From the NCBI GenBank assembly GCA_965204865.1, contig OZ242027.1, positions 2,243,986 to 2,307,985 of the forward strand: a stretch of DNA of 64,000 nt. Reading direction: 5' to 3'. Shown here one piece after another: positions 1 to 64,000 of the stretch. A program made the position numbers and the translations under genes. The DNA is from Dehalococcoidia bacterium. Its GTDB lineage: Bacteria > Chloroflexota > Dehalococcoidia > Lucifugimonadales > UBA3495. Under the pieces are notes generated by a model. The model had not been told where the DNA came from. It made no database searches and was given only the letters and a program-made list of their open reading frames with translations. The first letter of the stretch is position 1. Every line of letters begins with the position of its first letter.

Positions 1-534
1 TCCGGCGCGTCCATGGAGGACGTGATTCGCGCCGCAAAAGTGGCCCAGCTCCACGACCACATCATGACGCTGCCCGACGGATATGACACCTGGGTGGGCG
101 AGCGCGGCACCACCCTGTCCGGCGGGCAGCGCCAGCGGCTGTCCATCGCCCGCAGCGTGCTGATTGACCCGCCGGTGCTGATTCTCGACGACTCCACTTC
201 CAGCGTGGACGTGGAAACGGAGCGGCTGATTCACCGCGCAATGGTGGCGGTGATACAAGGCCGGACCACCTTCGTCATCGCCCATCGCCTCAGCACCGTG
301 CAAAACGCCGACCACATCATCGTGCTCGACCGCGGGCGGATAGTGGAGCAGGGCACTCATTACGGGCTATACGAGGCCAACGGCATATACCGGGAGATTC
401 TGGAGCTCCAGTTGCGCCCTCAGGAGGAGCTGATGCTGGACGTCACCATAGACTCTGCCATGACAGCGGTAGAAGAGGCCGAAACCACAGCCGTCCCCGC
501 ATTTGTAAGAGAGCAAGGAGCTCAGGAGGCCTGA
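1..534 (+). CDS. ABC exporter subunit, C-terminal nucleotide-binding domain fragment (5' end outside window)
   Basis: Frame 1 open from nt 1; ABC signature LSGGQRQR, Walker B LILDDSTSSVD, H-loop IAHRLST; stop 532-534 abuts next ABC gene. Confidence 0.9.
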   Translation, partial: SGASMEDVIRAAKVAQLHDHIMTLPDGYDTWVGERGTTLSGGQRQRLSIARSVLIDPPVLILDDSTSSVDVETERLIHRAMVAVIQGRTTFVIAHRLSTVQNADHIIVLDRGRIVEQGTHYGLYEANGIYREILELQLRPQEELMLDVTIDSAMTAVEEAETTAVPAFVREQGAQEA

Positions 535-535
535 T

Positions 536-2512
536 ATGCGAATGTCCGGGGGAGGCGGCGGCTTCGGCGGTATGTTGGGCAATATGCGGGGCCTGAACGC
601 CTCCGGCGACCGCGCCGCCACCGTCGACAATCTCAGCGATGAGTCCGTCGTGGGCGCCGCTTATGACCACAAGGTCGTGATGCGGCTGCTGACCTACATC
701 GCGCCTTACAAACGGTGGGCCATCCTCGCCATTCTCTCTGTCACTCTCTACACCGGGGCCAATGTTTGCATCCCGCTGCTGGTCAAGCTGGGCATAGACG
801 ACGCTATCAAGTCGGGAAACCTGGCCCTCTTGCACTGGATCGGCGGGGCATTCCTGCTGGTGGCGGTGGTGCATTTCGTATCGAATTACTGCCAGTTCGT
901 TTTCATGCCCAAAGTGGGGCAGGGCATCCTCTATTCCCTGCGAACCAAGATGTTCAATCACTTGCAGGAAATGTCCCCCTCCTTCTATCACCGTACCCCC
1001 GTGGGCCGCATTATGTCGCGCAGCCAAAGCGACGTATTGCAGTTGCAGGAAACCTTCGAGCTGATTGTCCAGAGCTTTTCCGACCTCCTGAGCCTCTTCG
1101 GCATCATCACGCTGATGATGATTCTGGACTGGCAACTGGCGCTCATCTGCCTGAGCATAACCCCGCCCCTTTTCTTCATCCTCGGCTACTGGCAAAAGTT
1201 CGCCCGGCATTCTTTCATGCGCATCCGCCGCGCCATCGCCATGGTCAACGGCGAATACAACCAGAACATCACCGGGATTAGGGTGGTGCAGAGTCTCAAC
1301 CGTCAAGACACCAACATGGCCCACTTCGACGAGTTGAACTCCGAGCATCTCAACGCCAACATGGAGGCCAGCCGCTATTCCGGGTCCCTCCAGCCAGTGG
1401 TGGAGCTGCTCATCGGCATCGCCATGGGCTTCGGCGTGGTGCTGGCCGGCGGAGTGATGGCCAAGGGGGGGGCCCTGGAATTGGGCGTGCTGGTGGCCTT
1501 CGCACTCTGGATCCAGCGGTTCTTTGAGCCCATCCGCCAGTTGACCATGCAGTACAGCCAGCTCCAGCGCGCCATGGCCGCCGGCGTCCGCATCTTCGAG
1601 GTGCTGGACCTGGAGCCGGAAGTGAAGGACGAGCCTGACGCCGAGGAGCTGCCCCAGATTCAGGGCGAAATCCGGTTCGAGAACGTATATTTTCACTACG
1701 TGCCCGGCGTGGAGGTGCTGAAAGACATCAACCTCCACATCCGTCCCGGCGAGAACGTCGCCATCGTTGGCTCCACCGGCGCGGGCAAAAGCACACTGGT
1801 TACCCTCATCCACCGCTTCGCCGACGTGACCCAAGGGCGCATCCTGGTAGACGGATACGACATTCGCCGCGTCACCCGCCGCTCCCTAGCAGGCCAGATG
1901 AGCATGGTGTTGCAGGAGCCATACCTCTTTTCCGGCACCGTGGCCGACAATATCCGCTACAACCAGGAAGACGCCACCGACGAAGAGGTTATCGAAGCGG
2001 CCAAGACCGTCGGCGCCCACGATTTCATAATGAACCTGGAGAACGGCTATGACACAGTGCTGGCCGAGCGGGGGGTCAACCTCAGCGTGGGGCAGCGCCA
2101 ACTGCTCAGCTTCGCCCGCGCCGTGGTCGGCGACCCTCGTGTCATCGTGCTGGACGAGGCCACCGCCAACATAGATACCCAGACCGAGCTGATGATTCAG
2201 CAGGCGCTGCAACGGGTGCTGGTCGGGCGCACCTCCATCGTCATTGCCCACCGGCTTTCCACGGTGCGCAACGCCGACAAGATAATCGTCCTCGACCGGG
2301 GCAACCTGGTGGAGATGGGATCCCACGACGAACTGCTGGCTCTCGGCGGCGTCTACGAGCGTCTGTACGCGGTAAACTACGGCCTGCTGGCCGAATCGGA
2401 AACCGCCGCAGAACTCGATACCCTGGAACGCCGTTCCCTGGACAGGCCTGGATCCGACGGGCATCAACCCCTGCCAGACGGCGGGCTGTTGCCTGCGCCG
2501 GCCGACGACTGA
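536..2512 (+). CDS. ABC exporter, fused permease + ATPase (MsbA/MdlB-like), likely heterodimer partner of upstream gene
   Basis: 658 aa; N-terminal TM helices, Walker A GSTGAGKST, signature LSVGQRQ, Walker B VIVLDEATA, H-loop IAHRLST. Confidence 0.9.
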   Translation: MRMSGGGGGFGGMLGNMRGLNASGDRAATVDNLSDESVVGAAYDHKVVMRLLTYIAPYKRWAILAILSVTLYTGANVCIPLLVKLGIDDAIKSGNLALLHWIGGAFLLVAVVHFVSNYCQFVFMPKVGQGILYSLRTKMFNHLQEMSPSFYHRTPVGRIMSRSQSDVLQLQETFELIVQSFSDLLSLFGIITLMMILDWQLALICLSITPPLFFILGYWQKFARHSFMRIRRAIAMVNGEYNQNITGIRVVQSLNRQDTNMAHFDELNSEHLNANMEASRYSGSLQPVVELLIGIAMGFGVVLAGGVMAKGGALELGVLVAFALWIQRFFEPIRQLTMQYSQLQRAMAAGVRIFEVLDLEPEVKDEPDAEELPQIQGEIRFENVYFHYVPGVEVLKDINLHIRPGENVAIVGSTGAGKSTLVTLIHRFADVTQGRILVDGYDIRRVTRRSLAGQMSMVLQEPYLFSGTVADNIRYNQEDATDEEVIEAAKTVGAHDFIMNLENGYDTVLAERGVNLSVGQRQLLSFARAVVGDPRVIVLDEATANIDTQTELMIQQALQRVLVGRTSIVIAHRLSTVRNADKIIVLDRGNLVEMGSHDELLALGGVYERLYAVNYGLLAESETAAELDTLERRSLDRPGSDGHQPLPDGGLLPAPADD

Positions 2513-2566
2513 ACGCACGGCATCTCAAAGGAGCCAGTTCAAGAGCCAAGAGGAATATCTGCTGCC

Positions 2567-3538
2567 ATGTATACCCGAATCTTGACGCCACTGGACGGTT
2601 CCAACGTATCCGAGCAGGTTCTTCCCTACGCGCGGTCGCTGGCCGCCGGTCTGTCACTGCCGGTAACTCTGCTCTATGCCATAGAGCAAGAAATCTTTGC
2701 CCTGCCCCGGACTCTGGATAGATCGCTAAATTTTCAGGAAATAGCGGTTCGCCGGGTGCGGCAGGCCAGGGCCTATGCGGAGCCGGTGGCCGCCGAATTG
2801 AGGAAGGCGGGGCTGAACGTTCACGTAGATGTGCCCCAAGGCGAGCCGGCTGCGGCCATAGTGGAAGATGCTGCCAGAGACCCCGGCACGCTCATCACCA
2901 TGTCCAGCCACGGGCGCTCAGGGCTGGCCCGCTGGTGGATGGGCAGCGTGACCGACAAAGTAATGCGTCTGACCGGCAACCCGCTGCTGGTAATCCACGC
3001 CGGTTCAGGGCAACAGACGCCCCCGGAATTTAGGTTCGAGAGGATAACCGTTCCGGTGGACGGATCTGAGTTGGCCGAGGGGATTTTGCCCCATGCGGTC
3101 TATCTGTCGTCAGCCATGGGGCTTGCCGTTGACCTGGTTCAGGTCAACCCATCCCGGGATGAATACTACCGCTCTATGTCCATAGGCCCGTCGGAAGTGG
3201 CCCGCGTATCCCCTTCCTACGAGGAATATATCGAAACTGCGGACGCCGAGACCGAGAGCTATCTGGCTGAACTGAAGGCGCGGCTGACAGGGCAGGGAGC
3301 GGCGTCGGTGGAAACGCATTTGCGCCACGGCGCGGCGGCGGAAACTATCTCAGACCTGGCCGCCAATACTGCCAACAATCTGGTAGCCATGACCACCCAC
3401 GGCCGCTCCGGGGTGAGCCGCCTGCTGCTGGGCAGCGTGGCCGAGCGCGTGGTGCGCCAGTCCGGTGACCCGGTGTTGCTGGTGCGCGGCGGCCACAGCA
3501 GGCAAGCCCCTCTCGCCGGCACGCCCGCTTTGGCGTAA
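2567..3538 (+). CDS. universal stress protein, tandem UspA domains
   Basis: 323 aa; two repeats each ending ..MTTHGRSG..R..LGSVAE/TDKV.. typical USP ATP-binding motif. Confidence 0.85.
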   Translation: MYTRILTPLDGSNVSEQVLPYARSLAAGLSLPVTLLYAIEQEIFALPRTLDRSLNFQEIAVRRVRQARAYAEPVAAELRKAGLNVHVDVPQGEPAAAIVEDAARDPGTLITMSSHGRSGLARWWMGSVTDKVMRLTGNPLLVIHAGSGQQTPPEFRFERITVPVDGSELAEGILPHAVYLSSAMGLAVDLVQVNPSRDEYYRSMSIGPSEVARVSPSYEEYIETADAETESYLAELKARLTGQGAASVETHLRHGAAAETISDLAANTANNLVAMTTHGRSGVSRLLLGSVAERVVRQSGDPVLLVRGGHSRQAPLAGTPALA

Positions 3539-3618
3539 AGCATCTAAGGATTTGCAGCAGTGCCTCCGCCCAGAAATCTCGTCATTCCTGGTTAAGAACA
3601 CACAGGAGAAGCGTTTCA

Positions 3619-4557
3619 ATGTACTCGCGAATTCTGACGCCGCTGGACGGCTCCGAACATTCGGAACGAGTTCTGCCTTCTGCCCGCTCCCTGGCCGCCG
3701 GTCTTTCGCTGCCCGTAACGCTGCTCTATGCCATCGAGCCGGAACATCCCAGCATTTCCCAATCCCTGAACCCCAGGCTGCACCAGCATCAAACGGCGGC
3801 CCATCGCACTCAGCACGTCAGGGCATATTTGGAACCGGTTGCCGCCGGTCTGAGGAACGCGGGGCTGAACGTGGATATAACGATTCCCCAAGGCGACCCG
3901 GCCGCCGCCATAGTGGAAGAAGCGGCCAAAGACCCTGGCACGCTCATCACCATGTCCAGCCACGGGCGTTCCGGGCTGTCCCGATGGTGGATGGGCAGCG
4001 TGACCGACAAGGTGCTGCATCTTACCGAGAACCCGCTGCTGATAATTCACACCGCCGCGCAGCAACAGACTGAGCCGGAAGAGGCTTTCGAGCGCATCAC
4101 GGTCCCCGTTGACGGCTCGGAGCTGGCAGAGGAAATTTTGCCCCACGTGGCCTACCTGTCGGCAGCCATGGGACTTGCCGTTAACCTCGTTCAGGCTGTC
4201 CCTTCCCAGGAAGAATACTACCGCTACCTGTCCATCGGCCCGTCGGAAGTCTCCCGCGCGACGCCCTCCTATGAAGAATATGCCCAGATTGTGGACGGGG
4301 AAGCTGACTCCTATTTGGCCGAGTTGAAGGAGCGGCTGAGGCAACAGGGAGCGTCTCCAGTGGAAACTCAGTTGCTTCACGGCCCGCCAGCGGACTGCAT
4401 CGTAGATCTGGCAACCACTACCGCAAACAACCTGGTCGCCATGACCACCCACGGACGCTCCGGCGTGGGCCGCTTGGTGCTGGGCAGCGTAGCCGAGCGG
4501 GTGGTGCGCCAGTCCGGCGACCCGGTGCTCCTGATTCGTGGCGCACAGGGAGGCTAA
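3619..4557 (+). CDS. universal stress protein, tandem UspA domains (paralogue of 2567..3538)
   Basis: 312 aa; N-terminus MYSRILTPLDGSEHSERVLPSARSLAAGLSLPVTLLYAIE nearly identical to upstream gene; SD CAGGAG upstream. Confidence 0.85.
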   Translation: MYSRILTPLDGSEHSERVLPSARSLAAGLSLPVTLLYAIEPEHPSISQSLNPRLHQHQTAAHRTQHVRAYLEPVAAGLRNAGLNVDITIPQGDPAAAIVEEAAKDPGTLITMSSHGRSGLSRWWMGSVTDKVLHLTENPLLIIHTAAQQQTEPEEAFERITVPVDGSELAEEILPHVAYLSAAMGLAVNLVQAVPSQEEYYRYLSIGPSEVSRATPSYEEYAQIVDGEADSYLAELKERLRQQGASPVETQLLHGPPADCIVDLATTTANNLVAMTTHGRSGVGRLVLGSVAERVVRQSGDPVLLIRGAQGG

Positions 4558-4601
4558 ACCCCCTGAGCGGCGCTCCGGCCCCGGCTTAGAGGGTGTATGA
4601 A

Positions 4602-4643
4602 AATTCCCTCTCCCTTGAGGGAGAGGGTTAGGGTGAGGGGGCG
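4602..4643 (-). repeat. REP-A palindromic repeat copy
   Basis: aattCCCTCTCCCttgaGGGAGAGGGTTAGGGTGAGGGggcg; convergent spacer between USP and dsbA-like gene. Confidence 0.9.
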
Positions 4644-4721
4644 CAGTCTCAAGGTTCACGGCCTTCCATTAACCAGACCCCCTGAAACGGAACGCTACCC
4701 GGTACGAACCGGAATGCCCGG

Positions 4722-5354
4722 CTACTGGCTGAGGTAGCGCTCCATCGCCTGCTTGAAGACCGGGTAGGGATGAGCGCCCGTGAACAGCAGGTTGCCCACC
4801 AGGAAGGTGGGGATGCCGTTGATGCCGTATTGCAGGGCCTCGCGGTACTGGGCAATGACCGTCTGCGAGTGGGCGCCCTGCTCCAGCGCCTTGGTCATAT
4901 CGGCCCCGTCCAGCCCCACGCTGTCGGCGATGGTTTCCAGCACCTCTATCTGGCCGATGTCCTTGCGGTCTTCCCAGAAAGCCTTGTAGGCGGCGTGGTG
5001 AAATTCCATGAACTTGCCGTGCTGCTGGGCGTACTCGGTGGCTTCCAGCGAGTAGAGAGTATTGGGAGTGCGGGACGACGGACGCATGATTAGGCCCGAG
5101 TCCCTAGCCTGGCTCCGCAGCGGCTCCGACAGTTCATCGTCGCTCTCTCCGGGGCGCTGCGGACGCTCTACTCCTTCCCGGGGAGTGTCAGGACGCAACA
5201 GGTATGCCCGGCCCTCCACCTCGATGTCAAATTCCTTGGCCAGATGGTCGACCCGTTCCAGGCCGATATAGCACCACGGTCAAATGTAGTCGTACCAGAC
5301 GGCTACCCGAACCGTGGCATGGTCGTGCTGCCCGTTATGAGTTTCCTGCGCCAT
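4722..5354 (-). CDS. DsbA/FrnE-family thiol:disulfide oxidoreductase with in-frame TGA (candidate selenocysteine, U-P-W-C)
   Basis: ATG 5354 with AGGAG 8 nt upstream; frame continuous through TGA 5282-5280: ..VAVWYDYI-TGA-PWCYIGLERV.. into track ORF 4722..5219; C-terminal GIPTFLV motif of DsbA fold. Confidence 0.7.
5236..5279 (-). promoter_or_regulatory. SECIS-like hairpin immediately 3' of the in-frame TGA
   Basis: Upper stem UCGGCC(5266-5261)/GGUCGA(5253-5248), 7-nt loop UGGAACG with GG; lower stem GGUG/CAUC; starts 13 nt after UGA. Confidence 0.45.
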
Positions 5355-5380
5355 GTCAACACTCCTGGCAATCGAGAGAT

Positions 5381-5417
5381 TCTCTATCCTTGTTGGGAGA
5401 GGGTTAGGGTGAGGGCG
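5381..5417 (-). repeat. REP-A copy (left arm degenerate)
   Basis: ..ttgGGGAGAGGGTTAGGGTGAGGGcg; contains stop codon of HAD gene (TAA on minus strand at 5404-5406). Confidence 0.8.
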
Positions 5418-6123
5418 AAGTCTCGGATTCCAGCAACTCGATGATTTCGACAAGCCCCGAGATTTTGGGACAGCCTTCCACCGGCTCGTGCCAGCCGCCC
5501 CGGTCCAGCAGCGCGGCCTGCATCCCCATGTCACGAGCGCCGGCCACGTCGGACCGGACTTGATCCCCGATATGCAGCACTTCCTCGGGCGCCGCCTCGG
5601 CGCGGCGCAGGGCTTCCTGGAATATGGGCGGGTGAGGCTTCTCTATCCCTGCTTGAACCGAGGTTACAGAAAAGTCGAGGATGCCTTCCAGCCCGGCCCG
5701 GCGAATCAGCGGCTCAAGGTCAGCCCGCAGGTTGGTTATCACCCCCAGCCGGTAGCCGCGCTCCCGCAGTGCTTCCAACGTGGGCATGGTGTCTTCAAAG
5801 GGAGTGAATTCCTTGGGAACGGCGATAGCCAGCCCCCATATCTGTCGTGCCAGTACGGTGGTCACCGGAACCCCGGCAGTCTCGAGGATGACCTGCTCAT
5901 ACTCGGCGAAAAATTCCAGCCGCCGCTCCGGTGAGCGCAGCGACAGCGGTTCATCTTCGTTGGCGCGGTTGAACAGAATGTCGGCCTTGGCGTAGCCCCG
6001 GCGAATCGCCTCTCGTGAAACACTCAGGCCCATCTTCCAGCAAGCGACCCGCTGAATTTCCTCCAGCGGGGGCCAGAACTTGACCAGCGTATTGTAAAAG
6101 TCGAAGGTGACAACCCTTATCAT
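5404..6123 (-). CDS. HAD-superfamily hydrolase
   Basis: MIRVVTFDFYNTLV (motif I), GDQVRSDVAGARDMGM (motif IV); C-terminal ..SETSPSP* is translated REP-A. Confidence 0.8.
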   Translation of the reverse strand: MIRVVTFDFYNTLVKFWPPLEEIQRVACWKMGLSVSREAIRRGYAKADILFNRANEDEPLSLRSPERRLEFFAEYEQVILETAGVPVTTVLARQIWGLAIAVPKEFTPFEDTMPTLEALRERGYRLGVITNLRADLEPLIRRAGLEGILDFSVTSVQAGIEKPHPPIFQEALRRAEAAPEEVLHIGDQVRSDVAGARDMGMQAALLDRGGWHEPVEGCPKISGLVEIIELLESETSPSP

Positions 6124-6360
6124 TCCATTTACCGGCCGGCCCCCAGCGGAGCGATTGTTGATATTGAGCCTGAGCAATATTGGTGTTCAGCAGACATGCC
6201 AGTCTAACACGGCACAGACTCCAATGCGAACCGCGATATGCCTAGTGACGCTAGGCATTGGCAGCCGGTTGGTATATCAGTATTCTTGACCCACCGGAGG
6301 GTATTTCCCCGGAACCCATACGCAGGAATGCAGCCGCCTCACGCTGCCGCGAGGACAAGG

Positions 6361-6822
6361 ATGAAGCTCGCCATCGGCGCAGACCACGCCGGATTCGACC
6401 TCAAGGCACAGATTGTTCCCTGGCTGGAATCATCAGGGCATCAGGTAGTGGACATCGGAGCGCACGCCCTCGACCCCGCCGACGATTTCCCCGACTTTGC
6501 CGCCGCCGTGGCCCGTTCTGTTAACGGCGGTCAAGCGGAAAGGGGCGTTATGATTTGCGGCAGCGGCGTCGGGGCCAGCATCGCAACCAACAAGGTTGGC
6601 GGAATCCGCGCCTGCCTGTGCCACGACACCTACACCGCACGGCAGGGCGTGGAGCATAACGATATGAACGTCCTCTGCCTGGGCGGGCGAGTCATCGGCA
6701 TCGAGACCGCCAAAGAGGTCATCGCGACCTTCATCGGCGCGGAGTTCATGCCCGAAGACCGCTTCCAGCGGCGAATAGACAAGGTGACCGAAATCGAGGC
6801 CGACAGGCTGAAGGTAAGCTAA
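6361..6822 (+). CDS. rpiB: ribose-5-phosphate isomerase B
   Basis: MKLAIGADHAGFDLK.., ICGSGVGASI.., CLCHD; GAGGA SD upstream of ATG 6361. Confidence 0.9.
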   Translation: MKLAIGADHAGFDLKAQIVPWLESSGHQVVDIGAHALDPADDFPDFAAAVARSVNGGQAERGVMICGSGVGASIATNKVGGIRACLCHDTYTARQGVEHNDMNVLCLGGRVIGIETAKEVIATFIGAEFMPEDRFQRRIDKVTEIEADRLKVS

Positions 6823-6840
6823 ACTGAAAGGCGTCTGAAA

Positions 6841-6880
6841 AATCCCCTCTCCCTCCGGGGGAGGGCTAGGGTGGGGCGTC
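6841..6880 (-). repeat. REP-A copy
   Basis: aatCCCCTCTCCCtccGGGGGAGGGCTAGGGTGGGGcgtc; convergent spacer rpiB/otsB. Confidence 0.85.
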
Positions 6881-6892
6881 CTCTGCCCGCCC

Positions 6893-7696
6893 CTAAAGTT
6901 CTTCCAGGATCAGGCTCATCGCTTCCGAGACCTCACCGGGCGAGTCCAACTGGTGCAGCGCCACCGTGCCTTGGCGGGGCTCTCCCACAAACACCGCCAG
7001 TCCGCCCATTTCCTGTACCGCCCGGAAGCCGTCCTCGTCCGTCTGGTCGTCCCCGAAATAGACCGGGAAGGGACTGTCCCCTAGATTCCCGCTTTCGCGG
7101 GAATGACGGTGAATTTTCTCAATGGCCTTGCCCTTGTCCCATGCGATGGCCGGTCGCACCTCCACCACCATCTTGCCCTTCGTCAGCCGTAGCTGCCCGC
7201 TCTCGACGTAAGGCTCGGCTGTTGCCCTCACCACGTCATCCACTTCGCCCGTCAGCAGTTCGGGCGCGGCTCGGTAGTGGACGCTCAGGGTCAGCCCCTT
7301 GTGTTCCACGATTACGCCGGGAACATGGGCCAGCGCATTGGCCAGAGCTGTCCGAACTTGGTTCAGAACCTCCCGGGCAGCGATAGCTTGAGGATGCGTG
7401 AAATCCAGCCCCGGGCCGCGAATCTCCATACCGTGGTTGCCGGCGTGGATGAGACCTTGAATATCAGCCATAACAGCCAGGTCGGCCACGCTGCGACCGC
7501 TGACGATGCCTGCAATGCAACGAGGGTGCGCCGCCAGCGCCGTTAGCAGTCCCCGCGATTCCTCGGACAGCAGGGCGTCCTCGGGGCGGGCCACGATAGG
7601 CGTCAGCGTGCCGTCGTAGTCGAAGAGAAGAAGTATGCGGTCAGTACGGAACAGGCGCGCGCGAACCGACGGCCAGATGTTCAGCAGATGGGCCAT
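6893..7696 (-). CDS. otsB: trehalose-6-phosphate phosphatase
   Basis: HAD motif LLLFDYDGTLTPIV, C-terminal FGDDQTDEDGF; 8 nt downstream of otsA stop; contains in-frame REP-B copy. Confidence 0.85.
   Translation of the reverse strand: MAHLLNIWPSVRARLFRTDRILLLFDYDGTLTPIVARPEDALLSEESRGLLTALAAHPRCIAGIVSGRSVADLAVMADIQGLIHAGNHGMEIRGPGLDFTHPQAIAAREVLNQVRTALANALAHVPGVIVEHKGLTLSVHYRAAPELLTGEVDDVVRATAEPYVESGQLRLTKGKMVVEVRPAIAWDKGKAIEKIHRHSRESGNLGDSPFPVYFGDDQTDEDGFRAVQEMGGLAVFVGEPRQGTVALHQLDSPGEVSEAMSLILEEL
7082..7109. repeat. REP-B palindrome copy inside otsB CDS
   Basis: tagATTCCCGCtttcGCGGGAATgacgg; translated in otsB frame as ..HRHSRESGNLG.. Confidence 0.85.
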
Positions 7697-7704
7697 CAGG
7701 GGGC

Positions 7705-9213
7705 TTAGATGCTGCGGATGGGGTGGCGGGCGCGGCGCCCTACCTGCATCATATCCACCAGCGAGCGCGCCGCCCACTTGTAGATATTGTTCTCCTGCAC
7801 TACGCCCCTCATATTGGCCATCCGCACCTGGCGTTCCTGGCGGGGCATTTCCACCGCTTCCCGGATGGAGTCGCCGAACCGCTCCATGTCGTAGGGGTTG
7901 ACGATCAGCGCGTCGGTGAGTTCCAGGGCCGCGCCGGTGAAGGGGCTGAGAATCAGCACGCCGTCGTGGTCGTAGCGGCTGGCGACGTATTCCTTGGCCA
8001 CCAGGTTCATGCCGTCGTGCAGGGAGCTTACCACGCAGAAGCGGGCCAGCCTCCGCAGGGCCATCAGCGTCAGGTTGGGCAGGTCGGTGGGCATATACAT
8101 TATGGGCTGCCAGTCATCGGTGGCGAAGCGGCTGTTGACGTCCTCCAGCAGCCGGTCAATCTGGTCCGCAAGCTGCTGGTAGGCGATGATGTTGGTCCGG
8201 CTCATAACGCCGGCCTGAACGAACACCACCTTGCCGATGTATTGCGGGTTCCGCTCCAGAAAACGGTTGATGGCCCGGATGCGGTGGGGAATGCCCTTGG
8301 TATAATCAATGCGGTCTATACCCAGGCCGACTATCTTGTCCTGCAACCCCCACTCGACGGTGAGCCGTTCCATCTCCTGGGCGACCTCGACGCTTTGGGC
8401 GTCGATTTCCAGTTGGTCGAAGTCAACGCTGATGGGAACCGGGCGCACCAGGGTTGAGTCATCGCGGTGATATATCAGGCTGTATTCCTCGTGGACGCGA
8501 GCGCCCAGTATCCGCGATGCGGCTTCCATGAAGTTGTTGCAGTGGTCGCCGATGTGGAAGCCCAGCATATCGTTGCCCAGCAGTCCGTCCAGCAGCTCCT
8601 CCTGCCAAGGGCAGATGCGGAAAACTTCGTAGTTGGGCCAGGGGATGTGCCAGAACTGGCCGGTAATCACATCGGGTTCAAGGTCGCGGAGGAAACGGGG
8701 CAGCAGGGCCAGATGATAGTCCTGGATGAACACGGCGGCCGGGCGCCCGTCCATTTCCTCGCTGACCTGCTGGGCGAAGGCGCGGTTGACGGCGGTATAG
8801 GTTTCCCAGTCGGACTGCTCGAAGGTGGGTTCTATGAAGGCGTTGTGGCACAGCGGCCACAGCCCCTCGTTGGAAACGCCGTAGTAGTAACCCTGCTGCT
8901 GCTCGGCGGTCAGCCACACCAGGCGGAGGGTGTAGGATGGGTCGTCGGGCGGCACCATCACGCGGTTCTTGTCGTCCACCGCCAGGTAGTCGCCGGGGCC
9001 GCCTCCATGGGCAATCCACGTTCCGGCGCACTCCTGCATCAGCGGGTCAATGGCGGTGGTGACGCCTCCGGCAGGGGTGCTGACGCGCAATTCCCCGTCA
9101 ACCAGCTCGTGAACGTAAGGTTGACGGTTGGAAACGACAATTATCCGGTAGTCGCCAATCTCCCGGTTGACCAGACGCCGCAACCGATCTCTGGTCCAGA
9201 TGGGCTCTCGCAC
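7705..9213 (-). CDS. otsA: alpha,alpha-trehalose-phosphate synthase (GT20)
   Basis: 502 aa; VVSNRQPY, GLWPLCHN, IQDYHLALLP motifs; GTG start 9213 preceded by GAGGGAG. Confidence 0.9.
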   Translation of the reverse strand: MREPIWTRDRLRRLVNREIGDYRIIVVSNRQPYVHELVDGELRVSTPAGGVTTAIDPLMQECAGTWIAHGGGPGDYLAVDDKNRVMVPPDDPSYTLRLVWLTAEQQQGYYYGVSNEGLWPLCHNAFIEPTFEQSDWETYTAVNRAFAQQVSEEMDGRPAAVFIQDYHLALLPRFLRDLEPDVITGQFWHIPWPNYEVFRICPWQEELLDGLLGNDMLGFHIGDHCNNFMEAASRILGARVHEEYSLIYHRDDSTLVRPVPISVDFDQLEIDAQSVEVAQEMERLTVEWGLQDKIVGLGIDRIDYTKGIPHRIRAINRFLERNPQYIGKVVFVQAGVMSRTNIIAYQQLADQIDRLLEDVNSRFATDDWQPIMYMPTDLPNLTLMALRRLARFCVVSSLHDGMNLVAKEYVASRYDHDGVLILSPFTGAALELTDALIVNPYDMERFGDSIREAVEMPRQERQVRMANMRGVVQENNIYKWAARSLVDMMQVGRRARHPIRSI

Positions 9214-9237
9214 CTTCTCCCTCTGTTACCACCAGCG

Positions 9238-9303
9238 TTCCCTCTCCCTACGGGGGAGGGTTAGAGCCTGCCCCCGCGAAAGCGGGGGGTGGGGGCGTCC
9301 CCT
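9238..9303 (-). repeat. composite REP-A copy carrying a nested GC hairpin
   Basis: CCCTCTCCCtacGGGGGAGGGTTAG + [agcctgCCCCCGCgaaaGCGGGGgg] + TGGGGGCGTCCCC; divergent spacer otsA/hydrolase. Confidence 0.8.
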
Positions 9304-9507
9304 CTCGCTCCTGCCTCACTCGATTCTGGCACACGGATGAAGAAAGGTCAAACCGGGTGGGCTGCGGGGACGTTTCAGGCGTGATACCATATCGCCAGAG
9401 GCGCCGATATGCCGCCATTTCAGTTGCTGCGTCCCCCGCATACACGGCCCGCGAGATGCTGGGCCTGCCGAAGCAGCAACAAAAGTCTTGCCGATAGAGG
9501 AGGCCCC

Positions 9508-10308
9508 ATGGCTCTGTTTGTTCGCCGAGACCTCACAGACAGCGTCCCAACTCCCGAAGGGAATATGCACTTCGTCAAGAAGGGCGCCGGCTATCCCGTG
9601 GTGCTGCTGCACCCGCTGGGAACGTCGGTCTGGACTTGGGAGTACGTCATGGACGCCATCGCCCAAGACTACACGGTCTACGCTTTCGATATGCTGGGGC
9701 ATGGCGATTCCGACAAGCCACAGCGCCACTTCAACCTCCCCGACTACGCCAAGGCCCTGGACGAAGCCTGCCAAGTCTTGAACATCCACCGGGCGCACGT
9801 CGTGGGCAACTCGGTGGGCGCCGTCCTGGCCACGGAAACGGCGGCCAGCTTCCCCGACCGGGTGGACAAGCTGACGCTGGTGGGCGCGCCGGTGTGGAAT
9901 GCCTTCACCGCCAAGGAACGGCTGGCCGACACCTTGGCCCAGTACGATGACGAAGGTCTGCCCAAGCCCCGAACTCTCCAGGACTTGAAGGACGCCACCA
10001 CCTTCGCCGAGCCGACCGAAGAGTGGCTGGACAAGAACAACAACAGCCGCGCCAAGGCCGGCCCTTGGGTGCGCAACCTGATGGAGTCCCTGGCGTACTA
10101 CGACATCATGTCTCGCCTGCCGCTCATCAAGGCGTCGTCAACCATGGTGCTCTACGGCGAGATTGACCGCCTGCGCGACGGCGAGGAGTTGCTGCACAAC
10201 AACATCGTCAACGCCCGCAAGGTCATCCTGACCGGCATCGGCCATATCCCGCAGGTGGAAGACCCAGAGGGCTTCCTGGGCGCACTGCTACCCTTCCTGG
10301 CGGAGTAG
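9508..10308 (+). CDS. alpha/beta-fold hydrolase
   Basis: GAGGAGG SD 5 nt before ATG 9508; HPLGTS oxyanion region, nucleophile elbow GNSVGA, C-terminal GHIPQVE. Confidence 0.85.
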   Translation: MALFVRRDLTDSVPTPEGNMHFVKKGAGYPVVLLHPLGTSVWTWEYVMDAIAQDYTVYAFDMLGHGDSDKPQRHFNLPDYAKALDEACQVLNIHRAHVVGNSVGAVLATETAASFPDRVDKLTLVGAPVWNAFTAKERLADTLAQYDDEGLPKPRTLQDLKDATTFAEPTEEWLDKNNNSRAKAGPWVRNLMESLAYYDIMSRLPLIKASSTMVLYGEIDRLRDGEELLHNNIVNARKVILTGIGHIPQVEDPEGFLGALLPFLAE

Positions 10309-10314
10309 GTCAAG

Positions 10315-11247
10315 ATGACTTCAGCCGGACGGCATCCGTTGCGCTTGATGGAGACCTGGCGCTCCATCTTCTACACGCCCATCTACGTCTCGGTGGCGGG
10401 CGGGTTCCTGGAGCGGGAAGGACTGGACGTGGAGTTCAGCACCTGTCCGCCCCAGTTCCCTCATCCGCTGAGCGCCCTGCATCACGACGCCGCCGACATC
10501 GTGCAGAGCGGAATCATGCGCTCCATCATCGCCTCCGACTGGGGCGCGGAAACCGTGCCGCTGCACTTCGCCAAGATAAACTCGCGCGACGGCTTCTTCA
10601 TCCTGGGGCGGCAACCCCAGGTTCCCTTCGACTGGGAATCCCTGCGCGGGGCGAGGGTGATACCTGTTGGGTTTTCACCTATGCCCTGGGCGTCCTTCCA
10701 ATACGCCCTGCGCCGTCATGGTCTCGAACCCTCAGACCTGGACCTGCGGGCCGGGCTTTCGCTGGACGACGCCGTGGCCGCCTTCCGCGACGGTCAGGCC
10801 GAGTACGTCCACGTGGCTGAGCCCGTGGTGCAGCAGTTGATTGCCGACGGCGCCGGTCACCTGCTGACCGCCCTGGGGCCCGAGAACGGCCACCTGGCAT
10901 ACAGCTCCTTCGCCGCCACTCACCGCTACCTGTCAGAGCGGGAGGACACGGCAGGCCGGTTCACCCTGGGCTTCGCCCGGGCCCTTCATTGGCTATCCTC
11001 GGCTGAACCGGGCGAGGTTGCTGAAACCGTATCGGACTTCTTCCCCGGAGCTTCGCAGGAGGTATTGGCTGCCTCCATCGCCAGGTACCAGGAACAGGAA
11101 CAATGGCCGGTTAATCCCGTCTTGGGACGGCCGGAGTACGACAACCTGCACGACATACTGCTGGCAGCCGGAATGTGCCGCGAGCGGCAGCCCTATGAGA
11201 AAGTCGTGCGCACCGACATCGCAGAGGCTGCCGTGGCCGCGCTCTAG
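10315..11247 (+). CDS. NMT1/THI5-like (ABC substrate-binding-like) protein, no obvious signal peptide
   Basis: 310 aa; periplasmic-binding-protein-like pattern IFYTPIYVSVAGGFLEREGLDV..; function uncertain. Confidence 0.6.
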   Translation: MTSAGRHPLRLMETWRSIFYTPIYVSVAGGFLEREGLDVEFSTCPPQFPHPLSALHHDAADIVQSGIMRSIIASDWGAETVPLHFAKINSRDGFFILGRQPQVPFDWESLRGARVIPVGFSPMPWASFQYALRRHGLEPSDLDLRAGLSLDDAVAAFRDGQAEYVHVAEPVVQQLIADGAGHLLTALGPENGHLAYSSFAATHRYLSEREDTAGRFTLGFARALHWLSSAEPGEVAETVSDFFPGASQEVLAASIARYQEQEQWPVNPVLGRPEYDNLHDILLAAGMCRERQPYEKVVRTDIAEAAVAAL

Positions 11248-11382
11248 GCCGTTCCCGAATCCGATCGGCGCTCATCGGGGTGTTGCTGACGCCGGTATGT
11301 TGTAGAATGTCTCTTTAACGGAGAACGGATGCACCCCACCTGGTAGGGGCGGACCTTTAGGCAAGTTCAGGAGGAGGCCGTT

Positions 11383-12429
11383 ATGGCCAAGATAGGGATT
11401 ATCGGCACCGGCCTGATTGGAACCTCTTTGGGCCTGGCGCTCCGCCAGTCGGACTTGCGCAACCTGGAACTGGTGGGAACTGACTACGAAAGCAGCGCCC
11501 GCAGCGGAGCGCAGAAGCGGGGCGCGTTCCACAAGGTTGAAGGACGCATCCAGCCGGTGATCGAAGGGGCCGACGTGGTGGTGCTGGCTACGCCGGTCAT
11601 GGCCATGCGGGAATTGATGGAAGCCATTGGCCCGATGCTGCAAGAGGACGCGGTGGTGACCGACGTGGGCAGTTCCAAGCAGGTGGTCGCTGGGTGGGCC
11701 GCGGAGTTTCTGCCCAAGACGGCGCAGTACGTCGGCGGGCACCCGATGGCGGGCCGGGAAACCGCCGGCCCGGAACACGCCTCCGCCGACCTGTTCGCTG
11801 GCAAGGCCTATTGCGTCGTCCCCAACCCCGACACCAAGGAACAGGCGGTGTCCGCGGTTACGACAATGGCCGAAGCCGTGGGCGCAAAACCATTCTTCAT
11901 CAGCGCCGGGGAACACGACAGCTTCGTCGCCGCCGTCAGCCACCTGCCCTTCATGATGTCGGTGGCGCTGATGCAGACCGTTTCCAAGAGCGCCAACTGG
12001 GACGACATCGCGCAACTGGCCTCGTCGGGCTTTCGCGACCTGTCCAGGCTCGCTTCTGGCGACGCCATAATGCACCGCGACATTTCCCTCACCAACCGCG
12101 AACCCATCGTTAGCTGGATTGACTCCTACATCCGCGAACTGTACGAGATACGCAATCTGCTTAACGAGGAATCAGGCCCCGACCCCGAAGCCCTGGAACA
12201 GTTGTTTGAGAACGCCTCCGTGGAGCGGGCGCGCTGGCTGGCTGGCGCCATTACGCCGGGGGGCCGGGTGGAGCGCAACACGCCGGAAATCCCCAGCTTC
12301 GGCGAGGCCATGGGCGAGATGCTGATGGGGCGTAAGCTACTCGAAGCCCAGCGCCGCTTTTTCCGTGGCGGCAGAGACAGTGACGACGCCCGTACTGATA
12401 AAGAACGGGGCGGGCGCGGACGGGCTTAG
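11383..12429 (+). CDS. tyrA: prephenate dehydrogenase
   Basis: Rossmann IGIIGTGLIG, YVGGHPMAGRE motif; GGAGGAGG SD. Confidence 0.9.
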   Translation: MAKIGIIGTGLIGTSLGLALRQSDLRNLELVGTDYESSARSGAQKRGAFHKVEGRIQPVIEGADVVVLATPVMAMRELMEAIGPMLQEDAVVTDVGSSKQVVAGWAAEFLPKTAQYVGGHPMAGRETAGPEHASADLFAGKAYCVVPNPDTKEQAVSAVTTMAEAVGAKPFFISAGEHDSFVAAVSHLPFMMSVALMQTVSKSANWDDIAQLASSGFRDLSRLASGDAIMHRDISLTNREPIVSWIDSYIRELYEIRNLLNEESGPDPEALEQLFENASVERARWLAGAITPGGRVERNTPEIPSFGEAMGEMLMGRKLLEAQRRFFRGGRDSDDARTDKERGGRGRA

Positions 12430-12432
12430 ATT

Positions 12433-13770
12433 ATGACGGCACACTCGGCGGTTCGCACCATCACCAGCCCGGCCAAGCTCGGAGGCGAGTTGGCAGTGCC
12501 GGGCGACAAATCCATCTCGCACCGCTCCCTCATCCTCAACGCCATGGCCCACGGCACGGCCCGCGTTACCGGGCTCTCCAACGGCGAGGATGTTATGTCC
12601 ACCATGGCCTGTCTGCGTGGCATGGGGGTCGAAATCACCCAGGGGGACAACCCCGGCGAGTATACCGTGATTGGCCGGGGGCCGACGCTGGAAGAGCCGT
12701 CGGACATTCTCGACGCGGGCAACAGCGGCACTTCCATGCGCTTGCTCTCCGGGCTTATGGCGGCGCAGCCCTTCCTGTCGGTACTGACCGGCGACGCCTC
12801 GCTGCGCTCCCGCCCCATGCGCCGCATCGTTGAGCCGTTGCAACGTATGGGCGCCCAGGTCACGGGCCGACAGGAAGGCTCCCTGGCCCCGCTGGTCATC
12901 CGCGGCGGTTCCCTGCGAGGCATCGAATATGACCTGCCCGTTGCCAGCGCCCAGGTCAAGTCCTGCATCCTCCTCGCCGGACTGTCCGCCGACGGCGACA
13001 CCGTGATTCACCAGCCTGCCCTGTCCCGGGACCACACCGAGCGCATGGTCACCGCCATGGGCGCGACCGTTCAGGAAGACGGGCTAGACCTGTCGTTGCG
13101 CCCCGGCCTCCTGCGGGCGGTGGACATCTCCGTGCCTGGCGACATCAGCTCGGCGGCCTTCTGGATTGTGGCCGGCCTGTGCCATCCCGATTCGCGGGTC
13201 CTGGTGCGCGGCGTCGGCCTGAACCCCAGCCGCACCGGCATCATTGATGCGCTGCTCGCCATGGGCGCCGGGGACAGCCTGCTCCTGGTGAACCAACGCA
13301 CCGAGGGCGGGGAGCCGGTGGCCGACCTGCTGGTCACGCCGGGGCAACTGCGCGGCGCCGAAATCGGCGGCGATATGATTCCTCGCATTCTGGACGAAGT
13401 GCCAATTCTGGCGGTGGCCGCCTGCTTCGCCGAGGGGGAAACGGTCATCCGCGACGCCTCCGAGCTGCGGGTCAAGGAATCCGACCGCATCGCCACCACC
13501 GTCGGGGAGCTGTCGCGCTTGGGGGCCAGCATCGAGGCCCGCGAGGACGGCATGGTCATACGCGGGACCGGAAGGCTGACCGGCGCGGCCTGCCAGTCCC
13601 ACGGCGATCACCGCCTGGCCATGGCTATGGCCGTCTGCGGATTGCTAGCCGACGGCGAGACGGAGGTGCATGGCGCGGCCGACGCTTCTGTATCCTACCC
13701 CGGCTTCTGGGAACACCTGGACACGCTTGCAAACGCCTCCAGCTTCCCTCTCCCTCCGGGGGAGGGTTAG
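12433..13770 (+). CDS. aroA: 3-phosphoshikimate 1-carboxyvinyltransferase (EPSP synthase)
   Basis: LPGDKSISHRSLIL, DAGNSGTSMRLL, KESDRI motifs; last residues SFPLPPGEG* are translated REP-A. Confidence 0.92.
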   Translation: MTAHSAVRTITSPAKLGGELAVPGDKSISHRSLILNAMAHGTARVTGLSNGEDVMSTMACLRGMGVEITQGDNPGEYTVIGRGPTLEEPSDILDAGNSGTSMRLLSGLMAAQPFLSVLTGDASLRSRPMRRIVEPLQRMGAQVTGRQEGSLAPLVIRGGSLRGIEYDLPVASAQVKSCILLAGLSADGDTVIHQPALSRDHTERMVTAMGATVQEDGLDLSLRPGLLRAVDISVPGDISSAAFWIVAGLCHPDSRVLVRGVGLNPSRTGIIDALLAMGAGDSLLLVNQRTEGGEPVADLLVTPGQLRGAEIGGDMIPRILDEVPILAVAACFAEGETVIRDASELRVKESDRIATTVGELSRLGASIEAREDGMVIRGTGRLTGAACQSHGDHRLAMAMAVCGLLADGETEVHGAADASVSYPGFWEHLDTLANASSFPLPPGEG

Positions 13771-13784
13771 GTGGGGGCGTCCCC
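13744..13784 (-). repeat. REP-A copy
   Basis: ttCCCTCTCCCtccGGGGGAGGGTTAGGTGGGGGCGTCCCC; spans aroA stop (TAG 13768-70) and annotated gmk GTG. Confidence 0.85.
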
Positions 13785-14415
13785 TTTGACGTCCCGTATA
13801 CCCGAAGCCAGCCCACCGCCGCCCCTGCTGGTGGTGCTGTCCGGGCCTTCGGGCGCAGGCAAGGACGCGGTGCTGGCGGAACTGCGGAAGCTGGACCGCC
13901 CCTGGCACTTCGCCGTAACCGCCACCACCCGCCCCATGCGCCCCGGCGAACGCGACGGCGCAGACTACATCTTCCTCGACCCGGACACCTTCGCCCGGAT
14001 GCGGGAGCGCGACGAGTTCATAGAGTGCGCCGAGGTCTACGGACGTTGGTACGGCGTGCCGCGCAGCCAGGCCCGCGACGCCCTGCGCTGCGGCAAGGAC
14101 GTTATCCTAAAGATAGACGTTCAGGGCGCAGCCACCATCCGCCGCATGGCACCGGAAGCGTTGCTCATATTCCTGATACCGCCGTCGGTGGCCGACCTGC
14201 GGCAACGGTTGCAGGGCCGTATGACCGAGTCCGCAGAAGACTTGGAACGCCGTCTTGGGACAGCGGCGGAAGAACTGTCTCGGCTTCACGAATACGACTA
14301 TCGCGTGGTCAACGAAAACGGAAACGGTGGCCTGGCGCAGGCCGCAGCCGACATAGACGCCATCATCGCCGCCGAGAAGTGCCGCGTAACACCCCGACTG
14401 GTGCAGTTGTTATAA
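13771..14415 (+). CDS. gmk: guanylate kinase
   Basis: P-loop LSGPSGAGKD, TTRPMRPGERDGADYIF; start uncertain (GTG 13771 lies in REP-A; TTG 13786 alternative). Confidence 0.85.
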   Translation: MGASPLTSRIPEASPPPPLLVVLSGPSGAGKDAVLAELRKLDRPWHFAVTATTRPMRPGERDGADYIFLDPDTFARMRERDEFIECAEVYGRWYGVPRSQARDALRCGKDVILKIDVQGAATIRRMAPEALLIFLIPPSVADLRQRLQGRMTESAEDLERRLGTAAEELSRLHEYDYRVVNENGNGGLAQAAADIDAIIAAEKCRVTPRLVQLL

Positions 14416-14442
14416 TAGACAGGACTTACGCAGTTAAACAAA

Positions 14443-14482
14443 AATCCCCTCCCCCTTGAGGGGGAGGGCTAGGGTGGGGGTG
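14443..14482 (-). repeat. REP-A copy
   Basis: aatCCCCTCCCCCttgaGGGGGAGGGCTAGGGTGGGGGtg; spacer gmk/lipA. Confidence 0.85.
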
Positions 14483-14546
14483 AAATCCCTCGCACCAGAC
14501 GCCGTATCCAACTGTGTAAGTCTTATCCTGTATATCCTGTCCATCC

Positions 14547-15494
14547 ATGTCAGTCAAGCCATCACCGGATTCCGAGGACTCAATGACCCAACCGAACAAA
14601 ACCGTCGAACTACGGCCCCGGCTTCCCGAATGGCTGAAGGTGCAGATGCCCGGCAGCCCCCGCTATATGCAGCTCAAGGAACTGATGCGCAGTCAGGAGT
14701 TGCATACCGTCTGCGAGGAAGCCCACTGCCCCAACATCGGCGAGTGCTGGGGGCGCGGCACCGCCACCTTCATGATTCTGGGCGACATCTGCACCCGCCG
14801 TTGCCACTACTGCGCCGTCACCACCGGCCGCCCCTTCGCCGTAGACTTGCAGGAACCCAGGCGGCTGGCCGAAACGGTACAGGCAATGAACCTGCGCTAT
14901 TGTGTGATAACGTCAGTCAACCGCGACGACCTGCCCGACGGCGGCGCGCACATCTTCGCCGCCTGCATCAACCGGATCCGCGACGTGCTGCCCGAGTGCC
15001 GCGTCGAGGTGCTGATTCCGGACTTCGCCGGCAACTGGGGAGCCCTGGGCAAGGTCATCGAGGCCGGTCCTGCGGTGCTGAACCACAACATCGAGTCCAC
15101 CGTCCGGGTCTTCCCGCGGGTGCGGCCCAAGGGCAACTACAACCTGTCGCTGGAGCTGCTGGCCAAAGCCAAGGAGATTGACCCGGCCACAGTCACCAAG
15201 TCCGGCATCATCGTCGGCATGGGCGAAACCACGGACGAAGTGCTGGAAACCATGCGCGACCTGCGTGGCGTGGACTGCGACCTGCTCACCATCGGCCAGT
15301 ACCTGCGACCGTCGGCCAAGCACATTGCCATCGACCGCTTCTACACCCCGGCGGAGTTCGAGGAGCTGCGGGCAGCGGGCCTGGAGATGGGCTTCAAGCA
15401 CGTGGCGTCCGGCCCGCTGGTGCGAAGCTCCTACCACGCCGACGAGCAGCACGACGCCGCGTTTGTGCCGCTGCCTCTCGGCACGAAGACATAG
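14547..15494 (+). CDS. lipA: lipoyl synthase
   Basis: CEEAHCPNIGEC and radical-SAM CTRRCHYC motifs; alternative start ATG 14583. Confidence 0.92.
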   Translation: MSVKPSPDSEDSMTQPNKTVELRPRLPEWLKVQMPGSPRYMQLKELMRSQELHTVCEEAHCPNIGECWGRGTATFMILGDICTRRCHYCAVTTGRPFAVDLQEPRRLAETVQAMNLRYCVITSVNRDDLPDGGAHIFAACINRIRDVLPECRVEVLIPDFAGNWGALGKVIEAGPAVLNHNIESTVRVFPRVRPKGNYNLSLELLAKAKEIDPATVTKSGIIVGMGETTDEVLETMRDLRGVDCDLLTIGQYLRPSAKHIAIDRFYTPAEFEELRAAGLEMGFKHVASGPLVRSSYHADEQHDAAFVPLPLGTKT

Positions 15495-15495
15495 G

Positions 15496-15789
15496 GTGTC
15501 ACCGGAATCGGAAATCGAGCTAAGACGGGAATATGCTAGGCGCGTCATCGCAAACCCCACAGGCCATGGCAGCGACCTGCATCTCCGACATCCAGAAGTG
15601 CGACGGGAATGGATAGAAAGAACCATGGTTGAGTCGTACCGTGTCGAAGTTCAGGCGGATGGAAGAATCCGTTATTGGGGATATGTCCCTGAAGTGCGAA
15701 ACTGGTTGCGCGTAATAGTAGAGAATGACCAACTTCATACTGCAACACTAGACGGAAGCAAGCGGAGAGAGTGGGGGACACCGACGTAA
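15496..15789 (+). CDS. DUF4258-like small protein (putative toxin of a TA-like pair)
   Basis: GTG 15496 in frame right after lipA stop; ..DGRIRYWGYVPEVRNWLRVIVENDQLHTA..; stop overlaps next ATG (TAATG); about 47% G+C on a sampled line. Confidence 0.5.
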   Translation: MSPESEIELRREYARRVIANPTGHGSDLHLRHPEVRREWIERTMVESYRVEVQADGRIRYWGYVPEVRNWLRVIVENDQLHTATLDGSKRREWGTPT

Positions 15790-15998
15790 TGGAAAAAGCT
15801 AAAGACCCAAAGCTATTGATACGTTACTATGATGACACGGATACACTGGTGCTGTGGAACGGGACACCGGCAAAAGAGGGCCGGATTGTAGCTGAGCATC
15901 TAACCTCTGAATCAAATTCCGAAGGCGAGGTAACCGGTATCGTGCTGGAACACGCCGCAGAGTTGCTTCGTCCTTATTTGTTCCCGGATGGACGTTAG
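15789..15998 (+). CDS. DUF2283-like small protein (putative antitoxin partner)
   Basis: MEKAKDPKLLIRYYDDTDTLVLW...GEVTGIVLEHA pattern of DUF2283; TAATG overlap with upstream ORF. Confidence 0.6.
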   Translation: MEKAKDPKLLIRYYDDTDTLVLWNGTPAKEGRIVAEHLTSESNSEGEVTGIVLEHAAELLRPYLFPDGR

Positions 15999-17538
15999 CT
16001 TAGTTCTAGTCAACGCCAACGTTCTGTCCATGCAGCGCGACCGCCCTAAAGCCGAAGCTGTGGCGGTAGCTGACGACCGTATCGTAGCCGTCGGAAGCAA
16101 CTCCGATATTATCGGCCTATCCTCAGTTCACACCCAAATCGTTGATTGCCACGGCCTGACGCTGCTGCCGGGATTCAATGACGCCCATTGCCACCTCCCC
16201 GGGCTGGCCCGGCGGCTACAGGACCTCGATTGCAGCCCGCACCGTGCGCCGTCCATACCGGCGTTGCAGGCATTGGTGCAGCAATGGGCCTCATCCCGCC
16301 CGGTGGGAAGTTGGGTGCGCGGCCACGGCTACGACGACCTGCGAATGGCCGACCGACGTCACCCCAACCGCTGGGACCTGGACGCTGCCGTACCAGAAAA
16401 TCCGGTATGGCTGGAGCATCGCAGCGGCCACGCCTCCGCCCTCAACAGTCGGTCACTGGAATTGGCGGGCATCCACCGCGAAACTCCCGATCCTCCGGGC
16501 GGCGTGATTGAGCGAGATCTTGCCACTGGAGAGCCAACTGGGACGCTGTTCGAGATGCGTTCCTTCCTGCGCCATCGCTTGGGCAACACGCGCAGTCCGC
16601 AGGAGTTTGAAGATGGTATGCGGGCCGCCGGGCAACTGCTGAACAGCTACGGCATAACCTCGGTGCAGGATGCGGGCGCAGACAACGGCTTGGAGCGATG
16701 GCGTTCCTTTCGGCAGTTGCAGTCCAATGGCATACTGTCATGCCGCATCACCATGTTCGCCGGAGCCGAGCGGCTGGACGAACTTACCAAGGAGGGACTG
16801 ACTTTCGGCTCAGGCAGCCGCTGGCTGCGATTGGGACAGGCCAAGATAATGCTTACCGTGACGTCGGGCACGCTTTCTACCTCGATCCGGGAATTAGCGA
16901 CGTTGGTGGCCGGCGCTCATCGCCGGGGCTTTCCCGTGGCCATTCACTGCATCGAAGAAGAGGCCATCGCAGCCACCACGGAAGTCCTAGCCGCAAACCA
17001 ACAAGCAACGCTCACCGACCGCATCGAGCACTGCGCCGAAGGCACGCCGCGCCTCGTTGACGCGGTTAGGACGTGCGGGGCCGCAGTAGTCACCAACCCC
17101 GGCTTCATATATCACAACGGCGCGTCATACCGCGAAAACGTCGAGGCTTGCCTGCTGCCGCACTTATACCCGGCGGGCGCGTTGCATCGTGCCGGAGTTG
17201 CGGTTGCTTTCGGCTCCGACGCTCCGGTGATAGACCCCAACCCCTGGCCTGCCATTTACAGCGCCGTTACCCGCTGCGACAGAGATGGCAGGGCGGTATC
17301 CGGCAACGCCTCTGATACGTCGCAAATGGTGGACGTGGAAACGGCCCTGCGGATGTACACCACAGCCGGAGCCATCGCGGAGGGCCGGGTAGCGGCAAAG
17401 GGAACCATCGCGCCCGGCAAGCTGGCCGATATGGTGCTGTTGAACGCCGACCCGCTGACAACTGAGCCAGAGAACCTAGCGGGGCTGGAAGCGGTGATGA
17501 CCGTAATCGGCGGCAGGGTAGTCTGGAGCAACATTTAG
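15988..17538 (+). CDS. metal-dependent amidohydrolase (amidohydrolase-3 / YtcJ-like)
   Basis: 516 aa; FNDAHCHLPG (HxH), IHCIEE, IEHC, GSDAPV motifs. Confidence 0.85.
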   Translation: MDVSLVLVNANVLSMQRDRPKAEAVAVADDRIVAVGSNSDIIGLSSVHTQIVDCHGLTLLPGFNDAHCHLPGLARRLQDLDCSPHRAPSIPALQALVQQWASSRPVGSWVRGHGYDDLRMADRRHPNRWDLDAAVPENPVWLEHRSGHASALNSRSLELAGIHRETPDPPGGVIERDLATGEPTGTLFEMRSFLRHRLGNTRSPQEFEDGMRAAGQLLNSYGITSVQDAGADNGLERWRSFRQLQSNGILSCRITMFAGAERLDELTKEGLTFGSGSRWLRLGQAKIMLTVTSGTLSTSIRELATLVAGAHRRGFPVAIHCIEEEAIAATTEVLAANQQATLTDRIEHCAEGTPRLVDAVRTCGAAVVTNPGFIYHNGASYRENVEACLLPHLYPAGALHRAGVAVAFGSDAPVIDPNPWPAIYSAVTRCDRDGRAVSGNASDTSQMVDVETALRMYTTAGAIAEGRVAAKGTIAPGKLADMVLLNADPLTTEPENLAGLEAVMTVIGGRVVWSNI

Positions 17539-17561
17539 GGGCGGGTCTGTAAACCCGCCCC
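17538..17561. terminator. GC-rich hairpin between convergent genes
   Basis: GGGGCGGGT ctgtaa ACCCGCCCC; weak U-tracts on both strands. Confidence 0.35.
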
Positions 17562-17589
17562 AAAGCGTTCTGCCGAATTCGCCGCCTTC

Positions 17590-19029
17590 CTAGTCCGCAG
17601 CCAACTGCGTCAGTCGGGAGTATTCGGGAGTGTTGGTGTCGGCCTGCTCCCAGGTTTCCTTGACCTGAGCGGCGTTCTTATTGGCGTCGGCTTGATTCCC
17701 CTGCCCCGCCTGGGCGCGGGCCAGCCAGTACATCTCCCGGGGAGACTCGCGGCGGGCCAGCCGTTCCTTCAGCATATCGGTGGCCTTGTCGAACTCCTCG
17801 GCCCTAAGGTAAGCCTCCAGCAGCGTGTCCTCGAACACCAGCCGTTGAGCATGGCTTCCGCCCACGCGGGTCAGTTGCGGGTACACCGGCTCCATCAGCC
17901 GCACTGCTTCGGCATAGTCGCCCTGCCCGAAGGCCCCGATGCCCTTGATTAGCGGCAGCGTGGCTTCCCGGGCGGTGGCATCGCCGGCGTCGGCCATCGC
18001 CTGCAAGCCGTCCACTAACTTGCCGAACATCTCGTCGTCTCCGGCGGCGGTGAAGGCCAGGGCGGCGTGGGCGTCGCGGAACGACGGCCCCGGCCGCGCG
18101 GCGGCGGGAGCGGCAAGCTGCACCAGTTCGTCCCAGGGCGCTTGGGGTGAAACGTCTCCGTAAATCTTCATCCGCCACACCAGAGAGGCGCTATCGGCCA
18201 GAGCCGCGTACTTGAGCTCCTGCACCGACGGACGAATATCCCTATCGTACCAGCCCAGGGCCTGGTTGTAGCGGCCCATGGCCAGCTCGAACAGCGCCTG
18301 GTGCCAGGACAGATGCACCCGGTAAGTGGAGCGGCGGTCGTAATCTTCCAGCCAGCCACTCAGGAACGCTCCGCCCTCGTCGTCCTGGCTCATCTCGTAG
18401 TACACGTGGGCCACGGAGTGAGCGGCCACGCCGTTGGACGGGTTGAGGTCCAGCGAGCGCTGGGCCAGGTCCATACCCTCGTCCATTTTGCCCACTTCGT
18501 GATTGGCCCAAGCGTACTGCCCCATGAAGGCCCAGTCTTCTCCGTAGTGGGGAGCAGCCTCGCTCATCAGCCGGTAGAACCGGGGCGGATAGTCCGGCGC
18601 CCCGATGCCGACACAGCCCTGGGTATAGAGTCGCTGGGCCAGGCGCATGAGCAGCGCATCGACAGGAAACTCTCCGAGGTGCTCATGCACGGCGGCGGTA
18701 GCGTCGTGGTTCTGTCCATTGACAAATTTGGACACCACGTCGATGTAGCTGCGTTCTCGGCGGCTCAGTCCTGAGGACAGCTTGACGGCTGTCTCGGCGT
18801 TGGCTTTCGCCTCCGGCACGTTGATTCTCAGAAAATCCAGGAACGCCTTACCGGCATAGGCCAGCGCGAACCCCTCGTCGGCTTCCATGGCGCGGGCGAA
18901 GGCATCCTCGGCCCCGAAGTTCTGGGATAGGGCCAAGTCCAGCCCCTCGGCGTAGTGGGCGAGGGCCGTCTGGGAGTTGGTAGTAAGAGGGAGTCCGTAG
19001 CGATCTGTATGGTTGGCTTCAGTAGTCAT
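17590..19029 (-). CDS. tetratricopeptide-repeat protein (TTC38-like)
   Basis: ATG 19029 with AGGAGG SD; helical repeat composition throughout. Confidence 0.7.
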   Translation of the reverse strand: MTTEANHTDRYGLPLTTNSQTALAHYAEGLDLALSQNFGAEDAFARAMEADEGFALAYAGKAFLDFLRINVPEAKANAETAVKLSSGLSRRERSYIDVVSKFVNGQNHDATAAVHEHLGEFPVDALLMRLAQRLYTQGCVGIGAPDYPPRFYRLMSEAAPHYGEDWAFMGQYAWANHEVGKMDEGMDLAQRSLDLNPSNGVAAHSVAHVYYEMSQDDEGGAFLSGWLEDYDRRSTYRVHLSWHQALFELAMGRYNQALGWYDRDIRPSVQELKYAALADSASLVWRMKIYGDVSPQAPWDELVQLAAPAAARPGPSFRDAHAALAFTAAGDDEMFGKLVDGLQAMADAGDATAREATLPLIKGIGAFGQGDYAEAVRLMEPVYPQLTRVGGSHAQRLVFEDTLLEAYLRAEEFDKATDMLKERLARRESPREMYWLARAQAGQGNQADANKNAAQVKETWEQADTNTPEYSRLTQLAAD

Positions 19030-19142
19030 GGCAACCCTCCTGTTAACTGATTGTGCCACGATAGACGGTGCTAGGCAAGGATAAGGCAGCTTGCACTACA
19101 AGCGCATTTCCTGCGAAGCGCCGTCGGTCGAAGCCCCGTCGG

Positions 19143-19171
19143 TTGACACTATCACGCCCCAACAACATAAT
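19143..19171 (+). promoter_or_regulatory. sigma70-like promoter candidate for pncB
   Basis: TTGACA-N17-CATAAT, 36 nt upstream of ATG 19207. Confidence 0.4.
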
Positions 19172-19206
19172 ACGGACACTCCATCACTGGCGGTTTTACC
19201 TGCCCC

Positions 19207-20598
19207 ATGAGCAGACCCAACCTGGCACATAGCGACGGCCAACTGGGGTTGTTCACCGACCTCTACGAGTTGACCATGGCCCAGGCTTATTTCAGCCAGG
19301 GTATGGACTCCCCGGCCACCTTCGGCCTCACTGTTCGCAGCTACCCTCCCAACCGCGGCTATCTTGTTTCCGCCGGCCTTGATGACGTTCTTGATTACCT
19401 GTCCCGGTTGCAGTTCGACGACGACGCCATCGACTATCTCCGCTCCCTCGGTTCCTTCACCGCCGACTTCCTGGGCTACCTGCGGGGCGTCCAGTTTACG
19501 GGCAGCGTCCGGGCCATCCCGGACGGGCGGCTGTTCTTCGCCGACGAGCCGCTGCTGGAAATCACCGCGCCCATAATCGAAGCGCAACTCGTAGAGACCT
19601 ACGTCATAAACCAGATGAACCTGCAAACGTCCCTTGCCACCAAGGCGGCCCGCTGCGTCTGGGCCGCTCAGGGAAGGGGCATCGCCGACTTCGCTTCCCG
19701 GCGCACCCATGGTTCCGACGCTGCTATGAAGATGGCCCGCGCCAGCTACATCGCCGGGTTCGCCTCTACCAGCAACGTACTGGCCGCCAGCCACTACGGC
19801 ATCCCGCCCGCTGGTACCATGGCCCATTCCTTCATATCCAGCTTCCCTTCCGAGCTGGACGCCTTCCGTGCCTACGCCCGCAGCTTCCCAGACCGCACCG
19901 TCCTCCTGCTGGACACCTACGACACCGTGGCCGGAGCCTGGAACGCGGTCACCATCGCCAAAGAGTTGGAAGCCGACGGCCACCGCCTGACCGCCGTGCG
20001 GCTGGACTCCGGCGACTACGCCGAGTTGAGCCGTCAAGTGCGGCGGGTTCTGGACGGCGAGGGTCTGAATTACGTGAAGGTGCTGGTCAGCGGCGGGCTG
20101 GACGAATACGAGCTGGACTCGCTGGTGCAGGACGGCGCGCCCATTGACCTGTTCGGAGTCGGCACCAAGGCCGGCGTGTCCGCCGACGCGCCCTGGTCGG
20201 ACATGGTGTACAAGATTGTCTGCTTTGACGGGCGCCCCGTGATGAAGCTCAGCGAAGGCAAGGTGTCCCTGCCGGGCTCAAAGCAGATATTCCGGCGGTG
20301 CGATGAAGACGGCTGGTTGTCGGGCGACATCATCGGCTTGCAGGAAGAGTCCGGGCCGGTCGACACAGAGCCGTTGTTGCAGGAAGTAATGGCCGACGGC
20401 ATCCGCATCGCGCCACCTAGCACCGCCACGGAGCTGCGCGACAGTTTCCGCGAAGAGTTTGCATGGCTGGCTCCTCGCTTCAAGAACCTGCACCGCCCGC
20501 CGCAGTTCCCGGTGTCCATCAGCCCCCGCCTGCAACGAATGACCGCCGAAGTGCGGGAAGAGGCGGTGCTGACCAACGTTTCGGCAGAGTCTCCATAG
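19207..20598 (+). CDS. pncB: nicotinate phosphoribosyltransferase
   Basis: 463 aa; LFTDLYELTMAQAY N-terminus and GTMAHSFI motif typical of NAPRTase. Confidence 0.88.
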   Translation: MSRPNLAHSDGQLGLFTDLYELTMAQAYFSQGMDSPATFGLTVRSYPPNRGYLVSAGLDDVLDYLSRLQFDDDAIDYLRSLGSFTADFLGYLRGVQFTGSVRAIPDGRLFFADEPLLEITAPIIEAQLVETYVINQMNLQTSLATKAARCVWAAQGRGIADFASRRTHGSDAAMKMARASYIAGFASTSNVLAASHYGIPPAGTMAHSFISSFPSELDAFRAYARSFPDRTVLLLDTYDTVAGAWNAVTIAKELEADGHRLTAVRLDSGDYAELSRQVRRVLDGEGLNYVKVLVSGGLDEYELDSLVQDGAPIDLFGVGTKAGVSADAPWSDMVYKIVCFDGRPVMKLSEGKVSLPGSKQIFRRCDEDGWLSGDIIGLQEESGPVDTEPLLQEVMADGIRIAPPSTATELRDSFREEFAWLAPRFKNLHRPPQFPVSISPRLQRMTAEVREEAVLTNVSAESP

Positions 20599-20614
20599 CC
20601 ATATATCCAAAGGG

Positions 20615-20655
20615 GACGCCCTCACCCTAACCCTCTCCCTCTGGGAGAGGGGATT
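20615..20655 (+). repeat. REP-A copy (near consensus)
   Basis: GACGCCCTCACCCTAACCCTCTCCCtctGGGAGAGGGgatt; spacer pncB/etf. Confidence 0.9.
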
Positions 20656-20693
20656 TGTTCGCTACTCCAATTCGCCAATGGAAGTGACCGCCC

Positions 20694-22544
20694 ATGAAAA
20701 CCGCCGTCTGCATGAAATACGTCCCCGTCATCGCCCGGATGCGGTTCGACTACGAAGCCAGGACCATCATCCGCGAGGGCGTGCCTTCCGAGGTCAACCC
20801 CTTCGACGTTCTCGGCCTGGTGCGGGCGGTGGAGCTGAAAACCGCGTCCCCCGCTCCCGAAGATGACGAGGTCGTGGTGCTGACCATGGGGCCTCCCGGC
20901 GCCGCCGAGGGGCTGACCGAATGCCTGGCCCTGGGCGCAGACCGGGGCGTGCTGGTCACCGACCGCGCCTTGGCGGGCAGCGACACGCTGGCTACCTCCC
21001 GCGCCCTGGCGCTGGCCCTGGGCCGCGAGCAGCCCGACCTCATCATCTGCGGGCGCAACAGCACCGACGGCGAGACCGGACAGGTCGGCCCGGAGGTGGC
21101 CGAGCTCATGGGCCTGCCCCACGTCAGCCACGTTAGGCGGCTGGAGCTCAGCGACGACCGGCGCACCGCCATCGTCGAGCGCATCACCGACGAGGGCTTC
21201 CAGACCCTGGAATGCGACCTGCCCGCGGTCATCTGCGTAACCGAGGGAGTCGCGCCGGAGCTTTTCCCCAACCGCCAGCAGATGGAAGAGGCGGCCACCA
21301 AGCCGGTGGAGGAAGTCAGTTGCGCCCAACTGTCTGACGACCCGACGCAGTTCGGGTCGCAAGGCTCCCCTACCTGGGTCAACGAAATCCGCTTGGTGGA
21401 ACCCAATCGCCTCGGCGTCACTCTACAGGAAGTGACGCCCGAAGACGCCGCGCGGCAGATAGCCGACTCCGTGAAGGAACAACTGGCCGTCCTTCGACAA
21501 GCTCAGGATGACAATGGTGAGCCGGAAGCGCTGCCCCGTTATCCCGGCGTTACGAAACGCAGCATTTGGGTGGTCGCCGAAAATTCCCGAGATGGCCTGG
21601 CCCACGTCACCCTCGAGATGCTGGGCAAGGCCCGCGAACTGACCTCAGTAACCCGCAGCGAGGTGGCGGCGCTGGTCATAGCGTTGGGCGGCGAATCCCA
21701 CGCCCCGGCTTTGGCCGCTGCCGGAGCCGACCGCGTGATGGTGCTGGACAACTCCGAAATCGGGCCGGTGTCCAGCCGCGCCGTGGGCAATGCCCTAGCC
21801 GCCGCCGTGGAACGTGAAACACCCTACGCCATCCTATTCGCCTCCACTGCCGACGGGCGCGACCTAGCGTCACGGCTGGCGGCGCGGTTGAGCCTGGGAC
21901 TAACCGGCGACGCCATTGACCTGGAAATCGACGACGAAGGCAGCTTGGTGCAGTTGAAACCCGCCCTCGGCGGAAACGTGGTGGCTCCCATACTGTCCAA
22001 GACCCTGCCCAACCTGGTAACTCTGCGGCCCGGCCTGCTGACACCGGCGACAGCGGAACCCGGCGCTGAAGCCGTGGTGGAACACCTTTCCGCCGAACCC
22101 TTCGACGGGGCCGACGTGCGGCTCGTCGGCGAGGAGTTCCAGGAAGACACCGAGGGGCTGGACTTGGCCCGGGCGCGGATAGTTGTCGGGCTGGGTATGG
22201 GCGTGGAGGAAGAAAACGTGGCGGCGCTGGTGGAGACGGCCCGCTCCATCGGCGCGTCGGTCGCCACTACCCGCGACGTGGTGCACGCCGGCTGGCTGCC
22301 CCAGCAGTTGCAGGTGGGCATCAGCGGCCGCACCATCGCCCCCACGGTCTACATCGCCGTCGGCATACGCGGCGCGTTCAACCACACCGTCGGATTGCAG
22401 CGGGCGGGCATCATCGTCGCCATAAACCAGAACCGCCGCGCCACCATCTTCCGGTCATCGGACTTCGGCGTGGTAGGCACGTGGCAGGAGTTCCTGCCGC
22501 CACTGATTGAGCAACTGCGGCCAGTGCTGGCCGAGTTGGGTTAG
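20694..22544 (+). CDS. electron transfer flavoprotein, fused beta-alpha subunits
   Basis: 616 aa; N-terminal EtfB-like (MKTAVCMKYVP..LTMGP..ICGRNSTDGETGQVG), C-terminal EtfA FAD domain (VATTRDVVHAGW..QVGISGRTIAP.VYIAVGIRGAFNH). Confidence 0.85.
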   Translation: MKTAVCMKYVPVIARMRFDYEARTIIREGVPSEVNPFDVLGLVRAVELKTASPAPEDDEVVVLTMGPPGAAEGLTECLALGADRGVLVTDRALAGSDTLATSRALALALGREQPDLIICGRNSTDGETGQVGPEVAELMGLPHVSHVRRLELSDDRRTAIVERITDEGFQTLECDLPAVICVTEGVAPELFPNRQQMEEAATKPVEEVSCAQLSDDPTQFGSQGSPTWVNEIRLVEPNRLGVTLQEVTPEDAARQIADSVKEQLAVLRQAQDDNGEPEALPRYPGVTKRSIWVVAENSRDGLAHVTLEMLGKARELTSVTRSEVAALVIALGGESHAPALAAAGADRVMVLDNSEIGPVSSRAVGNALAAAVERETPYAILFASTADGRDLASRLAARLSLGLTGDAIDLEIDDEGSLVQLKPALGGNVVAPILSKTLPNLVTLRPGLLTPATAEPGAEAVVEHLSAEPFDGADVRLVGEEFQEDTEGLDLARARIVVGLGMGVEEENVAALVETARSIGASVATTRDVVHAGWLPQQLQVGISGRTIAPTVYIAVGIRGAFNHTVGLQRAGIIVAINQNRRATIFRSSDFGVVGTWQEFLPPLIEQLRPVLAELG

Positions 22545-22549
22545 GAGTA

Positions 22550-22587
22550 CGCCGCCACCCTAACTCTCCCCCGGAGGGAGAGGGAAG
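22550..22587 (+). repeat. REP-A copy (diverged)
   Basis: cgccgCCACCCTAACTCTCCCCCggaGGGAGAGGGaag; spacer etf/prpD-family. Confidence 0.75.
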
Positions 22588-22602
22588 AGGAGTTGGAAGA
22601 TC

Positions 22603-23964
22603 ATGTCAGTTACCGAGCGACTGGCCCAACACATTGCCTCGGCCAGCTTCGACGCGATGCCGCCGGAAGCGGTGGAGGCGGCAAAAGTGGTCATACTCGA
22701 CGGCCTTGCCGTCACGCTGGCCGGGTCGCAGGAAACGGCGGCGCAGATTGTGGCCGAATACGCCCGCGAAATGGGCGGCCATCCGCAGTGTTCCGCCTTC
22801 GGCCACGGCTTCAGGACCTCGCCGCCCATGGCCGCCTTCGTCAACGGCGTGGCCGGCCACGTGCTGGACTACGAAGTTATGTGGCACCCGGCCACTCACG
22901 CCACGTCACCGACGCTGCCGGGCATCATGGCGCTGGCCGAAAGCCGGAGCGCCAACGGGCAGGACATCCTGACTGCGCTGATAACCGGCTTCGAGGTGCA
23001 GGGGCGTATACGAGTTGCCTCGGCGGAGTTGAGCCTGGAGGGGTTCCACCCGCCGGGGCTGGTGGGCGTGATGGGCAGCGCCGCCGCCGGTTCGGTGATG
23101 CTGGGGCTGGACACCCAGCAGACCCGCATGGCGCTGGGGATCGCGGCATCGCGGGCCGGTACGGTTTCCGCCAACACCGGCACCATGACCAAGTCCACCC
23201 ACTGCGGCAACGCCGGACGCATGGGGCTGGAGGCCGCGCTGCTGGCCGCCAAGGGCTTCACCGCCAACGCCAACATATTCGAGCATGAAACGGGCTACGC
23301 CGCCGTTCTCTTCGAGGATGGCTTCGACCTCGAAGCCGTAACCCGCGATTTCGGCAGCCCCTACCGGCTGGTTGACCCCGGCGTAGCCATCAAGAAGCAT
23401 CCCAGCCAGTACGGCACCCACCGGGGCATAGACGCCGCCCTGGACTTGCAGCAACGATACTCCGTTGACCCGGAACGCATCGCCGCCGTGCGCATCGAGA
23501 CGCCGGTAATGCGTTATGTGGGCCGCCCCTACCCGGAGACCGGGCTGGACGGCAAGTTCAGCTTTCAGTACACCGTGGCGGCGTCCCTGCTGGACCGGCG
23601 CATCGGCATCGAGACCTTCACCGACGAAGCGGTGCATCGGCCGCAAATCAAGGCCCTTTTGGACAAGACCACCGTGGACATGAGGCCCGAAATCCCGGCC
23701 AACTTCGAGGAAATGTGGGTCGCCGTCCGCGTCGAAACCACCGACGGCCAGACCTACGTCAGCCGCTGCAACCGGCCCCGCGGCATCTGGGGCAACCCGC
23801 TGAGCCGCGAGGAACGGCTGGCCAAGGTGCGCTCCTGCGCGTCGCGGGTTCTGCCCGACGTCCAAGTGGACCTGATGATCGAAACCGTGGAAGATATGGA
23901 GAACGCCGACAGCAAACGTGTGCAGGACTTGATTGCCACGTTGGGCAATAGGCCGTCTAGCTAA
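22603..23964 (+). CDS. MmgE/PrpD-family protein
   Basis: 453 aa; typical PrpD-family N-terminus (..LAQHIASASFDAMPPEAVEAAKVVILDGLAV..). Confidence 0.85.
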   Translation: MSVTERLAQHIASASFDAMPPEAVEAAKVVILDGLAVTLAGSQETAAQIVAEYAREMGGHPQCSAFGHGFRTSPPMAAFVNGVAGHVLDYEVMWHPATHATSPTLPGIMALAESRSANGQDILTALITGFEVQGRIRVASAELSLEGFHPPGLVGVMGSAAAGSVMLGLDTQQTRMALGIAASRAGTVSANTGTMTKSTHCGNAGRMGLEAALLAAKGFTANANIFEHETGYAAVLFEDGFDLEAVTRDFGSPYRLVDPGVAIKKHPSQYGTHRGIDAALDLQQRYSVDPERIAAVRIETPVMRYVGRPYPETGLDGKFSFQYTVAASLLDRRIGIETFTDEAVHRPQIKALLDKTTVDMRPEIPANFEEMWVAVRVETTDGQTYVSRCNRPRGIWGNPLSREERLAKVRSCASRVLPDVQVDLMIETVEDMENADSKRVQDLIATLGNRPSS

Positions 23965-24953
23965 CCCGATGTGCAAGTTCTACCATGCAAGCAACTTGTC
24001 GAATTGGAGTGGTGGATTTCCTTGCTCCTGATTGAGGCTGAAAGCCAGGGTATGGCTAAGCACCTTGCGCAGCAACCGAGCTTGCAGATGCCAGATGTCC
24101 CTGGCCCAGACCTGTTTGGCTTGAAAGCGCTCAACCAATTGACTGAAGACGGTCTCGATGCGGTAACGGGGCCGGCTGAGTTGGTAACTCCTCTGGGGCC
24201 AAGGGTCTTTTTTCTTCGACTTGAAGGGGGCCAGCAGGGTCAGGCCTTGGCTGCGCAACTCCCCAGTCAGGGTCGGGGACCAGTAGTTGCGGTCACCCAG
24301 CAGGACCCCCTGGGCATCTCCAGCCAGTTCGGGGACCATGGCCAGGTCATGCACGTTGGCTGGGGCCAAGCCGAAGCCGGTGATCAACCCCGGCCAGTTC
24401 AGACGCAAGTGCGCCCGGAAACCATAGAAGGTCTGCCGGGCTACGTCATCCCTCCCGAAAGCAGCTTCTCCCCGGAACCGCTGACAGCGGTGGGCTCTGG
24501 CGAAGCGGCAGACTGGCAGGGGAAAGCTGTCCACTATGGACAAGGCCGGGTCGTACCGGATGGAACCCAGGAGGATTTGCCAGACCTGCTCCTTGACCCA
24601 CCAGAGGTTGGCGGCTTGGCGCACGAAAGTGGTGCGGCAGACTCGCGCCATAGCCGGAAAGAAGTGGCTGTAGTGGTGGCGGAAGTAGCGGTAGAGGGCC
24701 GTATCCTGGCCCAAGCCCAGAAATTCGCCCACTGCCTCCATGGTCAGCACTTCAGCATCGGACAACGAAGGTTCGGGTCCACTCCGCCGGAGCCGTTGTC
24801 TCTGGAAAAGGCTCTGCAAAGCATCATCTATCCGGCAAAAGACTGCTATGATTTTGGTATCCAGGTCCATCACACACCTCCACTGGGAACCGCAACTCTA
24901 GTAGAGGTGTTTGGACCTGGATTTTCAACCCCTTTATAACTTGCACATCGGGT
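23964..24953 (-). mobile_element. IS982-family insertion sequence, apparently intact
   Basis: 16-bp perfect terminal inverted repeats ACCCGATGTGCAAGTT (23964-79 / 24938-53) flanked by TAGCTA on both sides (23958-63, 24954-59); single transposase ORF. Confidence 0.8.
23980..24873 (-). CDS. IS982-family DDE transposase
   Basis: 297 aa; IVDSFPLPVC, APANVHD, LLGDRNY, RYRIETVFSQL motifs as I recall for IS982 transposases. Confidence 0.8.
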   Translation of the reverse strand: MMDLDTKIIAVFCRIDDALQSLFQRQRLRRSGPEPSLSDAEVLTMEAVGEFLGLGQDTALYRYFRHHYSHFFPAMARVCRTTFVRQAANLWWVKEQVWQILLGSIRYDPALSIVDSFPLPVCRFARAHRCQRFRGEAAFGRDDVARQTFYGFRAHLRLNWPGLITGFGLAPANVHDLAMVPELAGDAQGVLLGDRNYWSPTLTGELRSQGLTLLAPFKSKKKDPWPQRSYQLSRPRYRIETVFSQLVERFQAKQVWARDIWHLQARLLRKVLSHTLAFSLNQEQGNPPLQFDKLLAW

Positions 24954-25122
24954 TAGCTAATAGGAGAGTCTTTCGATTCTTCGTCTGAACTGTGATTTTT
25001 CTGATTCCGGGATTGCCATGATTGGGAAATCATGTTAATCCGTTAATCACATGAATCACAGTTCAGACAGTTCCTGTCGGAATCGGCTTTGCAATCGTCC
25101 TGTCCGTCTGACAATCCTTTAC

Positions 25123-25151
25123 TTGACACTGCTAACCTCGCGCAAGACAAT
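25123..25151 (+). promoter_or_regulatory. sigma70-like promoter candidate for acyl-CoA dehydrogenase genes
   Basis: TTGACA-N17-GACAAT, 60 nt upstream of ATG 25211, in AT-rich spacer. Confidence 0.35.
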
Positions 25152-25210
25152 GACACAGGCATTCGCTCGTTTGCAACGCCGCTATCCATACGACGGGCAA
25201 AGGTGGGAGC

Positions 25211-26413
25211 ATGGACTTTGGATATACCCCTGAACAGGAAGCCCTGGGACGGGAAGTGCAGCAATTTATCGCTGAGAACGTTACCGATGACGTCCTCGGC
25301 GAACTCGAAACCGCCGAAGAGGGCGGGCGCGGCGTCCACTACCGCGAACTCATCCGCAAGGTTGCCGAGCGCAATTGGATCGGCATAAGCTGGCCCAAAG
25401 AATACGGCGGGCAGGGTGGCAGCCGCATCGAGCAGTATATCGTCGAGGAAGAGTTCGCCCGCGTCGGCGTCGCCGTCGGCGGAGCGGGCAGCGGCGCGCC
25501 GGCCATCCTGGCCGCAGGCACCGAAGAGCAGAAGCAGGAATTCATCCCGGGGATGATCAAGGGCGATATCATCTTCGCCCTCGGCTTCACCGAGCCGCAG
25601 GCGGGCGCAGACCTGGCCGGCCTCCAGTGCCGGGCCGTGCGCGACGGCGATGAGTACGTCATCAACGGCCAGAAGATGTACACCTCGGCGGCCCACTACG
25701 CCACCCATATCTACCTGATGGCCCGCACCGACCCCGACGCGCCCCGGCATCGCGGCATATCCATCTTCCTGGTTCCGATGGATACCCCCGGCATCACCGT
25801 GCGCCCCTTATGGACCATCCAGAGCGACCCGCCCGCGCCACTGGGCACTACCTATGGCATGGCCCGCACCAACGAGACCTTCTTCGAGGACGTGCGCGTC
25901 CCTGCGTCCATGATGCTGGGCGAAGAAAACGCCGGCTGGTACGTCGGCGCCATGGGCCTGAACTTGGACCGGGTCGGGGCCAGCCGCTACCTGATTTCGG
26001 TTCGTCGCGACGAAGACATCGTCAACTGGGTCAAGGAAAACGACTTCGGCGGCCACTCTCCCGCCGACGACCCGGCCGTCCGCGACAAGCTGGCCGAGCT
26101 GTGGACCGAGGCGCAGGTCTGCCGCCTGATGACCATGCGCAGTATGTCGCTGGTGGAGCGCGGCGGCAACTTCACCTACGAAGGCTCGGCGGAGAAGGTC
26201 TGGGCGCCCGAGCATGGCGTCCACACCACCGAGACCATCACCCAGATTCTTGGCCCTTACGCCACGCTACTCAGCAGCTCGGAAGAGGCCATCGACGAGG
26301 GCATATTTGCCCACAACGTCATGGGCGCTTTCCAGTCGGGCATCAACCACGGCAGCGTCCAGGTGATGCGCGACCAGATGGCCCGCCGCGGGCTGGGAAT
26401 GCCGCGAGGCTAA
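25211..26413 (+). CDS. acyl-CoA dehydrogenase family protein
   Basis: 400 aa; WPKEYGGQG, FALGFTEPQAGADL, YTSAAH motifs. Confidence 0.88.
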   Translation: MDFGYTPEQEALGREVQQFIAENVTDDVLGELETAEEGGRGVHYRELIRKVAERNWIGISWPKEYGGQGGSRIEQYIVEEEFARVGVAVGGAGSGAPAILAAGTEEQKQEFIPGMIKGDIIFALGFTEPQAGADLAGLQCRAVRDGDEYVINGQKMYTSAAHYATHIYLMARTDPDAPRHRGISIFLVPMDTPGITVRPLWTIQSDPPAPLGTTYGMARTNETFFEDVRVPASMMLGEENAGWYVGAMGLNLDRVGASRYLISVRRDEDIVNWVKENDFGGHSPADDPAVRDKLAELWTEAQVCRLMTMRSMSLVERGGNFTYEGSAEKVWAPEHGVHTTETITQILGPYATLLSSSEEAIDEGIFAHNVMGAFQSGINHGSVQVMRDQMARRGLGMPRG

Positions 26414-26433
26414 GGATGCGTACAGGGCGGAAA

Positions 26434-26474
26434 GACGCTCTCACCCTAACCCTCTCCCTCTGGGGGAGGGAATT
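26434..26474 (+). repeat. REP-A copy
   Basis: GACGCTCTCACCCTAACCCTCTCCCtctGGGGGAGGGaatt; spacer between the two ACAD genes. Confidence 0.9.
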
Positions 26475-26486
26475 ATCAAGGATAAT

Positions 26487-27656
26487 ATGGACATACTTCC
26501 CTCTGAAGAAGAACAACTGCTCAAGAACGCGGCCCGCGAGTTCCTGGAGGCCGAGGTCTCCACGGCTCTGGTGCGCGAGATGGAGCTGGACGAAAACGGC
26601 TATCCGCCCGCTCTCTGGCAGCAGATGGCAGACTTGGGCTGGCTTGGCCTGGCAATACCGGAACAGTACGGCGGCCAGGGACTTCCGCTGACCTACATGG
26701 GCCTCGTCATGGAAGAAATGGGCCGTGTTCTGGCTCCGGTGCCGCTGCACAGCACCATGGTCGCCGCCCTGACTGTCGCTGAGTCCGGCTCAGAGGAACA
26801 GAAGCGCGAACTGCTGCCCGCCGTTTGCAGCGGCAGCATGGTAATGACCTGGGCCGTTATCGAGCGCGACCCGCGTCTCATCCCGTCTGCCATAGCCCAG
26901 CAGGCCCAACCCGACGGCGACAGCTGGATCCTCAACGGCGAAAAGATGTTCGTCGACAATTTCAACGTCGCCCGCCGCTGCCTGGTGGCGGCGCGGACGG
27001 CCCCAGCGTCCGACGACAACGAAGGCATCTCGCTGTTCCTCATCGACCCCAACGGCGTCGGCGTTTCGCAAACGCCGCTGGTGACCATCGCCAAGGACAA
27101 GCAGAGCCGCGTTTCCTTCAACAACGTGAGAGTTGGCAACGCCGATCTGGTGGGCGAACTGCACAACGGGTGGCCCATAGTCGAGCGGATGCTGGAGCGG
27201 GCCACCGCCCTGCTGTGCTGCCAGATGCTGGGGGCAACCAGGAAGGACGCCGATATGGCCATCGAGTACGCCAAGAACCGCGTCGCCTTTGGCCGCCCCA
27301 TTGCTGCCTTCCAGTCAATCCAGCACATGTGCGCGGATATGATTCTCTTCACCGACGGCGTGCAGCTCCTTACCTACGAGGCTCTCTGGAAGATGGACCA
27401 GGGCCTGCCCGCCGGGGTGGAGGTCTCCCAGGCCAAGGCTTTCGCCAACGAGAAGTGCGAGGCGGTGGTCAGGCAGTCCCAGGTCATCCACGGCGGCATC
27501 GGCTTTATGATGGAGTTCGACCTTCACTTGTGGTTGCGCCGCGTGTCGGCCTGGACCATGCGCTTGGGCACCACCTTCGACCACCGCGCCAAGATCGCCA
27601 GCGCGCTGCTGGACAAGCCGGGCAAGGTGCGTCTTGGTCTGCCGCTGCCCACTTAG
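26487..27656 (+). CDS. acyl-CoA dehydrogenase family protein
   Basis: 389 aa; IPEQYGGQG, YAKNRVAFGRPIAAFQ, IHGGIGF motifs. Confidence 0.88.
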   Translation: MDILPSEEEQLLKNAAREFLEAEVSTALVREMELDENGYPPALWQQMADLGWLGLAIPEQYGGQGLPLTYMGLVMEEMGRVLAPVPLHSTMVAALTVAESGSEEQKRELLPAVCSGSMVMTWAVIERDPRLIPSAIAQQAQPDGDSWILNGEKMFVDNFNVARRCLVAARTAPASDDNEGISLFLIDPNGVGVSQTPLVTIAKDKQSRVSFNNVRVGNADLVGELHNGWPIVERMLERATALLCCQMLGATRKDADMAIEYAKNRVAFGRPIAAFQSIQHMCADMILFTDGVQLLTYEALWKMDQGLPAGVEVSQAKAFANEKCEAVVRQSQVIHGGIGFMMEFDLHLWLRRVSAWTMRLGTTFDHRAKIASALLDKPGKVRLGLPLPT

Positions 27657-27670
27657 AAACGCTCTCAAAA

Positions 27671-27709
27671 GTTCCCTCTCCCTTGAGGGAGAGGGTTAGG
27701 GTGAGGGTG
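27671..27709 (-). repeat. REP-A copy
   Basis: gttCCCTCTCCCttgaGGGAGAGGGTTAGGGTGAGGGtg. Confidence 0.9.
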
Positions 27710-27769
27710 ATAAGGTAGTGCAGGCAGGCCGCCGCGAAATCCGAAGTCCTTTCAACCGGAGAGTTAAAG

Positions 27770-27970
27770 ATGGCCAAAGACCCCGTTTGCGGGAAGGAAA
27801 TAGACGAAGCGCAGGCTCGCGCCCAGACATCCCAGACCCGCCACGGCGCTTCCGAAGTTGACCCGACTCAGGGAACCCGCATCTTCCACGACGGCAGTTG
27901 GATTTACTTCTGCGGCCTAGACTGCCGCACCAAGTTCCTGGCAAGCCCGGCGACTTACACCTCTGGCTAG
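27770..27970 (+). CDS. YHS-domain protein
   Basis: 66 aa; DPVCGKEI... and FCGLDCRTKF pattern of YHS/TRASH metal-binding domain. Confidence 0.7.
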   Translation: MAKDPVCGKEIDEAQARAQTSQTRHGASEVDPTQGTRIFHDGSWIYFCGLDCRTKFLASPATYTSG

Positions 27971-27977
27971 ACCTTGG

Positions 27978-28017
27978 GACACCCCCACCCTAACCCTCCC
28001 CCTAAGGGGGAGGGAAT
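27978..28017 (+). repeat. REP-A copy
   Basis: gacaCCCCCACCCTAACCCTCCCCCtaaGGGGGAGGGaat. Confidence 0.85.
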
Positions 28018-28032
28018 GAAAGGAGCGTCACT

Positions 28033-28632
28033 ATGCCTGACGCGCTGAAGCTCGACCCAAAGACCACCGCCGTCATCCTCATAGACATGATCAACGCCGT
28101 GGCCAAGGGCAACGGGCCGCCGTATGACATACCCCCCAACCGGCAGGAAGTCATAGACAACTTCGTTCGCCTGGTAGCCCACTGCCGCCAGGTGGGCACT
28201 CCCCTCATTTACATCACCACCTACCGCCGTCCCGACAACACCGATGCGCCCAGGACCGCCGCCGATGTCGGCGGAGGGGGCGGTGTGCCGATGCTGGAAG
28301 GCACCCCGGCCGTCGAGGTCATAGACGAACTGGCCCCGCAGCCCGGCGACTACATCGTGGTCAAGCCCCGCTTCAGCGCCTACTACGGCACCAACGTAGA
28401 GGGCATCCTGAAGTCCCTGGGCACCGAGACCATCCTGGTGGGCGGCATCTCCACCCAGCGCAGCGTCGAAGGCACCGCCCGCGACGCCAAGAACCGCGAC
28501 ACCCAGTGCGTGGTGGTCAGCGACTGCTGCACGGCAGGCGAGTTAGATGTCCACGAAATGACCATCAAGCACGTCCTGCCCCTGTTGGTGAGGGTGCGCA
28601 CCACCGACGAGGTCATTGCCGCGCTGTCCTGA
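28033..28632 (+). CDS. isochorismatase-family cysteine hydrolase
   Basis: 199 aa; AVILIDMIN (Asp), VVKPRFSAY (Lys), VVVSDCC (Cys) triad context. Confidence 0.85.
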   Translation: MPDALKLDPKTTAVILIDMINAVAKGNGPPYDIPPNRQEVIDNFVRLVAHCRQVGTPLIYITTYRRPDNTDAPRTAADVGGGGGVPMLEGTPAVEVIDELAPQPGDYIVVKPRFSAYYGTNVEGILKSLGTETILVGGISTQRSVEGTARDAKNRDTQCVVVSDCCTAGELDVHEMTIKHVLPLLVRVRTTDEVIAALS

Positions 28633-28659
28633 TCTGAAATACGGCCTTCTTGCCCAGGA

Positions 28660-28696
28660 TACGCCCTCACCCTGACCCTCTACCCAAGGGATAAGG
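28660..28696 (+). repeat. REP-A copy (degenerate hairpin)
   Basis: tacGCCCTCACCCTGACCCTCTACCCaaGGGATAAGG. Confidence 0.7.
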
Positions 28697-28721
28697 AACC
28701 GAACGACGGGAGGTATGCGTT

Positions 28722-29708
28722 ATGTCCGAAGTGAAGACAGTCCTGGTAGGCACCATTGGACAGGGTATCATGCGCAGCGCCGACGGCGGCGAGTCCTGGC
28801 GGCGGGTGGGCATCGACGCCGGGATGCACTCCGACGCCCTGGTGCGAGCCTTGGGCAACCACCCCGACAGGCCGGGCGTGGTGTTCGCCGGAACCGACAA
28901 GGGGCTGTACCGCAGCGAAGACGGCGGCCAGCACTGGAAGCTGCTGGACACCGCCATGAGCGGCTCCTGCGTCTGGGCGATGGCCATAGACTCGGCAGAC
29001 CCCAAGCTCATGTTCGCCGGCACCGGCACGCCCGACCGGTGCGGGGTGTTCCGCTCCACCGACGGCGGCGATACCTGGGAGAGGCGCCCGGTGGAAGTGG
29101 CCCTGGAATGCCCCAACGTGGGAGTGCCGCGGGTGACCGGCATCGCCATAGACCCCAACAACCACAGTGATGTCTGGGTTGGCCTTGAAGTTGACGGCCT
29201 CCGTCATAGCTCCAACGCTGGCGAGACCTGGGAGACCATCAACGGCGCCATCCCCAACCTCGACGTCCACAACGTCGCCGTTGCTGCCGGCCCGCCTCAT
29301 ACCGTCGTGGTCGTGGTCAACAACGATGTCTACACCAGCAGCGACAACGGCGCAACCTGGGACCGCCTCGGCATCCGCGACGTGTTCCCGCTCACCTACC
29401 CCCGGGGCATCATGGTCAAGCCCGACGACCCCAATGTGATTTTCGTCACCATCGGCGACACCACCCCCGGCCAGACTGGCACCATAATGCGCTCCAGGGA
29501 CACCGGCAAGACCTGGGAAGACTTGCCGCTGCCGGTGGAGCCCAACACTGCCATGTGGACGGTCAACATCCAGAACGCCGATCCGTCGGTGGTGTTCGCC
29601 GGCAGCCGCTACGGCTACCTCTACCGCAGCGACGACGGCGGCGACTCCTGGACCAAGCTGCGGCGCGAGTTCAGCGAAATCTCCAGCGTGATGTGGCTGC
29701 CAGAGTAG
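28722..29708 (+). CDS. BNR/Asp-box beta-propeller protein (Ycf48/sialidase-like fold)
   Basis: 328 aa; repeated S-x-D-x-G-x-(S/T)-W boxes (SADGGESW, SEDGGQHW, STDGGDTW, SSDNGATW, SRDTGKTW, SDDGGDSW). Confidence 0.8.
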   Translation: MSEVKTVLVGTIGQGIMRSADGGESWRRVGIDAGMHSDALVRALGNHPDRPGVVFAGTDKGLYRSEDGGQHWKLLDTAMSGSCVWAMAIDSADPKLMFAGTGTPDRCGVFRSTDGGDTWERRPVEVALECPNVGVPRVTGIAIDPNNHSDVWVGLEVDGLRHSSNAGETWETINGAIPNLDVHNVAVAAGPPHTVVVVVNNDVYTSSDNGATWDRLGIRDVFPLTYPRGIMVKPDDPNVIFVTIGDTTPGQTGTIMRSRDTGKTWEDLPLPVEPNTAMWTVNIQNADPSVVFAGSRYGYLYRSDDGGDSWTKLRREFSEISSVMWLPE

Positions 29709-29756
29709 GGTCCCACGAACAGCCCGTCACAAGCGAGTCACGCTAATCATGCCAGC

Positions 29757-29790
29757 AGGGGTGTTGCGAGCAACGCCCCTGCGTACTTTT
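29757..29790 (+). terminator. rho-independent terminator candidate after BNR gene
   Basis: AGGGGTGTTGC-ga-GCAACGCCCCT followed by gcgtacTTTT. Confidence 0.5.
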
Positions 29791-30093
29791 CAGCGCTGCC
29801 ACACCATTTGCCCTCAATTCCAATTCAAAGGACGGGGGCCGTCAATGATTCCTGCAATCCCGCCCGGCCCCGGGCCGGCGCACCGACGGATACGGTTCTC
29901 GTGGAGAGTATTGGGGTTGGCACTATTGGTAGTTGTTGCAACACTCGCCGGGCTGGCGATCGCGCGAACCTGTGCGGGTTGGTAGGGAGGATTAGACTCT
30001 CGCCGCGAGACAATGGTGCCCGTTGCCGGTAAATACGCGGCAGATTCGTGCTATGTCGGCCCTGGTGGTTACGTTGCGAGGGCTAATGCTGGG

Positions 30094-30372
30094 TTATGTC
30101 GGCGCCACCTCGGATTCATGCGCGTCGATAGCGGCCTTCAATATATCGTAGTAGTCGTAGCCTGCCGTTGGTGGCGGCAGAGGCTTGCCGTCCTCCAAAT
30201 ATAGCTCAACTACTTCTTCTGCTATTTCACAAAGTTCGGCGAACACCGCTTTTTCATCGTCGCCATGACAACACGCGCCATCTCCGAACAATAGCCCCGG
30301 CACGTACCCGATGTAGTGTTGATCCTCATCTGACCATGCAACAATTTTGGCGTACCGTGCACTGCTTTTCAT
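30094..30372 (-). CDS. hicB: HicB-family antitoxin
   Basis: 92 aa; ..YAKIVAWSDEDQHYIGYVPGL..GDDEKAVFAELCEIAEEVVELYLEDGKPLPPP; ATG overlaps hicA stop (ATGA). Confidence 0.8.
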   Translation of the reverse strand: MKSSARYAKIVAWSDEDQHYIGYVPGLLFGDGACCHGDDEKAVFAELCEIAEEVVELYLEDGKPLPPPTAGYDYYDILKAAIDAHESEVAPT

Positions 30373-30565
30373 TTCTTTGACTCCTCTATTGCAGCCTGCA
30401 CGCGCTTAATTTGGCATCTGTCGGCATCCGCTCCCAGCCTGCCGGATATAGTAACCGGCCCAGTTACAATGGGATGAATATAGTATCGATGGCTACCGCG
30501 GCCGCCCGATTGCGGAATCCTGCCCGTTCAAGGTCAGCGATTAGCTCCCGTATCTTAGGCGGCAT
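30369..30565 (-). pseudogene. hicA: hicA toxin gene with a -1 frameshift (or homopolymer assembly error)
   Basis: ATG 30565: MPPKIRELIADLERAGFRNR then frame breaks at cgcaatcGGGcggc; next frame reads GGRGSHRYYIHPIVTGPVTISGRLGADADRCQIKRVQAAIEESKK*; length 197 nt (not multiple of 3). Confidence 0.65.
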
Positions 30566-30651
30566 AGAACCATTCCATGCGGAACCATACTCCCGAGGTG
30601 GCCATCTTATCACCCAGCTTAAGGGCAGGTCCCTTGACCTGCCCTGATACG

Positions 30652-30779
30652 CAGGGCAATCGAGTCTTAACTTTCGGCACTCTTGTCAGGCGGGCATGGT
30701 TGGCAAAAGCGCCGTCATTCCGGCTTTCGCCGGAATGACGTTTGATGGAGCCTCCAGCCGTTAAGAGGCGATTGCCCTG
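30652..30779. mobile_element. MITE-like 128-bp element carrying a REP-B palindrome
   Basis: 11-bp terminal inverted repeats CAGGGCAATCG (30652-62) / CGATTGCCCTG (30769-79), flanked by identical 10-bp CCCTGATACG (30642-51, 30780-89). Confidence 0.6.
30713..30740. repeat. REP-B palindrome copy (12-bp perfect arms)
   Basis: CGTCATTCCGGC tttc GCCGGAATGACG at centre of the MITE-like element. Confidence 0.85.
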
Positions 30780-30807
30780 CCCTGATACGTCTTCGAACCC
30801 CCGGTGC

Positions 30808-31197
30808 CTAAAGCGCTTCCAGCCCCTTCCGCACGCAGTCCTCGTCCTCCTGCGCCGTGCCGCCGCTGCCGCCGATGGCCCCCACCAGCTCGCCGCCCTG
30901 GTAAATGGGAATCGCGCCTTGGGCTGGGATGATCCGGCCGCCCTGGCTGCCGATGATGGCCTGCATTACCGGTGAGTCAGCGTTGATCTCCCTGCTGTCG
31001 CGCCCGAAGAATACCGACCCCACCGCCTTGCCGGGAGCCGCCGTCGCGCTCACCGCGATGGCTCCCTCCATCCGCTGGAAGGCCATCAGTTGGCCGCCCC
31101 CGTCCACCACCGCCACGCTCAGCTTGACCCCAATCCTTTCCGCCTCGGCTATCGAGGCTCCGATAATCCGGTTTGCGTCCGCCAACGATAGAGCCAT
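30808..31197 (-). CDS. GlcG/HbpS-like (DUF336) heme-binding protein
   Basis: 129 aa; ..VAVVDGGGQLMAFQRMEGA.., GAIPIYQGGELVGAIGGSGG motif. Confidence 0.85.
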   Translation of the reverse strand: MALSLADANRIIGASIAEAERIGVKLSVAVVDGGGQLMAFQRMEGAIAVSATAAPGKAVGSVFFGRDSREINADSPVMQAIIGSQGGRIIPAQGAIPIYQGGELVGAIGGSGGTAQEDEDCVRKGLEAL

Positions 31198-31325
31198 ATT
31201 TGCACTCCTTATGACATGACGTTCTGTGCTTGTCCCGTCCGTCCCGAACTTGTCGAAGGCCGGTGGAACTCCGCACCAATGTTAACCCCTGCTGTCCGCC
31301 GCCACAACCCGAGGATGCCTTGCGG

Positions 31326-31354
31326 TTGCCTAACATCAAGGCGTTGACTATAAT
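31326..31354 (+). promoter_or_regulatory. sigma70-like promoter candidate for LLM oxidoreductase gene
   Basis: TTGCCT-N17-TATAAT, 146 nt upstream of ATG 31500. Confidence 0.4.
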
Positions 31355-31499
31355 TGCGCCAACAAAAGGCGGGATGCGCCCCGGCCTGCGTTCAGGAATT
31401 CGTCGCAGTCTTCCCTGAACGCAGTCTCAAACGGCCACCGGAATCTTGGCCGGTACGCGCCCAAATCCGGCGCCACGGACGCCGGGAAAGGAGTGGAGA

Positions 31500-32750
31500 A
31501 TGGTCGATCAGCTTGCGCGACCTAAAGACAAGGCGGAAATTTACTGGTTCTCCGAGCAGCCCTACGGCCACGTCACCGACGCCGACCTGGAGCAGTACGA
31601 CTCCGGCCGCCTGGGTTTCCCCAACACCTACTTCGATCCCCATAAGGCCAGCGTCCTGTACAACCAGTACCATGAGCAGTACGCTCTGGCCGATGAGGTG
31701 GGCTTCGATGGCATTATGAGCAACGAGCATCACGCTTCGTACTGGTGCATGAAGCCGGCGGTCAACCTTGATGCTGCCGTCATCGCCAAGCTCACCAAGA
31801 ACGTCAAAATTGCCATCCTCGGCAACGTCATCGCCATTAACGACCCCATCCGCATGGCCGAGGAAATCGCCATGCTGGACTGCTACTCCGGCGGACGCAT
31901 CATCTCCGGCTTCGTGCGCGGCACCGCCGTCGAGACGCTACAGGGTGGCGTAAACCCCACCGAGAACCGCGCCCGCTTCGAGGAAGCCCACGACCTCATC
32001 ATCAAGTGCTGGACCGAGCCCGGCCCCTTCCGCTACGAGGGCCAGTACTACCACTACCGCGCCGTCAACCCGTGGGTGGTGCCCATGCAGAAGCCCCGCC
32101 CAGACATCTGGTTCCCCGGCACCGGCTCCCCCGAGAGCGTGGTCTGGGCCGCCAAGCACAAGCACCCCTACATGAACCTCGGCGCTCTGGTGGACACTAC
32201 CGAGTGGCTCAAGCAGGTCTACATTGACACCGCCGAAGAAGAGGGCTGGACGGCCGGCCCCGAACACTTCGGCTACCTGCTCCGCTGTCTGGTGGCCGAC
32301 ACCGACGAAAAGGCCATCGAGCTGGGCAAGGAGTTCATGTGGACCATCGAGCACCGCCAGCGCGGGCCGATGGAGCACAACGACCCGCCCGGCTACCAGT
32401 CCAGGGCATCGGTCGAGATCAAGGCCCAGCGGCCCACCGGCAACGTGGCCGGCGCCGGCGGCTTGGGGGTGGGCCTCTCCTATGACCAGCTTCGCGGCGT
32501 CAACAACATCATCGTCGGCAACCCCGACACCGTAACCCAGAAGCTGACCGAGGTCATCGAGCGCCTCAGCCCCGGTTATATCCACATCTACGGCAACGAA
32601 GGCGCTATGGATCACAAGGACACGATGCGCTCCATCGAGCTGCTGGGCAAAGAGGTAATCCCGGCGTTGCACGAAGTCCAGTTGCAGCCCTACGACAACC
32701 GGCCCCGCATGGACACCATCCGCTCCGGCACCGCTGGCCTCGCCCCGTAG
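31500..32750 (+). CDS. LLM-class (luciferase-like) flavin-dependent oxidoreductase
   Basis: AAGGAG SD 6 nt before ATG 31500; ..FDGIMSNEHH.., ..AEEIAMLD..SGGR.. typical LLM pattern. Confidence 0.8.
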   Translation: MVDQLARPKDKAEIYWFSEQPYGHVTDADLEQYDSGRLGFPNTYFDPHKASVLYNQYHEQYALADEVGFDGIMSNEHHASYWCMKPAVNLDAAVIAKLTKNVKIAILGNVIAINDPIRMAEEIAMLDCYSGGRIISGFVRGTAVETLQGGVNPTENRARFEEAHDLIIKCWTEPGPFRYEGQYYHYRAVNPWVVPMQKPRPDIWFPGTGSPESVVWAAKHKHPYMNLGALVDTTEWLKQVYIDTAEEEGWTAGPEHFGYLLRCLVADTDEKAIELGKEFMWTIEHRQRGPMEHNDPPGYQSRASVEIKAQRPTGNVAGAGGLGVGLSYDQLRGVNNIIVGNPDTVTQKLTEVIERLSPGYIHIYGNEGAMDHKDTMRSIELLGKEVIPALHEVQLQPYDNRPRMDTIRSGTAGLAP

Positions 32751-32780
32751 GGTCGGTTCATTTGCTCAGGTTGACGAACA

Positions 32781-32810
32781 GCCCCTCTCAACATGAGAGG
32801 GGCTCCTTTT
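32781..32810 (+). terminator. rho-independent terminator after LLM gene
   Basis: GCCCCTCTC aacat GAGAGGGGC followed by TCCTTTT. Confidence 0.6.
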
Positions 32811-32860
32811 ATGAAGGTCATCCAAACCCGGGGATACGCAATGAATCGACGAGGACAGTC

Positions 32861-33379
32861 ATGCGTCTCCTTTTCGGCCTGCTCGCCGCCTTGGTAATAC
32901 TTGCCGTTTCTTGCGGCAGCGATGCCGACGATTCCCTGTCCGACCCTGTTTCGCTGGCAAGGATACGCATGGGCGAAAAAGTGGACGGGCAATGTATATT
33001 CAGAGACGACCTCTCCCAATATCCTGGGACCTACTCGGGAGTTTCGGAGGATTGCCTGCAAGCGGTAAGCATCGGGCCGATTAGCTTGGCTGAACTGGAA
33101 CAAATGAAGCGCGACAAGCCATCGTTTTGGGAGAATTCCTTCCCGTATCAACAAGCGCTGGTGGGAGAATGGATCGACGACAAATGTGATTTCTCCAGTC
33201 CTGCAGTGCAGGCGTATCTGGAGTTTTCTGAAACCGTGTCAACCGACCGGACGAACTGTGTCATGATTGTTGACGTGGGGCCGGTCACTGAAAAGCAAAT
33301 CGCGAAAGTCCAACGTTTCGGTACAATGTCCTCAGAAACCCCAGTGTCTGCTCTGTTTGTGCCTGCACCCGGCCAATGA
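32861..33379 (+). CDS. putative lipoprotein, unknown function
   Basis: MRLLFGLLAALVILAVSCGS lipobox; GAGGA SD; stop overlaps next ATG (ATGA); lower G+C by eye. Confidence 0.6.
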   Translation: MRLLFGLLAALVILAVSCGSDADDSLSDPVSLARIRMGEKVDGQCIFRDDLSQYPGTYSGVSEDCLQAVSIGPISLAELEQMKRDKPSFWENSFPYQQALVGEWIDDKCDFSSPAVQAYLEFSETVSTDRTNCVMIVDVGPVTEKQIAKVQRFGTMSSETPVSALFVPAPGQ

Positions 33380-34290
33380 TGAGCAATATCAGCGTAGTCA
33401 CCGGCGCCTTCGGCTATACCGGCCGCTACATAGCCCAACGCCTGCTGGACGACGGCGAGGTAGTGCGGACACTGACCCGGAATCCGGCGTCCGCCAGCCC
33501 CTTCGGCCACCAAGTGGAAAGGTACCCGCTCGACTTCGACAACGCCCGGCAGCTCACCGAAAGCCTCCGCGGAACCCACACCCTCTACAACACCTACTGG
33601 ATACGCTTCGCCCGCGGCCCCGACAACCACGACACCGCCGTCCGAAACTCCAGCAATCTGGTGGACGCCGCCGTAGCTGCCGGAGTGCATCGCATGGTCC
33701 ACATCAGCATAACCAACGCATCGGCAGACTCGCCGCTGCCCTACTTTCGAGGCAAGGGCCTGGTTGAGAAATACATCCGCAACTCCGGCCTGCCTTATTC
33801 CATAATCCGCCCCACGGTCATCTTCGGACGAGAAGACATCCTGATCAACAACATCGCCTGGTTCCTGCGCCGTTTCCCGGTCTTCCCCATCGCCGGAAGA
33901 GGCGACTATTGGCTGCAACCCGTGTACGTGGACGACGTGGCACGCCTCGCTGTGGAATCTGCGTCAGCGGATGTCAACGTAACCCTGGACGCAGTAGGCC
34001 CGGAAACCTTTACCTTTAAGGAACTGTTACAGGATATCCGCCAAACCACCGGAGGCCGCGCCCGCCTGCTCAGCCTGCCTCCCACCCTGACCTATACCAC
34101 CGCCACCCTGATGGGCTTGGTCCTCCGCGACGTGGTGCTGACCCGCGACGAAATGGACGGCCTCATGGCGGGCCATCTGGTATCGGCAGGGGAACCCACG
34201 GGAAAGATGCGGCTCACCGACTGGATGCGTGACCACCACGACACTCTGGGCCGCCGCTACGCCTCGGAGCTGGCGCGACATTATCGCTGA
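33376..34290 (+). CDS. NAD(P)H-binding NmrA/SDR-like protein
   Basis: VVTGAFGYTGRYIAQRLL Rossmann motif; 304 aa. Confidence 0.8.
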   Translation: MMSNISVVTGAFGYTGRYIAQRLLDDGEVVRTLTRNPASASPFGHQVERYPLDFDNARQLTESLRGTHTLYNTYWIRFARGPDNHDTAVRNSSNLVDAAVAAGVHRMVHISITNASADSPLPYFRGKGLVEKYIRNSGLPYSIIRPTVIFGREDILINNIAWFLRRFPVFPIAGRGDYWLQPVYVDDVARLAVESASADVNVTLDAVGPETFTFKELLQDIRQTTGGRARLLSLPPTLTYTTATLMGLVLRDVVLTRDEMDGLMAGHLVSAGEPTGKMRLTDWMRDHHDTLGRRYASELARHYR

Positions 34291-34351
34291 CGTTTTGTAA
34301 ATGACAATCAATTTTACTGCACCACAATCAACAAAACTGAGGGCAAAGCGA

Positions 34352-34383
34352 AACGCCCCTCTCAATCAAGGGGCGTTATCTTT
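34352..34383. terminator. hairpin between convergent genes
   Basis: AACGCCCCT ctcaatca AGGGGCGTT then atcTTTc. Confidence 0.4.
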
Positions 34384-34418
34384 CAACCCAATCGCCAGCC
34401 TGTGGCGTGTGGGTATCC

Positions 34419-34997
34419 CTACTGGTCCATCACCTTCACGGTGCCTTCCTCCGGGTTGTACTGGTAGCGCACCACGCGGTCCAGCTTTTGCGACTCCAGC
34501 CGCACCACCAGCGCCCGGTCGCCGGTCACGTTCAGCGTGTTGTGAATTTCGCCGGGCAGGAAGAAGGCCACCTTGCCGTCCTTCTGCACGAAGTCCCCGG
34601 TCTCCCCGATCTGCACCGAGTCCACGCCCTCGCCAGGGTAGAACCAGCGGAACTTCGTCTGCTTGATGGCGCCCTGGTACACTCCGTACACCACCCACGC
34701 CGCGCCGTGGTCGTGGGGCAGGTTATCCTGCTCCGGCTTCTGCACCGAGGCCATCAGCCAGAAACCGCCGCCCGGATGCCCGTAGTCTTCATCCAGGTGC
34801 AGGTCATAGCGTCCATACCCGCCCTCGTCAGGCAACTCCAGCCGCTCCTCCAGCCAGCCGGGGGTCGTTAGCAGCACTTCCATCTTCTCGGCCACGCCCT
34901 TGGCCTGGGCCAACGGGTCCTGCGTCGCATCGAAAATCTCGCGCACGTCGTCAATGAACTCATCCACCGTGTACGCTGTGGTCGTCGTCATTTCCAT
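34419..34997 (-). CDS. cupin-fold protein (cysteine dioxygenase type I-like)
   Basis: MEMTTTT.. start (GGAGG upstream; ATG 34991 alternative); ..LPHDHGAAWVVYGV.., ..FLPGEIHN.. metal-site-like His pattern; rest of the 478-aa track ORF rejected. Confidence 0.7.
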   Translation of the reverse strand: MEMTTTTAYTVDEFIDDVREIFDATQDPLAQAKGVAEKMEVLLTTPGWLEERLELPDEGGYGRYDLHLDEDYGHPGGGFWLMASVQKPEQDNLPHDHGAAWVVYGVYQGAIKQTKFRWFYPGEGVDSVQIGETGDFVQKDGKVAFFLPGEIHNTLNVTGDRALVVRLESQKLDRVVRYQYNPEEGTVKVMDQ

Positions 34998-35144
34998 CCT
35001 CCGGGAATGCTGTTTCCTGCTTTCATTCTGATAGCGGCGCGGCGGAGTGTCAACCTGCGCGCTCCGCTGGAATTTTTCCTGTCCTGCGGCTATCATAGCG
35101 CCAGACCCGATAGGAACCCGAAACGCCATTTGGGAGGAACGAAA

Positions 35145-36128
35145 ATGGGCGACTATTCCATCTTCGTGGGCACCGTTGGCCAGGGGCTCAACATCAGCTC
35201 CGACAGCGGCGACACCTGGACCAAGATTCGCAACCCCATCCCCACCGAGGGTAACGTCCGCGCTCTCAGCACCTATCCCGGCAATCCCCACCGCATCCTG
35301 GCCGGCTCCGACGGCCTCGGCCTCTTCCGCAGCGACGACAACGGCCTGAGCTGGGAGGGAATCGACTCGCCCACCGGCGACCTCCAGATCTGGTCTGTCG
35401 CCGTTGACCCGGCCAACCCCGACACCATCTTCGCTGGCACCCGGCCCGAGGGCTTCCGCTCCCGCGACGGCGGCAGGTCCTGGGACAAGCTGGACATGGG
35501 CGTCAACATGGACTGCCCCATCGGCACTCCCCGCACCACCAACATCATCGTCGACCCCCGCGACAGCCGCACCGTCTGGGCCGGCATCGAGGTTGACGGT
35601 ATGTACAAGAGCCTTGACGGCGGCGACACCTGGCTCCACCTGCCCGACCTGGGCCCCGACCCCTTCCACGGCGACATCCACGGCATGGCCCTGCGCACCG
35701 GTGACAACCCGGCCTTCTACTGCACCAGCCCCTTCGGCATCGCCACCAGCAACGACGAAGGCGAGAGCTGGGACTACCACTACTTCCCCAAGTTCAGTGA
35801 GGCCGACGCCCGCTCCTACTGCCGCGGCATGATCATCAAGGCCGACGACCCCCAAACCATGTTCGTAGGCAACGGCGACTTCATCCCCGGCGTAACCGGC
35901 GCCGTACAGGTAACCCGCGACGGCGGCCAGACCTGGGACAAAGCCAACCTCCCGGTCGAGCCCAACTCCGTAGTCTACTGGCTAGCCAACAACCCCGAAA
36001 TGCCCAACGTAGTAGCCGCCGCCAGCCTCTTCGGCTACGTCTACGTCAGCGAAGACGGCGGCGAGACCTGGAGCAAGCTCAAGAAGGAGTTCGGCGAGAT
36101 ACGGGCACTGGCGGTGACGCCGAACTAA
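35145..36128 (+). CDS. BNR/Asp-box beta-propeller protein, paralogue of 28722..29708
   Basis: GGGAGG SD; SSDSGDTW, SDDNGLSW, SRDGGRSW, SLDGGDTW, TRDGGQTW, SEDGGETW boxes; shared C-terminus ..SKLKKEFGEI.. Confidence 0.8.
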   Translation: MGDYSIFVGTVGQGLNISSDSGDTWTKIRNPIPTEGNVRALSTYPGNPHRILAGSDGLGLFRSDDNGLSWEGIDSPTGDLQIWSVAVDPANPDTIFAGTRPEGFRSRDGGRSWDKLDMGVNMDCPIGTPRTTNIIVDPRDSRTVWAGIEVDGMYKSLDGGDTWLHLPDLGPDPFHGDIHGMALRTGDNPAFYCTSPFGIATSNDEGESWDYHYFPKFSEADARSYCRGMIIKADDPQTMFVGNGDFIPGVTGAVQVTRDGGQTWDKANLPVEPNSVVYWLANNPEMPNVVAAASLFGYVYVSEDGGETWSKLKKEFGEIRALAVTPN

Positions 36129-36155
36129 CCCAAAGCTGCAACGGCGAAACTAAGG

Positions 36156-36181
36156 GGGCGGGTTTGAAACCCGCCCTTTTC
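36156..36181 (+). terminator. rho-independent terminator after BNR gene
   Basis: GGGCGGGTTTgAAACCCGCCC followed by TTTTC. Confidence 0.6.
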
Positions 36182-36200
36182 ATTAATCTGTGCAACGACT

Positions 36201-37247
36201 TCAGAAATCTAGTCCCAGCAGGTCGTCAAACGTCAGACTGAATCCCTTCGGTATCATACTTGGAATTTGCTTGGATAACCCAGCCTCTTTGGCAGCTTTC
36301 TTAGTTAAAGGCGTAGCCCTAAAACGTATCGGCTGGTCCAAGTAGAATAGCCGTACTTCGCCATGTGCAAAGCCCTCCTTCTTGGCCCGTTTGCGGAGCT
36401 CTGCCAGTCCATGACTCCATCTTTGGCGATGATCATCACTGGGCGGATTCTCAACAATTTGTTGCTTGTGGGCGAGTACGACAATCTCCGTGTCTTTCAC
36501 TCGGCTAATCATTGATATACCGCTGTTCGCGCCTTTTCTGGCGAAATAGGGAGCAAAGTACAAGGGGGCCTTCTTGTCCTTCAAGCTGGTCACGTACATC
36601 CAGCCTTCCTCGAATATCTTTGCGTTGAGAGGATTCACATCCTGGATAAGGATTTCGGCGTCATAGTAGCCCATTCGGTAATCCCTCATGATGTAGCGGA
36701 TGAACTCATCAAATAGGTATCGCGACACCTCGGAGCCATCGGTAGGCCGGTAGTTGAGGGCTAGGTCAACGACTTCGTGCCACTGCACGTTGTTGAATTG
36801 TATCGCCTTTCCGGAGAGTATCGCTCGAACCTCTTCTCTGGCCTCCGCCGATAATTCAACTTGAGTAAGGGAAACTACACCTCGTGTCTTAAATTTCTTC
36901 CATAGATCGCCTTCATCGGTGTACATACGGAGTTGGGCGGTAGTAGGTTCGGCCCCTCCAATCTTGGCCTCTAAGACTATGCGCATTCCGCCGTCTTGGA
37001 TGACAATGTCCCGGCGCCCAAAACCGGGGGCGGTAACTTCTTGCAGGTGGACGGAGTAACTGGAACTGAGTGGGCGGCGAGGGGTAACACGCAGACGCCG
37101 GACTAACTCATCGCAAAAATTGCGGTCGTGGGCCAGCAGGTATCCTAAAGCGTAGGTAAGCGCGTCCTCGTCACTGCCAGCTAAGCGGAATATACTCTGC
37201 ACGGGAGCGGCATCTTCTTCGTGATTCTTGCCGATATACAGTCGCAT
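36201..37247 (-). CDS. PD-(D/E)XK nuclease-fold protein (RecB-like motifs) with uncharacterised C-terminal domain
   Basis: ATG 37247 overlaps upstream stop (TAATG); ..VHLQEV..GRRDIVIQDGGMRIVLEAKIGGAEPTTAQLRMY = E..D..ExK..QxxxY; 45-48% G+C on sampled lines. Confidence 0.6.
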   Translation of the reverse strand: MRLYIGKNHEEDAAPVQSIFRLAGSDEDALTYALGYLLAHDRNFCDELVRRLRVTPRRPLSSSYSVHLQEVTAPGFGRRDIVIQDGGMRIVLEAKIGGAEPTTAQLRMYTDEGDLWKKFKTRGVVSLTQVELSAEAREEVRAILSGKAIQFNNVQWHEVVDLALNYRPTDGSEVSRYLFDEFIRYIMRDYRMGYYDAEILIQDVNPLNAKIFEEGWMYVTSLKDKKAPLYFAPYFARKGANSGISMISRVKDTEIVVLAHKQQIVENPPSDDHRQRWSHGLAELRKRAKKEGFAHGEVRLFYLDQPIRFRATPLTKKAAKEAGLSKQIPSMIPKGFSLTFDDLLGLDF

Positions 37248-37600
37248 TAGACCACTAGCTCCGCCAGTCTGCGAACCAAGCGGCGCACTTGGTGTCGGCC
37301 TCTGGCTATGGCCTGGTCGTCCATGTCGCCCTCGTACATATTGCGATGCAGGCGGTTGGCCCATCCGAACGATTCTATAAGACGGCTATCGCTAAGGTTG
37401 CGGGCCAAGCGCCGGACGACCCGGAACAGGTCATCGTGGCTATTGTTGTCCCATCCGTATTGCCTGGCGATAGACTTGACGGCGTGGGCGGCGGCACACC
37501 ATAGCAGTTCGGAGCGCAGCAACCGGTTCTGCTGCGCGATGGGACTGTCAGCCAAATCGAGGAAGTCCTGCGCCGCTGCGACATGCTCCCGCGGGTTCAT
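37247..37600 (-). CDS. PaREP1/HEPN-like small helical protein
   Basis: ATG 37600 overlaps hyuB stop (TGATG); ..SELLWCAAAHAVKSIARQYGWDNNSHDDLF..WANRLHRNMYEG.. resembles PaREP1 consensus as I recall it; GTG 37621 alternative. Confidence 0.55.
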   Translation of the reverse strand: MNPREHVAAAQDFLDLADSPIAQQNRLLRSELLWCAAAHAVKSIARQYGWDNNSHDDLFRVVRRLARNLSDSRLIESFGWANRLHRNMYEGDMDDQAIARGRHQVRRLVRRLAELVV

Positions 37601-39732
37601 CAGGACGTAAGATAAAGCCACTCAAGATTGTCAATGAAATCCCGGACGGTCCCGCGGGAGTATTCTATTTCGTAGGGTTTCAGATACTCGATTCCGACGT
37701 TTTTCTGGAAGTCCCAGGCAGACCCGAATTCGGAGTGCAGGTCGGGGTCGGGACCGTCATTGCCATCATTGTTGCCACGCTCATCATTCAGACGGCCGGT
37801 CACTTCCCACAAGTCGTTGGGGGTTGTGTGGGCCCAGCCGCGTTGCTTGGCGATGATGGTGGCCAACGACGATGCAGCGTCCCATAGCTTTTGGGAGCCT
37901 AGGCTGACGTTTCCGGCGTCGAAGGCGCTATCCGCCTCCGCGATAAGGGCGCGGGCCGCCTGAAAATCCTCCGCCGTCAGTGCCGGTATTGCCGCCTTGG
38001 CCATTCCCGCCGCCATTTCTCCTCGCAGCGCCTCCGTCGCTGTAACATCCAGTCCGCCCACGTCGTCCACCACCACTCCGTACTCCGCCTTAGCGTACTC
38101 CCGCGTCAGCTTCTCCTGCTGCACGTCCTCCAGGACAGCGTGGGGGTCTCGGCTCAGGGGGTTGCCGTAGCCTCCGGCTCCCGCCTGGATTACACGGTAG
38201 AGGTCGCCCTTCTTGAGAGTCATCAGGTGCTTGCCGGGGAGCTCTTGCTCTTCGAGAGTGCCGGGGTTGAGCCAGTTCTGCGTCGGGGTGCCGGGCTTGC
38301 CGCCGTCGACGCCCCAGGGGCGGAAGTTGGTGCGGTCGGAGCGTAGCTGGAAGGTGGCTTCTTCGGCCAGGACTCGGAACTCCCGGACTATGCCCAAGCC
38401 ACCGCGGTACTGACCCGCGCCGCCGGTGTCAGGAACGAGGCCATAGCGCTCGACGAGCAGGGGCTGATCGGACTCGATGCTCTCGATGGGGGTGTTTGCC
38501 ATATTCAGGACGGGGGAGGCCAGGCCGTCGGCGCCGTCTATGTTGGGGCCGCCGCCGCGGGGGCCGTCGTTGTTGAATTCGAGGTAGACCCAGGCCTTGC
38601 GGTTGGGGTAGTAGCCGCCGAAGGAGAGGCCGATTTCGCCGCCGCCCCAGGCTGCCGGTACGCGGCCGGGCAGGGCCTGGGCCATGGCGCCGAACATCGC
38701 CTGGCAGATGCGGAAGCCGGCCAGGCCGCGGGCGGCCACGGGTGCCGGGTGCTGCGGGTTGACGAAGCAACCCTCGGGTGCGGTGATGTTGAAGGGGCGG
38801 AAGAAGCCGCTGTTGGACTGGATGGCCGGGTCTATCAGGCACTTCATCACAGCGTAGACGTTGGACTTGGTGTAGGCGAAGTTGGGGTTGATGCTGCCTT
38901 TGGCCTGGGGCGAAGTGCCGTCGAAGTCTACGAAGACCTCGTCGCCGTCAATCTTCACGTTGACGTGAATGTCTATGGATTGGGGGTCTATGCCGTCGTT
39001 GTCTATGTGGTCAACAAAGTTCCACTCTCCCTGCGGGAGGGAGGAAATCTCGGCGCGGGTCAGGGCCTCGGTGGTGTCGAGGATGTCGGCCATGTAGCTC
39101 TTCATCTCTTCGAGGCCGTATTCGTCCACCAGCCGCAGCAGGTCGCGCTCACCGAAGCGGACGGCGGCGAGGAGGGCCTGAACGTCGCCCAGCACTTTCT
39201 CGGGGACTCGGACATTCTTCTCGAGGATGCGCCAGACAGCCCGGTTCAGCTCGCCTTCCTCGTAGAGCTTGAGGGGCGGGAGAATCAAGCCCTCCTGGTA
39301 AATCTCGGTGTTGTCGCAGGCGTTGCCGCCGGCGACGCGCCCGCCGATGTCGGTCTGGTGTCCAATGCAGCAACTCCAGCCGATGAGGACGTCGTTCACG
39401 AAGATGGGCTTGAAGAGGAAGATGTCGGGCAGGTGGCTGGCACCCTCGTAGGGGTCGTTGTTGGCGAAGATGTCGCCAGGACGGACGTCGTCACCAAAGG
39501 CGTTCATTACGCCTTCTAGGGCCGGGGCCATGCTGCCGAGGTGGGGCGGGAGGGTGAGCCCCTGGGCCACCTGCTGGCCCTCGGCGTTGAACAGCGCGGT
39601 GGAGAAGTCCATGCCGTGCTTGATGACCGCCGAGCGGGCGGTGCGCACCACGGTGAGGGCCATGGTATCGGCGGCGCTCATCAGGGCATTCTTGATGATT
39701 TCGCGGGTTACAGGGTCGGTAGTTTGCAGCAT
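37600..39732 (-). CDS. hyuB: hydantoinase B/oxoprolinase-family protein with about 138-aa C-terminal PaREP1/HEPN-like extension
   Basis: ATG 39732 with GAGGAG SD; HyuB core to ..GGYGNPLSRDPHAVLEDV..; tail ..SQKLWDAASSLATIIAKQRGWAHTTPNDLW.. homologous to next gene. Confidence 0.8.
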   Translation of the reverse strand: MLQTTDPVTREIIKNALMSAADTMALTVVRTARSAVIKHGMDFSTALFNAEGQQVAQGLTLPPHLGSMAPALEGVMNAFGDDVRPGDIFANNDPYEGASHLPDIFLFKPIFVNDVLIGWSCCIGHQTDIGGRVAGGNACDNTEIYQEGLILPPLKLYEEGELNRAVWRILEKNVRVPEKVLGDVQALLAAVRFGERDLLRLVDEYGLEEMKSYMADILDTTEALTRAEISSLPQGEWNFVDHIDNDGIDPQSIDIHVNVKIDGDEVFVDFDGTSPQAKGSINPNFAYTKSNVYAVMKCLIDPAIQSNSGFFRPFNITAPEGCFVNPQHPAPVAARGLAGFRICQAMFGAMAQALPGRVPAAWGGGEIGLSFGGYYPNRKAWVYLEFNNDGPRGGGPNIDGADGLASPVLNMANTPIESIESDQPLLVERYGLVPDTGGAGQYRGGLGIVREFRVLAEEATFQLRSDRTNFRPWGVDGGKPGTPTQNWLNPGTLEEQELPGKHLMTLKKGDLYRVIQAGAGGYGNPLSRDPHAVLEDVQQEKLTREYAKAEYGVVVDDVGGLDVTATEALRGEMAAGMAKAAIPALTAEDFQAARALIAEADSAFDAGNVSLGSQKLWDAASSLATIIAKQRGWAHTTPNDLWEVTGRLNDERGNNDGNDGPDPDLHSEFGSAWDFQKNVGIEYLKPYEIEYSRGTVRDFIDNLEWLYLTS

Positions 39733-39870
39733 GGGATTCTCCTCGGCATGGGGTTCAAAAGCGAGTTGGAAGCATAGTGCCATAGTGGTGGATGGTGGCG
39801 CAAGCGCAAGGGAGACGCCGCGCACCGGCAGCGTTCCGAATCATGTGGTGCAATCAACAGGCTACAGGGG

Positions 39871-39899
39871 CTTGGATTCCCGCCTTCGCGGGAATGACG
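39871..39899. repeat. REP-B palindrome copy
   Basis: cttggATTCCCGCcttcGCGGGAATgacgg; 1 mismatch over 27 nt to the copy inside otsB; spacer MFS/hyuB. Confidence 0.85.
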
Positions 39900-39987
39900 G
39901 ATCAGAAACTGCAAAACCACCTAAATTGGAACGCTACCGTCTCGCACCACCGGGGCTTGCAACGTCTGAGGTACATTCGGGCGGGAG

Positions 39988-41253
39988 CTATTCCGATTCG
40001 ACTGTTGCGCCGGGACGGGTGAAAAACAATACGGGCAGCGACAGTACAGGAAGGGCCATCATCGCCATCATGCCGAGGGTATAAGTCCCGGTCAGGTCCT
40101 GGAACATCGCCAAGGGAAGGGGGCCTACGGCCGAGGCGCAGACGGAGAGGGTCATGGCAGGGCCTTGCACTCGGCCCAATCCGTGACGGCCGTAGTAGTA
40201 GGCCCAGATGGTGCTGTGGACGATGATGTAGGACCCGCTGGAGACTCCCATCATCACAATGTAGGCCACCGCCACGTACAGCGAGTTGATTAACACGCCC
40301 AGTGCCAGGGTAGCCACCAAGGTTGCCATTGAGAAGACAAGGAGGGACTTGGGGCCGATGCGGTCCGACACGAAGCCGGCCACGAGGGAGCTGGCGGCGG
40401 ATGAGACGGAGAAAACCGCGAAGGCCCCCGCCGCCAGGGTGGCGCTGAGGCCATTTTCCTGAAAGATGGATGCCTGGTGGAACATCAGCGCTGTGGTAAT
40501 CAGGCTCGGCGAGCTCAACGATAACGCCAGCAGCCAGAAGCTGGGGGAGCTGTAGACCCGGATGTTTCTGCGAACTCCGGCAGTCGCCTGCCTGATCTCC
40601 GAGGCGGGCGGCTGGGACGAGCCGTCGGGGAACAGGCCGACGTCTTCGGGCCGGTTTCTGACGACAAGAAGCGCCACCGGAACAATCAGCCCAACGGCCA
40701 CCACGCCAAGCACCGCGTAGGCGCCACGCCAGTCAATGCTGTCAATCAGGAACCTGGCGAAGGACGGGAAAAGGGCCGTCGAGAGCATTGATCCCAGAGT
40801 CATCAAGCCGACGGCCCGTCCCCGCTTGGAAACGAACCACTGGTTCACCAGTAGTATGCAGTTGATGCTCAACGAGCCTTGGCCGAGGGCACGCAAAGCG
40901 GAAAAGGCCAGGTAGAAGAGGAGAATGTGGGTGGCGGCGGCCATGCCGAAGCAGGCTGCGCCCAAGCCGAGTCCGGCGGCTACCAGCATTAGTCTCGGCC
41001 CGTAACGGTCGGCAAGGCGGCTCACGAAGGTTACCAGAATGGCGCTCAATATGGTGCTGGCCAGGTAGAGCACCGAAATTCCGGTGCGGGACAGCCCGGT
41101 ATCCTCGATTATGGAATCAATGAAAACCGCGAAAACGTAGGATTGGCCCGGTCCGGAGCTGAATACGACCAGGCCTGCCGCAGCGACGATGAGCCATCCA
41201 TAGAAAATGCGGCGGACAGGCTTGGGGGAGACGCTATTTGGAGTGCTTATCAT
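39988..41253 (-). CDS. MFS transporter
   Basis: 421 aa, about 12 hydrophobic segments, RLADRYGPR loop motif. Confidence 0.85.
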   Translation of the reverse strand: MISTPNSVSPKPVRRIFYGWLIVAAAGLVVFSSGPGQSYVFAVFIDSIIEDTGLSRTGISVLYLASTILSAILVTFVSRLADRYGPRLMLVAAGLGLGAACFGMAAATHILLFYLAFSALRALGQGSLSINCILLVNQWFVSKRGRAVGLMTLGSMLSTALFPSFARFLIDSIDWRGAYAVLGVVAVGLIVPVALLVVRNRPEDVGLFPDGSSQPPASEIRQATAGVRRNIRVYSSPSFWLLALSLSSPSLITTALMFHQASIFQENGLSATLAAGAFAVFSVSSAASSLVAGFVSDRIGPKSLLVFSMATLVATLALGVLINSLYVAVAYIVMMGVSSGSYIIVHSTIWAYYYGRHGLGRVQGPAMTLSVCASAVGPLPLAMFQDLTGTYTLGMMAMMALPVLSLPVLFFTRPGATVESE

Positions 41254-41349
41254 ATTTCCTTTAATGACGGCAATAGGTCTGTTAAAAGAAACGTTCTTGC
41301 CTTAATCAGACCTTGCGGCTAAGAGCAAGGAGCTAAGAGGCCACCGCAA

Positions 41350-41358
41350 TGATACAAT
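41350..41358 (+). promoter_or_regulatory. extended -10 promoter candidate
   Basis: TGaTACAAT 38 nt upstream of ATG 41396; no good -35. Confidence 0.3.
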
Positions 41359-41395
41359 CAGCATGACAATACCATCTCGCTTATGAGGGTTAGGA

Positions 41396-43063
41396 ATGAG
41401 CATTGACGTTGCAACAGCCATTGCCCGCATCCTGAAGCAGGAGGGCATTGAGTGGGTATCGACCTTTCCGGTGTGCCGGGTGAACAACGCGCTGGGCCGC
41501 GAGGGCGTGCCGATGATAATGATGCGCGACGACCGTTACGCGGTGGCGCTGGCCGACGCCTACTCGCGGGTGACCGCCGGCCAGCGCATCGGGGTATGCA
41601 CGGTGCAGGGCGGAGTGAACGGCGCGGGCTTGCAGTATTCATACCCAGGGTTGGCGCAGGCGTTTGAGGACAACTCGCCGATGCTGATGATTACCGACGG
41701 CATACCGGCAGGCAGCAGCGAGAACACGCAGTTTGATGTGACCACGAGCCTGAAGACCGTTTCCAAGTGGTTCGGGTACATTGACCGGCCGGAGCGGGTG
41801 CCTGAGTTTATGCGGCGGGCCTTTTCCATGCTGCGCAGCGGTCGGCCCGGGCCAGTTGTGTTGGCGGTGCCCAACGCGACGGCCACCTTCGACGAGACCG
41901 CCGACCCGTACTTCCCGCCCAAGTCGTACAAGGCGTTGCCCAATCCCGATGACGTGAACGAAGCGGTGGACCTGCTGCTGAACGCCAAGAACCCGCTCAT
42001 CTACGCGGGCGAGGGTGTCATTTACGCCGGAGCCTCGGCAGAGCTGAAGTCCTTCGCGGAGGCCCTGAACGCGCCGGTAATCACTACGCTGAAGGCCAAG
42101 GGGGCTTTCCCGGAGAACCACCCGCTGTTCGTGGGCGTGCGGGGCGACAGTCCCGCCGAGTTCCTGGAAAAGAGCGACGTGATACTGGCGGTGGGGTCAA
42201 GCTTGTCGCCGGGCCGGTTCACGCATGGCATCCCGAACCCGGCCAGCAAGACCATCATACAGTGCAACCTGGACGAGTTCCACATCAACCGCATCTTTCC
42301 CACGCGCCATGCGGTGCTGGGGGACGCCAGGTTTACGCTGCGGGCGCTGGCCGACGGAATATCTGAGCGCACCGGTGGGGCCGCCCAGGACGGCGACGGC
42401 GTTGCGGCCGCCATCAAGGCGTCGCGGGATGCCGCGCTGGTCAAGTACCAGGAAGCGATGGCGTCGGACGAGACGCCGATCAATCCTTACCGGTTGTTCG
42501 GCGACATGATGAAGGCGCTGGACCCGATGAACTCGTTTGTGACCCACGACTCCGGCAACACGCGGGACCAGCTCAGCACAGTGTACGACACGCTGATTCC
42601 CCGGGGATTCCTGGGCTGGGGTAACATCTCAACGCTGGGCTTCGGATTGGCCGGGGCGATGGCCGCGAAGCTGGCGTACCCGGAGCGTCAGTGCGTAGCC
42701 GTGACCGGCGACGCCGGGGTGGGGTATATGCTGGGAAACTTGGAAGTGCCGGTGCGGCAGAAGATTGGGATTACGGTGGCGCATGTCAGCAACGGCGGCT
42801 TCGCGGGATACGGCCCCGGCTTCTGGGGCGAGGGCCATGACCCGTTCACGCACCGGGTGATGGGGCCGGAGGATGTGGATATGTCGCGGGTGGCCGCTGA
42901 GCTGGGCCTGTACGCCGAGCGGGTGACTGCGCCGTCTGAGATTGTCGACGCGCTCAAGCGGGCGCAGGCGGCTAACGACAACGGACAGCCGGCTTACATC
43001 GAGTTCGTGTGCTGCCAATACCCGGTGTACGGAGGCTGGGTGCCGGGGCCGATAGCGCATTAG
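41396..43063 (+). CDS. thiamine-diphosphate-dependent enzyme (acetolactate synthase large-subunit-like family)
   Basis: 555 aa; TPP motif GDAGVGYMLGNLE...NGGF; substrate not assignable. Confidence 0.8.
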   Translation: MSIDVATAIARILKQEGIEWVSTFPVCRVNNALGREGVPMIMMRDDRYAVALADAYSRVTAGQRIGVCTVQGGVNGAGLQYSYPGLAQAFEDNSPMLMITDGIPAGSSENTQFDVTTSLKTVSKWFGYIDRPERVPEFMRRAFSMLRSGRPGPVVLAVPNATATFDETADPYFPPKSYKALPNPDDVNEAVDLLLNAKNPLIYAGEGVIYAGASAELKSFAEALNAPVITTLKAKGAFPENHPLFVGVRGDSPAEFLEKSDVILAVGSSLSPGRFTHGIPNPASKTIIQCNLDEFHINRIFPTRHAVLGDARFTLRALADGISERTGGAAQDGDGVAAAIKASRDAALVKYQEAMASDETPINPYRLFGDMMKALDPMNSFVTHDSGNTRDQLSTVYDTLIPRGFLGWGNISTLGFGLAGAMAAKLAYPERQCVAVTGDAGVGYMLGNLEVPVRQKIGITVAHVSNGGFAGYGPGFWGEGHDPFTHRVMGPEDVDMSRVAAELGLYAERVTAPSEIVDALKRAQAANDNGQPAYIEFVCCQYPVYGGWVPGPIAH

Positions 43064-43090
43064 GCGATACTGATTGACTCTAACGGGAAT

Positions 43091-43129
43091 TTCACCCTCA
43101 CCCCAACCCCTCCCTTGAGGGAGAGGAAG
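43091..43129 (+). repeat. REP-A copy
   Basis: ttCACCCTCACCCCAACCCCTCCCttgaGGGAGAGGaag. Confidence 0.8.
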
Positions 43130-43143
43130 AACCGGAGGAAAGT

Positions 43144-44025
43144 ATGGCTGACCTGAACCCGGAACAGTGGAGCCATTACACGACGCGAATCAAAGGGATC
43201 AACATTCATTACGTGCTGGAAGGCGAGGGCGACCCGGTGCTCTTTCTGCACGGGTGGCCGGAGTTCTGGTACTCGTGGCGGAACCAAATTAACGCATTTT
43301 CGGGGCAGTACCAGGTCATCGTGCCCGATATGCGCGGGTTCGGACATTCGGACAAGCCGTTCTACGGATACGACACCAAGACGGCAGCATCCGATATGTA
43401 CGAGCTGGTCCGGCAGCTCGGACACGAGAGCGTGAACATCGTGTCGCACGACATCGGGGCGCGAGTAGGCTTTCGGTTCGCGCTGGACCACCAGGAATCA
43501 GTGCGGAAGATAGCCTTCCTCGACGCCACGCCACCTTATGAGCAGCTAGGGCCGCAGGCTCCGGCAGTGGTGCGAGAGCGGTGGCACTCCTACTTTCACC
43601 AGCAGTTCGACCTGCCGGAGAAGCTGCTGGAAGGGCGGGAGGAAATCTACCTGCGCCACATCCTGCGGGATTGGTGCATCAACAAGTACCCGCTGACGCA
43701 GGGAGTAATAGACGAATACGTCAAGGTCTACTCGGCACCCGGTGGACTGCGTGGCGGCTTTAACTACTACCGCGCCGCCGCCTACCTGGACCCGGCGGAC
43801 TGGCGGGTCGACGAGGGGCGCACGCTGTCGGTGCCTGCGCTGTTCCTGTATGGGACTCGGCGGGTGCGTACCGCGGAGGAGATGGGCGCGGGGCCGCTGG
43901 ATGACGCCTGGCGGGGCGTGATTCCCAATGTGCAGGCGAAGCATCTAGGCGACTACGGCCACTTCCTGCAATGGGAGTGTCCGGAGGACGTGAACCGGGA
44001 ACTGGCGGCGTTCCTGGCGAGCTAG
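43144..44025 (+). CDS. alpha/beta hydrolase, epoxide-hydrolase-like
   Basis: HGWPEFWYSWRNQ motif, nucleophile VSHDIGA, C-terminal GHFLQWE. Confidence 0.85.
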   Translation: MADLNPEQWSHYTTRIKGINIHYVLEGEGDPVLFLHGWPEFWYSWRNQINAFSGQYQVIVPDMRGFGHSDKPFYGYDTKTAASDMYELVRQLGHESVNIVSHDIGARVGFRFALDHQESVRKIAFLDATPPYEQLGPQAPAVVRERWHSYFHQQFDLPEKLLEGREEIYLRHILRDWCINKYPLTQGVIDEYVKVYSAPGGLRGGFNYYRAAAYLDPADWRVDEGRTLSVPALFLYGTRRVRTAEEMGAGPLDDAWRGVIPNVQAKHLGDYGHFLQWECPEDVNRELAAFLAS

Positions 44026-44028
44026 ACC

Positions 44029-44076
44029 AATTCCCTCTCCCTCTGGGAGAGGGAGAGGGTTAGGGTGAGGGCGTAC
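44029..44076 (-). repeat. REP-A copy (extra GGGAGA unit)
   Basis: aattCCCTCTCCCtctGGGAGAGGGAGAGGGTTAGGGTGAGGGcgtac. Confidence 0.9.
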
Positions 44077-44112
44077 CCCCACCGCAAACATAAAACAACG
44101 GGAGGAACCCGA

Positions 44113-44928
44113 ATGGCAACATCGGAGGAACTCGCCGCGCTGGTGAGGTCGGAATCGGCGAGACTGCTGGAATACTTCAAGGGACTGTCGCCGTCGGACT
44201 GGGAGACTCAGAGCGCGTGCGATGCATGGACCAACGCCGACGTGGTGGCCCACATGGTCATGGCCGTGGATATGTTCTCCATGAACATCGAGCGGGGGGC
44301 GGGCGGAGACTCGTCACCGCCGGAGGGCATGGGGCCGCCACAGGAGACGGACCTGGCGGCTAGGATGGCGGCCAATGCGACGCGGGCGGTGGCGATGCGG
44401 GAAAACCTCGGCGATTCGCTGGTGGACTCCTTCGCGGAAAACTGTGAGCGGCTGGGGGCGCTTCTGGCCCAGATGGGGCCGGAGGATTGGGATAAGCCCT
44501 GCTATCATCCCGCCGCGATGCTGACGGTCAGCAGGTATATGAACCTGCGGCTGGCAGAGATGTCAGTCCATGAGTGGGACATACGCTCACGGCTGGAGCC
44601 GTCGGCCAAGCTGCCCGACGCCGTGGTGCCGGCGGTCATCGAGTTGCTGCCGGGGTTCGTGGTGGGGCGGCTGTTCCAGCCGGGGGCGGGCATTGCCCAG
44701 CCGTCGCGGTTCCGGTTCAGCCTGACGGAAGGCGGGGCCTACGACATCGTGGCCGGGGACGGCGAACTGCGGATGGAGCCAAGCACCAGTGGCGCTGCCG
44801 ACGTTACGTTCACCTGCGACGGGTCCACCTTTGCTCTGCTGGCCTACGGGCGGTTCACGGTGGAGGATGCGGTGAGTACGGGAGACATCACGGTCGAGGG
44901 GAACCGGGAACTGGCCGCGCAGTTTTAG
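44113..44928 (+). CDS. DinB/mycothiol-maleylpyruvate-isomerase-N-terminal-like protein (TIGR03083-type)
   Basis: GGGAGG SD; ..SPSDWETQSACDAWTNADVVAHMV.. pattern. Confidence 0.7.
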   Translation: MATSEELAALVRSESARLLEYFKGLSPSDWETQSACDAWTNADVVAHMVMAVDMFSMNIERGAGGDSSPPEGMGPPQETDLAARMAANATRAVAMRENLGDSLVDSFAENCERLGALLAQMGPEDWDKPCYHPAAMLTVSRYMNLRLAEMSVHEWDIRSRLEPSAKLPDAVVPAVIELLPGFVVGRLFQPGAGIAQPSRFRFSLTEGGAYDIVAGDGELRMEPSTSGAADVTFTCDGSTFALLAYGRFTVEDAVSTGDITVEGNRELAAQF

Positions 44929-44931
44929 GGT

Positions 44932-44971
44932 GACGCCCTCACCCTAACCCTCTCCCTCTGGGAGAGGGGAC
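44932..44971 (+). repeat. REP-A copy (consensus)
   Basis: GACGCCCTCACCCTAACCCTCTCCCtctGGGAGAGGGgac. Confidence 0.9.
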
Positions 44972-44992
44972 TACTAAAGAGGAGATGATTCG

Positions 44993-45691
44993 ATGAAGCT
45001 GTTGGTGATGTCCGGTGGCAGGCACCCTTACGAAGAATCCACGCCCATCCTGGAAGGTTTCCTCAAGGGGGCCGGGCATGATGTTACGGTCACGGAAGAT
45101 GCGTCGATACTGGCCGACGCATCTGGGATAGCCGCGTACGATGCGCTGGTGTTCAACACGCGGCGGGAGAATTTGCCCGACTTCGGCGACTGGGAGATGG
45201 AGGCCACCGAGAAAGAAGGGCTGAAGAGCTACATCAAGTCCGGCAAGGGTTTCGTGTGCATTCACATCGCTTGCTGCGTGCCAACCGGATGGTCTGAATT
45301 CGACGAAATCACCGGCGGGGGCTGGGTTACGGGAACCAGCTATCACCCTCCATACGGCGAGATGAAGGTGAACATCAGCAACACAGCCCACGTTGGAGCG
45401 ACGGGAGTGTCTGACTTCCTCACCAACGACGAGTTGTACATGAACACGACCTTCAAAGAAGAGGGTAACGAAGTGTTCCTGACGGGGGATGCCGAGGAAG
45501 GTACGTGGCCGTGGGGGCCGGACCGGGCGCCCACGTTCATGCCGGGAGGCACCTACCCGCTGGGGTGGACGCGCAGCTACGGCGACGGCAAGGTATTCGT
45601 GCTGCTGCTGGGCCACGACGGGCGTAGCTTCGAGACGCCGGAGTTCCAGCAGATAGTGCTGAACGGCGTGGCGTGGGCTGGGACAGCTTAG
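44993..45691 (+). CDS. ThuA-domain protein
   Basis: 232 aa; MKLLVMSGGRHPYE.., GFVCIHIA.., GWTRSYGDGKVFVLLLGHD pattern. Confidence 0.75.
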   Translation: MKLLVMSGGRHPYEESTPILEGFLKGAGHDVTVTEDASILADASGIAAYDALVFNTRRENLPDFGDWEMEATEKEGLKSYIKSGKGFVCIHIACCVPTGWSEFDEITGGGWVTGTSYHPPYGEMKVNISNTAHVGATGVSDFLTNDELYMNTTFKEEGNEVFLTGDAEEGTWPWGPDRAPTFMPGGTYPLGWTRSYGDGKVFVLLLGHDGRSFETPEFQQIVLNGVAWAGTA

Positions 45692-45696
45692 TTTCA

Positions 45697-46710
45697 CTAC
45701 CGGCGCGGAGGGGGTGGGGTTAATTTCCGTCTTTTTTCGCGCCGTTCCAGTAACCTCCTGTATTCCTCTCTGAGTTGTTCTTGCTCCTGCGTCCGAAACT
45801 CCGCAAGATAGGCGAGGGCGCGGTCTACTGAAACTGTCGAAGGGGCGGCGAGGGTCAGTTCGATGCTCGCCTCTTCCAAGGCTTTCTGCTGGTAGGCCAG
45901 CCATGCGAGGCGGGGGACTTCGGCGTATGGGCCATCGGGACCGTAGGCGCCAGCATCCAGTACCGCGTTCTCCAGACCGTCTATCGCCATTTCGCGGCGC
46001 AGTTTTGCCGGCAATATTTCCTGCCAGTAGCGTTCGCGGCCAATGGCCTTAAGGTAAGCCTCTCTTTCCTCAAGGAACTGCTCAAGCAAGCGCCAGTCGT
46101 CTTCCGCAAGGTCCGCCATCAGCTCGGACGGGGTCGAGTTTTCGAGGAAGCCTACAAGGTCAGGGTGATTGGACTTTACCAACAGTTCCGTAAATCCCGC
46201 TTCGTCATGCGCCTGCGCTAACTTCACAAGCTCGATGAGGTCCGCCAAGCCCTCTGTCCGAAGGCGGTCCTGGTCGCGGACGGTTGAGACCTCTTCTTCC
46301 GCAGGAGTGTGCCCTTCCGCAACTGCCCGTTGGTAAAGGACAGAGTCTGCAACCGCAACTGCCAGCGCAACGGTTTCCGGGCCGTAAGAGAGTACCCGCT
46401 GGTGGCGCTCTAGTAAGGTATGCAAGTACGGAGCGTCAGTAGCCAACTCCCGCTCTGCGTATTCGATGCCCCTTTCTATGACGCGGAGATTTTCGAGGTA
46501 GGCTGACAGGCGGATGCACTCGTTATCGACGCGGGCTATGGCTGGGTCCTTGTCCCACGCGAAAAAGTCGCAGTCAGGACGGTAGGGCAACACCCATACG
46601 ACCGCGACCAGCGCGACTAAACAGATGGGTGGGAGCCAGCGGCGGAAGCCAGCGGGAATCAGCCTCGCTCCAGGATTATATTGCTGGCGCCATCCACCGA
46701 GGCGGTCCAA
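45697..46710 (-). CDS. hypothetical membrane-anchored protein
   Basis: One N-terminal hydrophobic helix (LPPICLVALVAVVWVL), helical Glu/Arg/Leu-rich remainder; overlaps hyuA 3' end by 52 nt so start uncertain. Confidence 0.45.
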   Translation of the reverse strand: MDRLGGWRQQYNPGARLIPAGFRRWLPPICLVALVAVVWVLPYRPDCDFFAWDKDPAIARVDNECIRLSAYLENLRVIERGIEYAERELATDAPYLHTLLERHQRVLSYGPETVALAVAVADSVLYQRAVAEGHTPAEEEVSTVRDQDRLRTEGLADLIELVKLAQAHDEAGFTELLVKSNHPDLVGFLENSTPSELMADLAEDDWRLLEQFLEEREAYLKAIGRERYWQEILPAKLRREMAIDGLENAVLDAGAYGPDGPYAEVPRLAWLAYQQKALEEASIELTLAAPSTVSVDRALAYLAEFRTQEQEQLREEYRRLLERREKRRKLTPPPPRR

Positions 46711-48743
46711 GTTGGCGGCACTACCGTTGTGGAGTCGTATTCCTCGATGATGAGAGGGCCTGCTTCGGAGCGGCCGGCGAGGCTGGGGCGGCTGACCACC
46801 GGGGTGTCGGCCCAGCCCCGGCTGGGGCCGAAGTAGACTGGCCGGGAGCCCTGGCTGCCATTGACGGCGGCAGGTAGCTCGAAGCGGTCCGGCATCCGCG
46901 CCTGCTCCGGCAGGCCGCGGGCTATGACGCGGATGTTGACCAGTTGGTAGCTGGCTTCGGTGCGGTAGCCGAAGGACTGTTCGTGTTCCTGGTCGAAGTT
47001 CTCGGCCATGGCGGTGAGGGTTGCCCGCGTGATGGGGCCGGGCGGCACGGCTACGGTGAGGTCGGAGACCTGGCCTTCGTATTTCATATCGGCCTGGGTT
47101 ATGAACTCGTGGCGTGATTCATCAAAGCCTTCCAGACGCAGTTGACGGCGGCCTTCCTCCCACATACCTTCGACCAGCCCGGCCAGGGTGGGCAGGTCTA
47201 TTTCCTCGAAGGTCTTGAAGTGGGTCTGGACGAAGTGATGCTCAACGTCGGCCACCAGCAGGCCGAAGCTGCTGAACACACCGGGGAAGGGCGGGACGAC
47301 TACGCGGGTTATGTCGAGCATCTCGGCGAGGCCAGCGGCGTGGACCGGGCCACCTCCGCCGAAGCATATCAGGTCGAAACGGCGGGGGTCGCGGCCCCGC
47401 TCGCTGGAGACGGCCCGCAATGCCCGGCCCATGTTGGAGTTGACCAGCAGGTGGATGCCGTGGGCCGCTTCTACATCGGACAAGTTCAGAGGGCTGGCGA
47501 CGTTGTCGGCGATAGCCTTGCGGGCCAACTCGGCATCTATGGGGAAGTCACCGGCCAGCAGGTGCTCCGGGTTGAGGTAGCCCAGCAGCACGTCGGCGTC
47601 GGTGACCGTGGCGTCCTGTCCGCCCAGTTGGTAGCAGGCTGGGCCGGGGAAGGCCCCGGAACTCTGGGGGCCGACGCGGAGGGAGCCGCTGCGGTCTACG
47701 GTGGCGATGCTGCCACCGCCCGCGCCCACCTCGGCCAGGTCTATGGCCGGGACGCGCAGGATGTGGCCGCTGCCCCGCAGCAGGCGGTGGCCGACGCTGA
47801 TGCCGCCGCCGACCTCGTACTCCGGGGCTTGCAGCATCTCGCCGTCCTCGATGATGGAGGCCTTTGCCGTGGTGCCGCCCATGTCCAGGGTCATCAGGTT
47901 GGGCATATCCAGGCGACGGCCCAGATGGAAGGCTCCGACAACCCCGGCAGCGGGGCCGGACTCGATACAGTAGACCGGACGCTCCATAGCGATGCCGGAG
48001 GTTGCCAGCCCGCCGTTGGATTGCATGACTGACAGAGGGACGGCAATGCCCATAGTTTCAAGGCCCTCGGTCAATAGGGTCAGGTAGCGCTCCACCACCG
48101 GGCGGACGTAGCTGTTGATGACGGTGGTGCTGGTGCGCTCGTACTCCTTCATCTCCGGGAGCAGGTCGGACGAGAGGGTCTGGATTACCCCCGGGGCACG
48201 TTCGCTGAGGACTTGGGCGATGTACTGCTCGTGGGCCGGGTTGGCGTAAGAATGGAGCAGGCAGACGGCGACAGACTCGGCTCCGCTGTCCACCACGGCC
48301 TGCACTGCGCGGTCAACTGAAGTGGTATCCAGGGGATGCAGCACCTCGCCGCGGAAGTTCAGCCGCTCACCCACTTCCAAACGGTACTGACGCTTGACCA
48401 GGGTGGGGGATTTTTCATAGTAGAGGTCGTAGAGACGAGGCGTGCGGTTGCGGCGGAACTCCAGCACGTCTCGGAAGCCCTCGGTGGTGATGAGGGCGGT
48501 GTGCGCCCCTTTCTCTTCGATGATGGCGTTGGTGGCGACGGTAAAGCCGTGGCCGACCTCGGTAACTGAGCCCGGTTCGATGCCCAGCTCTTCCATGCCA
48601 GCGCGGATGCCGTCCAGCACGGCGCGGCTGTAATCGTCGGGGGTACTGGCTATCTTGCGGGTCAGCACCTGCCCGTCGCCGCCTAGGAACACGATGTCGG
48701 TGAAGGTGCCGCCGATGTCTACGCCGATGCGGAAGTCTGGCAT
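46659..48743 (-). CDS. hyuA: hydantoinase A/oxoprolinase-family protein
   Basis: 694 aa; IGVDIGGTFTDIV, DMGGTTAK motifs. Confidence 0.9.
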   Translation of the reverse strand: MPDFRIGVDIGGTFTDIVFLGGDGQVLTRKIASTPDDYSRAVLDGIRAGMEELGIEPGSVTEVGHGFTVATNAIIEEKGAHTALITTEGFRDVLEFRRNRTPRLYDLYYEKSPTLVKRQYRLEVGERLNFRGEVLHPLDTTSVDRAVQAVVDSGAESVAVCLLHSYANPAHEQYIAQVLSERAPGVIQTLSSDLLPEMKEYERTSTTVINSYVRPVVERYLTLLTEGLETMGIAVPLSVMQSNGGLATSGIAMERPVYCIESGPAAGVVGAFHLGRRLDMPNLMTLDMGGTTAKASIIEDGEMLQAPEYEVGGGISVGHRLLRGSGHILRVPAIDLAEVGAGGGSIATVDRSGSLRVGPQSSGAFPGPACYQLGGQDATVTDADVLLGYLNPEHLLAGDFPIDAELARKAIADNVASPLNLSDVEAAHGIHLLVNSNMGRALRAVSSERGRDPRRFDLICFGGGGPVHAAGLAEMLDITRVVVPPFPGVFSSFGLLVADVEHHFVQTHFKTFEEIDLPTLAGLVEGMWEEGRRQLRLEGFDESRHEFITQADMKYEGQVSDLTVAVPPGPITRATLTAMAENFDQEHEQSFGYRTEASYQLVNIRVIARGLPEQARMPDRFELPAAVNGSQGSRPVYFGPSRGWADTPVVSRPSLAGRSEAGPLIIEEYDSTTVVPPTWTASVDGASNIILERG

Positions 48744-48770
48744 GGTGGTGTCCTGTCAGTTAAGAATGAT

Positions 48771-50819
48771 TCAGCACCTGTTCCGGTTTGGAACATATCG
48801 AGTTGAATTTTCCTGGTGCTCACGGAGTTGCCTCACAAAGAAACGGGTCGGAATGCATCCCAAAGTGGACTCATCCTCGAAAAGCAAAAACTCTCGCAGA
48901 TTTTCAAGCGTTGTCAATTCCGTATGAACCGGCTCGGCCAGATTGTCCATGTCCAGATGCAGCACTTCTAAATCGCTCATGCCGCTGATTTCGGGCGGGA
49001 ATGTTCCGCTCAGGGATGTGTGGGTAATGATCAGCTTCTTCAAGTTGGTGAAGTTGCCCAACTCGATTGGCAGTTCACCGTGCAGTCCTTTGCCGGCCAA
49101 CACAAGAGTTTCCAGTGCATCGAGTGTGCCAATCCGCGGATATACCTTGGCAATGCGATAGTGGGCGTAGATTTCAAGTCCCACTACCCGCCGGGGTGTG
49201 CCTCCAATAGTGACACGGCTCCACTGTTCCATGGGGCGGTCATGGCGCCAGCTCGGCAACCCACCTCCTCCCCCTAGAGCGTCTCTGAGGCTCAGCAACG
49301 TTCTACAGTCGCCGACGAGGCCGGGGTTGACTTCAGGGTTCGCCACCAGGAAATCCGAACAGGACTTGATGTACTCGTCTTCGACAATCAGTTCAGCAGA
49401 ATCCTCCGTGCGCTCTCGTCTGACCAGGGGCTGGAGTTTCGAGCCATGGAAATCCGTGACATACAGAAGGGTATCGGAGCTGATGTTCAGATTTTCCGTG
49501 AAGTAGACGGCGATCCCGGATGGGTGGACGCCCATCTCTCCCTTTCCGGTGGAGGGATGGTAGGGCCAAGAGGGTCTCATTGTCGGTAAGGGAAAATCTC
49601 CAAGAAATTCCGTAGCCCCGCCGTCTGGACTCACCGCATAGATCCCGGAATGAGTCCGGTGATTCCACCATTCGCCCTTGTTCTTCCAGTTGGTTACTAG
49701 CCAGAAGAGCAAGGAAGAACCTTCGGTTGACCAGGATACCGGCAATTGCCAATATTTGCCGTATTCCGGGGGCCTGGGAATTTGGGGTACGGGGACCTCG
49801 TGGAGGTGGCGACTGCCCAATTCCATGGCAAAAAGAATGGGCGATTCTCCATACACAGTAGCCGAAAACGCCATGCGGCTTCCGTCGGGCGACCAGGTCA
49901 GGCCCTCGACCTTTTCCTCCGGAACATTCCAGTCTTCTCTATTCGACCTGCCCCGGGGGTTGAAGTCGGGACTGAGTGTTCCATCCCACAGCTTGACCGG
50001 GTTGGCCCCGTCAGGCGCCACGGTGTAGATAACCTCCCGGGAAAAGAGCCCGGCCCGTACTTCCCTGGTCGGAGTGCCAGAAAGTGGGGTCGCACTCGGG
50101 TTGTTTCGGGCAACCCTGTTGCCCGACTCTTCCGCCCACTCCGTGGCAACAAAGGCCAGGTTCTGTCCGTCGGGAGACCAAGCCGGCGCAGTCCCCGCCA
50201 CTGCACTGGTTTCGTCGCTTACCTTTAGGATTTCCGACCCGTCGGCCTTCATAGTAAATAGGGCGAAATGACCCCTGCCCAATTCATAGCCATCGGAATC
50301 GCGGTCTGACTGGAAAGCGATTCGCGTACCGTCGGGAGACCACACCGGGTTGGTGTCGGTGGCGTCGTGATCGGTCAGTCTCTGACGGTTCGAACCGTCG
50401 ACGTCGGAGAGATAAATGTCAAAGTTGGCCTCGCAGTGGTCCGACGAATTCTGAATGTATGCGACTTTGGAGCCATCCGGCGAGATTGCCGGAGACAAGG
50501 GAGACTGCAACAGATCCATGTCCCTGTATGGCCCCGGATCTAGGTATGGCCCCACTACTTGCATCAGGGAAGAGCCATCGGAGGCCACGACGTAGACTGC
50601 GCCCCGGTGCAAAAACGCGATGCGTGTTCCATCCGCGGACCAGGTAGGGCGGGAATGAGGCCGTGCCCGGTCGTACTTGTAGCCTATATCCGCCTCGAAA
50701 CAACTACCGTTACAAGAAGGCCCCGGTGAGGAACCCATCTGGGATAGCGCCAGGAGAGCCAGAGCCAAGAGGCATACGACCCTCCCCGAGGTGGGGGCGA
50801 GCATCTTCAGTCCGCGCAT
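48771..50819 (-). CDS. secreted TolB-like (PD40) beta-propeller protein with C-terminal leucine-rich repeats
   Basis: Signal-like N-terminus; WSADGTRIAF, SPDGSKVAY, WSPDGTRIAF, WSPDGQNLAF, WSPDGSRMAF; C-terminal ..LHGELPIELGNFTNLKKLIITHTSLSGTFPPEISGMSDLEVL..; about 48% G+C on a sampled 3' line. Confidence 0.75.
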   Translation of the reverse strand: MRGLKMLAPTSGRVVCLLALALLALSQMGSSPGPSCNGSCFEADIGYKYDRARPHSRPTWSADGTRIAFLHRGAVYVVASDGSSLMQVVGPYLDPGPYRDMDLLQSPLSPAISPDGSKVAYIQNSSDHCEANFDIYLSDVDGSNRQRLTDHDATDTNPVWSPDGTRIAFQSDRDSDGYELGRGHFALFTMKADGSEILKVSDETSAVAGTAPAWSPDGQNLAFVATEWAEESGNRVARNNPSATPLSGTPTREVRAGLFSREVIYTVAPDGANPVKLWDGTLSPDFNPRGRSNREDWNVPEEKVEGLTWSPDGSRMAFSATVYGESPILFAMELGSRHLHEVPVPQIPRPPEYGKYWQLPVSWSTEGSSLLFWLVTNWKNKGEWWNHRTHSGIYAVSPDGGATEFLGDFPLPTMRPSWPYHPSTGKGEMGVHPSGIAVYFTENLNISSDTLLYVTDFHGSKLQPLVRRERTEDSAELIVEDEYIKSCSDFLVANPEVNPGLVGDCRTLLSLRDALGGGGGLPSWRHDRPMEQWSRVTIGGTPRRVVGLEIYAHYRIAKVYPRIGTLDALETLVLAGKGLHGELPIELGNFTNLKKLIITHTSLSGTFPPEISGMSDLEVLHLDMDNLAEPVHTELTTLENLREFLLFEDESTLGCIPTRFFVRQLREHQENSTRYVPNRNRC

Positions 50820-50829
50820 CGCGCTACCC

Positions 50830-52296
50830 TCAGCCGCCGAGGCACTTGCCTAGCCAGGCCCGGCCGTCCCGGGCGAGGAAGTCATCGGCAGCGAATGGAC
50901 CTTCGGTGCCAGGGTCATAGACCTCCGGTAGGCGGGATGATGGGTCGGACAGGCCCTCGATGAGGGGGTCCATGATGCTCCAGGACTGCTCGATTTCATC
51001 GCTGCGGATGAAGAGGGAGGCGTCACCGTTGAGGGCGTCCAGCAGCAGGCGCTCGTAAGCATCGGGTATTTCCTGGCCGCCGAAGGAGTCCTCGTAGTGG
51101 AATTCCAAGTTCACGGGGCGGAGGTCCAGGGCCGAGTCCGGGGTCTTGGCCTGGAATTCCAGATGCACGCCCTCGTTGGGCTGGACGCAGATTGACAGGG
51201 TGTTGGAAGTTATGTCGCCGCTGCTGCCTTGCGGGAAGATGAGATGGGGCGGGCGGCGGAATTGAATCAGCACCTCGGTCTTCTTGCTGCTCAGGGCCTT
51301 GCCGGAGCGCAGGTAGAAGGGCACTCCCTGCCAGCGCCAGTTGTCCACGTCCAGCCGGAGGGCAGCGTAGGTGGCGGTGCGGGAATCGGGCGGAACGCCG
51401 GGTTCGTCGAGATAGCCGTCGTACTGTCCCCGCACGGCATAGATTGGAGCATCCCGGGCTGATATGCGCCGCACCGCTTTCAGCACCTTGACCTTCTCGT
51501 TGCGGAGGGTGTCGGCCTCGAAGGTGGAGGGCGGCTCCATGGCGACCACGGCCAGCAGTTGCAGGATGTGGCTCTGGAACATATCCCGCAGCACGCCGGC
51601 CCGGTCGTAGTAGGGGGCGCGCTCGGCGATAGACACGGACTCCGCCACTGTAATCTGTATGTTGTCTATGTAGTTGCGAGACCAGATTGGCTCGAAAATG
51701 GCGTTGGCGAAACGGAAAACCAGGAGATTCTGGACCGTCTCCTTGCCGAGATAGTGGTCTATCCGATAGACCTGATGTTCGGCGAATACCGAGTGGACGA
51801 CGTGGTTGAGTTCTTTGGCGGTTTCCAGGTTAACGCCGAAAGGCTTTTCCACCACGACCCTGCGCCAGCAGCCGTTTTCGACCTGGTATCCCGCCCGGCC
51901 CAGGGCCTGGACAGCCGGGGCAAACAGAAACGGGGCCAATGCCAGGTAGTAGAGGCGGTTGGCGGGCTTTTCGGGCGACTCGATGTTGCTCAGAGTGCGT
52001 TCCAGTTCGCGAAAGCCGTCGGGAGCCGAAACGTCGCCGTAGCAACTGTGGACCCGGTTGGCAAAGTCGTTCCATAGTTCAGGCGCGGGAGGGAAGTCGG
52101 CTTCCTGACCGAAACCCTGGTAGAAGGAAGCGCGGAATTCGTCGGCGGTCATATCACTGCGAGAGACGCCGACTATCTGGACTTCCGGGCCCAGGCGGCC
52201 TTTCGCGTAGAGGTCGGCTAAGGCCGGGGCCAGCTTATTGCTGGCGAGATCGCCCGATGCGCCGAAAATGACGAGAGTGGTGGTCTGGTCTGTCAT
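50830..52296 (-). CDS. zwf: glucose-6-phosphate dehydrogenase
   Basis: IFGASGDLA, RIDHYLGKE motifs; ATG 52296 abuts REP-A. Confidence 0.92.
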   Translation of the reverse strand: MTDQTTTLVIFGASGDLASNKLAPALADLYAKGRLGPEVQIVGVSRSDMTADEFRASFYQGFGQEADFPPAPELWNDFANRVHSCYGDVSAPDGFRELERTLSNIESPEKPANRLYYLALAPFLFAPAVQALGRAGYQVENGCWRRVVVEKPFGVNLETAKELNHVVHSVFAEHQVYRIDHYLGKETVQNLLVFRFANAIFEPIWSRNYIDNIQITVAESVSIAERAPYYDRAGVLRDMFQSHILQLLAVVAMEPPSTFEADTLRNEKVKVLKAVRRISARDAPIYAVRGQYDGYLDEPGVPPDSRTATYAALRLDVDNWRWQGVPFYLRSGKALSSKKTEVLIQFRRPPHLIFPQGSSGDITSNTLSICVQPNEGVHLEFQAKTPDSALDLRPVNLEFHYEDSFGGQEIPDAYERLLLDALNGDASLFIRSDEIEQSWSIMDPLIEGLSDPSSRLPEVYDPGTEGPFAADDFLARDGRAWLGKCLGG

Positions 52297-52363
52297 GCCC
52301 TCACCCTAACCCTCTCCCTTTGGGAGAGGGAAAATGGGTAATCCTTTCCCAGAGGGAGAAGGA
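52297..52363 (+). repeat. REP-A copy plus adjacent degenerate hairpin
   Basis: GCCCTCACCCTAACCCTCTCCCtttGGGAGAGGGaaaa ... TCCTTTCCCagaGGGAGAAGGA; spacer gnd/zwf. Confidence 0.85.
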
Positions 52364-52379
52364 ACTATCAGTGGCCGGG

Positions 52380-53291
52380 CTAATCGCCGCTGCGCCTTAC
52401 GGCGTGGCCGCCGAACTGCTGGCGTAGGGCGGCAAGCATTTTGGCTCCCAGCGGGCCGTCCTGCCGGGAGCGGAAACGCTGCTGCAAGGCCGCCGTGATA
52501 GCCGGTATCGGCACGGCCAGGTCAACGGATTCCTCCACCGTCCAGCGGCCTTCGCCGGAATCTTCCACGTAGGCTTGCAGGCTATCCAGCCGCGGGTCTT
52601 CCTTCAGCGCGGCGGCGGCCAGGTCCAGCAGCCAGGAGCGGACGACTGCGCCGTAACGCCAGGTCTCGGCAATGGCGGCGAGGTCCAGGTCGAACTCATC
52701 CTTGGCCGACAGCAGCTCGAAACCCTCGGCGTAGGCTTCCATCAAGGCGTACTCGACGCCGTTATGCACCATCTTTACGAAATGGCCCGCTCCGCTGGGG
52801 CCGACGTGGGAGTAGCCGGTAGTTTCGCTGGGGGCCAGGCTGCGGAAGGCGGGTTCGAGGCGCTTCACCGCCCCCTCGGGCCCGCCGACCATGAGGCAGA
52901 AGCCGGTGGTCAGCCCCCAGATGCCTCCACTGGTTCCCACATCAATGAAGTCAATGCCATGCGTCGCCAGCGCTTCTGCGCGACGCATGGAGTCCTTGTA
53001 ATTGGCGTTGCCGCCGTCGAGGATGGCGTCGCCGGGGGAGAGCAAAGGAGACAAGCTGTCCATAGTATCTTGGGTTGGCTGCCCTTGAGGCAGCATCAGC
53101 CATACGGCCCGCGGTGGGGTAAGCATAGAGACTAAGGAGGGCAGGGAACCGGCGCCTTCGACGCCGAACTGGGCGCTGTCGGCCACGGCTTCGGCGTTGA
53201 GGTCATAGGAAACGACCCGGTGTCCGCCGAGAATCAGCCGCCGCGCCATGTTGGCGCCCATACGCCCGAGGCCTACCAGTCCGATTTCCAA
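52380..53291 (-). CDS. gnd: 6-phosphogluconate dehydrogenase, short (about 300 aa) decarboxylating type
   Basis: TTG start 53291 with AAGGAGG 7 nt upstream; GLVGLGRMGANMARRL Rossmann motif. Confidence 0.88.
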   Translation of the reverse strand: MEIGLVGLGRMGANMARRLILGGHRVVSYDLNAEAVADSAQFGVEGAGSLPSLVSMLTPPRAVWLMLPQGQPTQDTMDSLSPLLSPGDAILDGGNANYKDSMRRAEALATHGIDFIDVGTSGGIWGLTTGFCLMVGGPEGAVKRLEPAFRSLAPSETTGYSHVGPSGAGHFVKMVHNGVEYALMEAYAEGFELLSAKDEFDLDLAAIAETWRYGAVVRSWLLDLAAAALKEDPRLDSLQAYVEDSGEGRWTVEESVDLAVPIPAITAALQQRFRSRQDGPLGAKMLAALRQQFGGHAVRRSGD

Positions 53292-53325
53292 AGAAACGCC
53301 TCCTTACTTGCCTCTGCCTGCGGGT

Positions 53326-53368
53326 CGCCTCGCCCTAACCATATCCCTATCCCTCAAGGGATAGGGGG
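53326..53368 (+). repeat. REP-A-related copy (variant hairpin)
   Basis: cgcctcGCCCTAACCatATCCCTATCCCTcaaGGGATAGGGgg; spacer pgi/gnd. Confidence 0.7.
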
Positions 53369-53381
53369 CCCTTTGCGTACG

Positions 53382-55028
53382 CTAAAATTCGTCGAGGAGG
53401 CGGCGCAGCCCGCTGACGGCGTCGTCGCCGAGGTTGACGGCCACCAGGCGGCGGCCAAGGTTGGTGAGCGCCTGGTAGTCGCCGATGGCCTGAGCAGCGG
53501 CCAGAACGTCGAAGCCGTACTGCTGCCCTGGAATCGGCAGTTCTTGGTAGCGGTCTACAGTCAGTTGCAAGTACAGACCGGAGCCGGGGCCGCCCTTGTG
53601 AAGCTGCCCGGTAGAGTGCAGGTAGCGAGGCCCGTAGCCGACTGTGGTGGCTATGCGGCGCCGCTCCACTATGCGCGACCGCAGTTCGTCCAACAGGGCG
53701 TCTGCCTCCGGGTCTGGCGGGAAGTAGGACATTATGGCTAAGTAATCGCCCGGGTGGGCTTGGTCGAGTAAGGCCGCCAAGGAACCCGATGCAGCGCGCT
53801 CCGGCAGATGTCCCTGTCTCAGGAAAGCGTCCAACAGGCTGTCGGTGTTGTCCTTCGCGCCCTGCACGTCAGGCTGGTCGAAGGGATGAATGTCCAGCAT
53901 TGAACCGGCTATCGCAGTCGCGTATTCCCAGCGGAAGAACTCAGCGCCCAGAGAGTAGTGGTCGGCCAATTCCAGCCGCGCCACCGGATGCCCGGCGGTT
54001 TCCAACCGCTCGACCGCTTCATCCGACGCCCTCACCCTGGCCCTCTCCCAGTGGGAGAGGGAACTGTCCTCGGCTCGCAGGTATACGAACAGCCGGTCAT
54101 CGGCGTAGCAGTCCGGGGGTAGCACGGGCTCCCCGGCCACCGGAACGATGCCCCGACCTTCTTTGCCCAGGCTTTCGGCAATCATCTGCTCTACCCAAAG
54201 TCCAAAGCTGTCTATGGGCGGTGGGGTAATCAGCGTTACCTTGTCCCGTCCGGCCAGGGTCATCGCGCCGAGCAATGCGCCCAGGCGGAGGCCGGGGTTG
54301 GCGTCGTCATCGGAGCCCAAGCACTGGTCGCGCATTTCAGCAGCGGAGTCTAGCAATCGGACTACCTCTATACCGGTCAGGGCCGCAGGCAGCATCCCGA
54401 ACCACGACAACACCGAGTAGCGCCCGCCAATATCCGCCGGGTTCAGGAACACCCGGCGGAAGCCTGCTTCTTGGCCTAGACGCTCCAGGGGGGTACCAGA
54501 GTCGGTGATGGCGACGAAGTTGGCGCCTGCCCGGCCATCGGGCCGCGCCAATTCCGCCAGTTCGCGAAAATACCGGTAAAAGGATAGCGTTTCAATGGTG
54601 CCGCCGGACTTCGAGGAAACGATGAAGAGGGTATGCGCCGGGTCAATGGCGTCGGAAACGGCAGTCACCTGCCCGGGGATGGTGGAGTCCAGCAGGGTGA
54701 GCCGGGGGTTTTCCTTCGGGATGAGCTGGCTGGCGAGAAAGGAGCGGCGCAGGACCTCCGGCCCAAGACTGCTGCCGCCCATCCCCAGCAACACAACGTC
54801 GCGGAAACCCTCAGCGCAGATTTCGTTTACGAAGGCCGATAACTCCGGCAAATGGGGGCGCAGGAAATCCCCGGCGTCCAGCCAGCCCAGCCGGTCAGAG
54901 ATTTCCCGCGGGTCGGAACGCCAGACGGTATAGTCATGCTCCCATATACGCTGGTGGACGCGCTGCCTTAGCAGGTCATCTAGGGCCTGCTCCGTTATCT
55001 CGGACATCCTATGCCCGGATTCGCTCAC
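53382..55028 (-). CDS. pgi: glucose-6-phosphate isomerase
   Basis: SIS motif LLGMGGSSLGPEV; GTG 55028 two nt after tkt stop (ATG 55007 alternative); contains in-frame REP-A copy. Confidence 0.85.
   Translation of the reverse strand: MSESGHRMSEITEQALDDLLRQRVHQRIWEHDYTVWRSDPREISDRLGWLDAGDFLRPHLPELSAFVNEICAEGFRDVVLLGMGGSSLGPEVLRRSFLASQLIPKENPRLTLLDSTIPGQVTAVSDAIDPAHTLFIVSSKSGGTIETLSFYRYFRELAELARPDGRAGANFVAITDSGTPLERLGQEAGFRRVFLNPADIGGRYSVLSWFGMLPAALTGIEVVRLLDSAAEMRDQCLGSDDDANPGLRLGALLGAMTLAGRDKVTLITPPPIDSFGLWVEQMIAESLGKEGRGIVPVAGEPVLPPDCYADDRLFVYLRAEDSSLSHWERARVRASDEAVERLETAGHPVARLELADHYSLGAEFFRWEYATAIAGSMLDIHPFDQPDVQGAKDNTDSLLDAFLRQGHLPERAASGSLAALLDQAHPGDYLAIMSYFPPDPEADALLDELRSRIVERRRIATTVGYGPRYLHSTGQLHKGGPGSGLYLQLTVDRYQELPIPGQQYGFDVLAAAQAIGDYQALTNLGRRLVAVNLGDDAVSGLRRLLDEF
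54025..54066 (+). repeat. REP-A copy inside pgi coding sequence
   Basis: GACGCCCTCACCCTGGCCCTCTCCCagtGGGAGAGGGaact; read in pgi frame as ..DSSLSHWERARVRAS.. Confidence 0.85.
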
Positions 55029-55030
55029 AA

Positions 55031-57079
55031 CTAGCCACCGTTGTTGACCAGCTTGCGGGCTTCTTCAGCCACGCGAGCGGCGGTGAAGCCGAACTGCTCC
55101 AGCACTACACCGCCGGGAGCCGACGCACCGAAGGTGGACATACCGATGGATGCGCCGTCCAGGCCGACGTAGCGGGCCCAGCCGTTGGTTGCGCCAGCCT
55201 CCACCGACAGCCGCGCCCGCTGGCCTGGCGGGAGTACGGCGTCGCGGTATTCCTGTGGTTGCTCGTCGAACAGTTCCCAGGACGGCATCGATACCAAGCG
55301 AGCGGTAATTCCCTCTTCCTTCAGAGCTTGGGCGGCTTCAAGAGCGATGTGGACCTCGGAGCCGGTGGCAATGATTATGACCTGCGGTCCTTCGCCACCG
55401 GGGATGGGTGTGTCTTCCCATAAAATGTAGCCGCCTTTGGCAGCGCCCTCGGCAGGAGGCAGGCAATTTGCGCTTGCCGAACCGGTGGATGGGTCCAAGA
55501 CTGGAAGGTTCTGGCGGCTGAGGGCAAGGGCGGTGGGGCCGCCGCGCCGTTCCAGGGCAGCCTGCCAGGCGGCGGCGGTTTCCGTGGCGTCGGCAGGGCG
55601 AATGACCGCCAAATTTGGCATGGCGCGAAGAGACATCAGATGCTCGACGGGCTGGTGGGTCGGACCATCTTCACCCAGGCCGATGGAATCATGGGTAAAA
55701 ACGTATATCACCTGCTGCTCCATCAAGGCACTAAGGCGCAGGGCAGGACGCATGTAATCGGAGAATATCAGGAAGGTGGAAGCGTAGGGTATTGCGCCGC
55801 CGTGGACGGCGATGCCGTTGCACACAGAGCCCATGGCGTGTTCGCGTACGCCGAAGTGGAGGTTGCGTCCGTCGAAATTGCCGGGGCCAATATGCCCTTC
55901 GCTGTTCAGGATGGTCAGGGTAGAAGGCGCAAGATCGGCGGAACCGCCGATTAGGTTGGGAACGGCGCCAGCGATAGTGTTCATCACCCGGCCCGAAGCC
56001 TCCCTAGTGGAGACGGCCTTGCCGTCGTCGAAGAGGCCCGACATTCCACCGTACCATCCGGGGGATAGCTGTCCGGTGAGGGCGGCGGATAGCTGAGCGG
56101 CCTCGTCGGGGAAGCTGTCCCGATAGCGGGCGAAGGCTACCTGCCAATCCTCCTGCTGCTGACGCCCTCTATCCTTGGCCCGGCTCAGATGCTCGCTGAC
56201 CTCACCCGGGATGGTGAAGCTGTCGGAATAGGGCCATTCCAACTGCTGCCTGGTAAGCACTATTTCATCATCGCCCAGCGGCGCGCCGTGGACTCCGCCG
56301 GTGCCGGCCTTGTTGGGGCTGCCGTACCCGATAACCGTCTGGCAGACGATGAGGGTGGGCTTAGCGGATTCGGCCTTGGCTTCGGCGATGGCAGCGGTCA
56401 CTGCGTCGAGGTCGCGGCCGTCCATGGCACCCAGCACCTGCCAGCCGTAGGACTCGAAACGGCGGGGGACATCCTCCAAGAAGGCGATGTCCGTGTCGCC
56501 TTCAATGGAAATCTGGTTGTCGTCGTAAATCACGATGAGTTTGCCCAACCCCAGAGTACCCGCGAGGGATGCCGCTTCGGAGGCAACGCCCTCCTGAAGG
56601 TCGCCGTCGGAGGCCAGGGCGTAGGTGTAGTGGTCAATGATTTCGTGGCTGGGGCGGTTGAAGCGAGTTGCCAGCCATCGCTCGGCGAGGGCCATGCCGA
56701 CGGCGTTGGCCAACCCCTGCCCCAGCGGGCCGGTGGTCACTTCGACGCCGGGCGTGAGGCCGTATTCGGGATGCCCAGGCGTGCGGCTGCCCCACTGCCG
56801 GAACTTCTGCAATTCTTCCATGGGTAGGTCGTAGCCAGTCAGGTGGAGCATGGAGTAGAGCAATGCGGACGCGTGTCCGGCGGAAAGGACGAAGCGGTCG
56901 CGGTCAGGCCAATGCGGGTCGGCGGGGTTGTGCTTCAGGAAGCGGTCCCAAAGCACGTAGGCCATGGGGGCGGCGCCCATCGGCGCGCCGGGATGCCCAG
57001 ACCGCGCCTTCTGGACCGTGTCAACGGACAGTAACCGGATAGTGTTTATGCAAAGCTGGTCAAGAGCCGAAACGGTCAA
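55031..57079 (-). CDS. tkt: transketolase
   Basis: [26 protein letters not shown] motifs; TTG start 57079 with AGAGGA SD. Confidence 0.92.
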
Positions 57080-57140
57080 GGCAATCCTCTAAGCTATGTG
57101 TAGCGGCCCCGTCCTTCGATAGGAGTTACGCAGTTGGAGA

Positions 57141-57176
57141 ATTCACCCTCACCTTTCCCTTCAAGGGGCAGGGGAT
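57141..57176 (+). repeat. REP-A copy (diverged)
   Basis: attCACCCTCACCTTTCCCTtcaaGGGGCAGGGgat; spacer htrA/tkt. Confidence 0.65.
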
Positions 57177-57368
57177 AGCCCAACTGCGTCGCCCGGTTCC
57201 GCCCAAAGACGATTCAACAGCGCCTCGCCAGGCGCGTGGCCCGCATTGTGCGCCAGCCTTTGGATATGGTATCCAAAGGCGCCGAATCTGTCTATTGCGT
57301 AGACGCGAAAAATCCCCTCTCCTGAGATATTCCAAGAGAGAGGATTCCAGTGGCGAAGATTACCAAGT

Positions 57369-58448
57369 CTAGAAAGCAGGCATATCGCTCAAGGTCGCCT
57401 CGGTTTCCATCTCCACCCCGTCACGATAAAGGCGGACGGAAATCCGCTGGCCTGGGGAATGGTCCAGCAGGAACTTGGAAAGGTCGCCAGTATTACGGAT
57501 GGGCTGTCCATCCATAGCTACAATCACGTCACCGCCTCGCAGCCCGGCGGATTGGGCGTCCGAACCCTCCGCCACCCGGGCAACGATAATACCTTCATGC
57601 ACCGGAACACCTATCTGGCTGGCGATGACCGGGGTGAGATTCAGAGACGCGATGCCCAGATAACCACGCTCAACAAACCCCCTCTCAATGAGTTGACGCG
57701 AGACCACCAAGGCGTCGTCTATGTTGATGGCGAAATTGATGCCTTGTCCCCCGCTGAAGCTGGCGGTGTTCACGCCGACCACTTCGCCATGATCGTTGAC
57801 CAAGGGGCCGCCGCTGTTGCCAGGGTTGATAGAGGCATCGGTCTGAATCAAGTCAACGAAGGTATCCTGCAATCCAGCCTCAACGGAGCGGCCCAAGGCG
57901 CTGATAACGCCCTTGCTGACCGTCGGCCCGCCCGGTAAGGCCAAGGCGTGGCCGATGGCAATGACATCCTGCCCCACCTGCAAGCTCTCGACGCTGCCGG
58001 GCCGGGCGGGTTCCAGTCCCATGGCGTCAATTTTGACCACGGCAACGTCGGGGTTGGGGTCTCCACCCACCAGCCGCGCCGGGTAGCTCTCGCCATTGTG
58101 CAAGGTGACGACGATGGACTCGGCCCCGTCTATGAGATGATTGTTGGTCAGGACGTAGCCATCGGATTGCAGGATAATGCCTGTCCCGACGCCGATGCCG
58201 GGCGAAGACGGGTTCGTTTCCCCGGTCTTGGGCGGAATAGTAAGCACGTGAACCACCGAAGGAGTCAACTGGCGCACCACGTCAACGGTGGAAAGCTCCC
58301 CGCCGGACACGTTTCCCGTAACGTCCGCCGCAGACTCGGAACCGGAGCCACAGGCCGCCGACAGCAGCAGGGCAAGGGCCAGCAGCACCGAGGGCAAGGC
58401 CGCGGCGCACTGTTTTACACCGTTGCTGATTCCAAACATCCTGATCAT
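57369..58448 (-). CDS. htrA: HtrA/DegP-family S1C serine protease with PDZ domain
   Basis: N-terminal hydrophobic anchor; TNNHL (His), GNSGGPLVN (Ser); C-terminal PDZ-like region. Confidence 0.9.
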   Translation of the reverse strand: MIRMFGISNGVKQCAAALPSVLLALALLLSAACGSGSESAADVTGNVSGGELSTVDVVRQLTPSVVHVLTIPPKTGETNPSSPGIGVGTGIILQSDGYVLTNNHLIDGAESIVVTLHNGESYPARLVGGDPNPDVAVVKIDAMGLEPARPGSVESLQVGQDVIAIGHALALPGGPTVSKGVISALGRSVEAGLQDTFVDLIQTDASINPGNSGGPLVNDHGEVVGVNTASFSGGQGINFAINIDDALVVSRQLIERGFVERGYLGIASLNLTPVIASQIGVPVHEGIIVARVAEGSDAQSAGLRGGDVIVAMDGQPIRNTGDLSKFLLDHSPGQRISVRLYRDGVEMETEATLSDMPAF

Positions 58449-58603
58449 GACCTGGTCAAGCCGGTTCTCTTTGGTAGTTGAGTAGGTTGTCTGTCGTTAC
58501 CCCAACTCCTATTTTAAAGCCCAACAGCCCGATAACGCCATTCCCGTACACGTCTTTTGGACTCCCGCTTTGGCGGAGGAGTGGCAGAAAGTGTCAACAG
58601 AAC

Positions 58604-59650
58604 TTAATCTCCGTTACGGGTCAGGGCTGGGAAGATGTGGTCGCGGAAGGCGGCCAGCTCGCCGGTGGCGAATTCGTATGTTGCGCCGGTCATCAGGTAG
58701 AGGTGGGTGAGACCCTCCTTTTCAGCTTGGCGGATGCGGTTGGCGCAGTGCTCGGGAGTGCCGATGAGACCCATGTAGTCGCATATTGCGGCCAGGGCGT
58801 CGTCGGGAAGGAAGGAACACAGGTCTTGCGCCTTCTCCCAATCCTCTGCATGAGGAACGTCGGGATAGAGGTCCCAGAGGCCAGCGGGCAGTTCGAGGTC
58901 GCCCACGTCTATTCCGGCAGCCTTGAGCCAGCGCTGGTAGGTGTCTTCCATCAGGCGCGAGACGGCCAGGGGGCGGGCAAGCTCGCGGGCCTCCTTGAGG
59001 TCGTTCTTGATGATTGTGGTGGCCGTGAATATGGTCTCCACGTCGTCGGGGTTGCGTCCCGCGGCGCGGGCGCCGTCGGCGATGATTTCGCGGGCCTCAG
59101 CAACGGCTCCGGGGTGGATGCCGGTCATCAGCAGCGCGCCGTCGGCCACCTCGCCAGCGACCTTCATGACGCGGGGGCCAGTGGCGGCGATGTAGACGGG
59201 AGGGGCCGGAGACTCGCCGCCGTGGCGCATACGACTGTTGGCGTCGTTGCCAAAAGACACCATCTCCCCGGACATCAGCTCCTTCATGGTGACCACGGCG
59301 TGGCGCATCTGCCGCACGGTGGCGGGCGGGATGCCGATGGTGGCGGTGGAGCTGTAGCCGCGGCCTATCCAGACCTGCACCCGGTCGGGAGCCAGTTCCG
59401 CCACGGTCTGGGCCGCGGAGGCCACCACCGACGGGTGGCGCGTGGCTGGGTTGGTCACTGCCGAGGCGACGTTGATTCGCTGGGTGGCCTGTACCGCCGC
59501 GGCCATGCTGACGAAGCAGTCGCGCTCCAGCAATTGCGAGTCTAGGATGCCGACGCCGTCGAATCCGGCGTCTTCGCATTGCTTCACGAAGTCGGCCACC
59601 ACCGGCGCGGGCTTGCAGGGCGGCACTCGCAGGTCAATCTTGATGGACAT
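58604..59650 (-). CDS. LLM-class (F420-dependent-type) oxidoreductase
   Basis: ATG 59650 with AAGGAG SD; ..AGFDGVGILDSQ.., ..VYIAATGPRVMKVAGEVADG.. pattern. Confidence 0.8.
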   Translation of the reverse strand: MSIKIDLRVPPCKPAPVVADFVKQCEDAGFDGVGILDSQLLERDCFVSMAAAVQATQRINVASAVTNPATRHPSVVASAAQTVAELAPDRVQVWIGRGYSSTATIGIPPATVRQMRHAVVTMKELMSGEMVSFGNDANSRMRHGGESPAPPVYIAATGPRVMKVAGEVADGALLMTGIHPGAVAEAREIIADGARAAGRNPDDVETIFTATTIIKNDLKEARELARPLAVSRLMEDTYQRWLKAAGIDVGDLELPAGLWDLYPDVPHAEDWEKAQDLCSFLPDDALAAICDYMGLIGTPEHCANRIRQAEKEGLTHLYLMTGATYEFATGELAAFRDHIFPALTRNGD

Positions 59651-59684
59651 TGTTCGCTCCTTAGCATCTATTGAGGGGAAGGCT

Positions 59685-59723
59685 TTCACCCTCACCCTAA
59701 CCCTCTCTCAAGGGAGAGGGGAC
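59685..59723 (+). repeat. REP-A copy
   Basis: tttCACCCTCACCCTAACCCTCTCTCaaGGGAGAGGGgac. Confidence 0.85.
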
Positions 59724-59734
59724 AAGTGGGTTCG

Positions 59735-60907
59735 CTATCGAGTCAGTTCTTCGCGGAGCCGCCGGATAACCACCTCGGTTTCCTCTTCGGTAAGGTTGAG
59801 GGGGTCTACGGCCAGTTCCTGGGGGCCGCCCAACTGGTGCAGGTGTATCTGCGGGCTGCCCTGCTCCATGGCGGCGGCGATGCTCTCGCGGGAGGGGCCG
59901 CGCCATTCTTCGGTGAAGCGGATTACGGCGTGGGGTATCAGGTAGTTGATGCCATCGTGTTCCAGGGTCACGCGCAGTCCCGGCAGTTCCACCAGAGCGT
60001 CCACCGCTTTCTGCGCCATTGAGCGGTAGGCGGCCATTTCATCCGCTTCGTCCTCTTCTACAAATGCTGCCAGCGATGCCACCAGCCCGATGATTTCTTC
60101 CTTCGCGACTTTCATGCCCCGTCCGAGGAACTGGGCGGGGTTAGCCTGGGCGGCGGCGGCTTCGATGAGGTCGGCGCGACCTACGAGGATGCCGCTACCT
60201 TGAGGCCCGCGGACACCCTTACCGCCGCTGTACACCACCATGTCGGCCCCGGCCTGGAGATAGCGGTAGAGGTTGGCGCGGGGCGGCAGCATGGAGGCGG
60301 CGTCCACGATGACCGGCACGTCGTGGGCATGGGCTATCTCGCAGACACGCTCCAGCGGCAGCACCTTGTTGCTGGAGAAGGGGGCGCAGAGGTAGGCGAC
60401 GGCGGCAGTACGCTCGTTGATGGCTCCCTCAAGCTGCCAGGGGTGGGCGAAGAGGTAATCGCCGAACTCCACCATCCTGGCGCCTGCGGCGCGGTAGGCC
60501 TGATCGTAGGGGAAACGGTGCATGGTGTGGATGACGATTTCATTCTTCAATCCGTCGGTGTTGGGGAGCTGGCGCATCTTGACCGGGTCGTTGCCGGCGA
60601 TGACAGCCGCCGCCTGTAGCACCAAGCCGCCGGCCGCTCCGCTGCACACGAAGCCGGCCTCGGCTCCGGTGAGGCGGGCGAGTTCCTTTCCTGCCGCCCG
60701 GTTCAGCTCGTCTATGTTTACCATAACCCGGGCGGCGCGAGACATCAGTTCCAGGGCTTCGGGGCGTGTCCGGGTTCCGCCCAAGCGGGTTATGGAACCG
60801 GCGGCGTTTATTATGGGGGCAACCCCCATTCGCTGATAGAGGGCATCAGCATCCCAGGCGTTGGTGCTGTCGGCCACGGCTCCCTCCTGCGTCCCGTTTC
60901 CTGTCAT
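59735..60907 (-). CDS. SelA-fold (DgaE-like) PLP-dependent enzyme; not a canonical selenocysteine synthase
   Basis: ..PIINAAGSITRLGG.., ..VYSGGKGVRGPQGSGIL.. (PLP-Lys context); lacks SelA N-terminal domain; start ATG 60907 chosen (GGGAG SD), 61021 alternative. Confidence 0.7.
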   Translation of the reverse strand: MTGNGTQEGAVADSTNAWDADALYQRMGVAPIINAAGSITRLGGTRTRPEALELMSRAARVMVNIDELNRAAGKELARLTGAEAGFVCSGAAGGLVLQAAAVIAGNDPVKMRQLPNTDGLKNEIVIHTMHRFPYDQAYRAAGARMVEFGDYLFAHPWQLEGAINERTAAVAYLCAPFSSNKVLPLERVCEIAHAHDVPVIVDAASMLPPRANLYRYLQAGADMVVYSGGKGVRGPQGSGILVGRADLIEAAAAQANPAQFLGRGMKVAKEEIIGLVASLAAFVEEDEADEMAAYRSMAQKAVDALVELPGLRVTLEHDGINYLIPHAVIRFTEEWRGPSRESIAAAMEQGSPQIHLHQLGGPQELAVDPLNLTEEETEVVIRRLREELTR

Positions 60908-61035
60908 TGGCTCCCGGCACCCTTCCAGGCGGCGATTGCCCGACATTATATCAACAACATCCATACTGCGGACGTGTGGTAACATTTCAGCAGATTTTTC
61001 CTTGCATAGCGAGGGAGCCAAGGTGAGGGCGCACT

Positions 61036-61803
61036 ATGTCAGTCGCCAACGATACTCTTGAAAGGCTGTCCACGAAGGCGAAAATCGGGCTGGTGGTGGT
61101 GAGCGCCTCGACGGTATCAGAGCTTCGCTACCCGAAAGTCGTGCCGGATGTCGGGTTCTTCGCCAGCAGGATGATGCTGGCCGGCGACGGGCTGGAGGCT
61201 TTGCTGGAGATGGAGCACAACTCGTCGCGGGCGGTGCAGGAGCTGGCCTCGGCGGGGATGGACTCCATCGCCTACTGCTGCACGGTCAGCGGAGCGCAGC
61301 GCGGCCTGGCGAAGGACCGGGAGTTCTGCGCCAACATGGAGCGGCAATGGGGGGCGCCCACAACCTCGACGATGCTGGCGGCAGCCGAGGCGTTGCAGCA
61401 CCTGGGCATCGGCCGGGTTGTGCTGACCAGCCCCTACCCGCACAGCTACCACGAGGCAGAGAGCCGATACTTGGCTGAGGCCGGGATCGAGACCGTAGCG
61501 GCTTCGGGAATGGGGTTTGTAACCGCCGCAGAGTTCGCCGCAGTTTCGCCGGAGGAGATATACCGCTTTGCGCTGGAAGCGTGGCAACAGAACGGCGGAG
61601 AGGCCGATGGACTGTTCATAAGCTGCATGAACTTCGACGCCATGGCCGCGGCCCAGGCATTGGAGAACGCCATCGGCAAGCCGGTGGTGACCTCGCACTC
61701 GGCCACGCTGTGGCGGGCGCTGGCGCTGGCCGGGGTTGCCGAGCCGGTACACGGTTACGGGCGGCTGCTGGCGGAACGCCGGGAAGGGACGCCCTCACCC
61801 TAA
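61036..61803 (+). CDS. Asp/Glu-racemase-superfamily protein (maleate isomerase / arylmalonate decarboxylase-like)
   Basis: Two Cys contexts AYCCTVSG and FISCMNF; stop TAA 61801-03 lies in REP-A. Confidence 0.75.
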   Translation: MSVANDTLERLSTKAKIGLVVVSASTVSELRYPKVVPDVGFFASRMMLAGDGLEALLEMEHNSSRAVQELASAGMDSIAYCCTVSGAQRGLAKDREFCANMERQWGAPTTSTMLAAAEALQHLGIGRVVLTSPYPHSYHEAESRYLAEAGIETVAASGMGFVTAAEFAAVSPEEIYRFALEAWQQNGGEADGLFISCMNFDAMAAAQALENAIGKPVVTSHSATLWRALALAGVAEPVHGYGRLLAERREGTPSP

Positions 61804-61828
61804 CCCTCTCCCAAGGGGAGAGGGAATT
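61788..61828 (+). repeat. REP-A copy (consensus)
   Basis: GACGCCCTCACCCTAACCCTCTCCCaagGGGAGAGGGaatt immediately followed by ATG 61829. Confidence 0.9.
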
Positions 61829-62485
61829 ATGACAATCAAGGAGGAAACAACAAGAATGACTACTGCCGACCGCCTGAACGCCATGCCGCTAGGTGAGGCG
61901 ATGTTCACCCAGCGGGCAATCCGCCGGTTCAAGAAGGACCAGATACCGGACGATGTGCTGGAAGACATCATGCAGGCGACCATCCGGGCGCCCAACGGCG
62001 GCAACAACCAGCAGTGGCGCTTCATCCTGGTGAAGGACGCTGAAATGCGGAGCAAGCTGGCCGAGCTATATCACGAAGCCTGGTGGGCCAAGCGGGCCGA
62101 TGCGGGCATCATGGGGCCGGAGGACATTCCGCCCGGAAAGAGCTCAATGCGCTCGGCGATGCGGATGGCCAACGAAATAGGCGACGCGCCGGTGATGGTG
62201 CTGGTATGCGCGACGGCCAAGGGGGCGCAGGCCATGGGGTCGGTCATCCCCTCGGCGCAGAATATGCTGCTGGCGGCGCGGGCCTTCGGCGTGGGCGGCA
62301 CCATCGCCACGCTCCACCCGGTGGTGGAGGAGCGGGTGCATAAGATGTTCGGCATCCCGGACGACGCCCAGGTGGTGTACTGTATGCCGCTGGGCTATCC
62401 ACGGGGCGAGTTCGGCTCGGTGCGGCGGCTTCCGCTAACGGAGGTCTGCGGCGTGGACGGGTGGGGCAACAACTACCCCGGCTAG
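61829..62485 (+). CDS. nitroreductase-family protein
   Basis: ..FTQRAIRRFKKDQIP.., ..APNGGNNQQWRFILV..; ATG 61829 abuts REP-A (ATG 61856 alternative). Confidence 0.8.
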   Translation: MTIKEETTRMTTADRLNAMPLGEAMFTQRAIRRFKKDQIPDDVLEDIMQATIRAPNGGNNQQWRFILVKDAEMRSKLAELYHEAWWAKRADAGIMGPEDIPPGKSSMRSAMRMANEIGDAPVMVLVCATAKGAQAMGSVIPSAQNMLLAARAFGVGGTIATLHPVVEERVHKMFGIPDDAQVVYCMPLGYPRGEFGSVRRLPLTEVCGVDGWGNNYPG

Positions 62486-62500
62486 GCGTGGATGCTATAA

Positions 62501-62521
62501 GGGCGGGTTTGGAATCCGCCC
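62501..62521. terminator. GC hairpin between convergent genes
   Basis: GGGCGGGTT tgg AATCCGCCC (one G-T pair); weak U-tract. Confidence 0.35.
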
Positions 62522-62587
62522 CTAAGATGTGAAAGGACAGATGGTTTAGACATTCACTTACACATCGGCGAACCGGAGATTGCCAAC

Positions 62588-63025
62588 CTAGCTGAACAGA
62601 TCCCGAATCCGGTCGAGGAAGCCGCCGCGGCTTGCGCCGCGCTCCATGAAGCGGGCCCACTGCTGCTCAGCGGACTCGGAGCGGCGGAGGTCCCTGGCCC
62701 GTTGCTTCATCAGGTCCAGCACCCGTTCTTCCTCTCCCTTATCCAGCCAGTAGCCGTGGTTGTTGGGGCAGTGGTCTATGGGCAGGTTGTGGGCGCGGTA
62801 GTTGAAGACGTCCATAGCCGCTCCGCAGTGGGGGCAGGGGCGTTCGCCGGAGCGCCGGGCGTATTCCCGCATTCCCTTAAGGATTTCGTCGCGGTTGGCG
62901 GTGTCTTCCAGGAGGTCCAGCTCGTCGAAGTCGAGCCACAGGCCGCGGCACTGCGGGCAGTGGTCGACTTCCAGCCCGCGGTATTTGCGCTCGTCTAACG
63001 CTACGTTGCAGTCAGGACAGTTCAT
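62588..63025 (-). CDS. zinc-ribbon (zf-TFIIB-type) domain protein, two CxxC...CxxC units
   Basis: MNCPDCNVAL..HCPQCRGLWLD and PCPHCGAAM..HCPNNHGYWLD. Confidence 0.8.
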   Translation of the reverse strand: MNCPDCNVALDERKYRGLEVDHCPQCRGLWLDFDELDLLEDTANRDEILKGMREYARRSGERPCPHCGAAMDVFNYRAHNLPIDHCPNNHGYWLDKGEEERVLDLMKQRARDLRRSESAEQQWARFMERGASRGGFLDRIRDLFS

Positions 63026-63054
63026 TGTCGACGCTCCGGTGAATTCAGTGTGGG

Positions 63055-63080
63055 GACGTCCTCACCCTAACCCTCCCCCA
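63055..63080 (+). repeat. REP-A half copy (right arm missing)
   Basis: GACGTCCTCACCCTAACCCTCCCCCa then unrelated AT-rich sequence. Confidence 0.7.
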
Positions 63081-63465
63081 GGCTTTGCCTTTTTATTGCC
63101 GATTAAATATGCAACTACCCCAATAAATATGCAAGTCGCCTAGGCTGGCCGGATCCGGCCCGGACTGGGCGGCGACGCAACAAAATGGGGCCGGGAGCGT
63201 AGGCGTTCTGTGAACTTCCTGTTCAGGGAAACGGAACGGTGAAGGCGATGTGAGGTGAGGCCCTCCCCACAAGGAGGAGGGATAGGTGTTAAACGATTCC
63301 GATGGCCTGACAATCGAGCAGGCATACCTGGCTGAACATGGAGCGCGGCCGACGGCGGCAGGCCCCGTCAGAGCCCGGCCGGTCTCCCAGCAGCATCCTC
63401 CCCGTGAGCTCGCCGACGGCCCCGGCGCGGTGACCGCCGCGCCGGGGCCACTGTGCCAGACCCGG

Positions 63466-63645
63466 CTAGCCCTGGGCCACCCGGTACCGGTTGCCGTTTG
63501 CCCAGGCCCAATCCTCCTCCCACAGCCACTGGTCAACCTGCGCGTTCACGCGCTCGATTACCCAGTGCCATGCACGCCCGACCAGTACACTGGCCTTGGC
63601 GACTTCAATTACGAAGCCGAAGGTAGAGACGACGTCATTTCCCAT
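63466..63645 (-). CDS. hypothetical small protein
   Basis: ATG 63645 with GGAGG 8 nt upstream; 59 aa, Trp-rich (..DQWLWEEDWAWANG..); no recognisable family. Confidence 0.3.
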   Translation of the reverse strand: MGNDVVSTFGFVIEVAKASVLVGRAWHWVIERVNAQVDQWLWEEDWAWANGNRYRVAQG

Positions 63646-64000
63646 CGATTGGCCTCCATGGGGGGAGATTTCGTGTCGCCCGAGGTGAGGGGCCAGTGGG
63701 GGCTCCACCCCCCGCTGGTTCCCGTCTCACGTCAAACGAGCAAGATACCGCTTATTGAACACACCGACGACGTGGCAGTCAAACGCCATAGGATGCCCCA
63801 CTGGCTACTGCCCGCGGCCAGCTCGAGTCCGGTGTTCAACCCCCCCGCTGTGCCTTACACTCGCATCCTTCGACTAGCCTACGGGCAGAACGAGGGGCGT
63901 GTAGATGACAGCAGGAAGCCACACCAGCCCGGATCAGCAGCGCCCGCCGGAGAAGGGGGTGGCGGCCAAGCTAAAGCGGATGAAGAATGCGGTCTGGCGT

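Follow-up and report, generated by a model that had tools for sequence, protein, structure and literature searches.

A short palindromic repeat, REP-A, recurs throughout a 64-kb stretch of DNA from a Dehalococcoidia bacterium (hereafter the window), which raises the question of what kind of element it is, at which level it acts and how it came to be so abundant. A search with a profile HMM of the copies themselves (nhmmer, dominant strand) recovered exactly 22 copies between positions 4603 and 63081, 14 on the plus and 8 on the minus strand (Table 1). This is the count and orientation given in the original prediction, whereas none would be expected from shuffles. The pattern CCCTCTCCC-N3-6-GGGAGAGGG has 8 exact matches in the window and the 25-nt C-rich arm has 13 at no more than 3 mismatches, with 0 expected in either case (100 shuffles). 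A covariance model (CM), run with its filters off, returned 17 full-length copies at E<1e-7, together with partial or degenerate ones near 9240, 43091, 52343, 53331 and 63055. The repeat is thus real, has the 9-bp hairpin ascribed to it, and is dense, the profile-based count (22 per 64 kb) amounting to about one copy per 3 kb within the window. Truncation affects three of the 22 copies, those at 9238 and 52339 lacking the third arm and that at 63056 the 5' arm of the hairpin, a feature that had been overlooked. Loop type and right-flank type are tied in the window (a TTGA loop with a TGAA/T flank, a 3-nt loop with CGTC), which fits copying out of distinct source copies.

Table 1. REP-A copies in the 64-kb window; the strand given is the one on which the originally predicted C-rich consensus reads 5' to 3'.
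Position	Strand	Copy and context	Scores	Further observations
4603..4639	-	full copy, convergent spacer Usp / DsbA-like	nhmmer E=2e-10; CM 52.0 bits	exact match to published TMECO pattern
5380..5418	-	copy with degenerate 5' hairpin arm	nhmmer E=2.3e-8; CM 37.0 bits	overlaps 3' end of HAD-hydrolase ORF by 15 nt
6841..6879	-	full G-type copy (GGGGGAGGG ... GGGTGGGG), convergent spacer RpiB/OtsB	CM 52.2 bits	
9238..9264	-	truncated copy, hairpin + TTA, without third arm, divergent spacer OtsA / hydrolase	nhmmer E=3.3e-6 (model positions 13-39); CM 30.1 bits (positions 6-30)	
13744..13780	-	G-type copy overlapping aroA end	CM 51.0 bits	aroA stop codon TAG falls in TTAGG of the copy
14445..14483	-	full G-type copy, spacer Gmk/LipA	CM 45.8 bits	three arms altered jointly (CCCTCCCCC / GGGGGAGGG / GGGTGGGGG)
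20615..20655	+	full consensus copy, spacer NAPRTase/ETF	CM 65.5 bits	also kept in contig L001 (96% identical)
22548..22586	+	copy with G-type arms 2 and 3, spacer ETF/PrpD	CM 54.3 bits	also kept in contig L001
26435..26473	+	copy separating two acyl-CoA dehydrogenase genes; one hairpin C-A mismatch	CM 61.1 bits	
27672..27710	-	full copy	CM 49.8 bits	E. coli K-12 counterpart at about 164,597-164,631
27979..28017	+	full G-type copy, three arms altered jointly	CM 61.2 bits	upstream of isochorismatase gene
28660..28698	+	copy with decayed hairpin, 6/9 pairs	CM 52.4 bits	
43092..43129	+	degenerate copy, spacer TPP enzyme / hydrolase	nhmmer E=1.8e-4; CM 24.2 bits	ortholog in L124
44029..44075	-	copy with internal 6-nt duplication (GGGAGAGGGAGAGGG)	CM 57.0 bits	oriented oppositely to copies in orthologous spacer of L124 and L126
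44932..44971	+	full consensus copy, spacer MDMPI/ThuA	CM 65.1 bits	ortholog in L124
52296..52333	+	full copy; third arm stops 1 nt before zwf start codon	CM 60.0 bits	zwf-abutting arrangement recurs in L122 and L126; L124 spacer there only 14 nt
52339..52365	+	partial copy, hairpin only, in tandem with 52296..52333	nhmmer E=0.008; CM E=0.87	missing from relatives compared
53330..53366	+	divergent copy, compensated hairpin (CCCTATCCC/GGGATAGGG)	nhmmer E=0.013; CM 17.7 bits	6-nt duplication and decayed third arm
54026..54064	+	full copy, in frame within PGI-like coding sequence	CM 62.1 bits	translates to SLSHWERARVRAS; PGI-like homologues without the insert exist
59686..59722	+	copy with 2-nt deletion in second arm	CM 41.2 bits	orthologous spacers in L122, L124, L126 carry different sequence
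61789..61828	+	full consensus copy	CM 65.4 bits	takes the place of last Amdase codons and provides TAA stop; not present at orthologous site of L122, L124, L126
63056..63081	+	truncated copy, arms 3 and 2 only, no 5' hairpin arm	nhmmer E=5e-4 (model positions 2-27); CM 16.3 bits	
60992..61033	-	possible decayed relic, outside the 22	CM 17.1 bits, E about 0.009; nhmmer E=4.7	

Judged by its sequence, REP-A is the already described BoxC/PIT/TMECO (= HPG1) motif, and not the novel REP-type element that it had been taken for. The published layout consists of CCCTCNCCC, a loop of 3-6 nt, GGGNGAGGG, 3 nt and again GGGNGAGGG; the G-rich strand of REP-A reads CCCTCTCCC - loop - GGGAGAGGG - TTA - GGGTGAGGG. 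The element is about 42 nt long and composed of three 9-nt arms, the first two of which form the 9-bp Watson-Crick hairpin, while the third is the mirror image of the second. Because of this mirror relation, single-stranded DNA could double back on itself two times to give an intrastrand triplex of the purine motif, with C-G.G, T-A.A and T-A.T as the potential triads. In addition, arms 2 and 3 jointly make a canonical G-quadruplex motif, and 14 of the 19 such motifs in the window are REP-A copies. ViennaRNA, whose scoring does not cover triplexes, prefers the plain hairpin (-18.3 kcal/mol) to the quadruplex (-12.6), and predicts an RNA hairpin of about -18 kcal/mol from either strand. The published TMECO pattern has 7 exact matches in the window; a 'G-type' variant (GGGGGAGGG...GGGTGGGGG) is also present and falls outside that pattern. 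The window copies agree with those in Table 1 of Holder et al. 2015 (PMC4666352), with 34-37 nt identical, and the copy at 27672-27710 shares 37 identical nt with one of E. coli K-12.

Among species-representative genomes, the exact 21-nt core is found in at least 120 stretches, from Planctomycetota, Chloroflexota, Proteobacteria, Cyanobacteria, Nitrospirota, Verrucomicrobiota, CPR bacteria and one archaeal MAG, as well as in 343 plasmids and at least 120 viral contigs. E. coli genomes carry the motif at a median of 15 places each. In published counts, individual E. coli strains have between 1 and 29 copies and Salmonella has none; the record stands at 143, in Enterobacter asburiae LF7a (Holder et al. 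2015, PMC4666352). The motif as such is known, and what is new is the host, the density, the in-frame copies and the three-arm covariation. At 7 matches to the strict published pattern per 64 kb, the window is roughly 3-4 times denser than LF7a, if the genome of the latter is, as we take it to be, about 4.8 Mb.

The co-variation of the hairpin arms had been read as selection on structure rather than on sequence. Three window copies (14445, 27979 and 53330) indeed carry a fully compensated hairpin change, but they are the only ones; uncompensated pairs are G-T in three copies and C-A in one. Across 147 distinct copies 98.2% of the hairpin cells are paired and only one of the nine pairs is changed on both sides. 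The core is nearly invariant across phyla, and is conserved in sequence and not in fold alone. The C-rich arm, which had been treated as a mere flank, is arm 3 of what could be an intrastrand triplex or a G-quadruplex, and it co-varies with the hairpin. Two base triads vary on all three arms jointly, in the mirror register that a triplex requires. For triad 6, counted as stretches in IMG/VR viral contigs, the standard A/A occurs in at least 120 stretches and the double variant G/G in 30, against 2 and 2 for the single variants; the first arm has the matching C in 27 of the 30 G/G copies, and T in 100 of the 120 A/A copies listed. For triad 4 the double variant occurs in 13 stretches (about 6 genuine copies, 4 of them with the matching first arm CCCCCTCCC) and the single variants in 1 and 0, while the triplex-compatible change of T to A in arm 3 was counted 36 times. 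Moreover, 36% of the changed cells fit the mirror register versus 7% the direct register, and longer loops hold 1.18 extra complementary pairs per loop versus 0.36 +/- 0.075 in shuffles. Part of the two-triad covariation could stem from a small number of founder variants that have spread widely, instead of from repeated compensation, and it is equally compatible with a purine triplex (G strand) and a pyrimidine triplex (C strand).

On a gene map made with Pfam, 20 of the 52 spacers in the window (38%) contain at least one copy, 17 of them co-directional, 2 convergent and 1 divergent, in line with the third of the spacers and the three spacer types that were predicted. One copy (54026-54064) lies inside a coding sequence and had been overlooked. 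The mRNA carries the C-rich form for 9 copies and the G-rich form for 9; the orientation of REP-A is independent of the direction of transcription, as was proposed. Copies often lie 10-40 nt ahead of a start codon, and no gene class or fixed gene distance is tied to them in the window. Among the copies between 4 and 24 kb, only three resemble terminators, with a T-run after the stem, and terminator-like sites show no enrichment (17 against 14 +/- 4 in shuffles).

A comparison with relatives revealed gain and loss of copies. In syntenic stretches of 15-22 kb, 10 copies in the window compare with 3-4 in the relatives, the sites are shared only in part, and one orthologous site carries its copy in reverse orientation. 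In-frame copies are located in two different loops of PGI-like proteins, present in some relatives and absent in others. Several orthologous copies are kept down to about 80% protein identity, which would fit a maintained function too. Copies also donate stop codons to genes (TAG of aroA, TAA of Amdase), and the truncated copies, the tandem copy and the internal 6-nt duplications are signs of instability in the window. Filled sites resemble a replacement of diverged local sequence, and the filled/empty comparisons with relatives gave neither a target-site duplication nor a clean empty site; insertion is therefore something that we infer. The active spreading mechanism of the original prediction is plausible in view of these presence/absence differences, although no mobilising enzyme was found for REP-A.

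Four other explanations were weighed against this evidence. The copies might be GC-rich hairpins in polycistronic mRNAs, serving as terminator or attenuator, 3'-end stabiliser, processing site or translation modulator. The 17 co-directional spacers out of 20, the frequent position shortly before start codons, the third arm adjoining the zwf ATG in three lineages, the stable RNA hairpin predicted from either strand, the three T-runs and the conservation of some orthologous copies would all suit such an RNA element. We nevertheless consider it unlikely, as the 9:9 orientation places the conserved third arm on the 5' side in one half of the transcripts and on the 3' side in the rest, a function of the hairpin alone leaves the invariance and covariation of that arm unexplained, and copies are frequently gained and lost. 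In addition, published tests in E. coli showed neither promoter nor terminator activity of the motif, and according to Holder et al. 2015 (PMC4666352) RNA does not form triplexes of the purine motif. The balanced orientation, the lack of terminator enrichment and the negative E. coli tests together argue for action at the level of DNA rather than RNA. A K+/Mg2+-dependent switch between G-quadruplex, hairpin and duplex that regulates neighbouring genes (the HPG1 model of Kaplan et al.) would account for the share of REP-A among the quadruplex motifs, and agrees with the K+-dependent refolding of the E. coli sequence in published CD spectra. For such a switch G-tracts suffice, however, and it does not predict that the A/T positions of arms 2 and 3 covary in mirror register or that arm 1 changes to match; with the hairpin computed to be the more stable fold and no gene class or fixed gene distance in the window or in E. 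coli, it is rather improbable.

Equally doubtful is a DNA element that is not selfish but benefits the host and is kept by lineage-wise selection, for instance as a site for a conserved nucleoid or replication protein or as programmed local variability, the 'adaptive instability' proposed by Holder et al. 2015 (PMC4666352). The nucleotide-level conservation over several phyla, the retained orthologous copies and the excess variability reported around copies in 56 E. coli strains (same study) speak for it. On the other side, no binding protein is known, copy number swings among close relatives (10 versus 3-4; E. coli 1 versus 29), truncated and decayed copies are common, and in-frame copies within a gene are hard to reconcile with designed sites. 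Least probable is a REP/REPIN-type hairpin repeat that a RAYT transposase (IS200/IS605-like Y1), with its gene at another place in the genome, recognises and spreads. In its favour, REP-A is a short palindrome of great abundance that lies mostly outside genes and in both orientations, and TnpB-like genes lie beside the PGI gene in one relative. HUH enzymes read substrates like a hairpin with extra non-Watson-Crick contacts, and REP-A would offer such a substrate. Yet the window ORFs scanned with Pfam gave no RAYT or Y1 transposase domain, as the original prediction had stated, the single IS of the window has unrelated ends, the copies have no conserved GTAG-type 5' tetranucleotide, and inverted doublets within 100 bp do not occur. 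Moreover, the sequence equals BoxC, which is kept apart from REP in the literature, and published work did not find a transposon link (Holder et al. 2015, PMC4666352).

The closest known system is the BoxC/PIT (potential intrastrand triplex)/TMECO motif, which Holder et al. 2015 (PMC4666352) describe from E. coli and other Proteobacteria, citing older studies by Bachellier and by Hoyne & Maher. Its three-arm sequence and spacing are identical to those of REP-A, and it is likewise mostly intergenic, in both orientations, not linked to gene function and variable in presence and copy number among relatives. It was described from 262 proteobacterial genomes as 'always intergenic' (PMC4666352), whereas REP-A resides in an unrelated uncultured lineage, is also found in frame inside a gene, and lacks the type A and type B inverted pairs in the window. 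The HPG1/HPG2 switch motifs that Kaplan et al. 2016 (PMC5100583) describe in E. coli share their sequences with REP-A and are regarded there as four G3 tracts plus a C-rich partner on the 5' side; in contrast, the covariation of REP-A obeys triplex and not quadruplex rules, and the copies show no regulatory pattern. REP/REPIN elements are equally abundant, short, hairpin-forming, extragenic and found in both orientations, but REP-A has a third arm that they lack, and no RAYT (in the window), GTAG-like head or doublets. MITEs (such as Correia/NEMIS, ERIC and RUP) are also non-autonomous interspersed repeats with presence/absence polymorphism; unlike these, REP-A has no IS-matching terminal inverted repeats and gave no target-site duplication in the filled/empty comparisons. 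The Rickettsia palindromic elements (RPEs), 100-150 bp long and specific to Rickettsia, resemble REP-A in behaviour only, through in-frame insertion that adds a peptide to a surface loop, and are unrelated in sequence. Reportedly, Ogata et al. described them in 2000 as short palindromic repeats inserting in frame into protein genes.

We therefore favour, as reasonably probable, the reading of REP-A as a lineage-specific amplification of BoxC/PIT/TMECO, that is, an interspersed repeat that forms a triplex or hairpin at the DNA level and spreads. The hairpin of arms 1 and 2, with arm 3 folding back, would constitute an intrastrand triplex in single-stranded DNA. This triplex, or the complementary pyrimidine form, is presumably the fold that matters in vivo, even though published work on E. 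coli did not detect it by in vivo DMS footprinting or by CD/NMR of double-stranded DNA. Most likely REP-A is an unstable repeat that propagates itself and acts at the level of DNA, probably spreading replicatively and without a general role in transcription or translation. Copies would be placed into spacers, gene ends and the surface loops of proteins, tolerated where they are harmless, and may occasionally be co-opted, as a stop codon or as a purine-rich stretch ahead of a start codon.

Descriptions of BoxC/PIT/TMECO elements go back to the 1990s, and to our knowledge neither a function nor a mode of spread has been assigned to them. The repeat of the window almost certainly belongs to this family. 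A full-text search with the repeat core sequence led to two papers. One describes an intrastrand-triplex motif, TMECO, earlier named BoxC and PIT, of the form CCCTCNCCC N3-6 GGGNGAGGG N3 GGGNGAGGG (Holder et al. 2015, PMC4666352), and the other presents the same sequences, HPG1/HPG2, as a "G-quadruplex-hairpin-duplex switch" (Kaplan et al. 2016, PMC5100583). The strict published pattern has 7 exact matches in the window, with 0 expected, and the remaining copies lie 1-5 substitutions away from it or are of the G-type, a variant form of the repeat arms that falls outside the published pattern. Moreover, 37 nt of copy 27672 (copies are named by their start coordinate) are identical to the E. coli K-12 copy between hrpB and mrcB, which appears in Table 1 of Holder et al. 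2015 (PMC4666352). With a 41-nt query, matches were obtained in 5,401 of 5,426 E. coli genomes, at a median of 15 places each.

The hairpin pattern CCCTCTCCC-N3-6-GGGAGAGGG occurs 8 times in the window and the 25-nt C-rich arm 13 times when up to 3 mismatches are allowed, and neither had a match in any of 100 dinucleotide-preserving shuffles; repeat finding in the window recovered the same families. A profile HMM made from the copies gave 22 of them on the dominant strand, and thereby reproduced exactly the count, the 14:8 ratio of orientations and the span of the original prediction. With a covariance model, run with its filters off, 17 full-length matches were obtained at E<1e-7, next to partial or degenerate ones. 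The truncated copies, the partial tandem copy and the copies with an internal duplication (of GGGAGA and of GGGATA) suggest error-prone copying, or slippage within the G-rich arms. An apparent gap in the series of copies, at 28.7-43.1 kb, falls short of significance (rough Poisson estimate ~0.15, with position allowed for).

Coordinates of the repeat copies and of other features, in the window unless a locus of another genome or metagenome (L122, L124, L126) is named; copies come from the profile HMM, and their strand is the one on which the C-rich form runs 5' to 3'
Position	Strand	Feature	Remark
4603	-	repeat copy	
5380	-	repeat copy	
6841	-	repeat copy	
9238	-	repeat copy	truncated
13744	-	repeat copy	
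14445	-	repeat copy	
20615	+	repeat copy	
22548	+	repeat copy	
26435	+	repeat copy	
27672-27710	-	repeat copy	
27979	+	repeat copy	
28660	+	repeat copy	
43092	+	repeat copy	
44029-44075	-	repeat copy	6-nt internal tandem duplication
44932	+	repeat copy	
52296	+	repeat copy	
52339-52365	+	repeat copy	truncated; partial tandem copy
53330-53366	+	repeat copy	6-nt internal tandem duplication
54026-54064	+	repeat copy	within the PGI-like gene
59686	+	repeat copy	
61789	+	repeat copy	
63056	+	repeat copy	truncated
60992-61033		possible repeat relic	covariance model, filters off
2567-3538, 3619-4557		tandem paralogues	double universal-stress-protein domain in each
23958-24959		insertion sequence (IS)	~1 kb
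23980-24873	-	DDE-type transposase	inside the IS
24983-25068		41-nt inverted repeat	80% complementary, 4-nt gap
28722-29708, 35007-36128		BNR/Asp-box (Sortilin/YCF48-like) paralogues	6.4 kb apart
29709-30807		1.1 kb with no ORF of >=100 aa	GC 52-56% vs ~62%
37247-37621	-	small ORF	PaREP1/PaREP8 family, E=8e-10
53382-55007	-	PGI-like gene	pentose-phosphate operon
59657-59734		spacer with copy	orthologous to the three below
L122 5286-5348		TTGCG(N)C-type direct repeats	three
L124 4811-4873		TTGCG(N)C-type direct repeats	three
L126 5299-5349		TTGCG(N)C-type direct repeats	three
L122 10457-10496		second in-frame PGI copy	
L124 11672-13056		two extra genes	between PGI and gnd

Like the published elements, the copies of the window are many and dispersed, with no preference for strand or gene class. 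They differ in their host, which is far from the Proteobacteria, and in being several-fold denser than the published record: profile counting gives 1 copy per 2.9 kb and the strict published pattern ~109 per Mb over the 64 kb, whereas the published maximum, in Enterobacter asburiae LF7a, is roughly 30 per Mb if a genome of ~4.8 Mb is assumed. In the survey of the motif (PMC4666352) the strict form was found only in 262 proteobacterial genomes and related G/C-rich motifs in cyanobacteria. The exact 21-mer of the core, for which we estimate a chance expectation of ~1 match or fewer, is present in at least 120 stretches of a collection of species-representative genomes. The hosts among the matches listed are Planctomycetota, Chloroflexota/Dehalococcoidia, Alpha-, Beta-, Gamma- and "Delta"-proteobacteria, Cyanobacteria, Melainabacteria, Nitrospirota, Verrucomicrobiota, Elusimicrobiota, Atribacterota and Calditrichota, as well as one CPR bacterium and one Micrarchaeota MAG. 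The same 21-mer is carried by 343 plasmids and by at least 120 viral contigs, which may include host flanks. The motif as such is already known; what is new is the host lineage, the density, the G-type variant, the in-frame intragenic copies and the covariation of three arms.

On its G-rich strand the repeat reads arm 1, loop, arm 2, TTA and arm 3, where arms 1 and 2 form a 9-bp hairpin. The original prediction of a C-rich arm followed by a hairpin was right as to the hairpin, whereas the C-rich arm is in fact the third arm, which mirrors arm 2 and was read on the opposite strand. Pair counts were taken from a covariance-model alignment, as a MAFFT alignment put the copies with a 4-nt loop out of register. 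The set comprised 147 distinct copies, taken from the window and from ~100 loci across many phyla. Paired cells make up 98.2%, and a change on both sides occurs at a single one of the nine pairs, in 6 cells. The earlier emphasis on selection for structure rather than sequence is therefore misplaced, and conservation of the core hairpin is mainly at the level of sequence. Nevertheless, the hairpin is real as a structure, since copies with longer loops add complementary pairs on top of the stem (1.18 per loop vs 0.36 +/- 0.075 in shuffles).

Covariation becomes apparent when the third arm is taken into account, the A/T positions being the informative ones. Under the purine-motif triplex rule, which sets arm 3 against arm 2 in mirror register, the positions stacked across the three arms should form the triads C-G.G, T-A.A or T-A.T; the consensus repeat has 9 of 9 valid triads, its third arm being a mirror image of the second. 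At triads 6 and 4, variants change jointly in all three arms. When exact arm 2 and arm 3 variants were sought in IMG/VR, triad 6 was represented by at least 120 copies of the standard A/A form, 30 of the double G/G form and 2 and 2 of the singles, although the support consists of two triads and widely spread founder variants could inflate such counts. In arm 1, 27 of the 30 G/G copies have the C that matches, and 100 of the 120 A/A copies listed have T. For triad 4 the standard form was again found at least 120 times, next to singles numbering 1 and 0 and to 13 doubles, some six of them genuine: seven are one unrelated phage sequence without arm 1, and four of the other six have a matching arm 1, CCCCCTCCC. 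A change of T to A in arm 3 at this triad, seen 36 times, is compatible with the triplex. In copies that are independent of the seed, the changed cells fit the mirror register in 36% and the direct register in 7%. Individual copies follow the same rule: triad 3 is replaced in full by T-A.A in one copy of locus L007, from another genome; within the window, all three arms are changed in copies 14445 and 27979, whereas in copies 6841, 13744 and 22548 the second and third arms are changed and the hairpin has a G-T. The G-type variant is common to the window, L007 and a further outside locus, L102, a slight hint at a Chloroflexota/Dehalococcoidia origin.

Judged on the sequences, this covariation is what a triplex would predict throughout, be it of the purine type on the G strand or the complementary pyrimidine type on the C strand, whereas neither a quadruplex nor a plain hairpin predicts any of it. 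A G-quadruplex switch as the fold behind the copies is compatible with the sequence as such, in that 14 of the 19 motifs of the form G3+ N1-7 G3+ N1-7 G3+ N1-7 G3+ in the window are copies of the repeat; it is, however, incompatible with the covariation of three arms. For the E. coli sequence the triplex fold of the isolated strand was shown in vitro (CD/NMR) and not detected by in vivo footprinting (PMC4666352). We found no covariation analysis in that paper (Holder et al. 2015).

The evidence is against a function of the repeat as an RNA hairpin. Such a role leaves both the third arm and the even distribution relative to the mRNA unexplained (in co-directional spacers the C-rich form is in the mRNA for 9 copies and the G-rich form for 9), it is contradicted by the published E. 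coli assays (PMC4666352), and terminator-like sites are not enriched in the window. A role as intrinsic terminator was rejected, as most copies lie within co-directional gene runs, in both orientations, and only 3 copies within 4-24 kb pass a simple terminator scan. Rfam gave 0 matches over the whole window at the gathering score, and a scan for tRNA and tmRNA genes found none there. The REP/RAYT reading of the original prediction did not hold either: the 5' GT(A/G)G head of REP elements is absent, there is no inverted pair of copies within 100 bp, and none of the scanned ORFs of the window matches a Y1/RAYT transposase (PF01797-type), this last being as had been predicted. The repeat also lacks the marks of a MITE: neither end recurs in inverted form at the other, and the sole IS of the window, which carries the only transposase and has 25-bp terminal inverted repeats (96% complementary), has ends unrelated to it. 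No agent of mobilisation was found in the 64 kb.

Copies are flanked by AATT/AAGTT on one side and by CGTC or TGAA on the other. The type of loop goes with the type of right flank: copies whose loop is TTGA have TGAA/TGAT next to the third arm, and those with a loop of 3 nt have CGTC. The TTGA and TGAA combination is present in other taxa too, a pattern that points to subfamilies copied from distinct sources.

On a gene map based on Pfam scans of long ORFs, 20 of the 52 spacers (38%) hold a copy, 17 of them co-directional, 2 convergent and 1 divergent. This bears out the predicted occupancy of about a third of the spacers, of all three kinds, as the 9:9 ratio does the independence of orientation and transcription. 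Orientation is clustered along the window: the first six copies (4603-14483) are all on the minus strand, with a chance of ~4e-4, and 14 of the other 16 (20615-63081) are on the plus strand, which could reflect replication direction or regional history. GC skew switches sign near 36 kb, and genes are mostly on the plus strand before that point and mostly on the minus strand after it. Since on either side it is the coding strand that is rich in C, the skew is a transcription-strand effect that is uninformative on replication.

Of all 22 copies, 21 are extragenic or at gene ends, and most almost fill short spacers of 52-130 nt. The TAG in the TTAGG of copy 13744 is the stop codon of aroA, and the TAA in the CCCTAA of copy 61789 ends the Amdase gene, the last eight codons of which are different in its orthologues. 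The end of copy 52296 is 1 nt upstream of the ATG of zwf, as it is in two relatives. A general role of the purine-rich third arm as Shine-Dalgarno sequence was rejected; only zwf fits, and the other downstream genes retain GGAG-type sites of their own. The one intragenic copy, 54026, lies in frame within the PGI-like gene and encodes the peptide SLSHWERARVRAS. Read from the sequence, the G-rich strand has stops in two of its three frames, and the sole open frame is the one used by both intragenic copies seen, in the window and in L122.

By exact-protein look-ups the closest relatives of the window are metagenome assemblies; tblastn of its proteins against 120 genome loci gave no orthologues (best identity 42%). 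Three syntenic loci, L122, L124 and L126, with PGI proteins 89, 79 and 78% identical to that of the window, were set against 41-64 kb, and hold 4, 3 and 3 copies in the syntenic stretch, where the window has 10. Their sites coincide only in part with those of the window. The gnd-zwf spacer contains 1.7 copies in the window and a single one in both L122 and L126, while that of L124 measures 14 nt and has no copy; copies 59686, 61789 and 63056 occur in the window only, L122 has a copy downstream of zwf with no counterpart in the window, and in the hydrolase-MDMPI spacer the window copy is opposite in orientation to those of L124 and L126. The second in-frame PGI copy of L122 (peptide NSLSLRGGVGVGAS) lies in a different loop of the protein and is absent from the window. 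In an alignment of 60 PGI homologues the distant members have a short loop in place of the repeat-encoded peptide; such homologues have short loops at both in-frame sites. No target-site duplication could be read in alignments of filled and empty sites, which have diverged (3 spacers, 2 intragenic sites), and the filled sites resemble replacements of diverged sequence. The TTGCG(N)C-type direct repeats of the relatives precede a luciferase-like monooxygenase gene and are possibly the site of a regulator; in the window a repeat copy has replaced them. One of the two extra genes of L124 encodes a Cas12f1-like TNB (TnpB-type) domain, and thus an IS200/IS605-family remnant lies at a spacer that bears copies in other lineages.

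Several other features of the window were observed. The 41-nt inverted repeat lies upstream of an acyl-CoA dehydrogenase gene at 25211 and may be an operator or other structured element. The universal-stress-protein paralogues share DNA blocks of 76-79% identity (repeat families D3, D6 and D11), and the BNR/Asp-box paralogues have the DNA repeats D7, D9, D12 and D15 in common. The ORF-poor stretch next to the first of the latter could represent the remains of a gene or an element that lacks annotation; Rfam gave nothing at E<=0.1 in 29.6-30.9 kb. The small ORF with a match to an archaeal family overlaps the called start of hydantoinase B.

As to mechanism, we consider it probable that the repeat is a DNA-level, structure-forming interspersed element, which would propagate and decay as such while some of its copies may be co-opted by the host. 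Alternatively, though less probably, it may be a binding site that benefits the host or an element of "adaptive instability". Annotation of GC-rich MAGs should beware of these copies, which give rise to false "terminators" and to spurious extensions of ORFs. The window offers natural "experiments": a housekeeping enzyme with copies in frame, genes whose stop codon comes from a copy, and a start codon abutted by one. The covariation of three arms makes the question of a triplex in vivo testable, by comparative genomics and compensatory mutagenesis. The exact motif is common to phyla, plasmids and viral contigs. A bolder reading, which we hold to be rather unlikely, is that BoxC/TMECO is a pan-bacterial mobile element, the arms of which are selected for an intrastrand DNA triplex read by an undiscovered copying machinery. 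The triplex would then be the recognition feature for copying, perhaps by an ssDNA-specific enzyme or a replication-coupled template switch, and the machinery would be highly active in the lineage of the window, where copies would enter even protein loops and rewrite gene ends and ribosome-binding regions. Extrapolated from one 64-kb window, the 4.31-Mb contig would hold ~500 strict or ~1,500 profile-defined copies. If this reading were true, the three-arm covariation would for the first time provide evidence from comparison that a DNA triplex is of importance to living bacteria.

Follow-up and report, generated by a model that had tools for sequence, protein, structure and literature searches.

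An in-frame TGA codon in a DsbA-like gene

The stretch of DNA analysed here (64,000 nucleotides, referred to as the window) contains a gene on the minus strand that raises a simple question: is the TGA codon at positions 5282-5280, which interrupts an otherwise open frame at what appears to be the redox site of a DsbA-like protein, a stop codon, or is it decoded as selenocysteine (Sec)? An earlier note on this DNA proposed the second answer. The comparative analysis described below, which draws on the DNA of orthologous and more distant loci, leads to the view that 5354-4722 (minus strand) very probably holds a genuine selenoprotein gene, whose product would belong to the FrnE type of the DsbA family, be located in the cytoplasm and carry the motif U25-P-W-C28.

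The frame opens at an ATG (5352-5354, minus strand), crosses the TGA (5280-5282) and remains open until a TAG at 4724-4722, a run of 210 codons. The coding sequence (4722-5354, minus strand, TAG included) would specify a Sec-containing FrnE/DsbA-like thiol-disulfide oxidoreductase of 210 residues in which Sec25 and Cys28 form the redox pair. The unbroken path from the ATG through the TGA into the downstream open reading frame (ORF), as described in the earlier note, was re-read and the translations agree; the read-through product is MAQETHNGQHDHATVRVAVWYDYI-*-PWCYIGLERVDHLAKEF..., with PWCYIGLERV following directly after the TGA. A Shine-Dalgarno element, AGGAG, is present at 5362-5366 (minus strand) as that note had seen, although the gap that separates it from the ATG is 7 nt and not 8. 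The start codon lies 24 codons before the UGA and recurs across orthologues, nearly all 61 of which have a GGAG or AGGAG Shine-Dalgarno-like element and an ATG about 24 codons before the TGA. The mechanical list of ORFs opens the downstream frame at GTG 5219, the position given earlier from a six-frame reading, and assigns it 165 amino acids.

The predicted protein and its active site

When the TGA is translated as Cys, the read-through product is matched by the Pfam DSBA profile (PF01323) with an E-value of 9.2e-31 and a score of 107.5 bits (cut-off 25.6). The match spans profile positions 2-190 of 191 and residues 17-204 of the product. Among proteins of solved structure the closest homologues are FrnE of Deinococcus radiodurans (DR_0659; 5cnw, E 1e-16) and SCO1869 (3gl5, E 6e-16), members of the FrnE subfamily cd03024, to which residues 13-205 can be aligned; FrnE gives its name to COG2761. 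The fold and the active site of the window protein are already placed by these sequence matches. Shared features are the motif W-x-D-[IY]-x-C/U-P-W-C-Y-[IV]-G and a G-[IV]-P-[TF]-F loop, whereas the window protein differs in having a predicted Sec at the nucleophilic position and in an overall identity of only about 30 %.

In the alignments to 5cnw and 3gl5 the TGA column coincides with the first Cys of W-S-D-I-A-C-P-W-C-Y-[IV]-G, which is Cys22 of the CPWC motif in FrnE. Full-length distant relatives (27-45 % identity) read SDY[IV]CPWCY[IV]G in the same place, and representatives with either CPWC or CPFC are found. The proposal that the TGA stands at the N-terminal redox Cys of a DsbA/FrnE CxxC site is borne out by these Cys-containing homologues, in all of which the TGA column equals Cys. 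The redox motif of the window protein accordingly reads U25-P-W-C28, where Cys28 (TGC, 5271-5273, minus strand) is the resolving Cys of the UxxC and the sole Cys of the protein. A proline codon at 4809-4811 (minus strand), Pro182, lies in the G-I-P-T-F loop and aligns with GVPFF of FrnE and SCO1869; from knowledge of the family we take this residue to be the cis-Pro of the thioredoxin fold.

The N-terminus, MAQETHNGQHDHAT, is hydrophilic and runs straight into the first strand, with no signal peptide or membrane anchor seen on inspection of the sequence. Because a signal peptide is absent, the window protein is likely to be cytoplasmic like FrnE, and taken together its features point to an FrnE-type oxidoreductase of the cytoplasm. 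Many FrnE proteins, though not all, possess a C-terminal CxxxxC tail; drFrnE is regenerated through it, and the window protein has none. FrnE itself is cytoplasmic, and the FrnE proteins of D. maricopensis and S. roseofulvus are also without a C-terminal CxxxxC (PMC8945050), so that the missing tail does not disqualify the window protein from the FrnE subfamily.

Conservation of the TGA codon

Orthologues were collected as the DNA of 61 loci from 61 species-level metagenome-assembled genomes (MAGs) of Dehalococcoidia/Chloroflexota, at 61-97 % identity. Several of these MAGs are labelled SAR202 or are of sponge origin, and many are long-read, chromosome-level assemblies. Complete genomes with the orthologue include OZ242013.1 (97 % identical), OZ243924.1 and OZ241328.1. 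Counts out of 62 refer to these 61 orthologous loci together with the window sequence. A TGA occupies the active-site column in 61/61 orthologues, in the context VWYDY[IV]-TGA-PWCY[IV]GLERV, and the search was not biased towards this outcome because the scan pattern that spanned the site had been back-translated from Cys. More distant relatives were found among 1.84 billion representatives, and the DNA of 80 distant relatives was obtained from metagenomes. The active-site codon of these is TGA in 59, TGC in nine and TGT in eight (n = 76), so the Sec form dominates among the environmental relatives sampled, in a TGA:TGY ratio that is biased by the Sec-type queries with which the sample was seeded.

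These counts bear on the simplest objection, namely that the TGA arose through faulty sequencing or assembly, or that a Cys-containing gene has recently decayed into a pseudogene here. Nothing speaks for this beyond a stop codon in a single sequence, and it is vanishingly unlikely given that the same TGA is seen in all 61 independent genomes as well as in 59 metagenomic contigs of unrelated samples, and that the frame is intact with purifying selection on both sides of the TGA.

Selection on the upstream side is visible in the codons themselves. The valine ten positions upstream of the TGA is conserved in 61/62 sequences and is written with four different codons; since amino acids are kept here while codons vary, the segment before the TGA is translated in this frame. 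The strand formed by VRVAVWYDYI is under protein-level selection and matches the part of FrnE that leads up to CPWC.

A second alternative accepts the TGA as genuine and has it terminate translation, which would leave a 24-codon upstream ORF and a separate DsbA-like protein, devoid of a CxxC, initiated at an internal GTG or ATG. This is the split that gene callers predict in all of the best 120 database entries, and the GTG at 5219 does yield an ORF of 165 amino acids. The best 120 matches among 5.8 billion proteins are all 158-184 amino acids long; their coverage of the query is 73-86 %, and every one begins beyond the motif. The called start is not at a fixed place, however (MGLERV..., MERVDKLA..., MAKEFDI... 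and MEGRAY... are all encountered), whereas the residues PWCY[IV]GLERVD... that lie between the UGA and the called starts are conserved as protein in every genome. Database entries that begin just past the motif are the signature of gene callers that were halted at one and the same place. The protein-level selection on VRVAVWYDYI, a segment matching the one before CPWC of FrnE, likewise argues against termination at the UGA, and it would not be parsimonious for a motif-less DsbA body to occur in more than 100 lineages, always accompanied by a remnant of the motif and a hairpin. Termination at the UGA is considered extremely unlikely on these grounds, and decoding as Sec is the reading retained here. 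The distant search also returned many truncated relatives, beside full-length ones with Cys. The truncated ORF has no exact counterpart on record in public assemblies, and no NCBIfam model reaches its cut-off for the window protein.

The TGA codon keeps its ordinary meaning elsewhere. It terminates the same gene in 7/62 genomes and closes about 9/52 gene segments within the window, and for these reasons it is not reassigned genome-wide. The base on the 5' side of the UGA was also considered as a possible recoding signal, as the codon there has the form xUU and its final U is fixed in the SAR202 clade (62/62); the same U is not fixed in other Sec forms, and this variability outside the SAR202 clade rules it out as a general signal.

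The hairpin downstream of the UGA

Bacterial SECIS (bSECIS) elements are described by a model with a loop of 3-9 nt, a stem of 4-16 bp and a G in the first two loop positions; the typical loop is N1-G-[G|U]-N-N2, the distance from the UGA is 16-37 nt, and the minimum free energy (MFE) is at or below -7.5 kcal/mol (PMC13188914). The window contains the hairpin reported in the earlier note, at 5266-5248, that is, 5248-5266 on the minus strand. It begins 13 nt past the UGA and has the stem UCGGCC/GGUCGA, composed of five invariant pairs and one or two variable ones, and the 7-nt apical loop UGGAACG (5254-5260, minus strand), in which the conserved G at 5258 corresponds to alignment column 25. The distance from the UGA to the loop is 19 nt. 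The likeness to bacterial SECIS geometry that had been proposed for this hairpin extends to all of the published bSECIS constraints, and the hairpin is in addition conserved, covarying and confined to TGA genes, as set out below.

In the window sequence alone the stability of the hairpin is unremarkable (66-nt MFE of -17.5 kcal/mol, z = -0.63 against shuffles), and because a single-sequence thermodynamic test is uninformative here, comparative evidence was used instead. A lower stem, GGUG/CAUC, that had been suggested as an extension of the element does form in the MFE fold of the window sequence but is not conserved in relatives, and was dropped as part of the element. RNAalifold faintly suggests an alternative lower stem, which would pair columns 11-13 with 38-40. 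No Rfam family matches the hairpin region at gathering thresholds. A permissive Rfam scan gives SECIS_3 at 14.5 bits against a cut-off of 63 (E 1.6), which is at chance level and off the hairpin.

Compared with the SECIS elements of E. coli fdhF and fdnG and with the bSECISearch consensus, the window hairpin is alike in its location directly 3' of the UGA within the coding sequence, and it has in common with the fdhF/fdnG elements a small apical loop with an early G (followed by G or U) and a spacing within 16-37 nt. The bulged U in the 3' arm also recurs, in the relatives L068, L069 and L074. The window hairpin differs from fdhF/fdnG in having an unrelated sequence, a shorter stem (5-8 bp) and no Rfam model that detects it.

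Across the 62 orthologues the loop is 7 nt long and follows UGGARMG, an instance of the N1-G-G-N-N2 pattern in which U23 can pair with R27 in 60/62 sequences. The stem has 6 bp, or 5 bp in 15/62, within an overall range of 5-8 bp. The MFE of the 45-nt segment is at or below -8.8 kcal/mol in 62/62, and the core stem is within the MFE structure of 61/62; the hairpin taken alone reaches -7.5 kcal/mol or lower in only 46/62. Codon usage within the stem is restricted. The stem codons are frozen (xUC; GGC in 62/62; CUG in 62/62; GUC in 59/62; GAC in 53/53) and the loop codons are variable. Outside the element, codon entropy averages 1.28 bits over 127 conserved degenerate columns and none of them is invariant, with the single exception of the Ile codon immediately 5' of the TGA. 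Covariation was not detected among the 62 orthologues, as the arms are invariant within the SAR202 clade, and for that reason distant relatives were needed for a covariation test.

The distant relatives have hairpins at the same position that are built from other sequences, for example UCGGCC-AGGGUGU-GGUCGA, UCGACUCG-GUC-CGAGUCGA and UCGGCCUC-GUG-GAGGUCGA. Pairing was counted over a 7-bp helix (columns 17-23 with 29-35) in 69 Sec forms and 15 Cys forms. In the Sec forms 96.7 % of cells are paired, compared with 89.3 +/- 0.9 % after column shuffles, none of 500 of which reaches the observed value, and with 20-51 % in slid registers. In the Cys forms 61 % of cells are paired, which is no different from controls: 115 of 500 shuffles reach the observed value, and slid registers give 27-49 %. 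One relative, L095, has nevertheless kept a hairpin and may have changed from Sec to Cys only recently. Two-sided changes in the Sec forms affect three pairs and 36 cells (0/500 shuffles), whereas those in the Cys forms are not above shuffles. The pair between columns 23 and 29 illustrates this variation, being A-U in 35 Sec forms, U-G in 20, C-G in nine and U-A in two.

The loop and the third codon positions behave in the same manner. The loop G of column 25 (5258 in the window) is invariant in the 69 Sec forms even though the codon to which it belongs specifies Glu, Gly, Val, Ala or Asp, and this column is variable in the 15 Cys forms. Columns 18, 21, 30 and 33 are third codon positions inside the stem; each is uniform throughout the distant Sec forms and mixed among the Cys forms, and third-codon positions outside the stem vary in both. 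Only where the codon is TGA does the hairpin show selective constraint, and this pattern is what one expects of a SECIS element that overlies a coding sequence.

Proposed decoding of the UGA and the Sec machinery

In the mechanism proposed for this gene, translation would begin at the ATG at 5354. At the UGA (5282-5280) the hairpin at 5266-5248 would recruit SelB carrying Sec-tRNA(Sec), Sec would be inserted, and translation would continue to the TAG at 4724-4722. The predicted product is a 210-amino-acid thioredoxin-fold protein with a helical insertion, which may cycle between the selenol/thiol form and a selenenylsulfide with Cys28 and so reduce or isomerise cytoplasmic disulfides. Selenium would be expected at the UGA.

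None of the selenocysteine genes selA, selB, selC and selD was found in the window or in 141 loci (about 1 Mb) by tblastn with E. coli SelA, SelB and SelD and by ARAGORN, and ARAGORN finds no tRNA in the 64-kb window. The only SelA-like ORF, at 59735-61021 (minus strand), was examined as a candidate SelA and rejected, as its score with TIGR00474 (selA) is 50.6 bits against a cut-off of 267.9. Its best profiles are DgaE and selA_rel (217 and 215 bits, both under their own cut-offs), and it is a DgaE-family paralogue of SelA that provides no evidence of Sec machinery. One of the loci with a TGA orthologue, L044 (MPMM01000001.1), belongs to bin22 of Slaby et al. 2017, for which Table S4 of that study lists one SelB, one SelD and two SelA-family proteins; SelB is listed for all five SAR202 bins in the same table. 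The genome from which the window derives would likewise be expected to encode SelA, SelB, SelC and SelD.

The lack of Sec machinery in the window and related loci is what speaks for a third alternative, in which the UGA is read through without Sec: the residue added would be Trp, Cys or Gly, brought by a near-cognate or suppressor tRNA, and the hairpin would serve only as a stimulator of read-through or a pause site. Against this, the UGA falls on the nucleophilic Cys of a CxxC, a classic Sec/Cys position, and the hairpin agrees with the bSECIS model on all four counts, its invariant loop G being correctly spaced from the UGA. TGA is an ordinary stop codon elsewhere in these genomes, a genome that carries an orthologue has been published with SelA, SelB and SelD, and the family is an accepted selenoprotein family. 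Read-through without Sec is regarded as very unlikely in the light of these observations, which favour insertion of Sec by way of the hairpin.

Genomic neighbourhood and scans of the window

A gene for a HAD-family hydrolase (Pfam PF00702; 5404-6177, minus strand) lies directly upstream, separated by a gap of 49 nt, and a HAD hydrolase occupies this position on the same strand in 60/61 loci. Further upstream, trehalose-6-phosphate phosphatase and synthase (OtsB/OtsA) are encoded in 57/61 loci. RpiB is found on the opposite strand in 50/61 loci, and a tandem pair of USP genes is located downstream in 29/61. The HAD gene is a conserved partner of the Sec gene, with which it may be co-transcribed. 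About 95 nt past the stop codon there is a terminator-like hairpin, CCCTCTCCC-TCAA-GGGAGAGGG followed by AATTTT (4606-4627, minus strand), within a REP-like element. The DsbA-like gene belongs to the vertically inherited core of this clade. The literature on FrnE and the conserved neighbours (the HAD hydrolase, OtsA/OtsB and USP) suggest a role in stress protection.

The remainder of the window was scanned in several ways. A scan based on the gene map gave no convincing case of a second selenoprotein gene in the window. A scan by codon score was swamped by antisense shadow frames and missed the DsbA-like gene itself. A cross-genome comparison of all frames is dominated by conserved off-frame translations, and the DsbA-like gene is the only cluster it recovers in 62/62 genomes.

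Relation to known selenoprotein families

The window gene adds an unannotated member to a family known since 2005 and is not a new kind of system. A DsbA-like UxxC selenoprotein (COG2761) was then described as a new family in Sargasso Sea data, where nine sequences were presented along with a figure of the SECIS element (Zhang, Fomenko & Gladyshev 2005, PMC1088965), and was later reported from deltaproteobacteria and clostridia (Zhang et al. 2006, PMC1794560). Peng et al. 2016 (PMC5029168) found it in 41 organisms, and a 2026 review enters it as "DsbA-like form 1, PF01323, UxxC" (PMC13188914); all later selenoproteome surveys include it. AACY01178397 and NIP15863.1 are among its published representatives. 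The window gene is like this family in its PF01323 domain, in a UxxC with Sec in first place, in a SECIS immediately downstream and in the existence of widespread Cys homologues, a likeness judged from the published descriptions, and nothing essential differs. New with respect to these accounts are the fixation of the Sec form in all 61 sampled species of Dehalococcoidia/SAR202 type, the HAD-OtsB-OtsA neighbourhood, the truncation of every close database entry and the failure of any NCBIfam model to reach its cut-off.

Implications for annotation and for the selenium biology of the clade

General knowledge of selenoproteins is unchanged by this gene, as both the family and the mechanism are textbook material for the field. 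The consequences are more immediate for annotation. The gene and all of its close relatives in public collections are annotated without the catalytic N-terminus, that is, without the first strand and the UxxC, and function predictions, structure models and family profiles that are built on such truncated entries therefore miss the active site. There is no NCBIfam model that would allow a standard annotation pipeline to rescue the gene. The paired Sec and Cys forms also constitute a natural experiment, in which a SECIS element is imposed on a coding sequence and is lost when UGA changes to UGY.

The retention of a Sec-dependent cytoplasmic oxidoreductase across the whole Dehalococcoidia/SAR202-type clade implies a standing requirement for selenium. 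This clade includes many sponge symbionts, and the Sec gene is situated in a conserved neighbourhood related to stress.

It is conceivable, although on balance doubtful, that Sec rather than Cys is the majority state of the FrnE-like subfamily in nature, and possibly the ancestral one; the suggestion is based on the 59 TGA as opposed to 17 TGY codons in the metagenomic sample seeded with Sec-type queries, and on a syntenic core gene, linked to the HAD hydrolase and OtsA/OtsB genes, that is fixed in the Sec form in 61/61 SAR202-type species. A more radical variant of this idea would give the UGA and its hairpin the part of a translational gate on the stress module, opened in dependence on selenium. 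If Sec were indeed the majority state, public protein databases would be missing the active site in most members of the subfamily, and a globally abundant clade of ocean bacteria and sponge symbionts would have selenium as an obligate micronutrient.

Gene neighbourhood and interspersed repeats

The selenoprotein gene, an FrnE/DsbA-like gene on the minus strand (4722-5354), lies at the end of a cluster ordered otsA (7705-9213), otsB (6893-7777), rpiB (6238-6822, on the opposite strand) and a HAD hydrolase gene (5404-6177), an arrangement that is conserved between the window and the 61 orthologous loci from species-level Dehalococcoidia/SAR202-type genomes. These four neighbours were found in 50-60 of the 61 genomes, and a tandem pair of double-domain USP genes (2567-3538 and 3619-4557) lies downstream of the selenoprotein gene in 29 of them.

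The selenoprotein gene is also bracketed on both sides by copies of a REP-like element, CTCACCCTAACCCTCTCCC, which occurs 18 times in the window (at most 3 mismatches) versus 0.03 copies expected. The copies, the majority of which are intergenic, include those at 4619-4637, 5395-5413, 20621-20639, 26440-26458, 27687-27705, 44051-44069, 44938-44956, 52300-52318 and 61794-61812, and those that overlap ORFs translate as '...PHPNPLP..GRG..'. At 4606-4627 the element runs on into a palindrome, CCCTCTCCC-TCAA-GGGAGAGGG, followed by AATTTT, and together these look like a terminator.

Codon context of the UGA and distant relatives

The codon preceding the UGA (5283-5285 in the window) is xUU in all 62 genomes (AUU in 50, GUU in 12), so that every member of the SAR202-type clade has a U immediately before the UGA. 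Other selenocysteine lineages have AUA, AUC, GUC or ACC at this position, and the xUU context preference is confined to the SAR202-type clade.

A distant metagenomic relative with TGC at the first redox-site codon (L095:104-166) still shows a hairpin of 7 bp where the Sec forms carry their SECIS, with a loop that starts without G. This Cys form may have switched from Sec to Cys only recently and retain a SECIS as a fossil; alternatively, its pairing may be due to chance. Among the representative proteins, some distant relatives (P0128, P0130, P0137, P0145 and P0151) are very long, at 600-1163 aa, and match the C-terminal part (half) of this domain in 3-5 separate places at about 30% identity. 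They have the appearance of DsbA-like modules that are fused or repeated in tandem.

SelA-family paralogue and stop-codon usage

The window also encodes a SelA-family PLP enzyme on the minus strand (59735-61021). With 217 bits for DgaE/'selA_rel' versus 50.6 bits for true SelA (TIGR00474), it is a paralogue of the former type and not a selenocysteine synthase. Published tables list 2-4 COG1921-based 'SelA' copies in each SAR202 bin; paralogues of the DgaE/'selA_rel' type inflate such counts.

Of the 52 segments in a crude gene map of the window, about 30 terminate with TAG and about 13 with TAA, whereas TGA accounts for only about 9, a usage that looks atypical for a genome of 62% G+C. The DsbA-like gene itself ends in TAG or TAA in most of the 62 genomes. 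It is a matter of speculation that this stop-codon bias is tied to selenocysteine decoding.

Follow-up and report, generated by a model that had tools for sequence, protein, structure and literature searches.

Background

The closest described counterparts of the locus analysed here are the Rickettsia palindromic elements (RPEs), palindromic sequences inserted in frame within protein genes (Ogata 2000, 2002, via PMC10969869, PMC3184786). RPEs are about 100-150 bp long (PMC3184786), and in R. conorii nearly half of the copies are intragenic (PMC10969869, PMC3184786). A second group is formed by the short (20-40 bp) GTAG- and CGTC-tagged REPs of Di Nocera et al. 2013, which are normally intergenic and often donate stop codons (PMC3733652). 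Some of these short REPs lie wholly within open reading frames as insertions relative to homologues, with double hits in uvrA and uvrB, and those inside genes are concentrated in genes for replication and repair (PMC3733652). In CGTC-tagged REPs, the CGTC abuts a stem of 8-9 bp with A/T pairs first, and the structure is completed by a loop of 4-5 nt and a short tail; Chloroflexi are listed with GTAG but not with CGTC repeats (PMC3733652). Finally, REPIN/RAYT systems are described in Pseudomonas and enterobacteria (PMC8049555; the RAYT transposases are discussed in PMC3733652). No relevant report on REP or other palindromic repeats in Dehalococcoidia, SAR202 or sponge Chloroflexi was found in the literature.

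Here we consider a 64-kb stretch of Dehalococcoidia DNA, in what follows the window. A preliminary description had placed a full copy of a dispersed repeat, REP-A, in frame inside the glucose-6-phosphate isomerase gene pgi, and had likened it to the RPEs.

The pgi gene and its operon

The pgi gene is a member of the operon tkt-pgi-gnd-zwf:

55031..57079, minus strand: tkt, transketolase (Pfam), upstream of pgi in the same operon
53382..55028, minus strand: pgi, glucose-6-phosphate isomerase, 548 codons, intact (Pfam PF00342, E = 1.5e-14)
52380..53291, minus strand: gnd, 6-phosphogluconate dehydrogenase, short form (Pfam), downstream of pgi
50830..52296, minus strand: zwf, glucose-6-phosphate dehydrogenase (Pfam), last gene of the operon

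This gene order is kept in relatives. The relatives are uncultured Dehalococcoidia/Chloroflexota, represented by MAGs only. The database protein P0001 begins at the ATG at 55007. The protein search yields thousands of homologues, and the AlphaFold model of the window PGI (pLDDT 89.6) matches the PGI crystal structures 3ifs, 1zzg and 2pgi; its best Foldseek matches are all PGI, with E of about 1e-18. An orthologue set of 115 PGI sequences (64-100% identity) was compiled, in which the signature motifs DIGGRYS and FDQPxVxxxK are invariant. The dN/dS ratio is 0.10-0.18 over the whole gene; thus pgi is under purifying selection and encodes a functional PGI.

The REP-A family in the window

REP-A is a palindromic repeat of about 40 nt that forms a stem-loop with 9-bp G/C arms and a 3-nt loop, the loop being variable across family members. 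Its 39-nt consensus is ACGCCCTCACCCT-TAA-CCCTCTCCC-loop-GGGAGAGGG-AA. With a profile built from 11 intergenic copies, nhmmer finds about 22 copies in the window, in both orientations. The palindrome core CCCTCTCCCnnnGGGAGAGGG occurs there 12 times against 0.01 expected, and the 5' half, the module ACGCCCTCACCCTAACCCTCTCCC, 14 times against 0 expected. The genome, with a G+C content of 62%, has many short poly-purine/pyrimidine palindromes.

Most copies in the window are singletons rather than inverted doublets. The pgi copy is the only one of the approximately 22 to lie well inside a gene; the rest are intergenic or run no more than a few bases into a gene end. The count of intragenic copies is restricted to the window and to the PGI cases described below. 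A census of 52 loci based on a home-made GC3 gene caller was set aside because several of its "internal" matches lay in spurious ORFs, such as 19040-19948 of L052, which contradicts the called genes.

Some REP-A copies supply stop codons. In aroA (12433-13770), the final codons and the TAG come from a variant copy, and another case is included among the following intergenic copies:

20613..20656, plus strand: top-scoring intergenic REP-A in the window (nhmmer 47.7 bits), used as the consensus reference; hairpin fold z = -1.9
52294..52335, plus strand: canonical intergenic REP-A between gnd and zwf (nhmmer 42.9 bits), oriented like the pgi copy
52339-52366: degenerate second REP-A copy beside the preceding one, in the gnd-zwf gap
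61786..61830, plus strand: intergenic REP-A that supplies the ORF 61036-61803 with its stop codon, the TAA at 61801-61803

No RAYT or IS200-like gene adjoins the REP-A copies checked in the window, and Rfam has zero matches in it. The ORF 44065-44928, with inverted REP-A copies on both sides, was considered as a candidate REP-associated transposase and rejected, as Pfam assigns it to the MDMPI/DinB family. REP-A is also present in the flanks of relatives with an insert-free pgi (such as L052, L008-L012 and L016), and thus the family is older and more widespread than the pgi insertion.

The REP-A copy within pgi

The intragenic copy, its palindrome and the codons derived from it are as follows:

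54025..54065, plus strand: REP-A copy in pgi, antisense to pgi transcription and in the family-consensus orientation; exact string GACGCCCTCACCCTGGCCCTCTCCCAGTGGGAGAGGGAACT
54041..54061, strand not applicable: palindrome of this copy, a perfect G/C stem of 9-10 bp, CCCTCTCCCA / TGGGAGAGGG
54024..54065, minus strand: 14 REP-derived pgi codons SSLSHWERARVRAS, residues 315-328 of P0001 (322-335 of the 548-codon ORF)

The presence of the copy is borne out, and so is its start at 54025; its end is at 54065, not at 54066 as first described. The 41-nt string has a single match in the window and none in 100 shuffles, and the copy scores 26.8 bits against the family profile (E = 2e-7). It is full length and agrees with the 39-nt consensus at 35 positions. 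The few mismatches over about 40 nt that had been noted by eye number four, two in the spacer (TAA to TGG) and two in the loop, with none elsewhere. In its sequence, in its stem-loop and in having dispersed counterparts throughout the window, the pgi copy is confirmed as a member of the REP-A family of this genome.

The pgi frame reads across REP-A without interruption as ..RAEDSSLSHWERARVRASDEAV.., as had been described, and the 548-codon ORF stays open. When the REP-A consensus is read on the coding strand of pgi, frame 2 (SLSQRERVRVRA) alone is open, the other two containing TAG and TGA. This single open frame of that orientation is the one used by pgi.

A hairpin of the pgi copy is predicted in the mRNA strand. 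The 51-nt mRNA context is no more stable than its shuffles (z = -0.17), leaving a selected RNA structure unsupported, and no U-tract follows the stem.

The insert relative to orthologues

The DNA of carriers and non-carriers was aligned by codon. At the position of the insert, 81 of the 115 orthologues have a short block of 12-13 residues with the consensus of approximately LRPxxGxNADEA. The REP-A peptide, SL[SPA][HQ]xE[RK]x[RE]V[RK]AS, is seen in seven orthologues, the window included, and entails a net gain of 10 residues (+30 nt). One further orthologue, P0010, has a different REP-A-derived peptide at this position. On the DNA level, the carriers have 42 nt where the non-carriers (e.g. L003, L004, L052) have 12 nt of unrelated sequence; of the 14 REP-derived codons, four replace older loop codons. 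Every orthologue with SLSHWERARVRAS-like residues also has REP-A-like DNA at the site, and these residues were found in no orthologue from a genome free of REP-A.

Judged from these alignments, the segment is evidently an insertion. The earlier proposal that REP-A can invade coding sequence agrees with the short block in 81 orthologues and the REP-A DNA in the carriers, and the presence/absence polymorphism anticipated in related genomes is indeed seen among related lineages. The size needs correction: the insertion had been put at about 14 residues, which is the number of REP-derived codons, the net gain being 10.

All seven carriers have the insert at an identical position and in identical orientation, frame and length. 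Relative L047, whose protein is 83% identical, retains the canonical GGGTTAGGGTGAGGGCGTC in the context ...TCCCTCTCCCACTGGGAGAGGGTTAGGGTGAGGGCGTC. The corresponding segment reads GCTAGGG in L045 and L051 and GCCAGGG in the window, a stepwise drift from the consensus toward the window, from GTT through GCT to GCC. The inserts of L049 and L050 are more eroded and have derived changes in common.

A G+C-rich coding stretch might resemble REP-A by chance or by composition, the more so in a genome of 62% G+C with abundant short poly-purine/pyrimidine palindromes. However, no shuffle contains the 41-mer, the 24-mer or the palindrome, the profile match has E = 2e-7, the stretch is missing in 81 of the 115 orthologues, and one relative has the exact consensus; the probability of such a coincidence is negligible. 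Nor do we give any appreciable weight to an assembly artefact or a pseudogene. The source is a MAG, and repeats are prone to mis-assembly, but at least six assemblies, independent of one another and produced by different projects, contain the insert, and the ORF is intact, with the low dN/dS given above. The reverse direction of transfer, in which the REP-A family arose from the pgi segment and then spread to intergenic sites, is extremely improbable. It would account for the shared sequence and for nothing more, whereas the segment is missing in most orthologues, REP-A is present in relatives with insert-free pgi, and the pgi copy is the derived one at the TAA to TGG change.

Predicted structure of the insert

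Two AlphaFold models were compared, that of the window protein and that of P0014, a 79%-identical orthologue without the insert. In the window model, the strand 305-312 (RLFVYLRA) is followed by a six-residue loop (EDSSLS) and by the helix 319-337 (HWERARVRASDEAVERLET) of 19 residues. In the model of P0014, the strand RLFVCLRP is followed by a six-residue loop and by a helix of nine residues (DAAVERLEA). This helix, extended from 9 to 19 residues, is the only element in which the models differ; the loop and the strand beyond it are the same in both. The pLDDT around the insert is 87-95.

The preliminary description had suggested a surface-loop insertion. This applies to SSLS, the only REP-derived residues that lie in the loop of the model; HWERARVRAS is predicted to extend the next helix, so that the insert would be mainly a helix extension and not purely a loop. 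The REP codons are predicted mostly to add about three turns of charged helix at the beta-alpha junction.

Other REP-derived segments

Across the orthologue set, REP-derived segments are found at three PGI junctions. Approximately 30 of the 115 orthologues have at least one such segment, as counted by regular expressions, a few of whose matches are false. At site 1, the position of the window insert, L048 (protein P0010) has a second, independent REP-A in another frame (PLYLEGEGRGEG), and the consensus TAG of that frame is altered.

Loop 2, which follows the helix 138-154, contains the REP-A variant REP-A' (SLSLRGRVRVGAS) in L045, L047, L049 and L050, and REP-A in the opposite orientation (RPHPNPPPRGEG) in L024; the peptide motif of the latter also occurs in P0074, P0086 and P0102. 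In L048, L051, L002 and L037, the same loop contains REP-B, a second repeat with the palindrome CCGTTCATCC-TGAGCTTGTCGAA-GGATGAACGG and the peptide HPELVEG. Loop 3, which follows the helix 382-398, contains REP-B in about 20 orthologues, often beside tandem PTVHxPE expansions that add up to 54 residues. The window PGI has the site-1 copy only. Its loop 2 is without the REP-A' of the closest relatives, L045 and P0003, and looks like an ancestral empty site.

The variety of repeats, frames and orientations at the same PGI loops suggests that these are permissive sites rather than sites of a specific function. The orthologue series can be read as a natural map of such sites, in which three junctions tolerate an additional 6-54 residues, contributed by two repeat families and read in different frames, in contrast to the strong purifying selection on the remaining protein.

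A related observation was made outside PGI. In the beta-alpha linker of ETF, REP-B replaces a segment of exactly equal length, and its presence is patchy, like that of the PGI alleles.

Age of the insert and selection

Between the window and L045, the identity is 0.95 for the insert and 0.90 for the gene. The corresponding values are 0.90 and 0.82 for L047 and 0.79 and 0.78 for L049. Insert and gene have diverged in parallel, and thus the insertion is old and has been carried with pgi. This pattern would not be expected if a uniform master copy had inserted several times, recently and independently. The flanks are not unusually similar among the carriers, with the exception of the pair window-L051.

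The 14 REP codons show a dN roughly double that of the whole gene. Their dS, which derives from only about 10 synonymous sites, is somewhat below that of the gene; this could reflect a younger insert, constraint on the DNA level, or noise. The hairpin is perfect in the window and in L047, weakened in L045 and L050, eroded in L051, and lost in L049. Neither the RNA structure of the insert nor its peptide sequence shows any sign of selection.

The insert might nevertheless be kept as useful, if the mRNA hairpin tuned the translation or decay of the tkt-pgi-gnd-zwf message, or if the longer helix altered the stability or interactions of PGI. The perfect stem in two carriers would fit such a role, as would the retention of the insert across lineages with a gene dS of up to about 1, the confident modelling of the added residues as a helix, and a synonymous divergence below that of the gene. 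However, the hairpin has decayed in the other four relatives just listed, the peptide changes fast, no U-tract lies 3' of the stem, most orthologues do without the insert, and the same loops accommodate more than one repeat, frame and orientation. We consider a beneficial role distinctly improbable.

Origin and history

The insert is very probably a REP-A copy that was taken up in frame by an ancestral pgi, was tolerated there, and has been carried since as a passenger. The copy would have entered pgi in the ancestor of several species-level Dehalococcoidia lineages, at the junction of a beta-strand and the next helix. Its survival may have had three reasons: the net length change (+30 nt) is a multiple of three; the copy landed in the only open frame of the three in that orientation; and, according to the models, its Arg/Glu-rich peptide lengthens a pre-existing helix by about three turns. 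Afterwards it would have travelled with the gene, with relaxed constraint on the peptide and none on the hairpin. The models favour tolerance by helix extension, and the insert is probably neutral. REP-A may have entered by transposition, by template switching or by patch conversion. The pgi insert shows no evident target duplication.

In a neighbour-joining tree, constructed after removal of variable columns and without bootstrap support, the REP-A carriers are interleaved in two sister clades with a class of "+6" alleles (GADVSVIRSY / GDDEPGLHWC). Given the interleaved alleles and the missing loop-2 copy in the window, a single vertical insertion is insufficient, and recombination or repeated replacement is needed in addition.

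We also considered the "+6" alleles as eroded REP-A copies and rejected this as unsupported, since they have no profile match and their DNA identity to REP-A, approximately 25-35% by eye, is that of random sequences. The likeness between the peptides RIRSCDQA of the "+6" class and RVRASDQA of REP-A is weak, and would need different Arg codon families.

An alternative is that the window allele does not descend vertically from a single insertion, but came into this lineage from a related population through homologous recombination, or that REP-A entered this loop more than once. This is a serious possibility, to which we assign somewhat less than an even chance. The interleaving of REP-A and "+6" alleles in the two sister clades argues for it, as do the independent REP-A of L048 in the same loop and another frame, the empty, ancestral-looking loop 2 of the window where L045 and P0003 have REP-A', and the equally patchy REP-B in the ETF linker. 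On the other hand, the insert has diverged in step with the gene, the flanks of the carriers show no unusual similarity beyond the pair window-L051, and the seven carriers are alike in position, orientation, frame and length.

A more general and more speculative idea, which we regard as unlikely, is that short REPs of this Dehalococcoidia clade may enter genes by patch replacement rather than by plain insertion, for instance through template switching or a gene conversion primed at loop DNA that evolves fast and is prone to hairpins, and that the patches are then exchanged between lineages by recombination. It is hinted at by the REP-derived segments at three PGI loops, which stem from two repeat families and differ in frame and orientation, by the replacement of 12-30 nt of older loop by 42 nt of REP-A in pgi, and by the equal-length replacement by REP-B in the ETF linker. 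If this were true, REPs would repeatedly generate variation in the loops and linkers of core enzymes.

Comparison with known systems

As in the case of RPEs, a palindrome resides in a housekeeping gene, the frame is kept and the additional residues are missing in orthologues; the extra peptide, judged compatible with the fold in RPEs, may be so here, and one gene can be struck repeatedly. In having an open host ORF and residues missing in orthologues, the pgi copy corresponds to an insertion of the RPE type. The resemblance to RPEs initially proposed is thus upheld in function and not in length. RPEs are alphaproteobacterial families of 100-150 bp, whereas REP-A, compared with them by length and description, measures about 40 nt and belongs to Chloroflexota. 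In R. conorii, nearly half of the RPEs lie inside genes, against one of the approximately 22 REP-A copies counted in the window.

With the CGTC-tagged REPs, REP-A has in common a terminal CGTC (...GGGCGTC), the intergenic habit, the donation of stop codons, and the occasional copy that is entirely enclosed in an ORF, where one gene may be struck twice. However, its CGTC is 12 nt away from the stem (the GGGTGAGGG-TTA module), the stem consists of G/C pairs only, and the loop is of 3 nt, features that place REP-A outside the structural definition of these repeats. Its host gene also differs from those of the intragenic REPs of Di Nocera et al., as it belongs to sugar metabolism. REP-A is similar to the repeats of REPIN/RAYT systems as a high-copy intergenic palindrome, presumably mobilised in trans; it differs from them in occurring mostly as singletons, and the sole REP-flanked ORF checked (44065-44928) is not a transposase.

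These observations have practical uses. The peptides SLSxxERxRVRAS, RPHPNPPPRGEG and HPELVEG will recur in these genomes, which is of use in annotation, and the permissive junctions may be of use in the engineering of PGI loops and in studies of the part played by selfish DNA in the variation of protein length.

The REP-A copy in pgi is a new example, from a new lineage, of the already documented in-frame insertion of REPs and RPEs, and reveals no new mechanism. With it, the record of such insertions of palindromic repeats, known best in Rickettsia and a small number of REP-rich bacteria, reaches uncultured Dehalococcoidia.

REP-B within coding sequence

An exact core of REP-B, a second repeat family, was found inside an open reading frame encoding a fused electron-transfer-flavoprotein beta-alpha protein (20694-22544, plus strand).

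21491-21510, minus strand: REP-B core, exact 20 nt, CATCCTGAGCTTGTCGAAGG

The core falls in the linker of the fusion, where it is translated as AVLRQAQDDNG. The beta-alpha fusion is retained in more than 100 orthologues, and among these a REP-B-like linker is limited to the window protein, P0124, P0126, P0134 and P0207. The remaining orthologues have a linker of equal length unrelated to REP-B. As the length is the same with or without the repeat, REP-B took the place of other sequence in this linker, with no net addition.

The pgi-gnd region

In relatives, the loop of glucose-6-phosphate isomerase (PGI) that follows helix 382-398 contains tandem Pro/Thr/His-rich repeats (PTVHxPExP) adjoining the REP-B insert. 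They were observed in loci L049, L050 and L002 and in proteins P0011, P0017, P0026 and P0042, and make the loop as much as 54 residues longer. No PTVHxPExP repeats were observed at the equivalent loop of the window PGI (about 53800-53830).

The spacer between pgi and the downstream gene gnd contains an IS605 OrfB/TnpB-type gene in two relatives (L047, 11728-13074; L052, 11672-13056) and an unknown 128-aa ORF in a third (L045). In the window it is only 90 nt long (53292-53381) and includes CCCTATCCCTcaAGGGATAGGG, a degenerate palindrome, at 53345-53366.

REP-A at gene boundaries

Some copies of the palindromic repeat REP-A supply the ends of genes. The TAA stop codon (61801-61803) of an Amdase-family ORF (61036-61803) comes from the copy at 61786-61830. 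Similarly, the TAG stop of aroA (12433-13770; stop at 13768-13770) and approximately its last eight codons derive from a REP-A variant (13744-13782), within which the following ORF call (13771-14415) begins.

4601-4641, minus strand: strong REP-A copy (37.8 bits), 5' end of ORF 3616-4659 (minus strand)

The ORF, 347 codons long and without a Pfam match, contains this copy within its first 20 codons. A wrongly called GTG start is the likeliest explanation, which would place the repeat upstream of the true start.

Two mutually inverted copies bracket ORF 44065-44928.

44030-44077, minus strand: REP-A copy, one flank
44931-44972, plus strand: REP-A copy, other flank

The possibility that this ORF is a REP-flanked transposase was ruled out, as its product is an MDMPI/DinB-family protein.

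Many REP-A copies (20613-20656, 22547-22586, 26434-26475, 27976-28018, 28660-28697 and 44931-44972) precede the start codon of the following same-strand gene by 10-40 nt. The spacers that hold them are very short and belong to apparent operons. Such copies would thus be transcribed directly before ribosome-binding sites.
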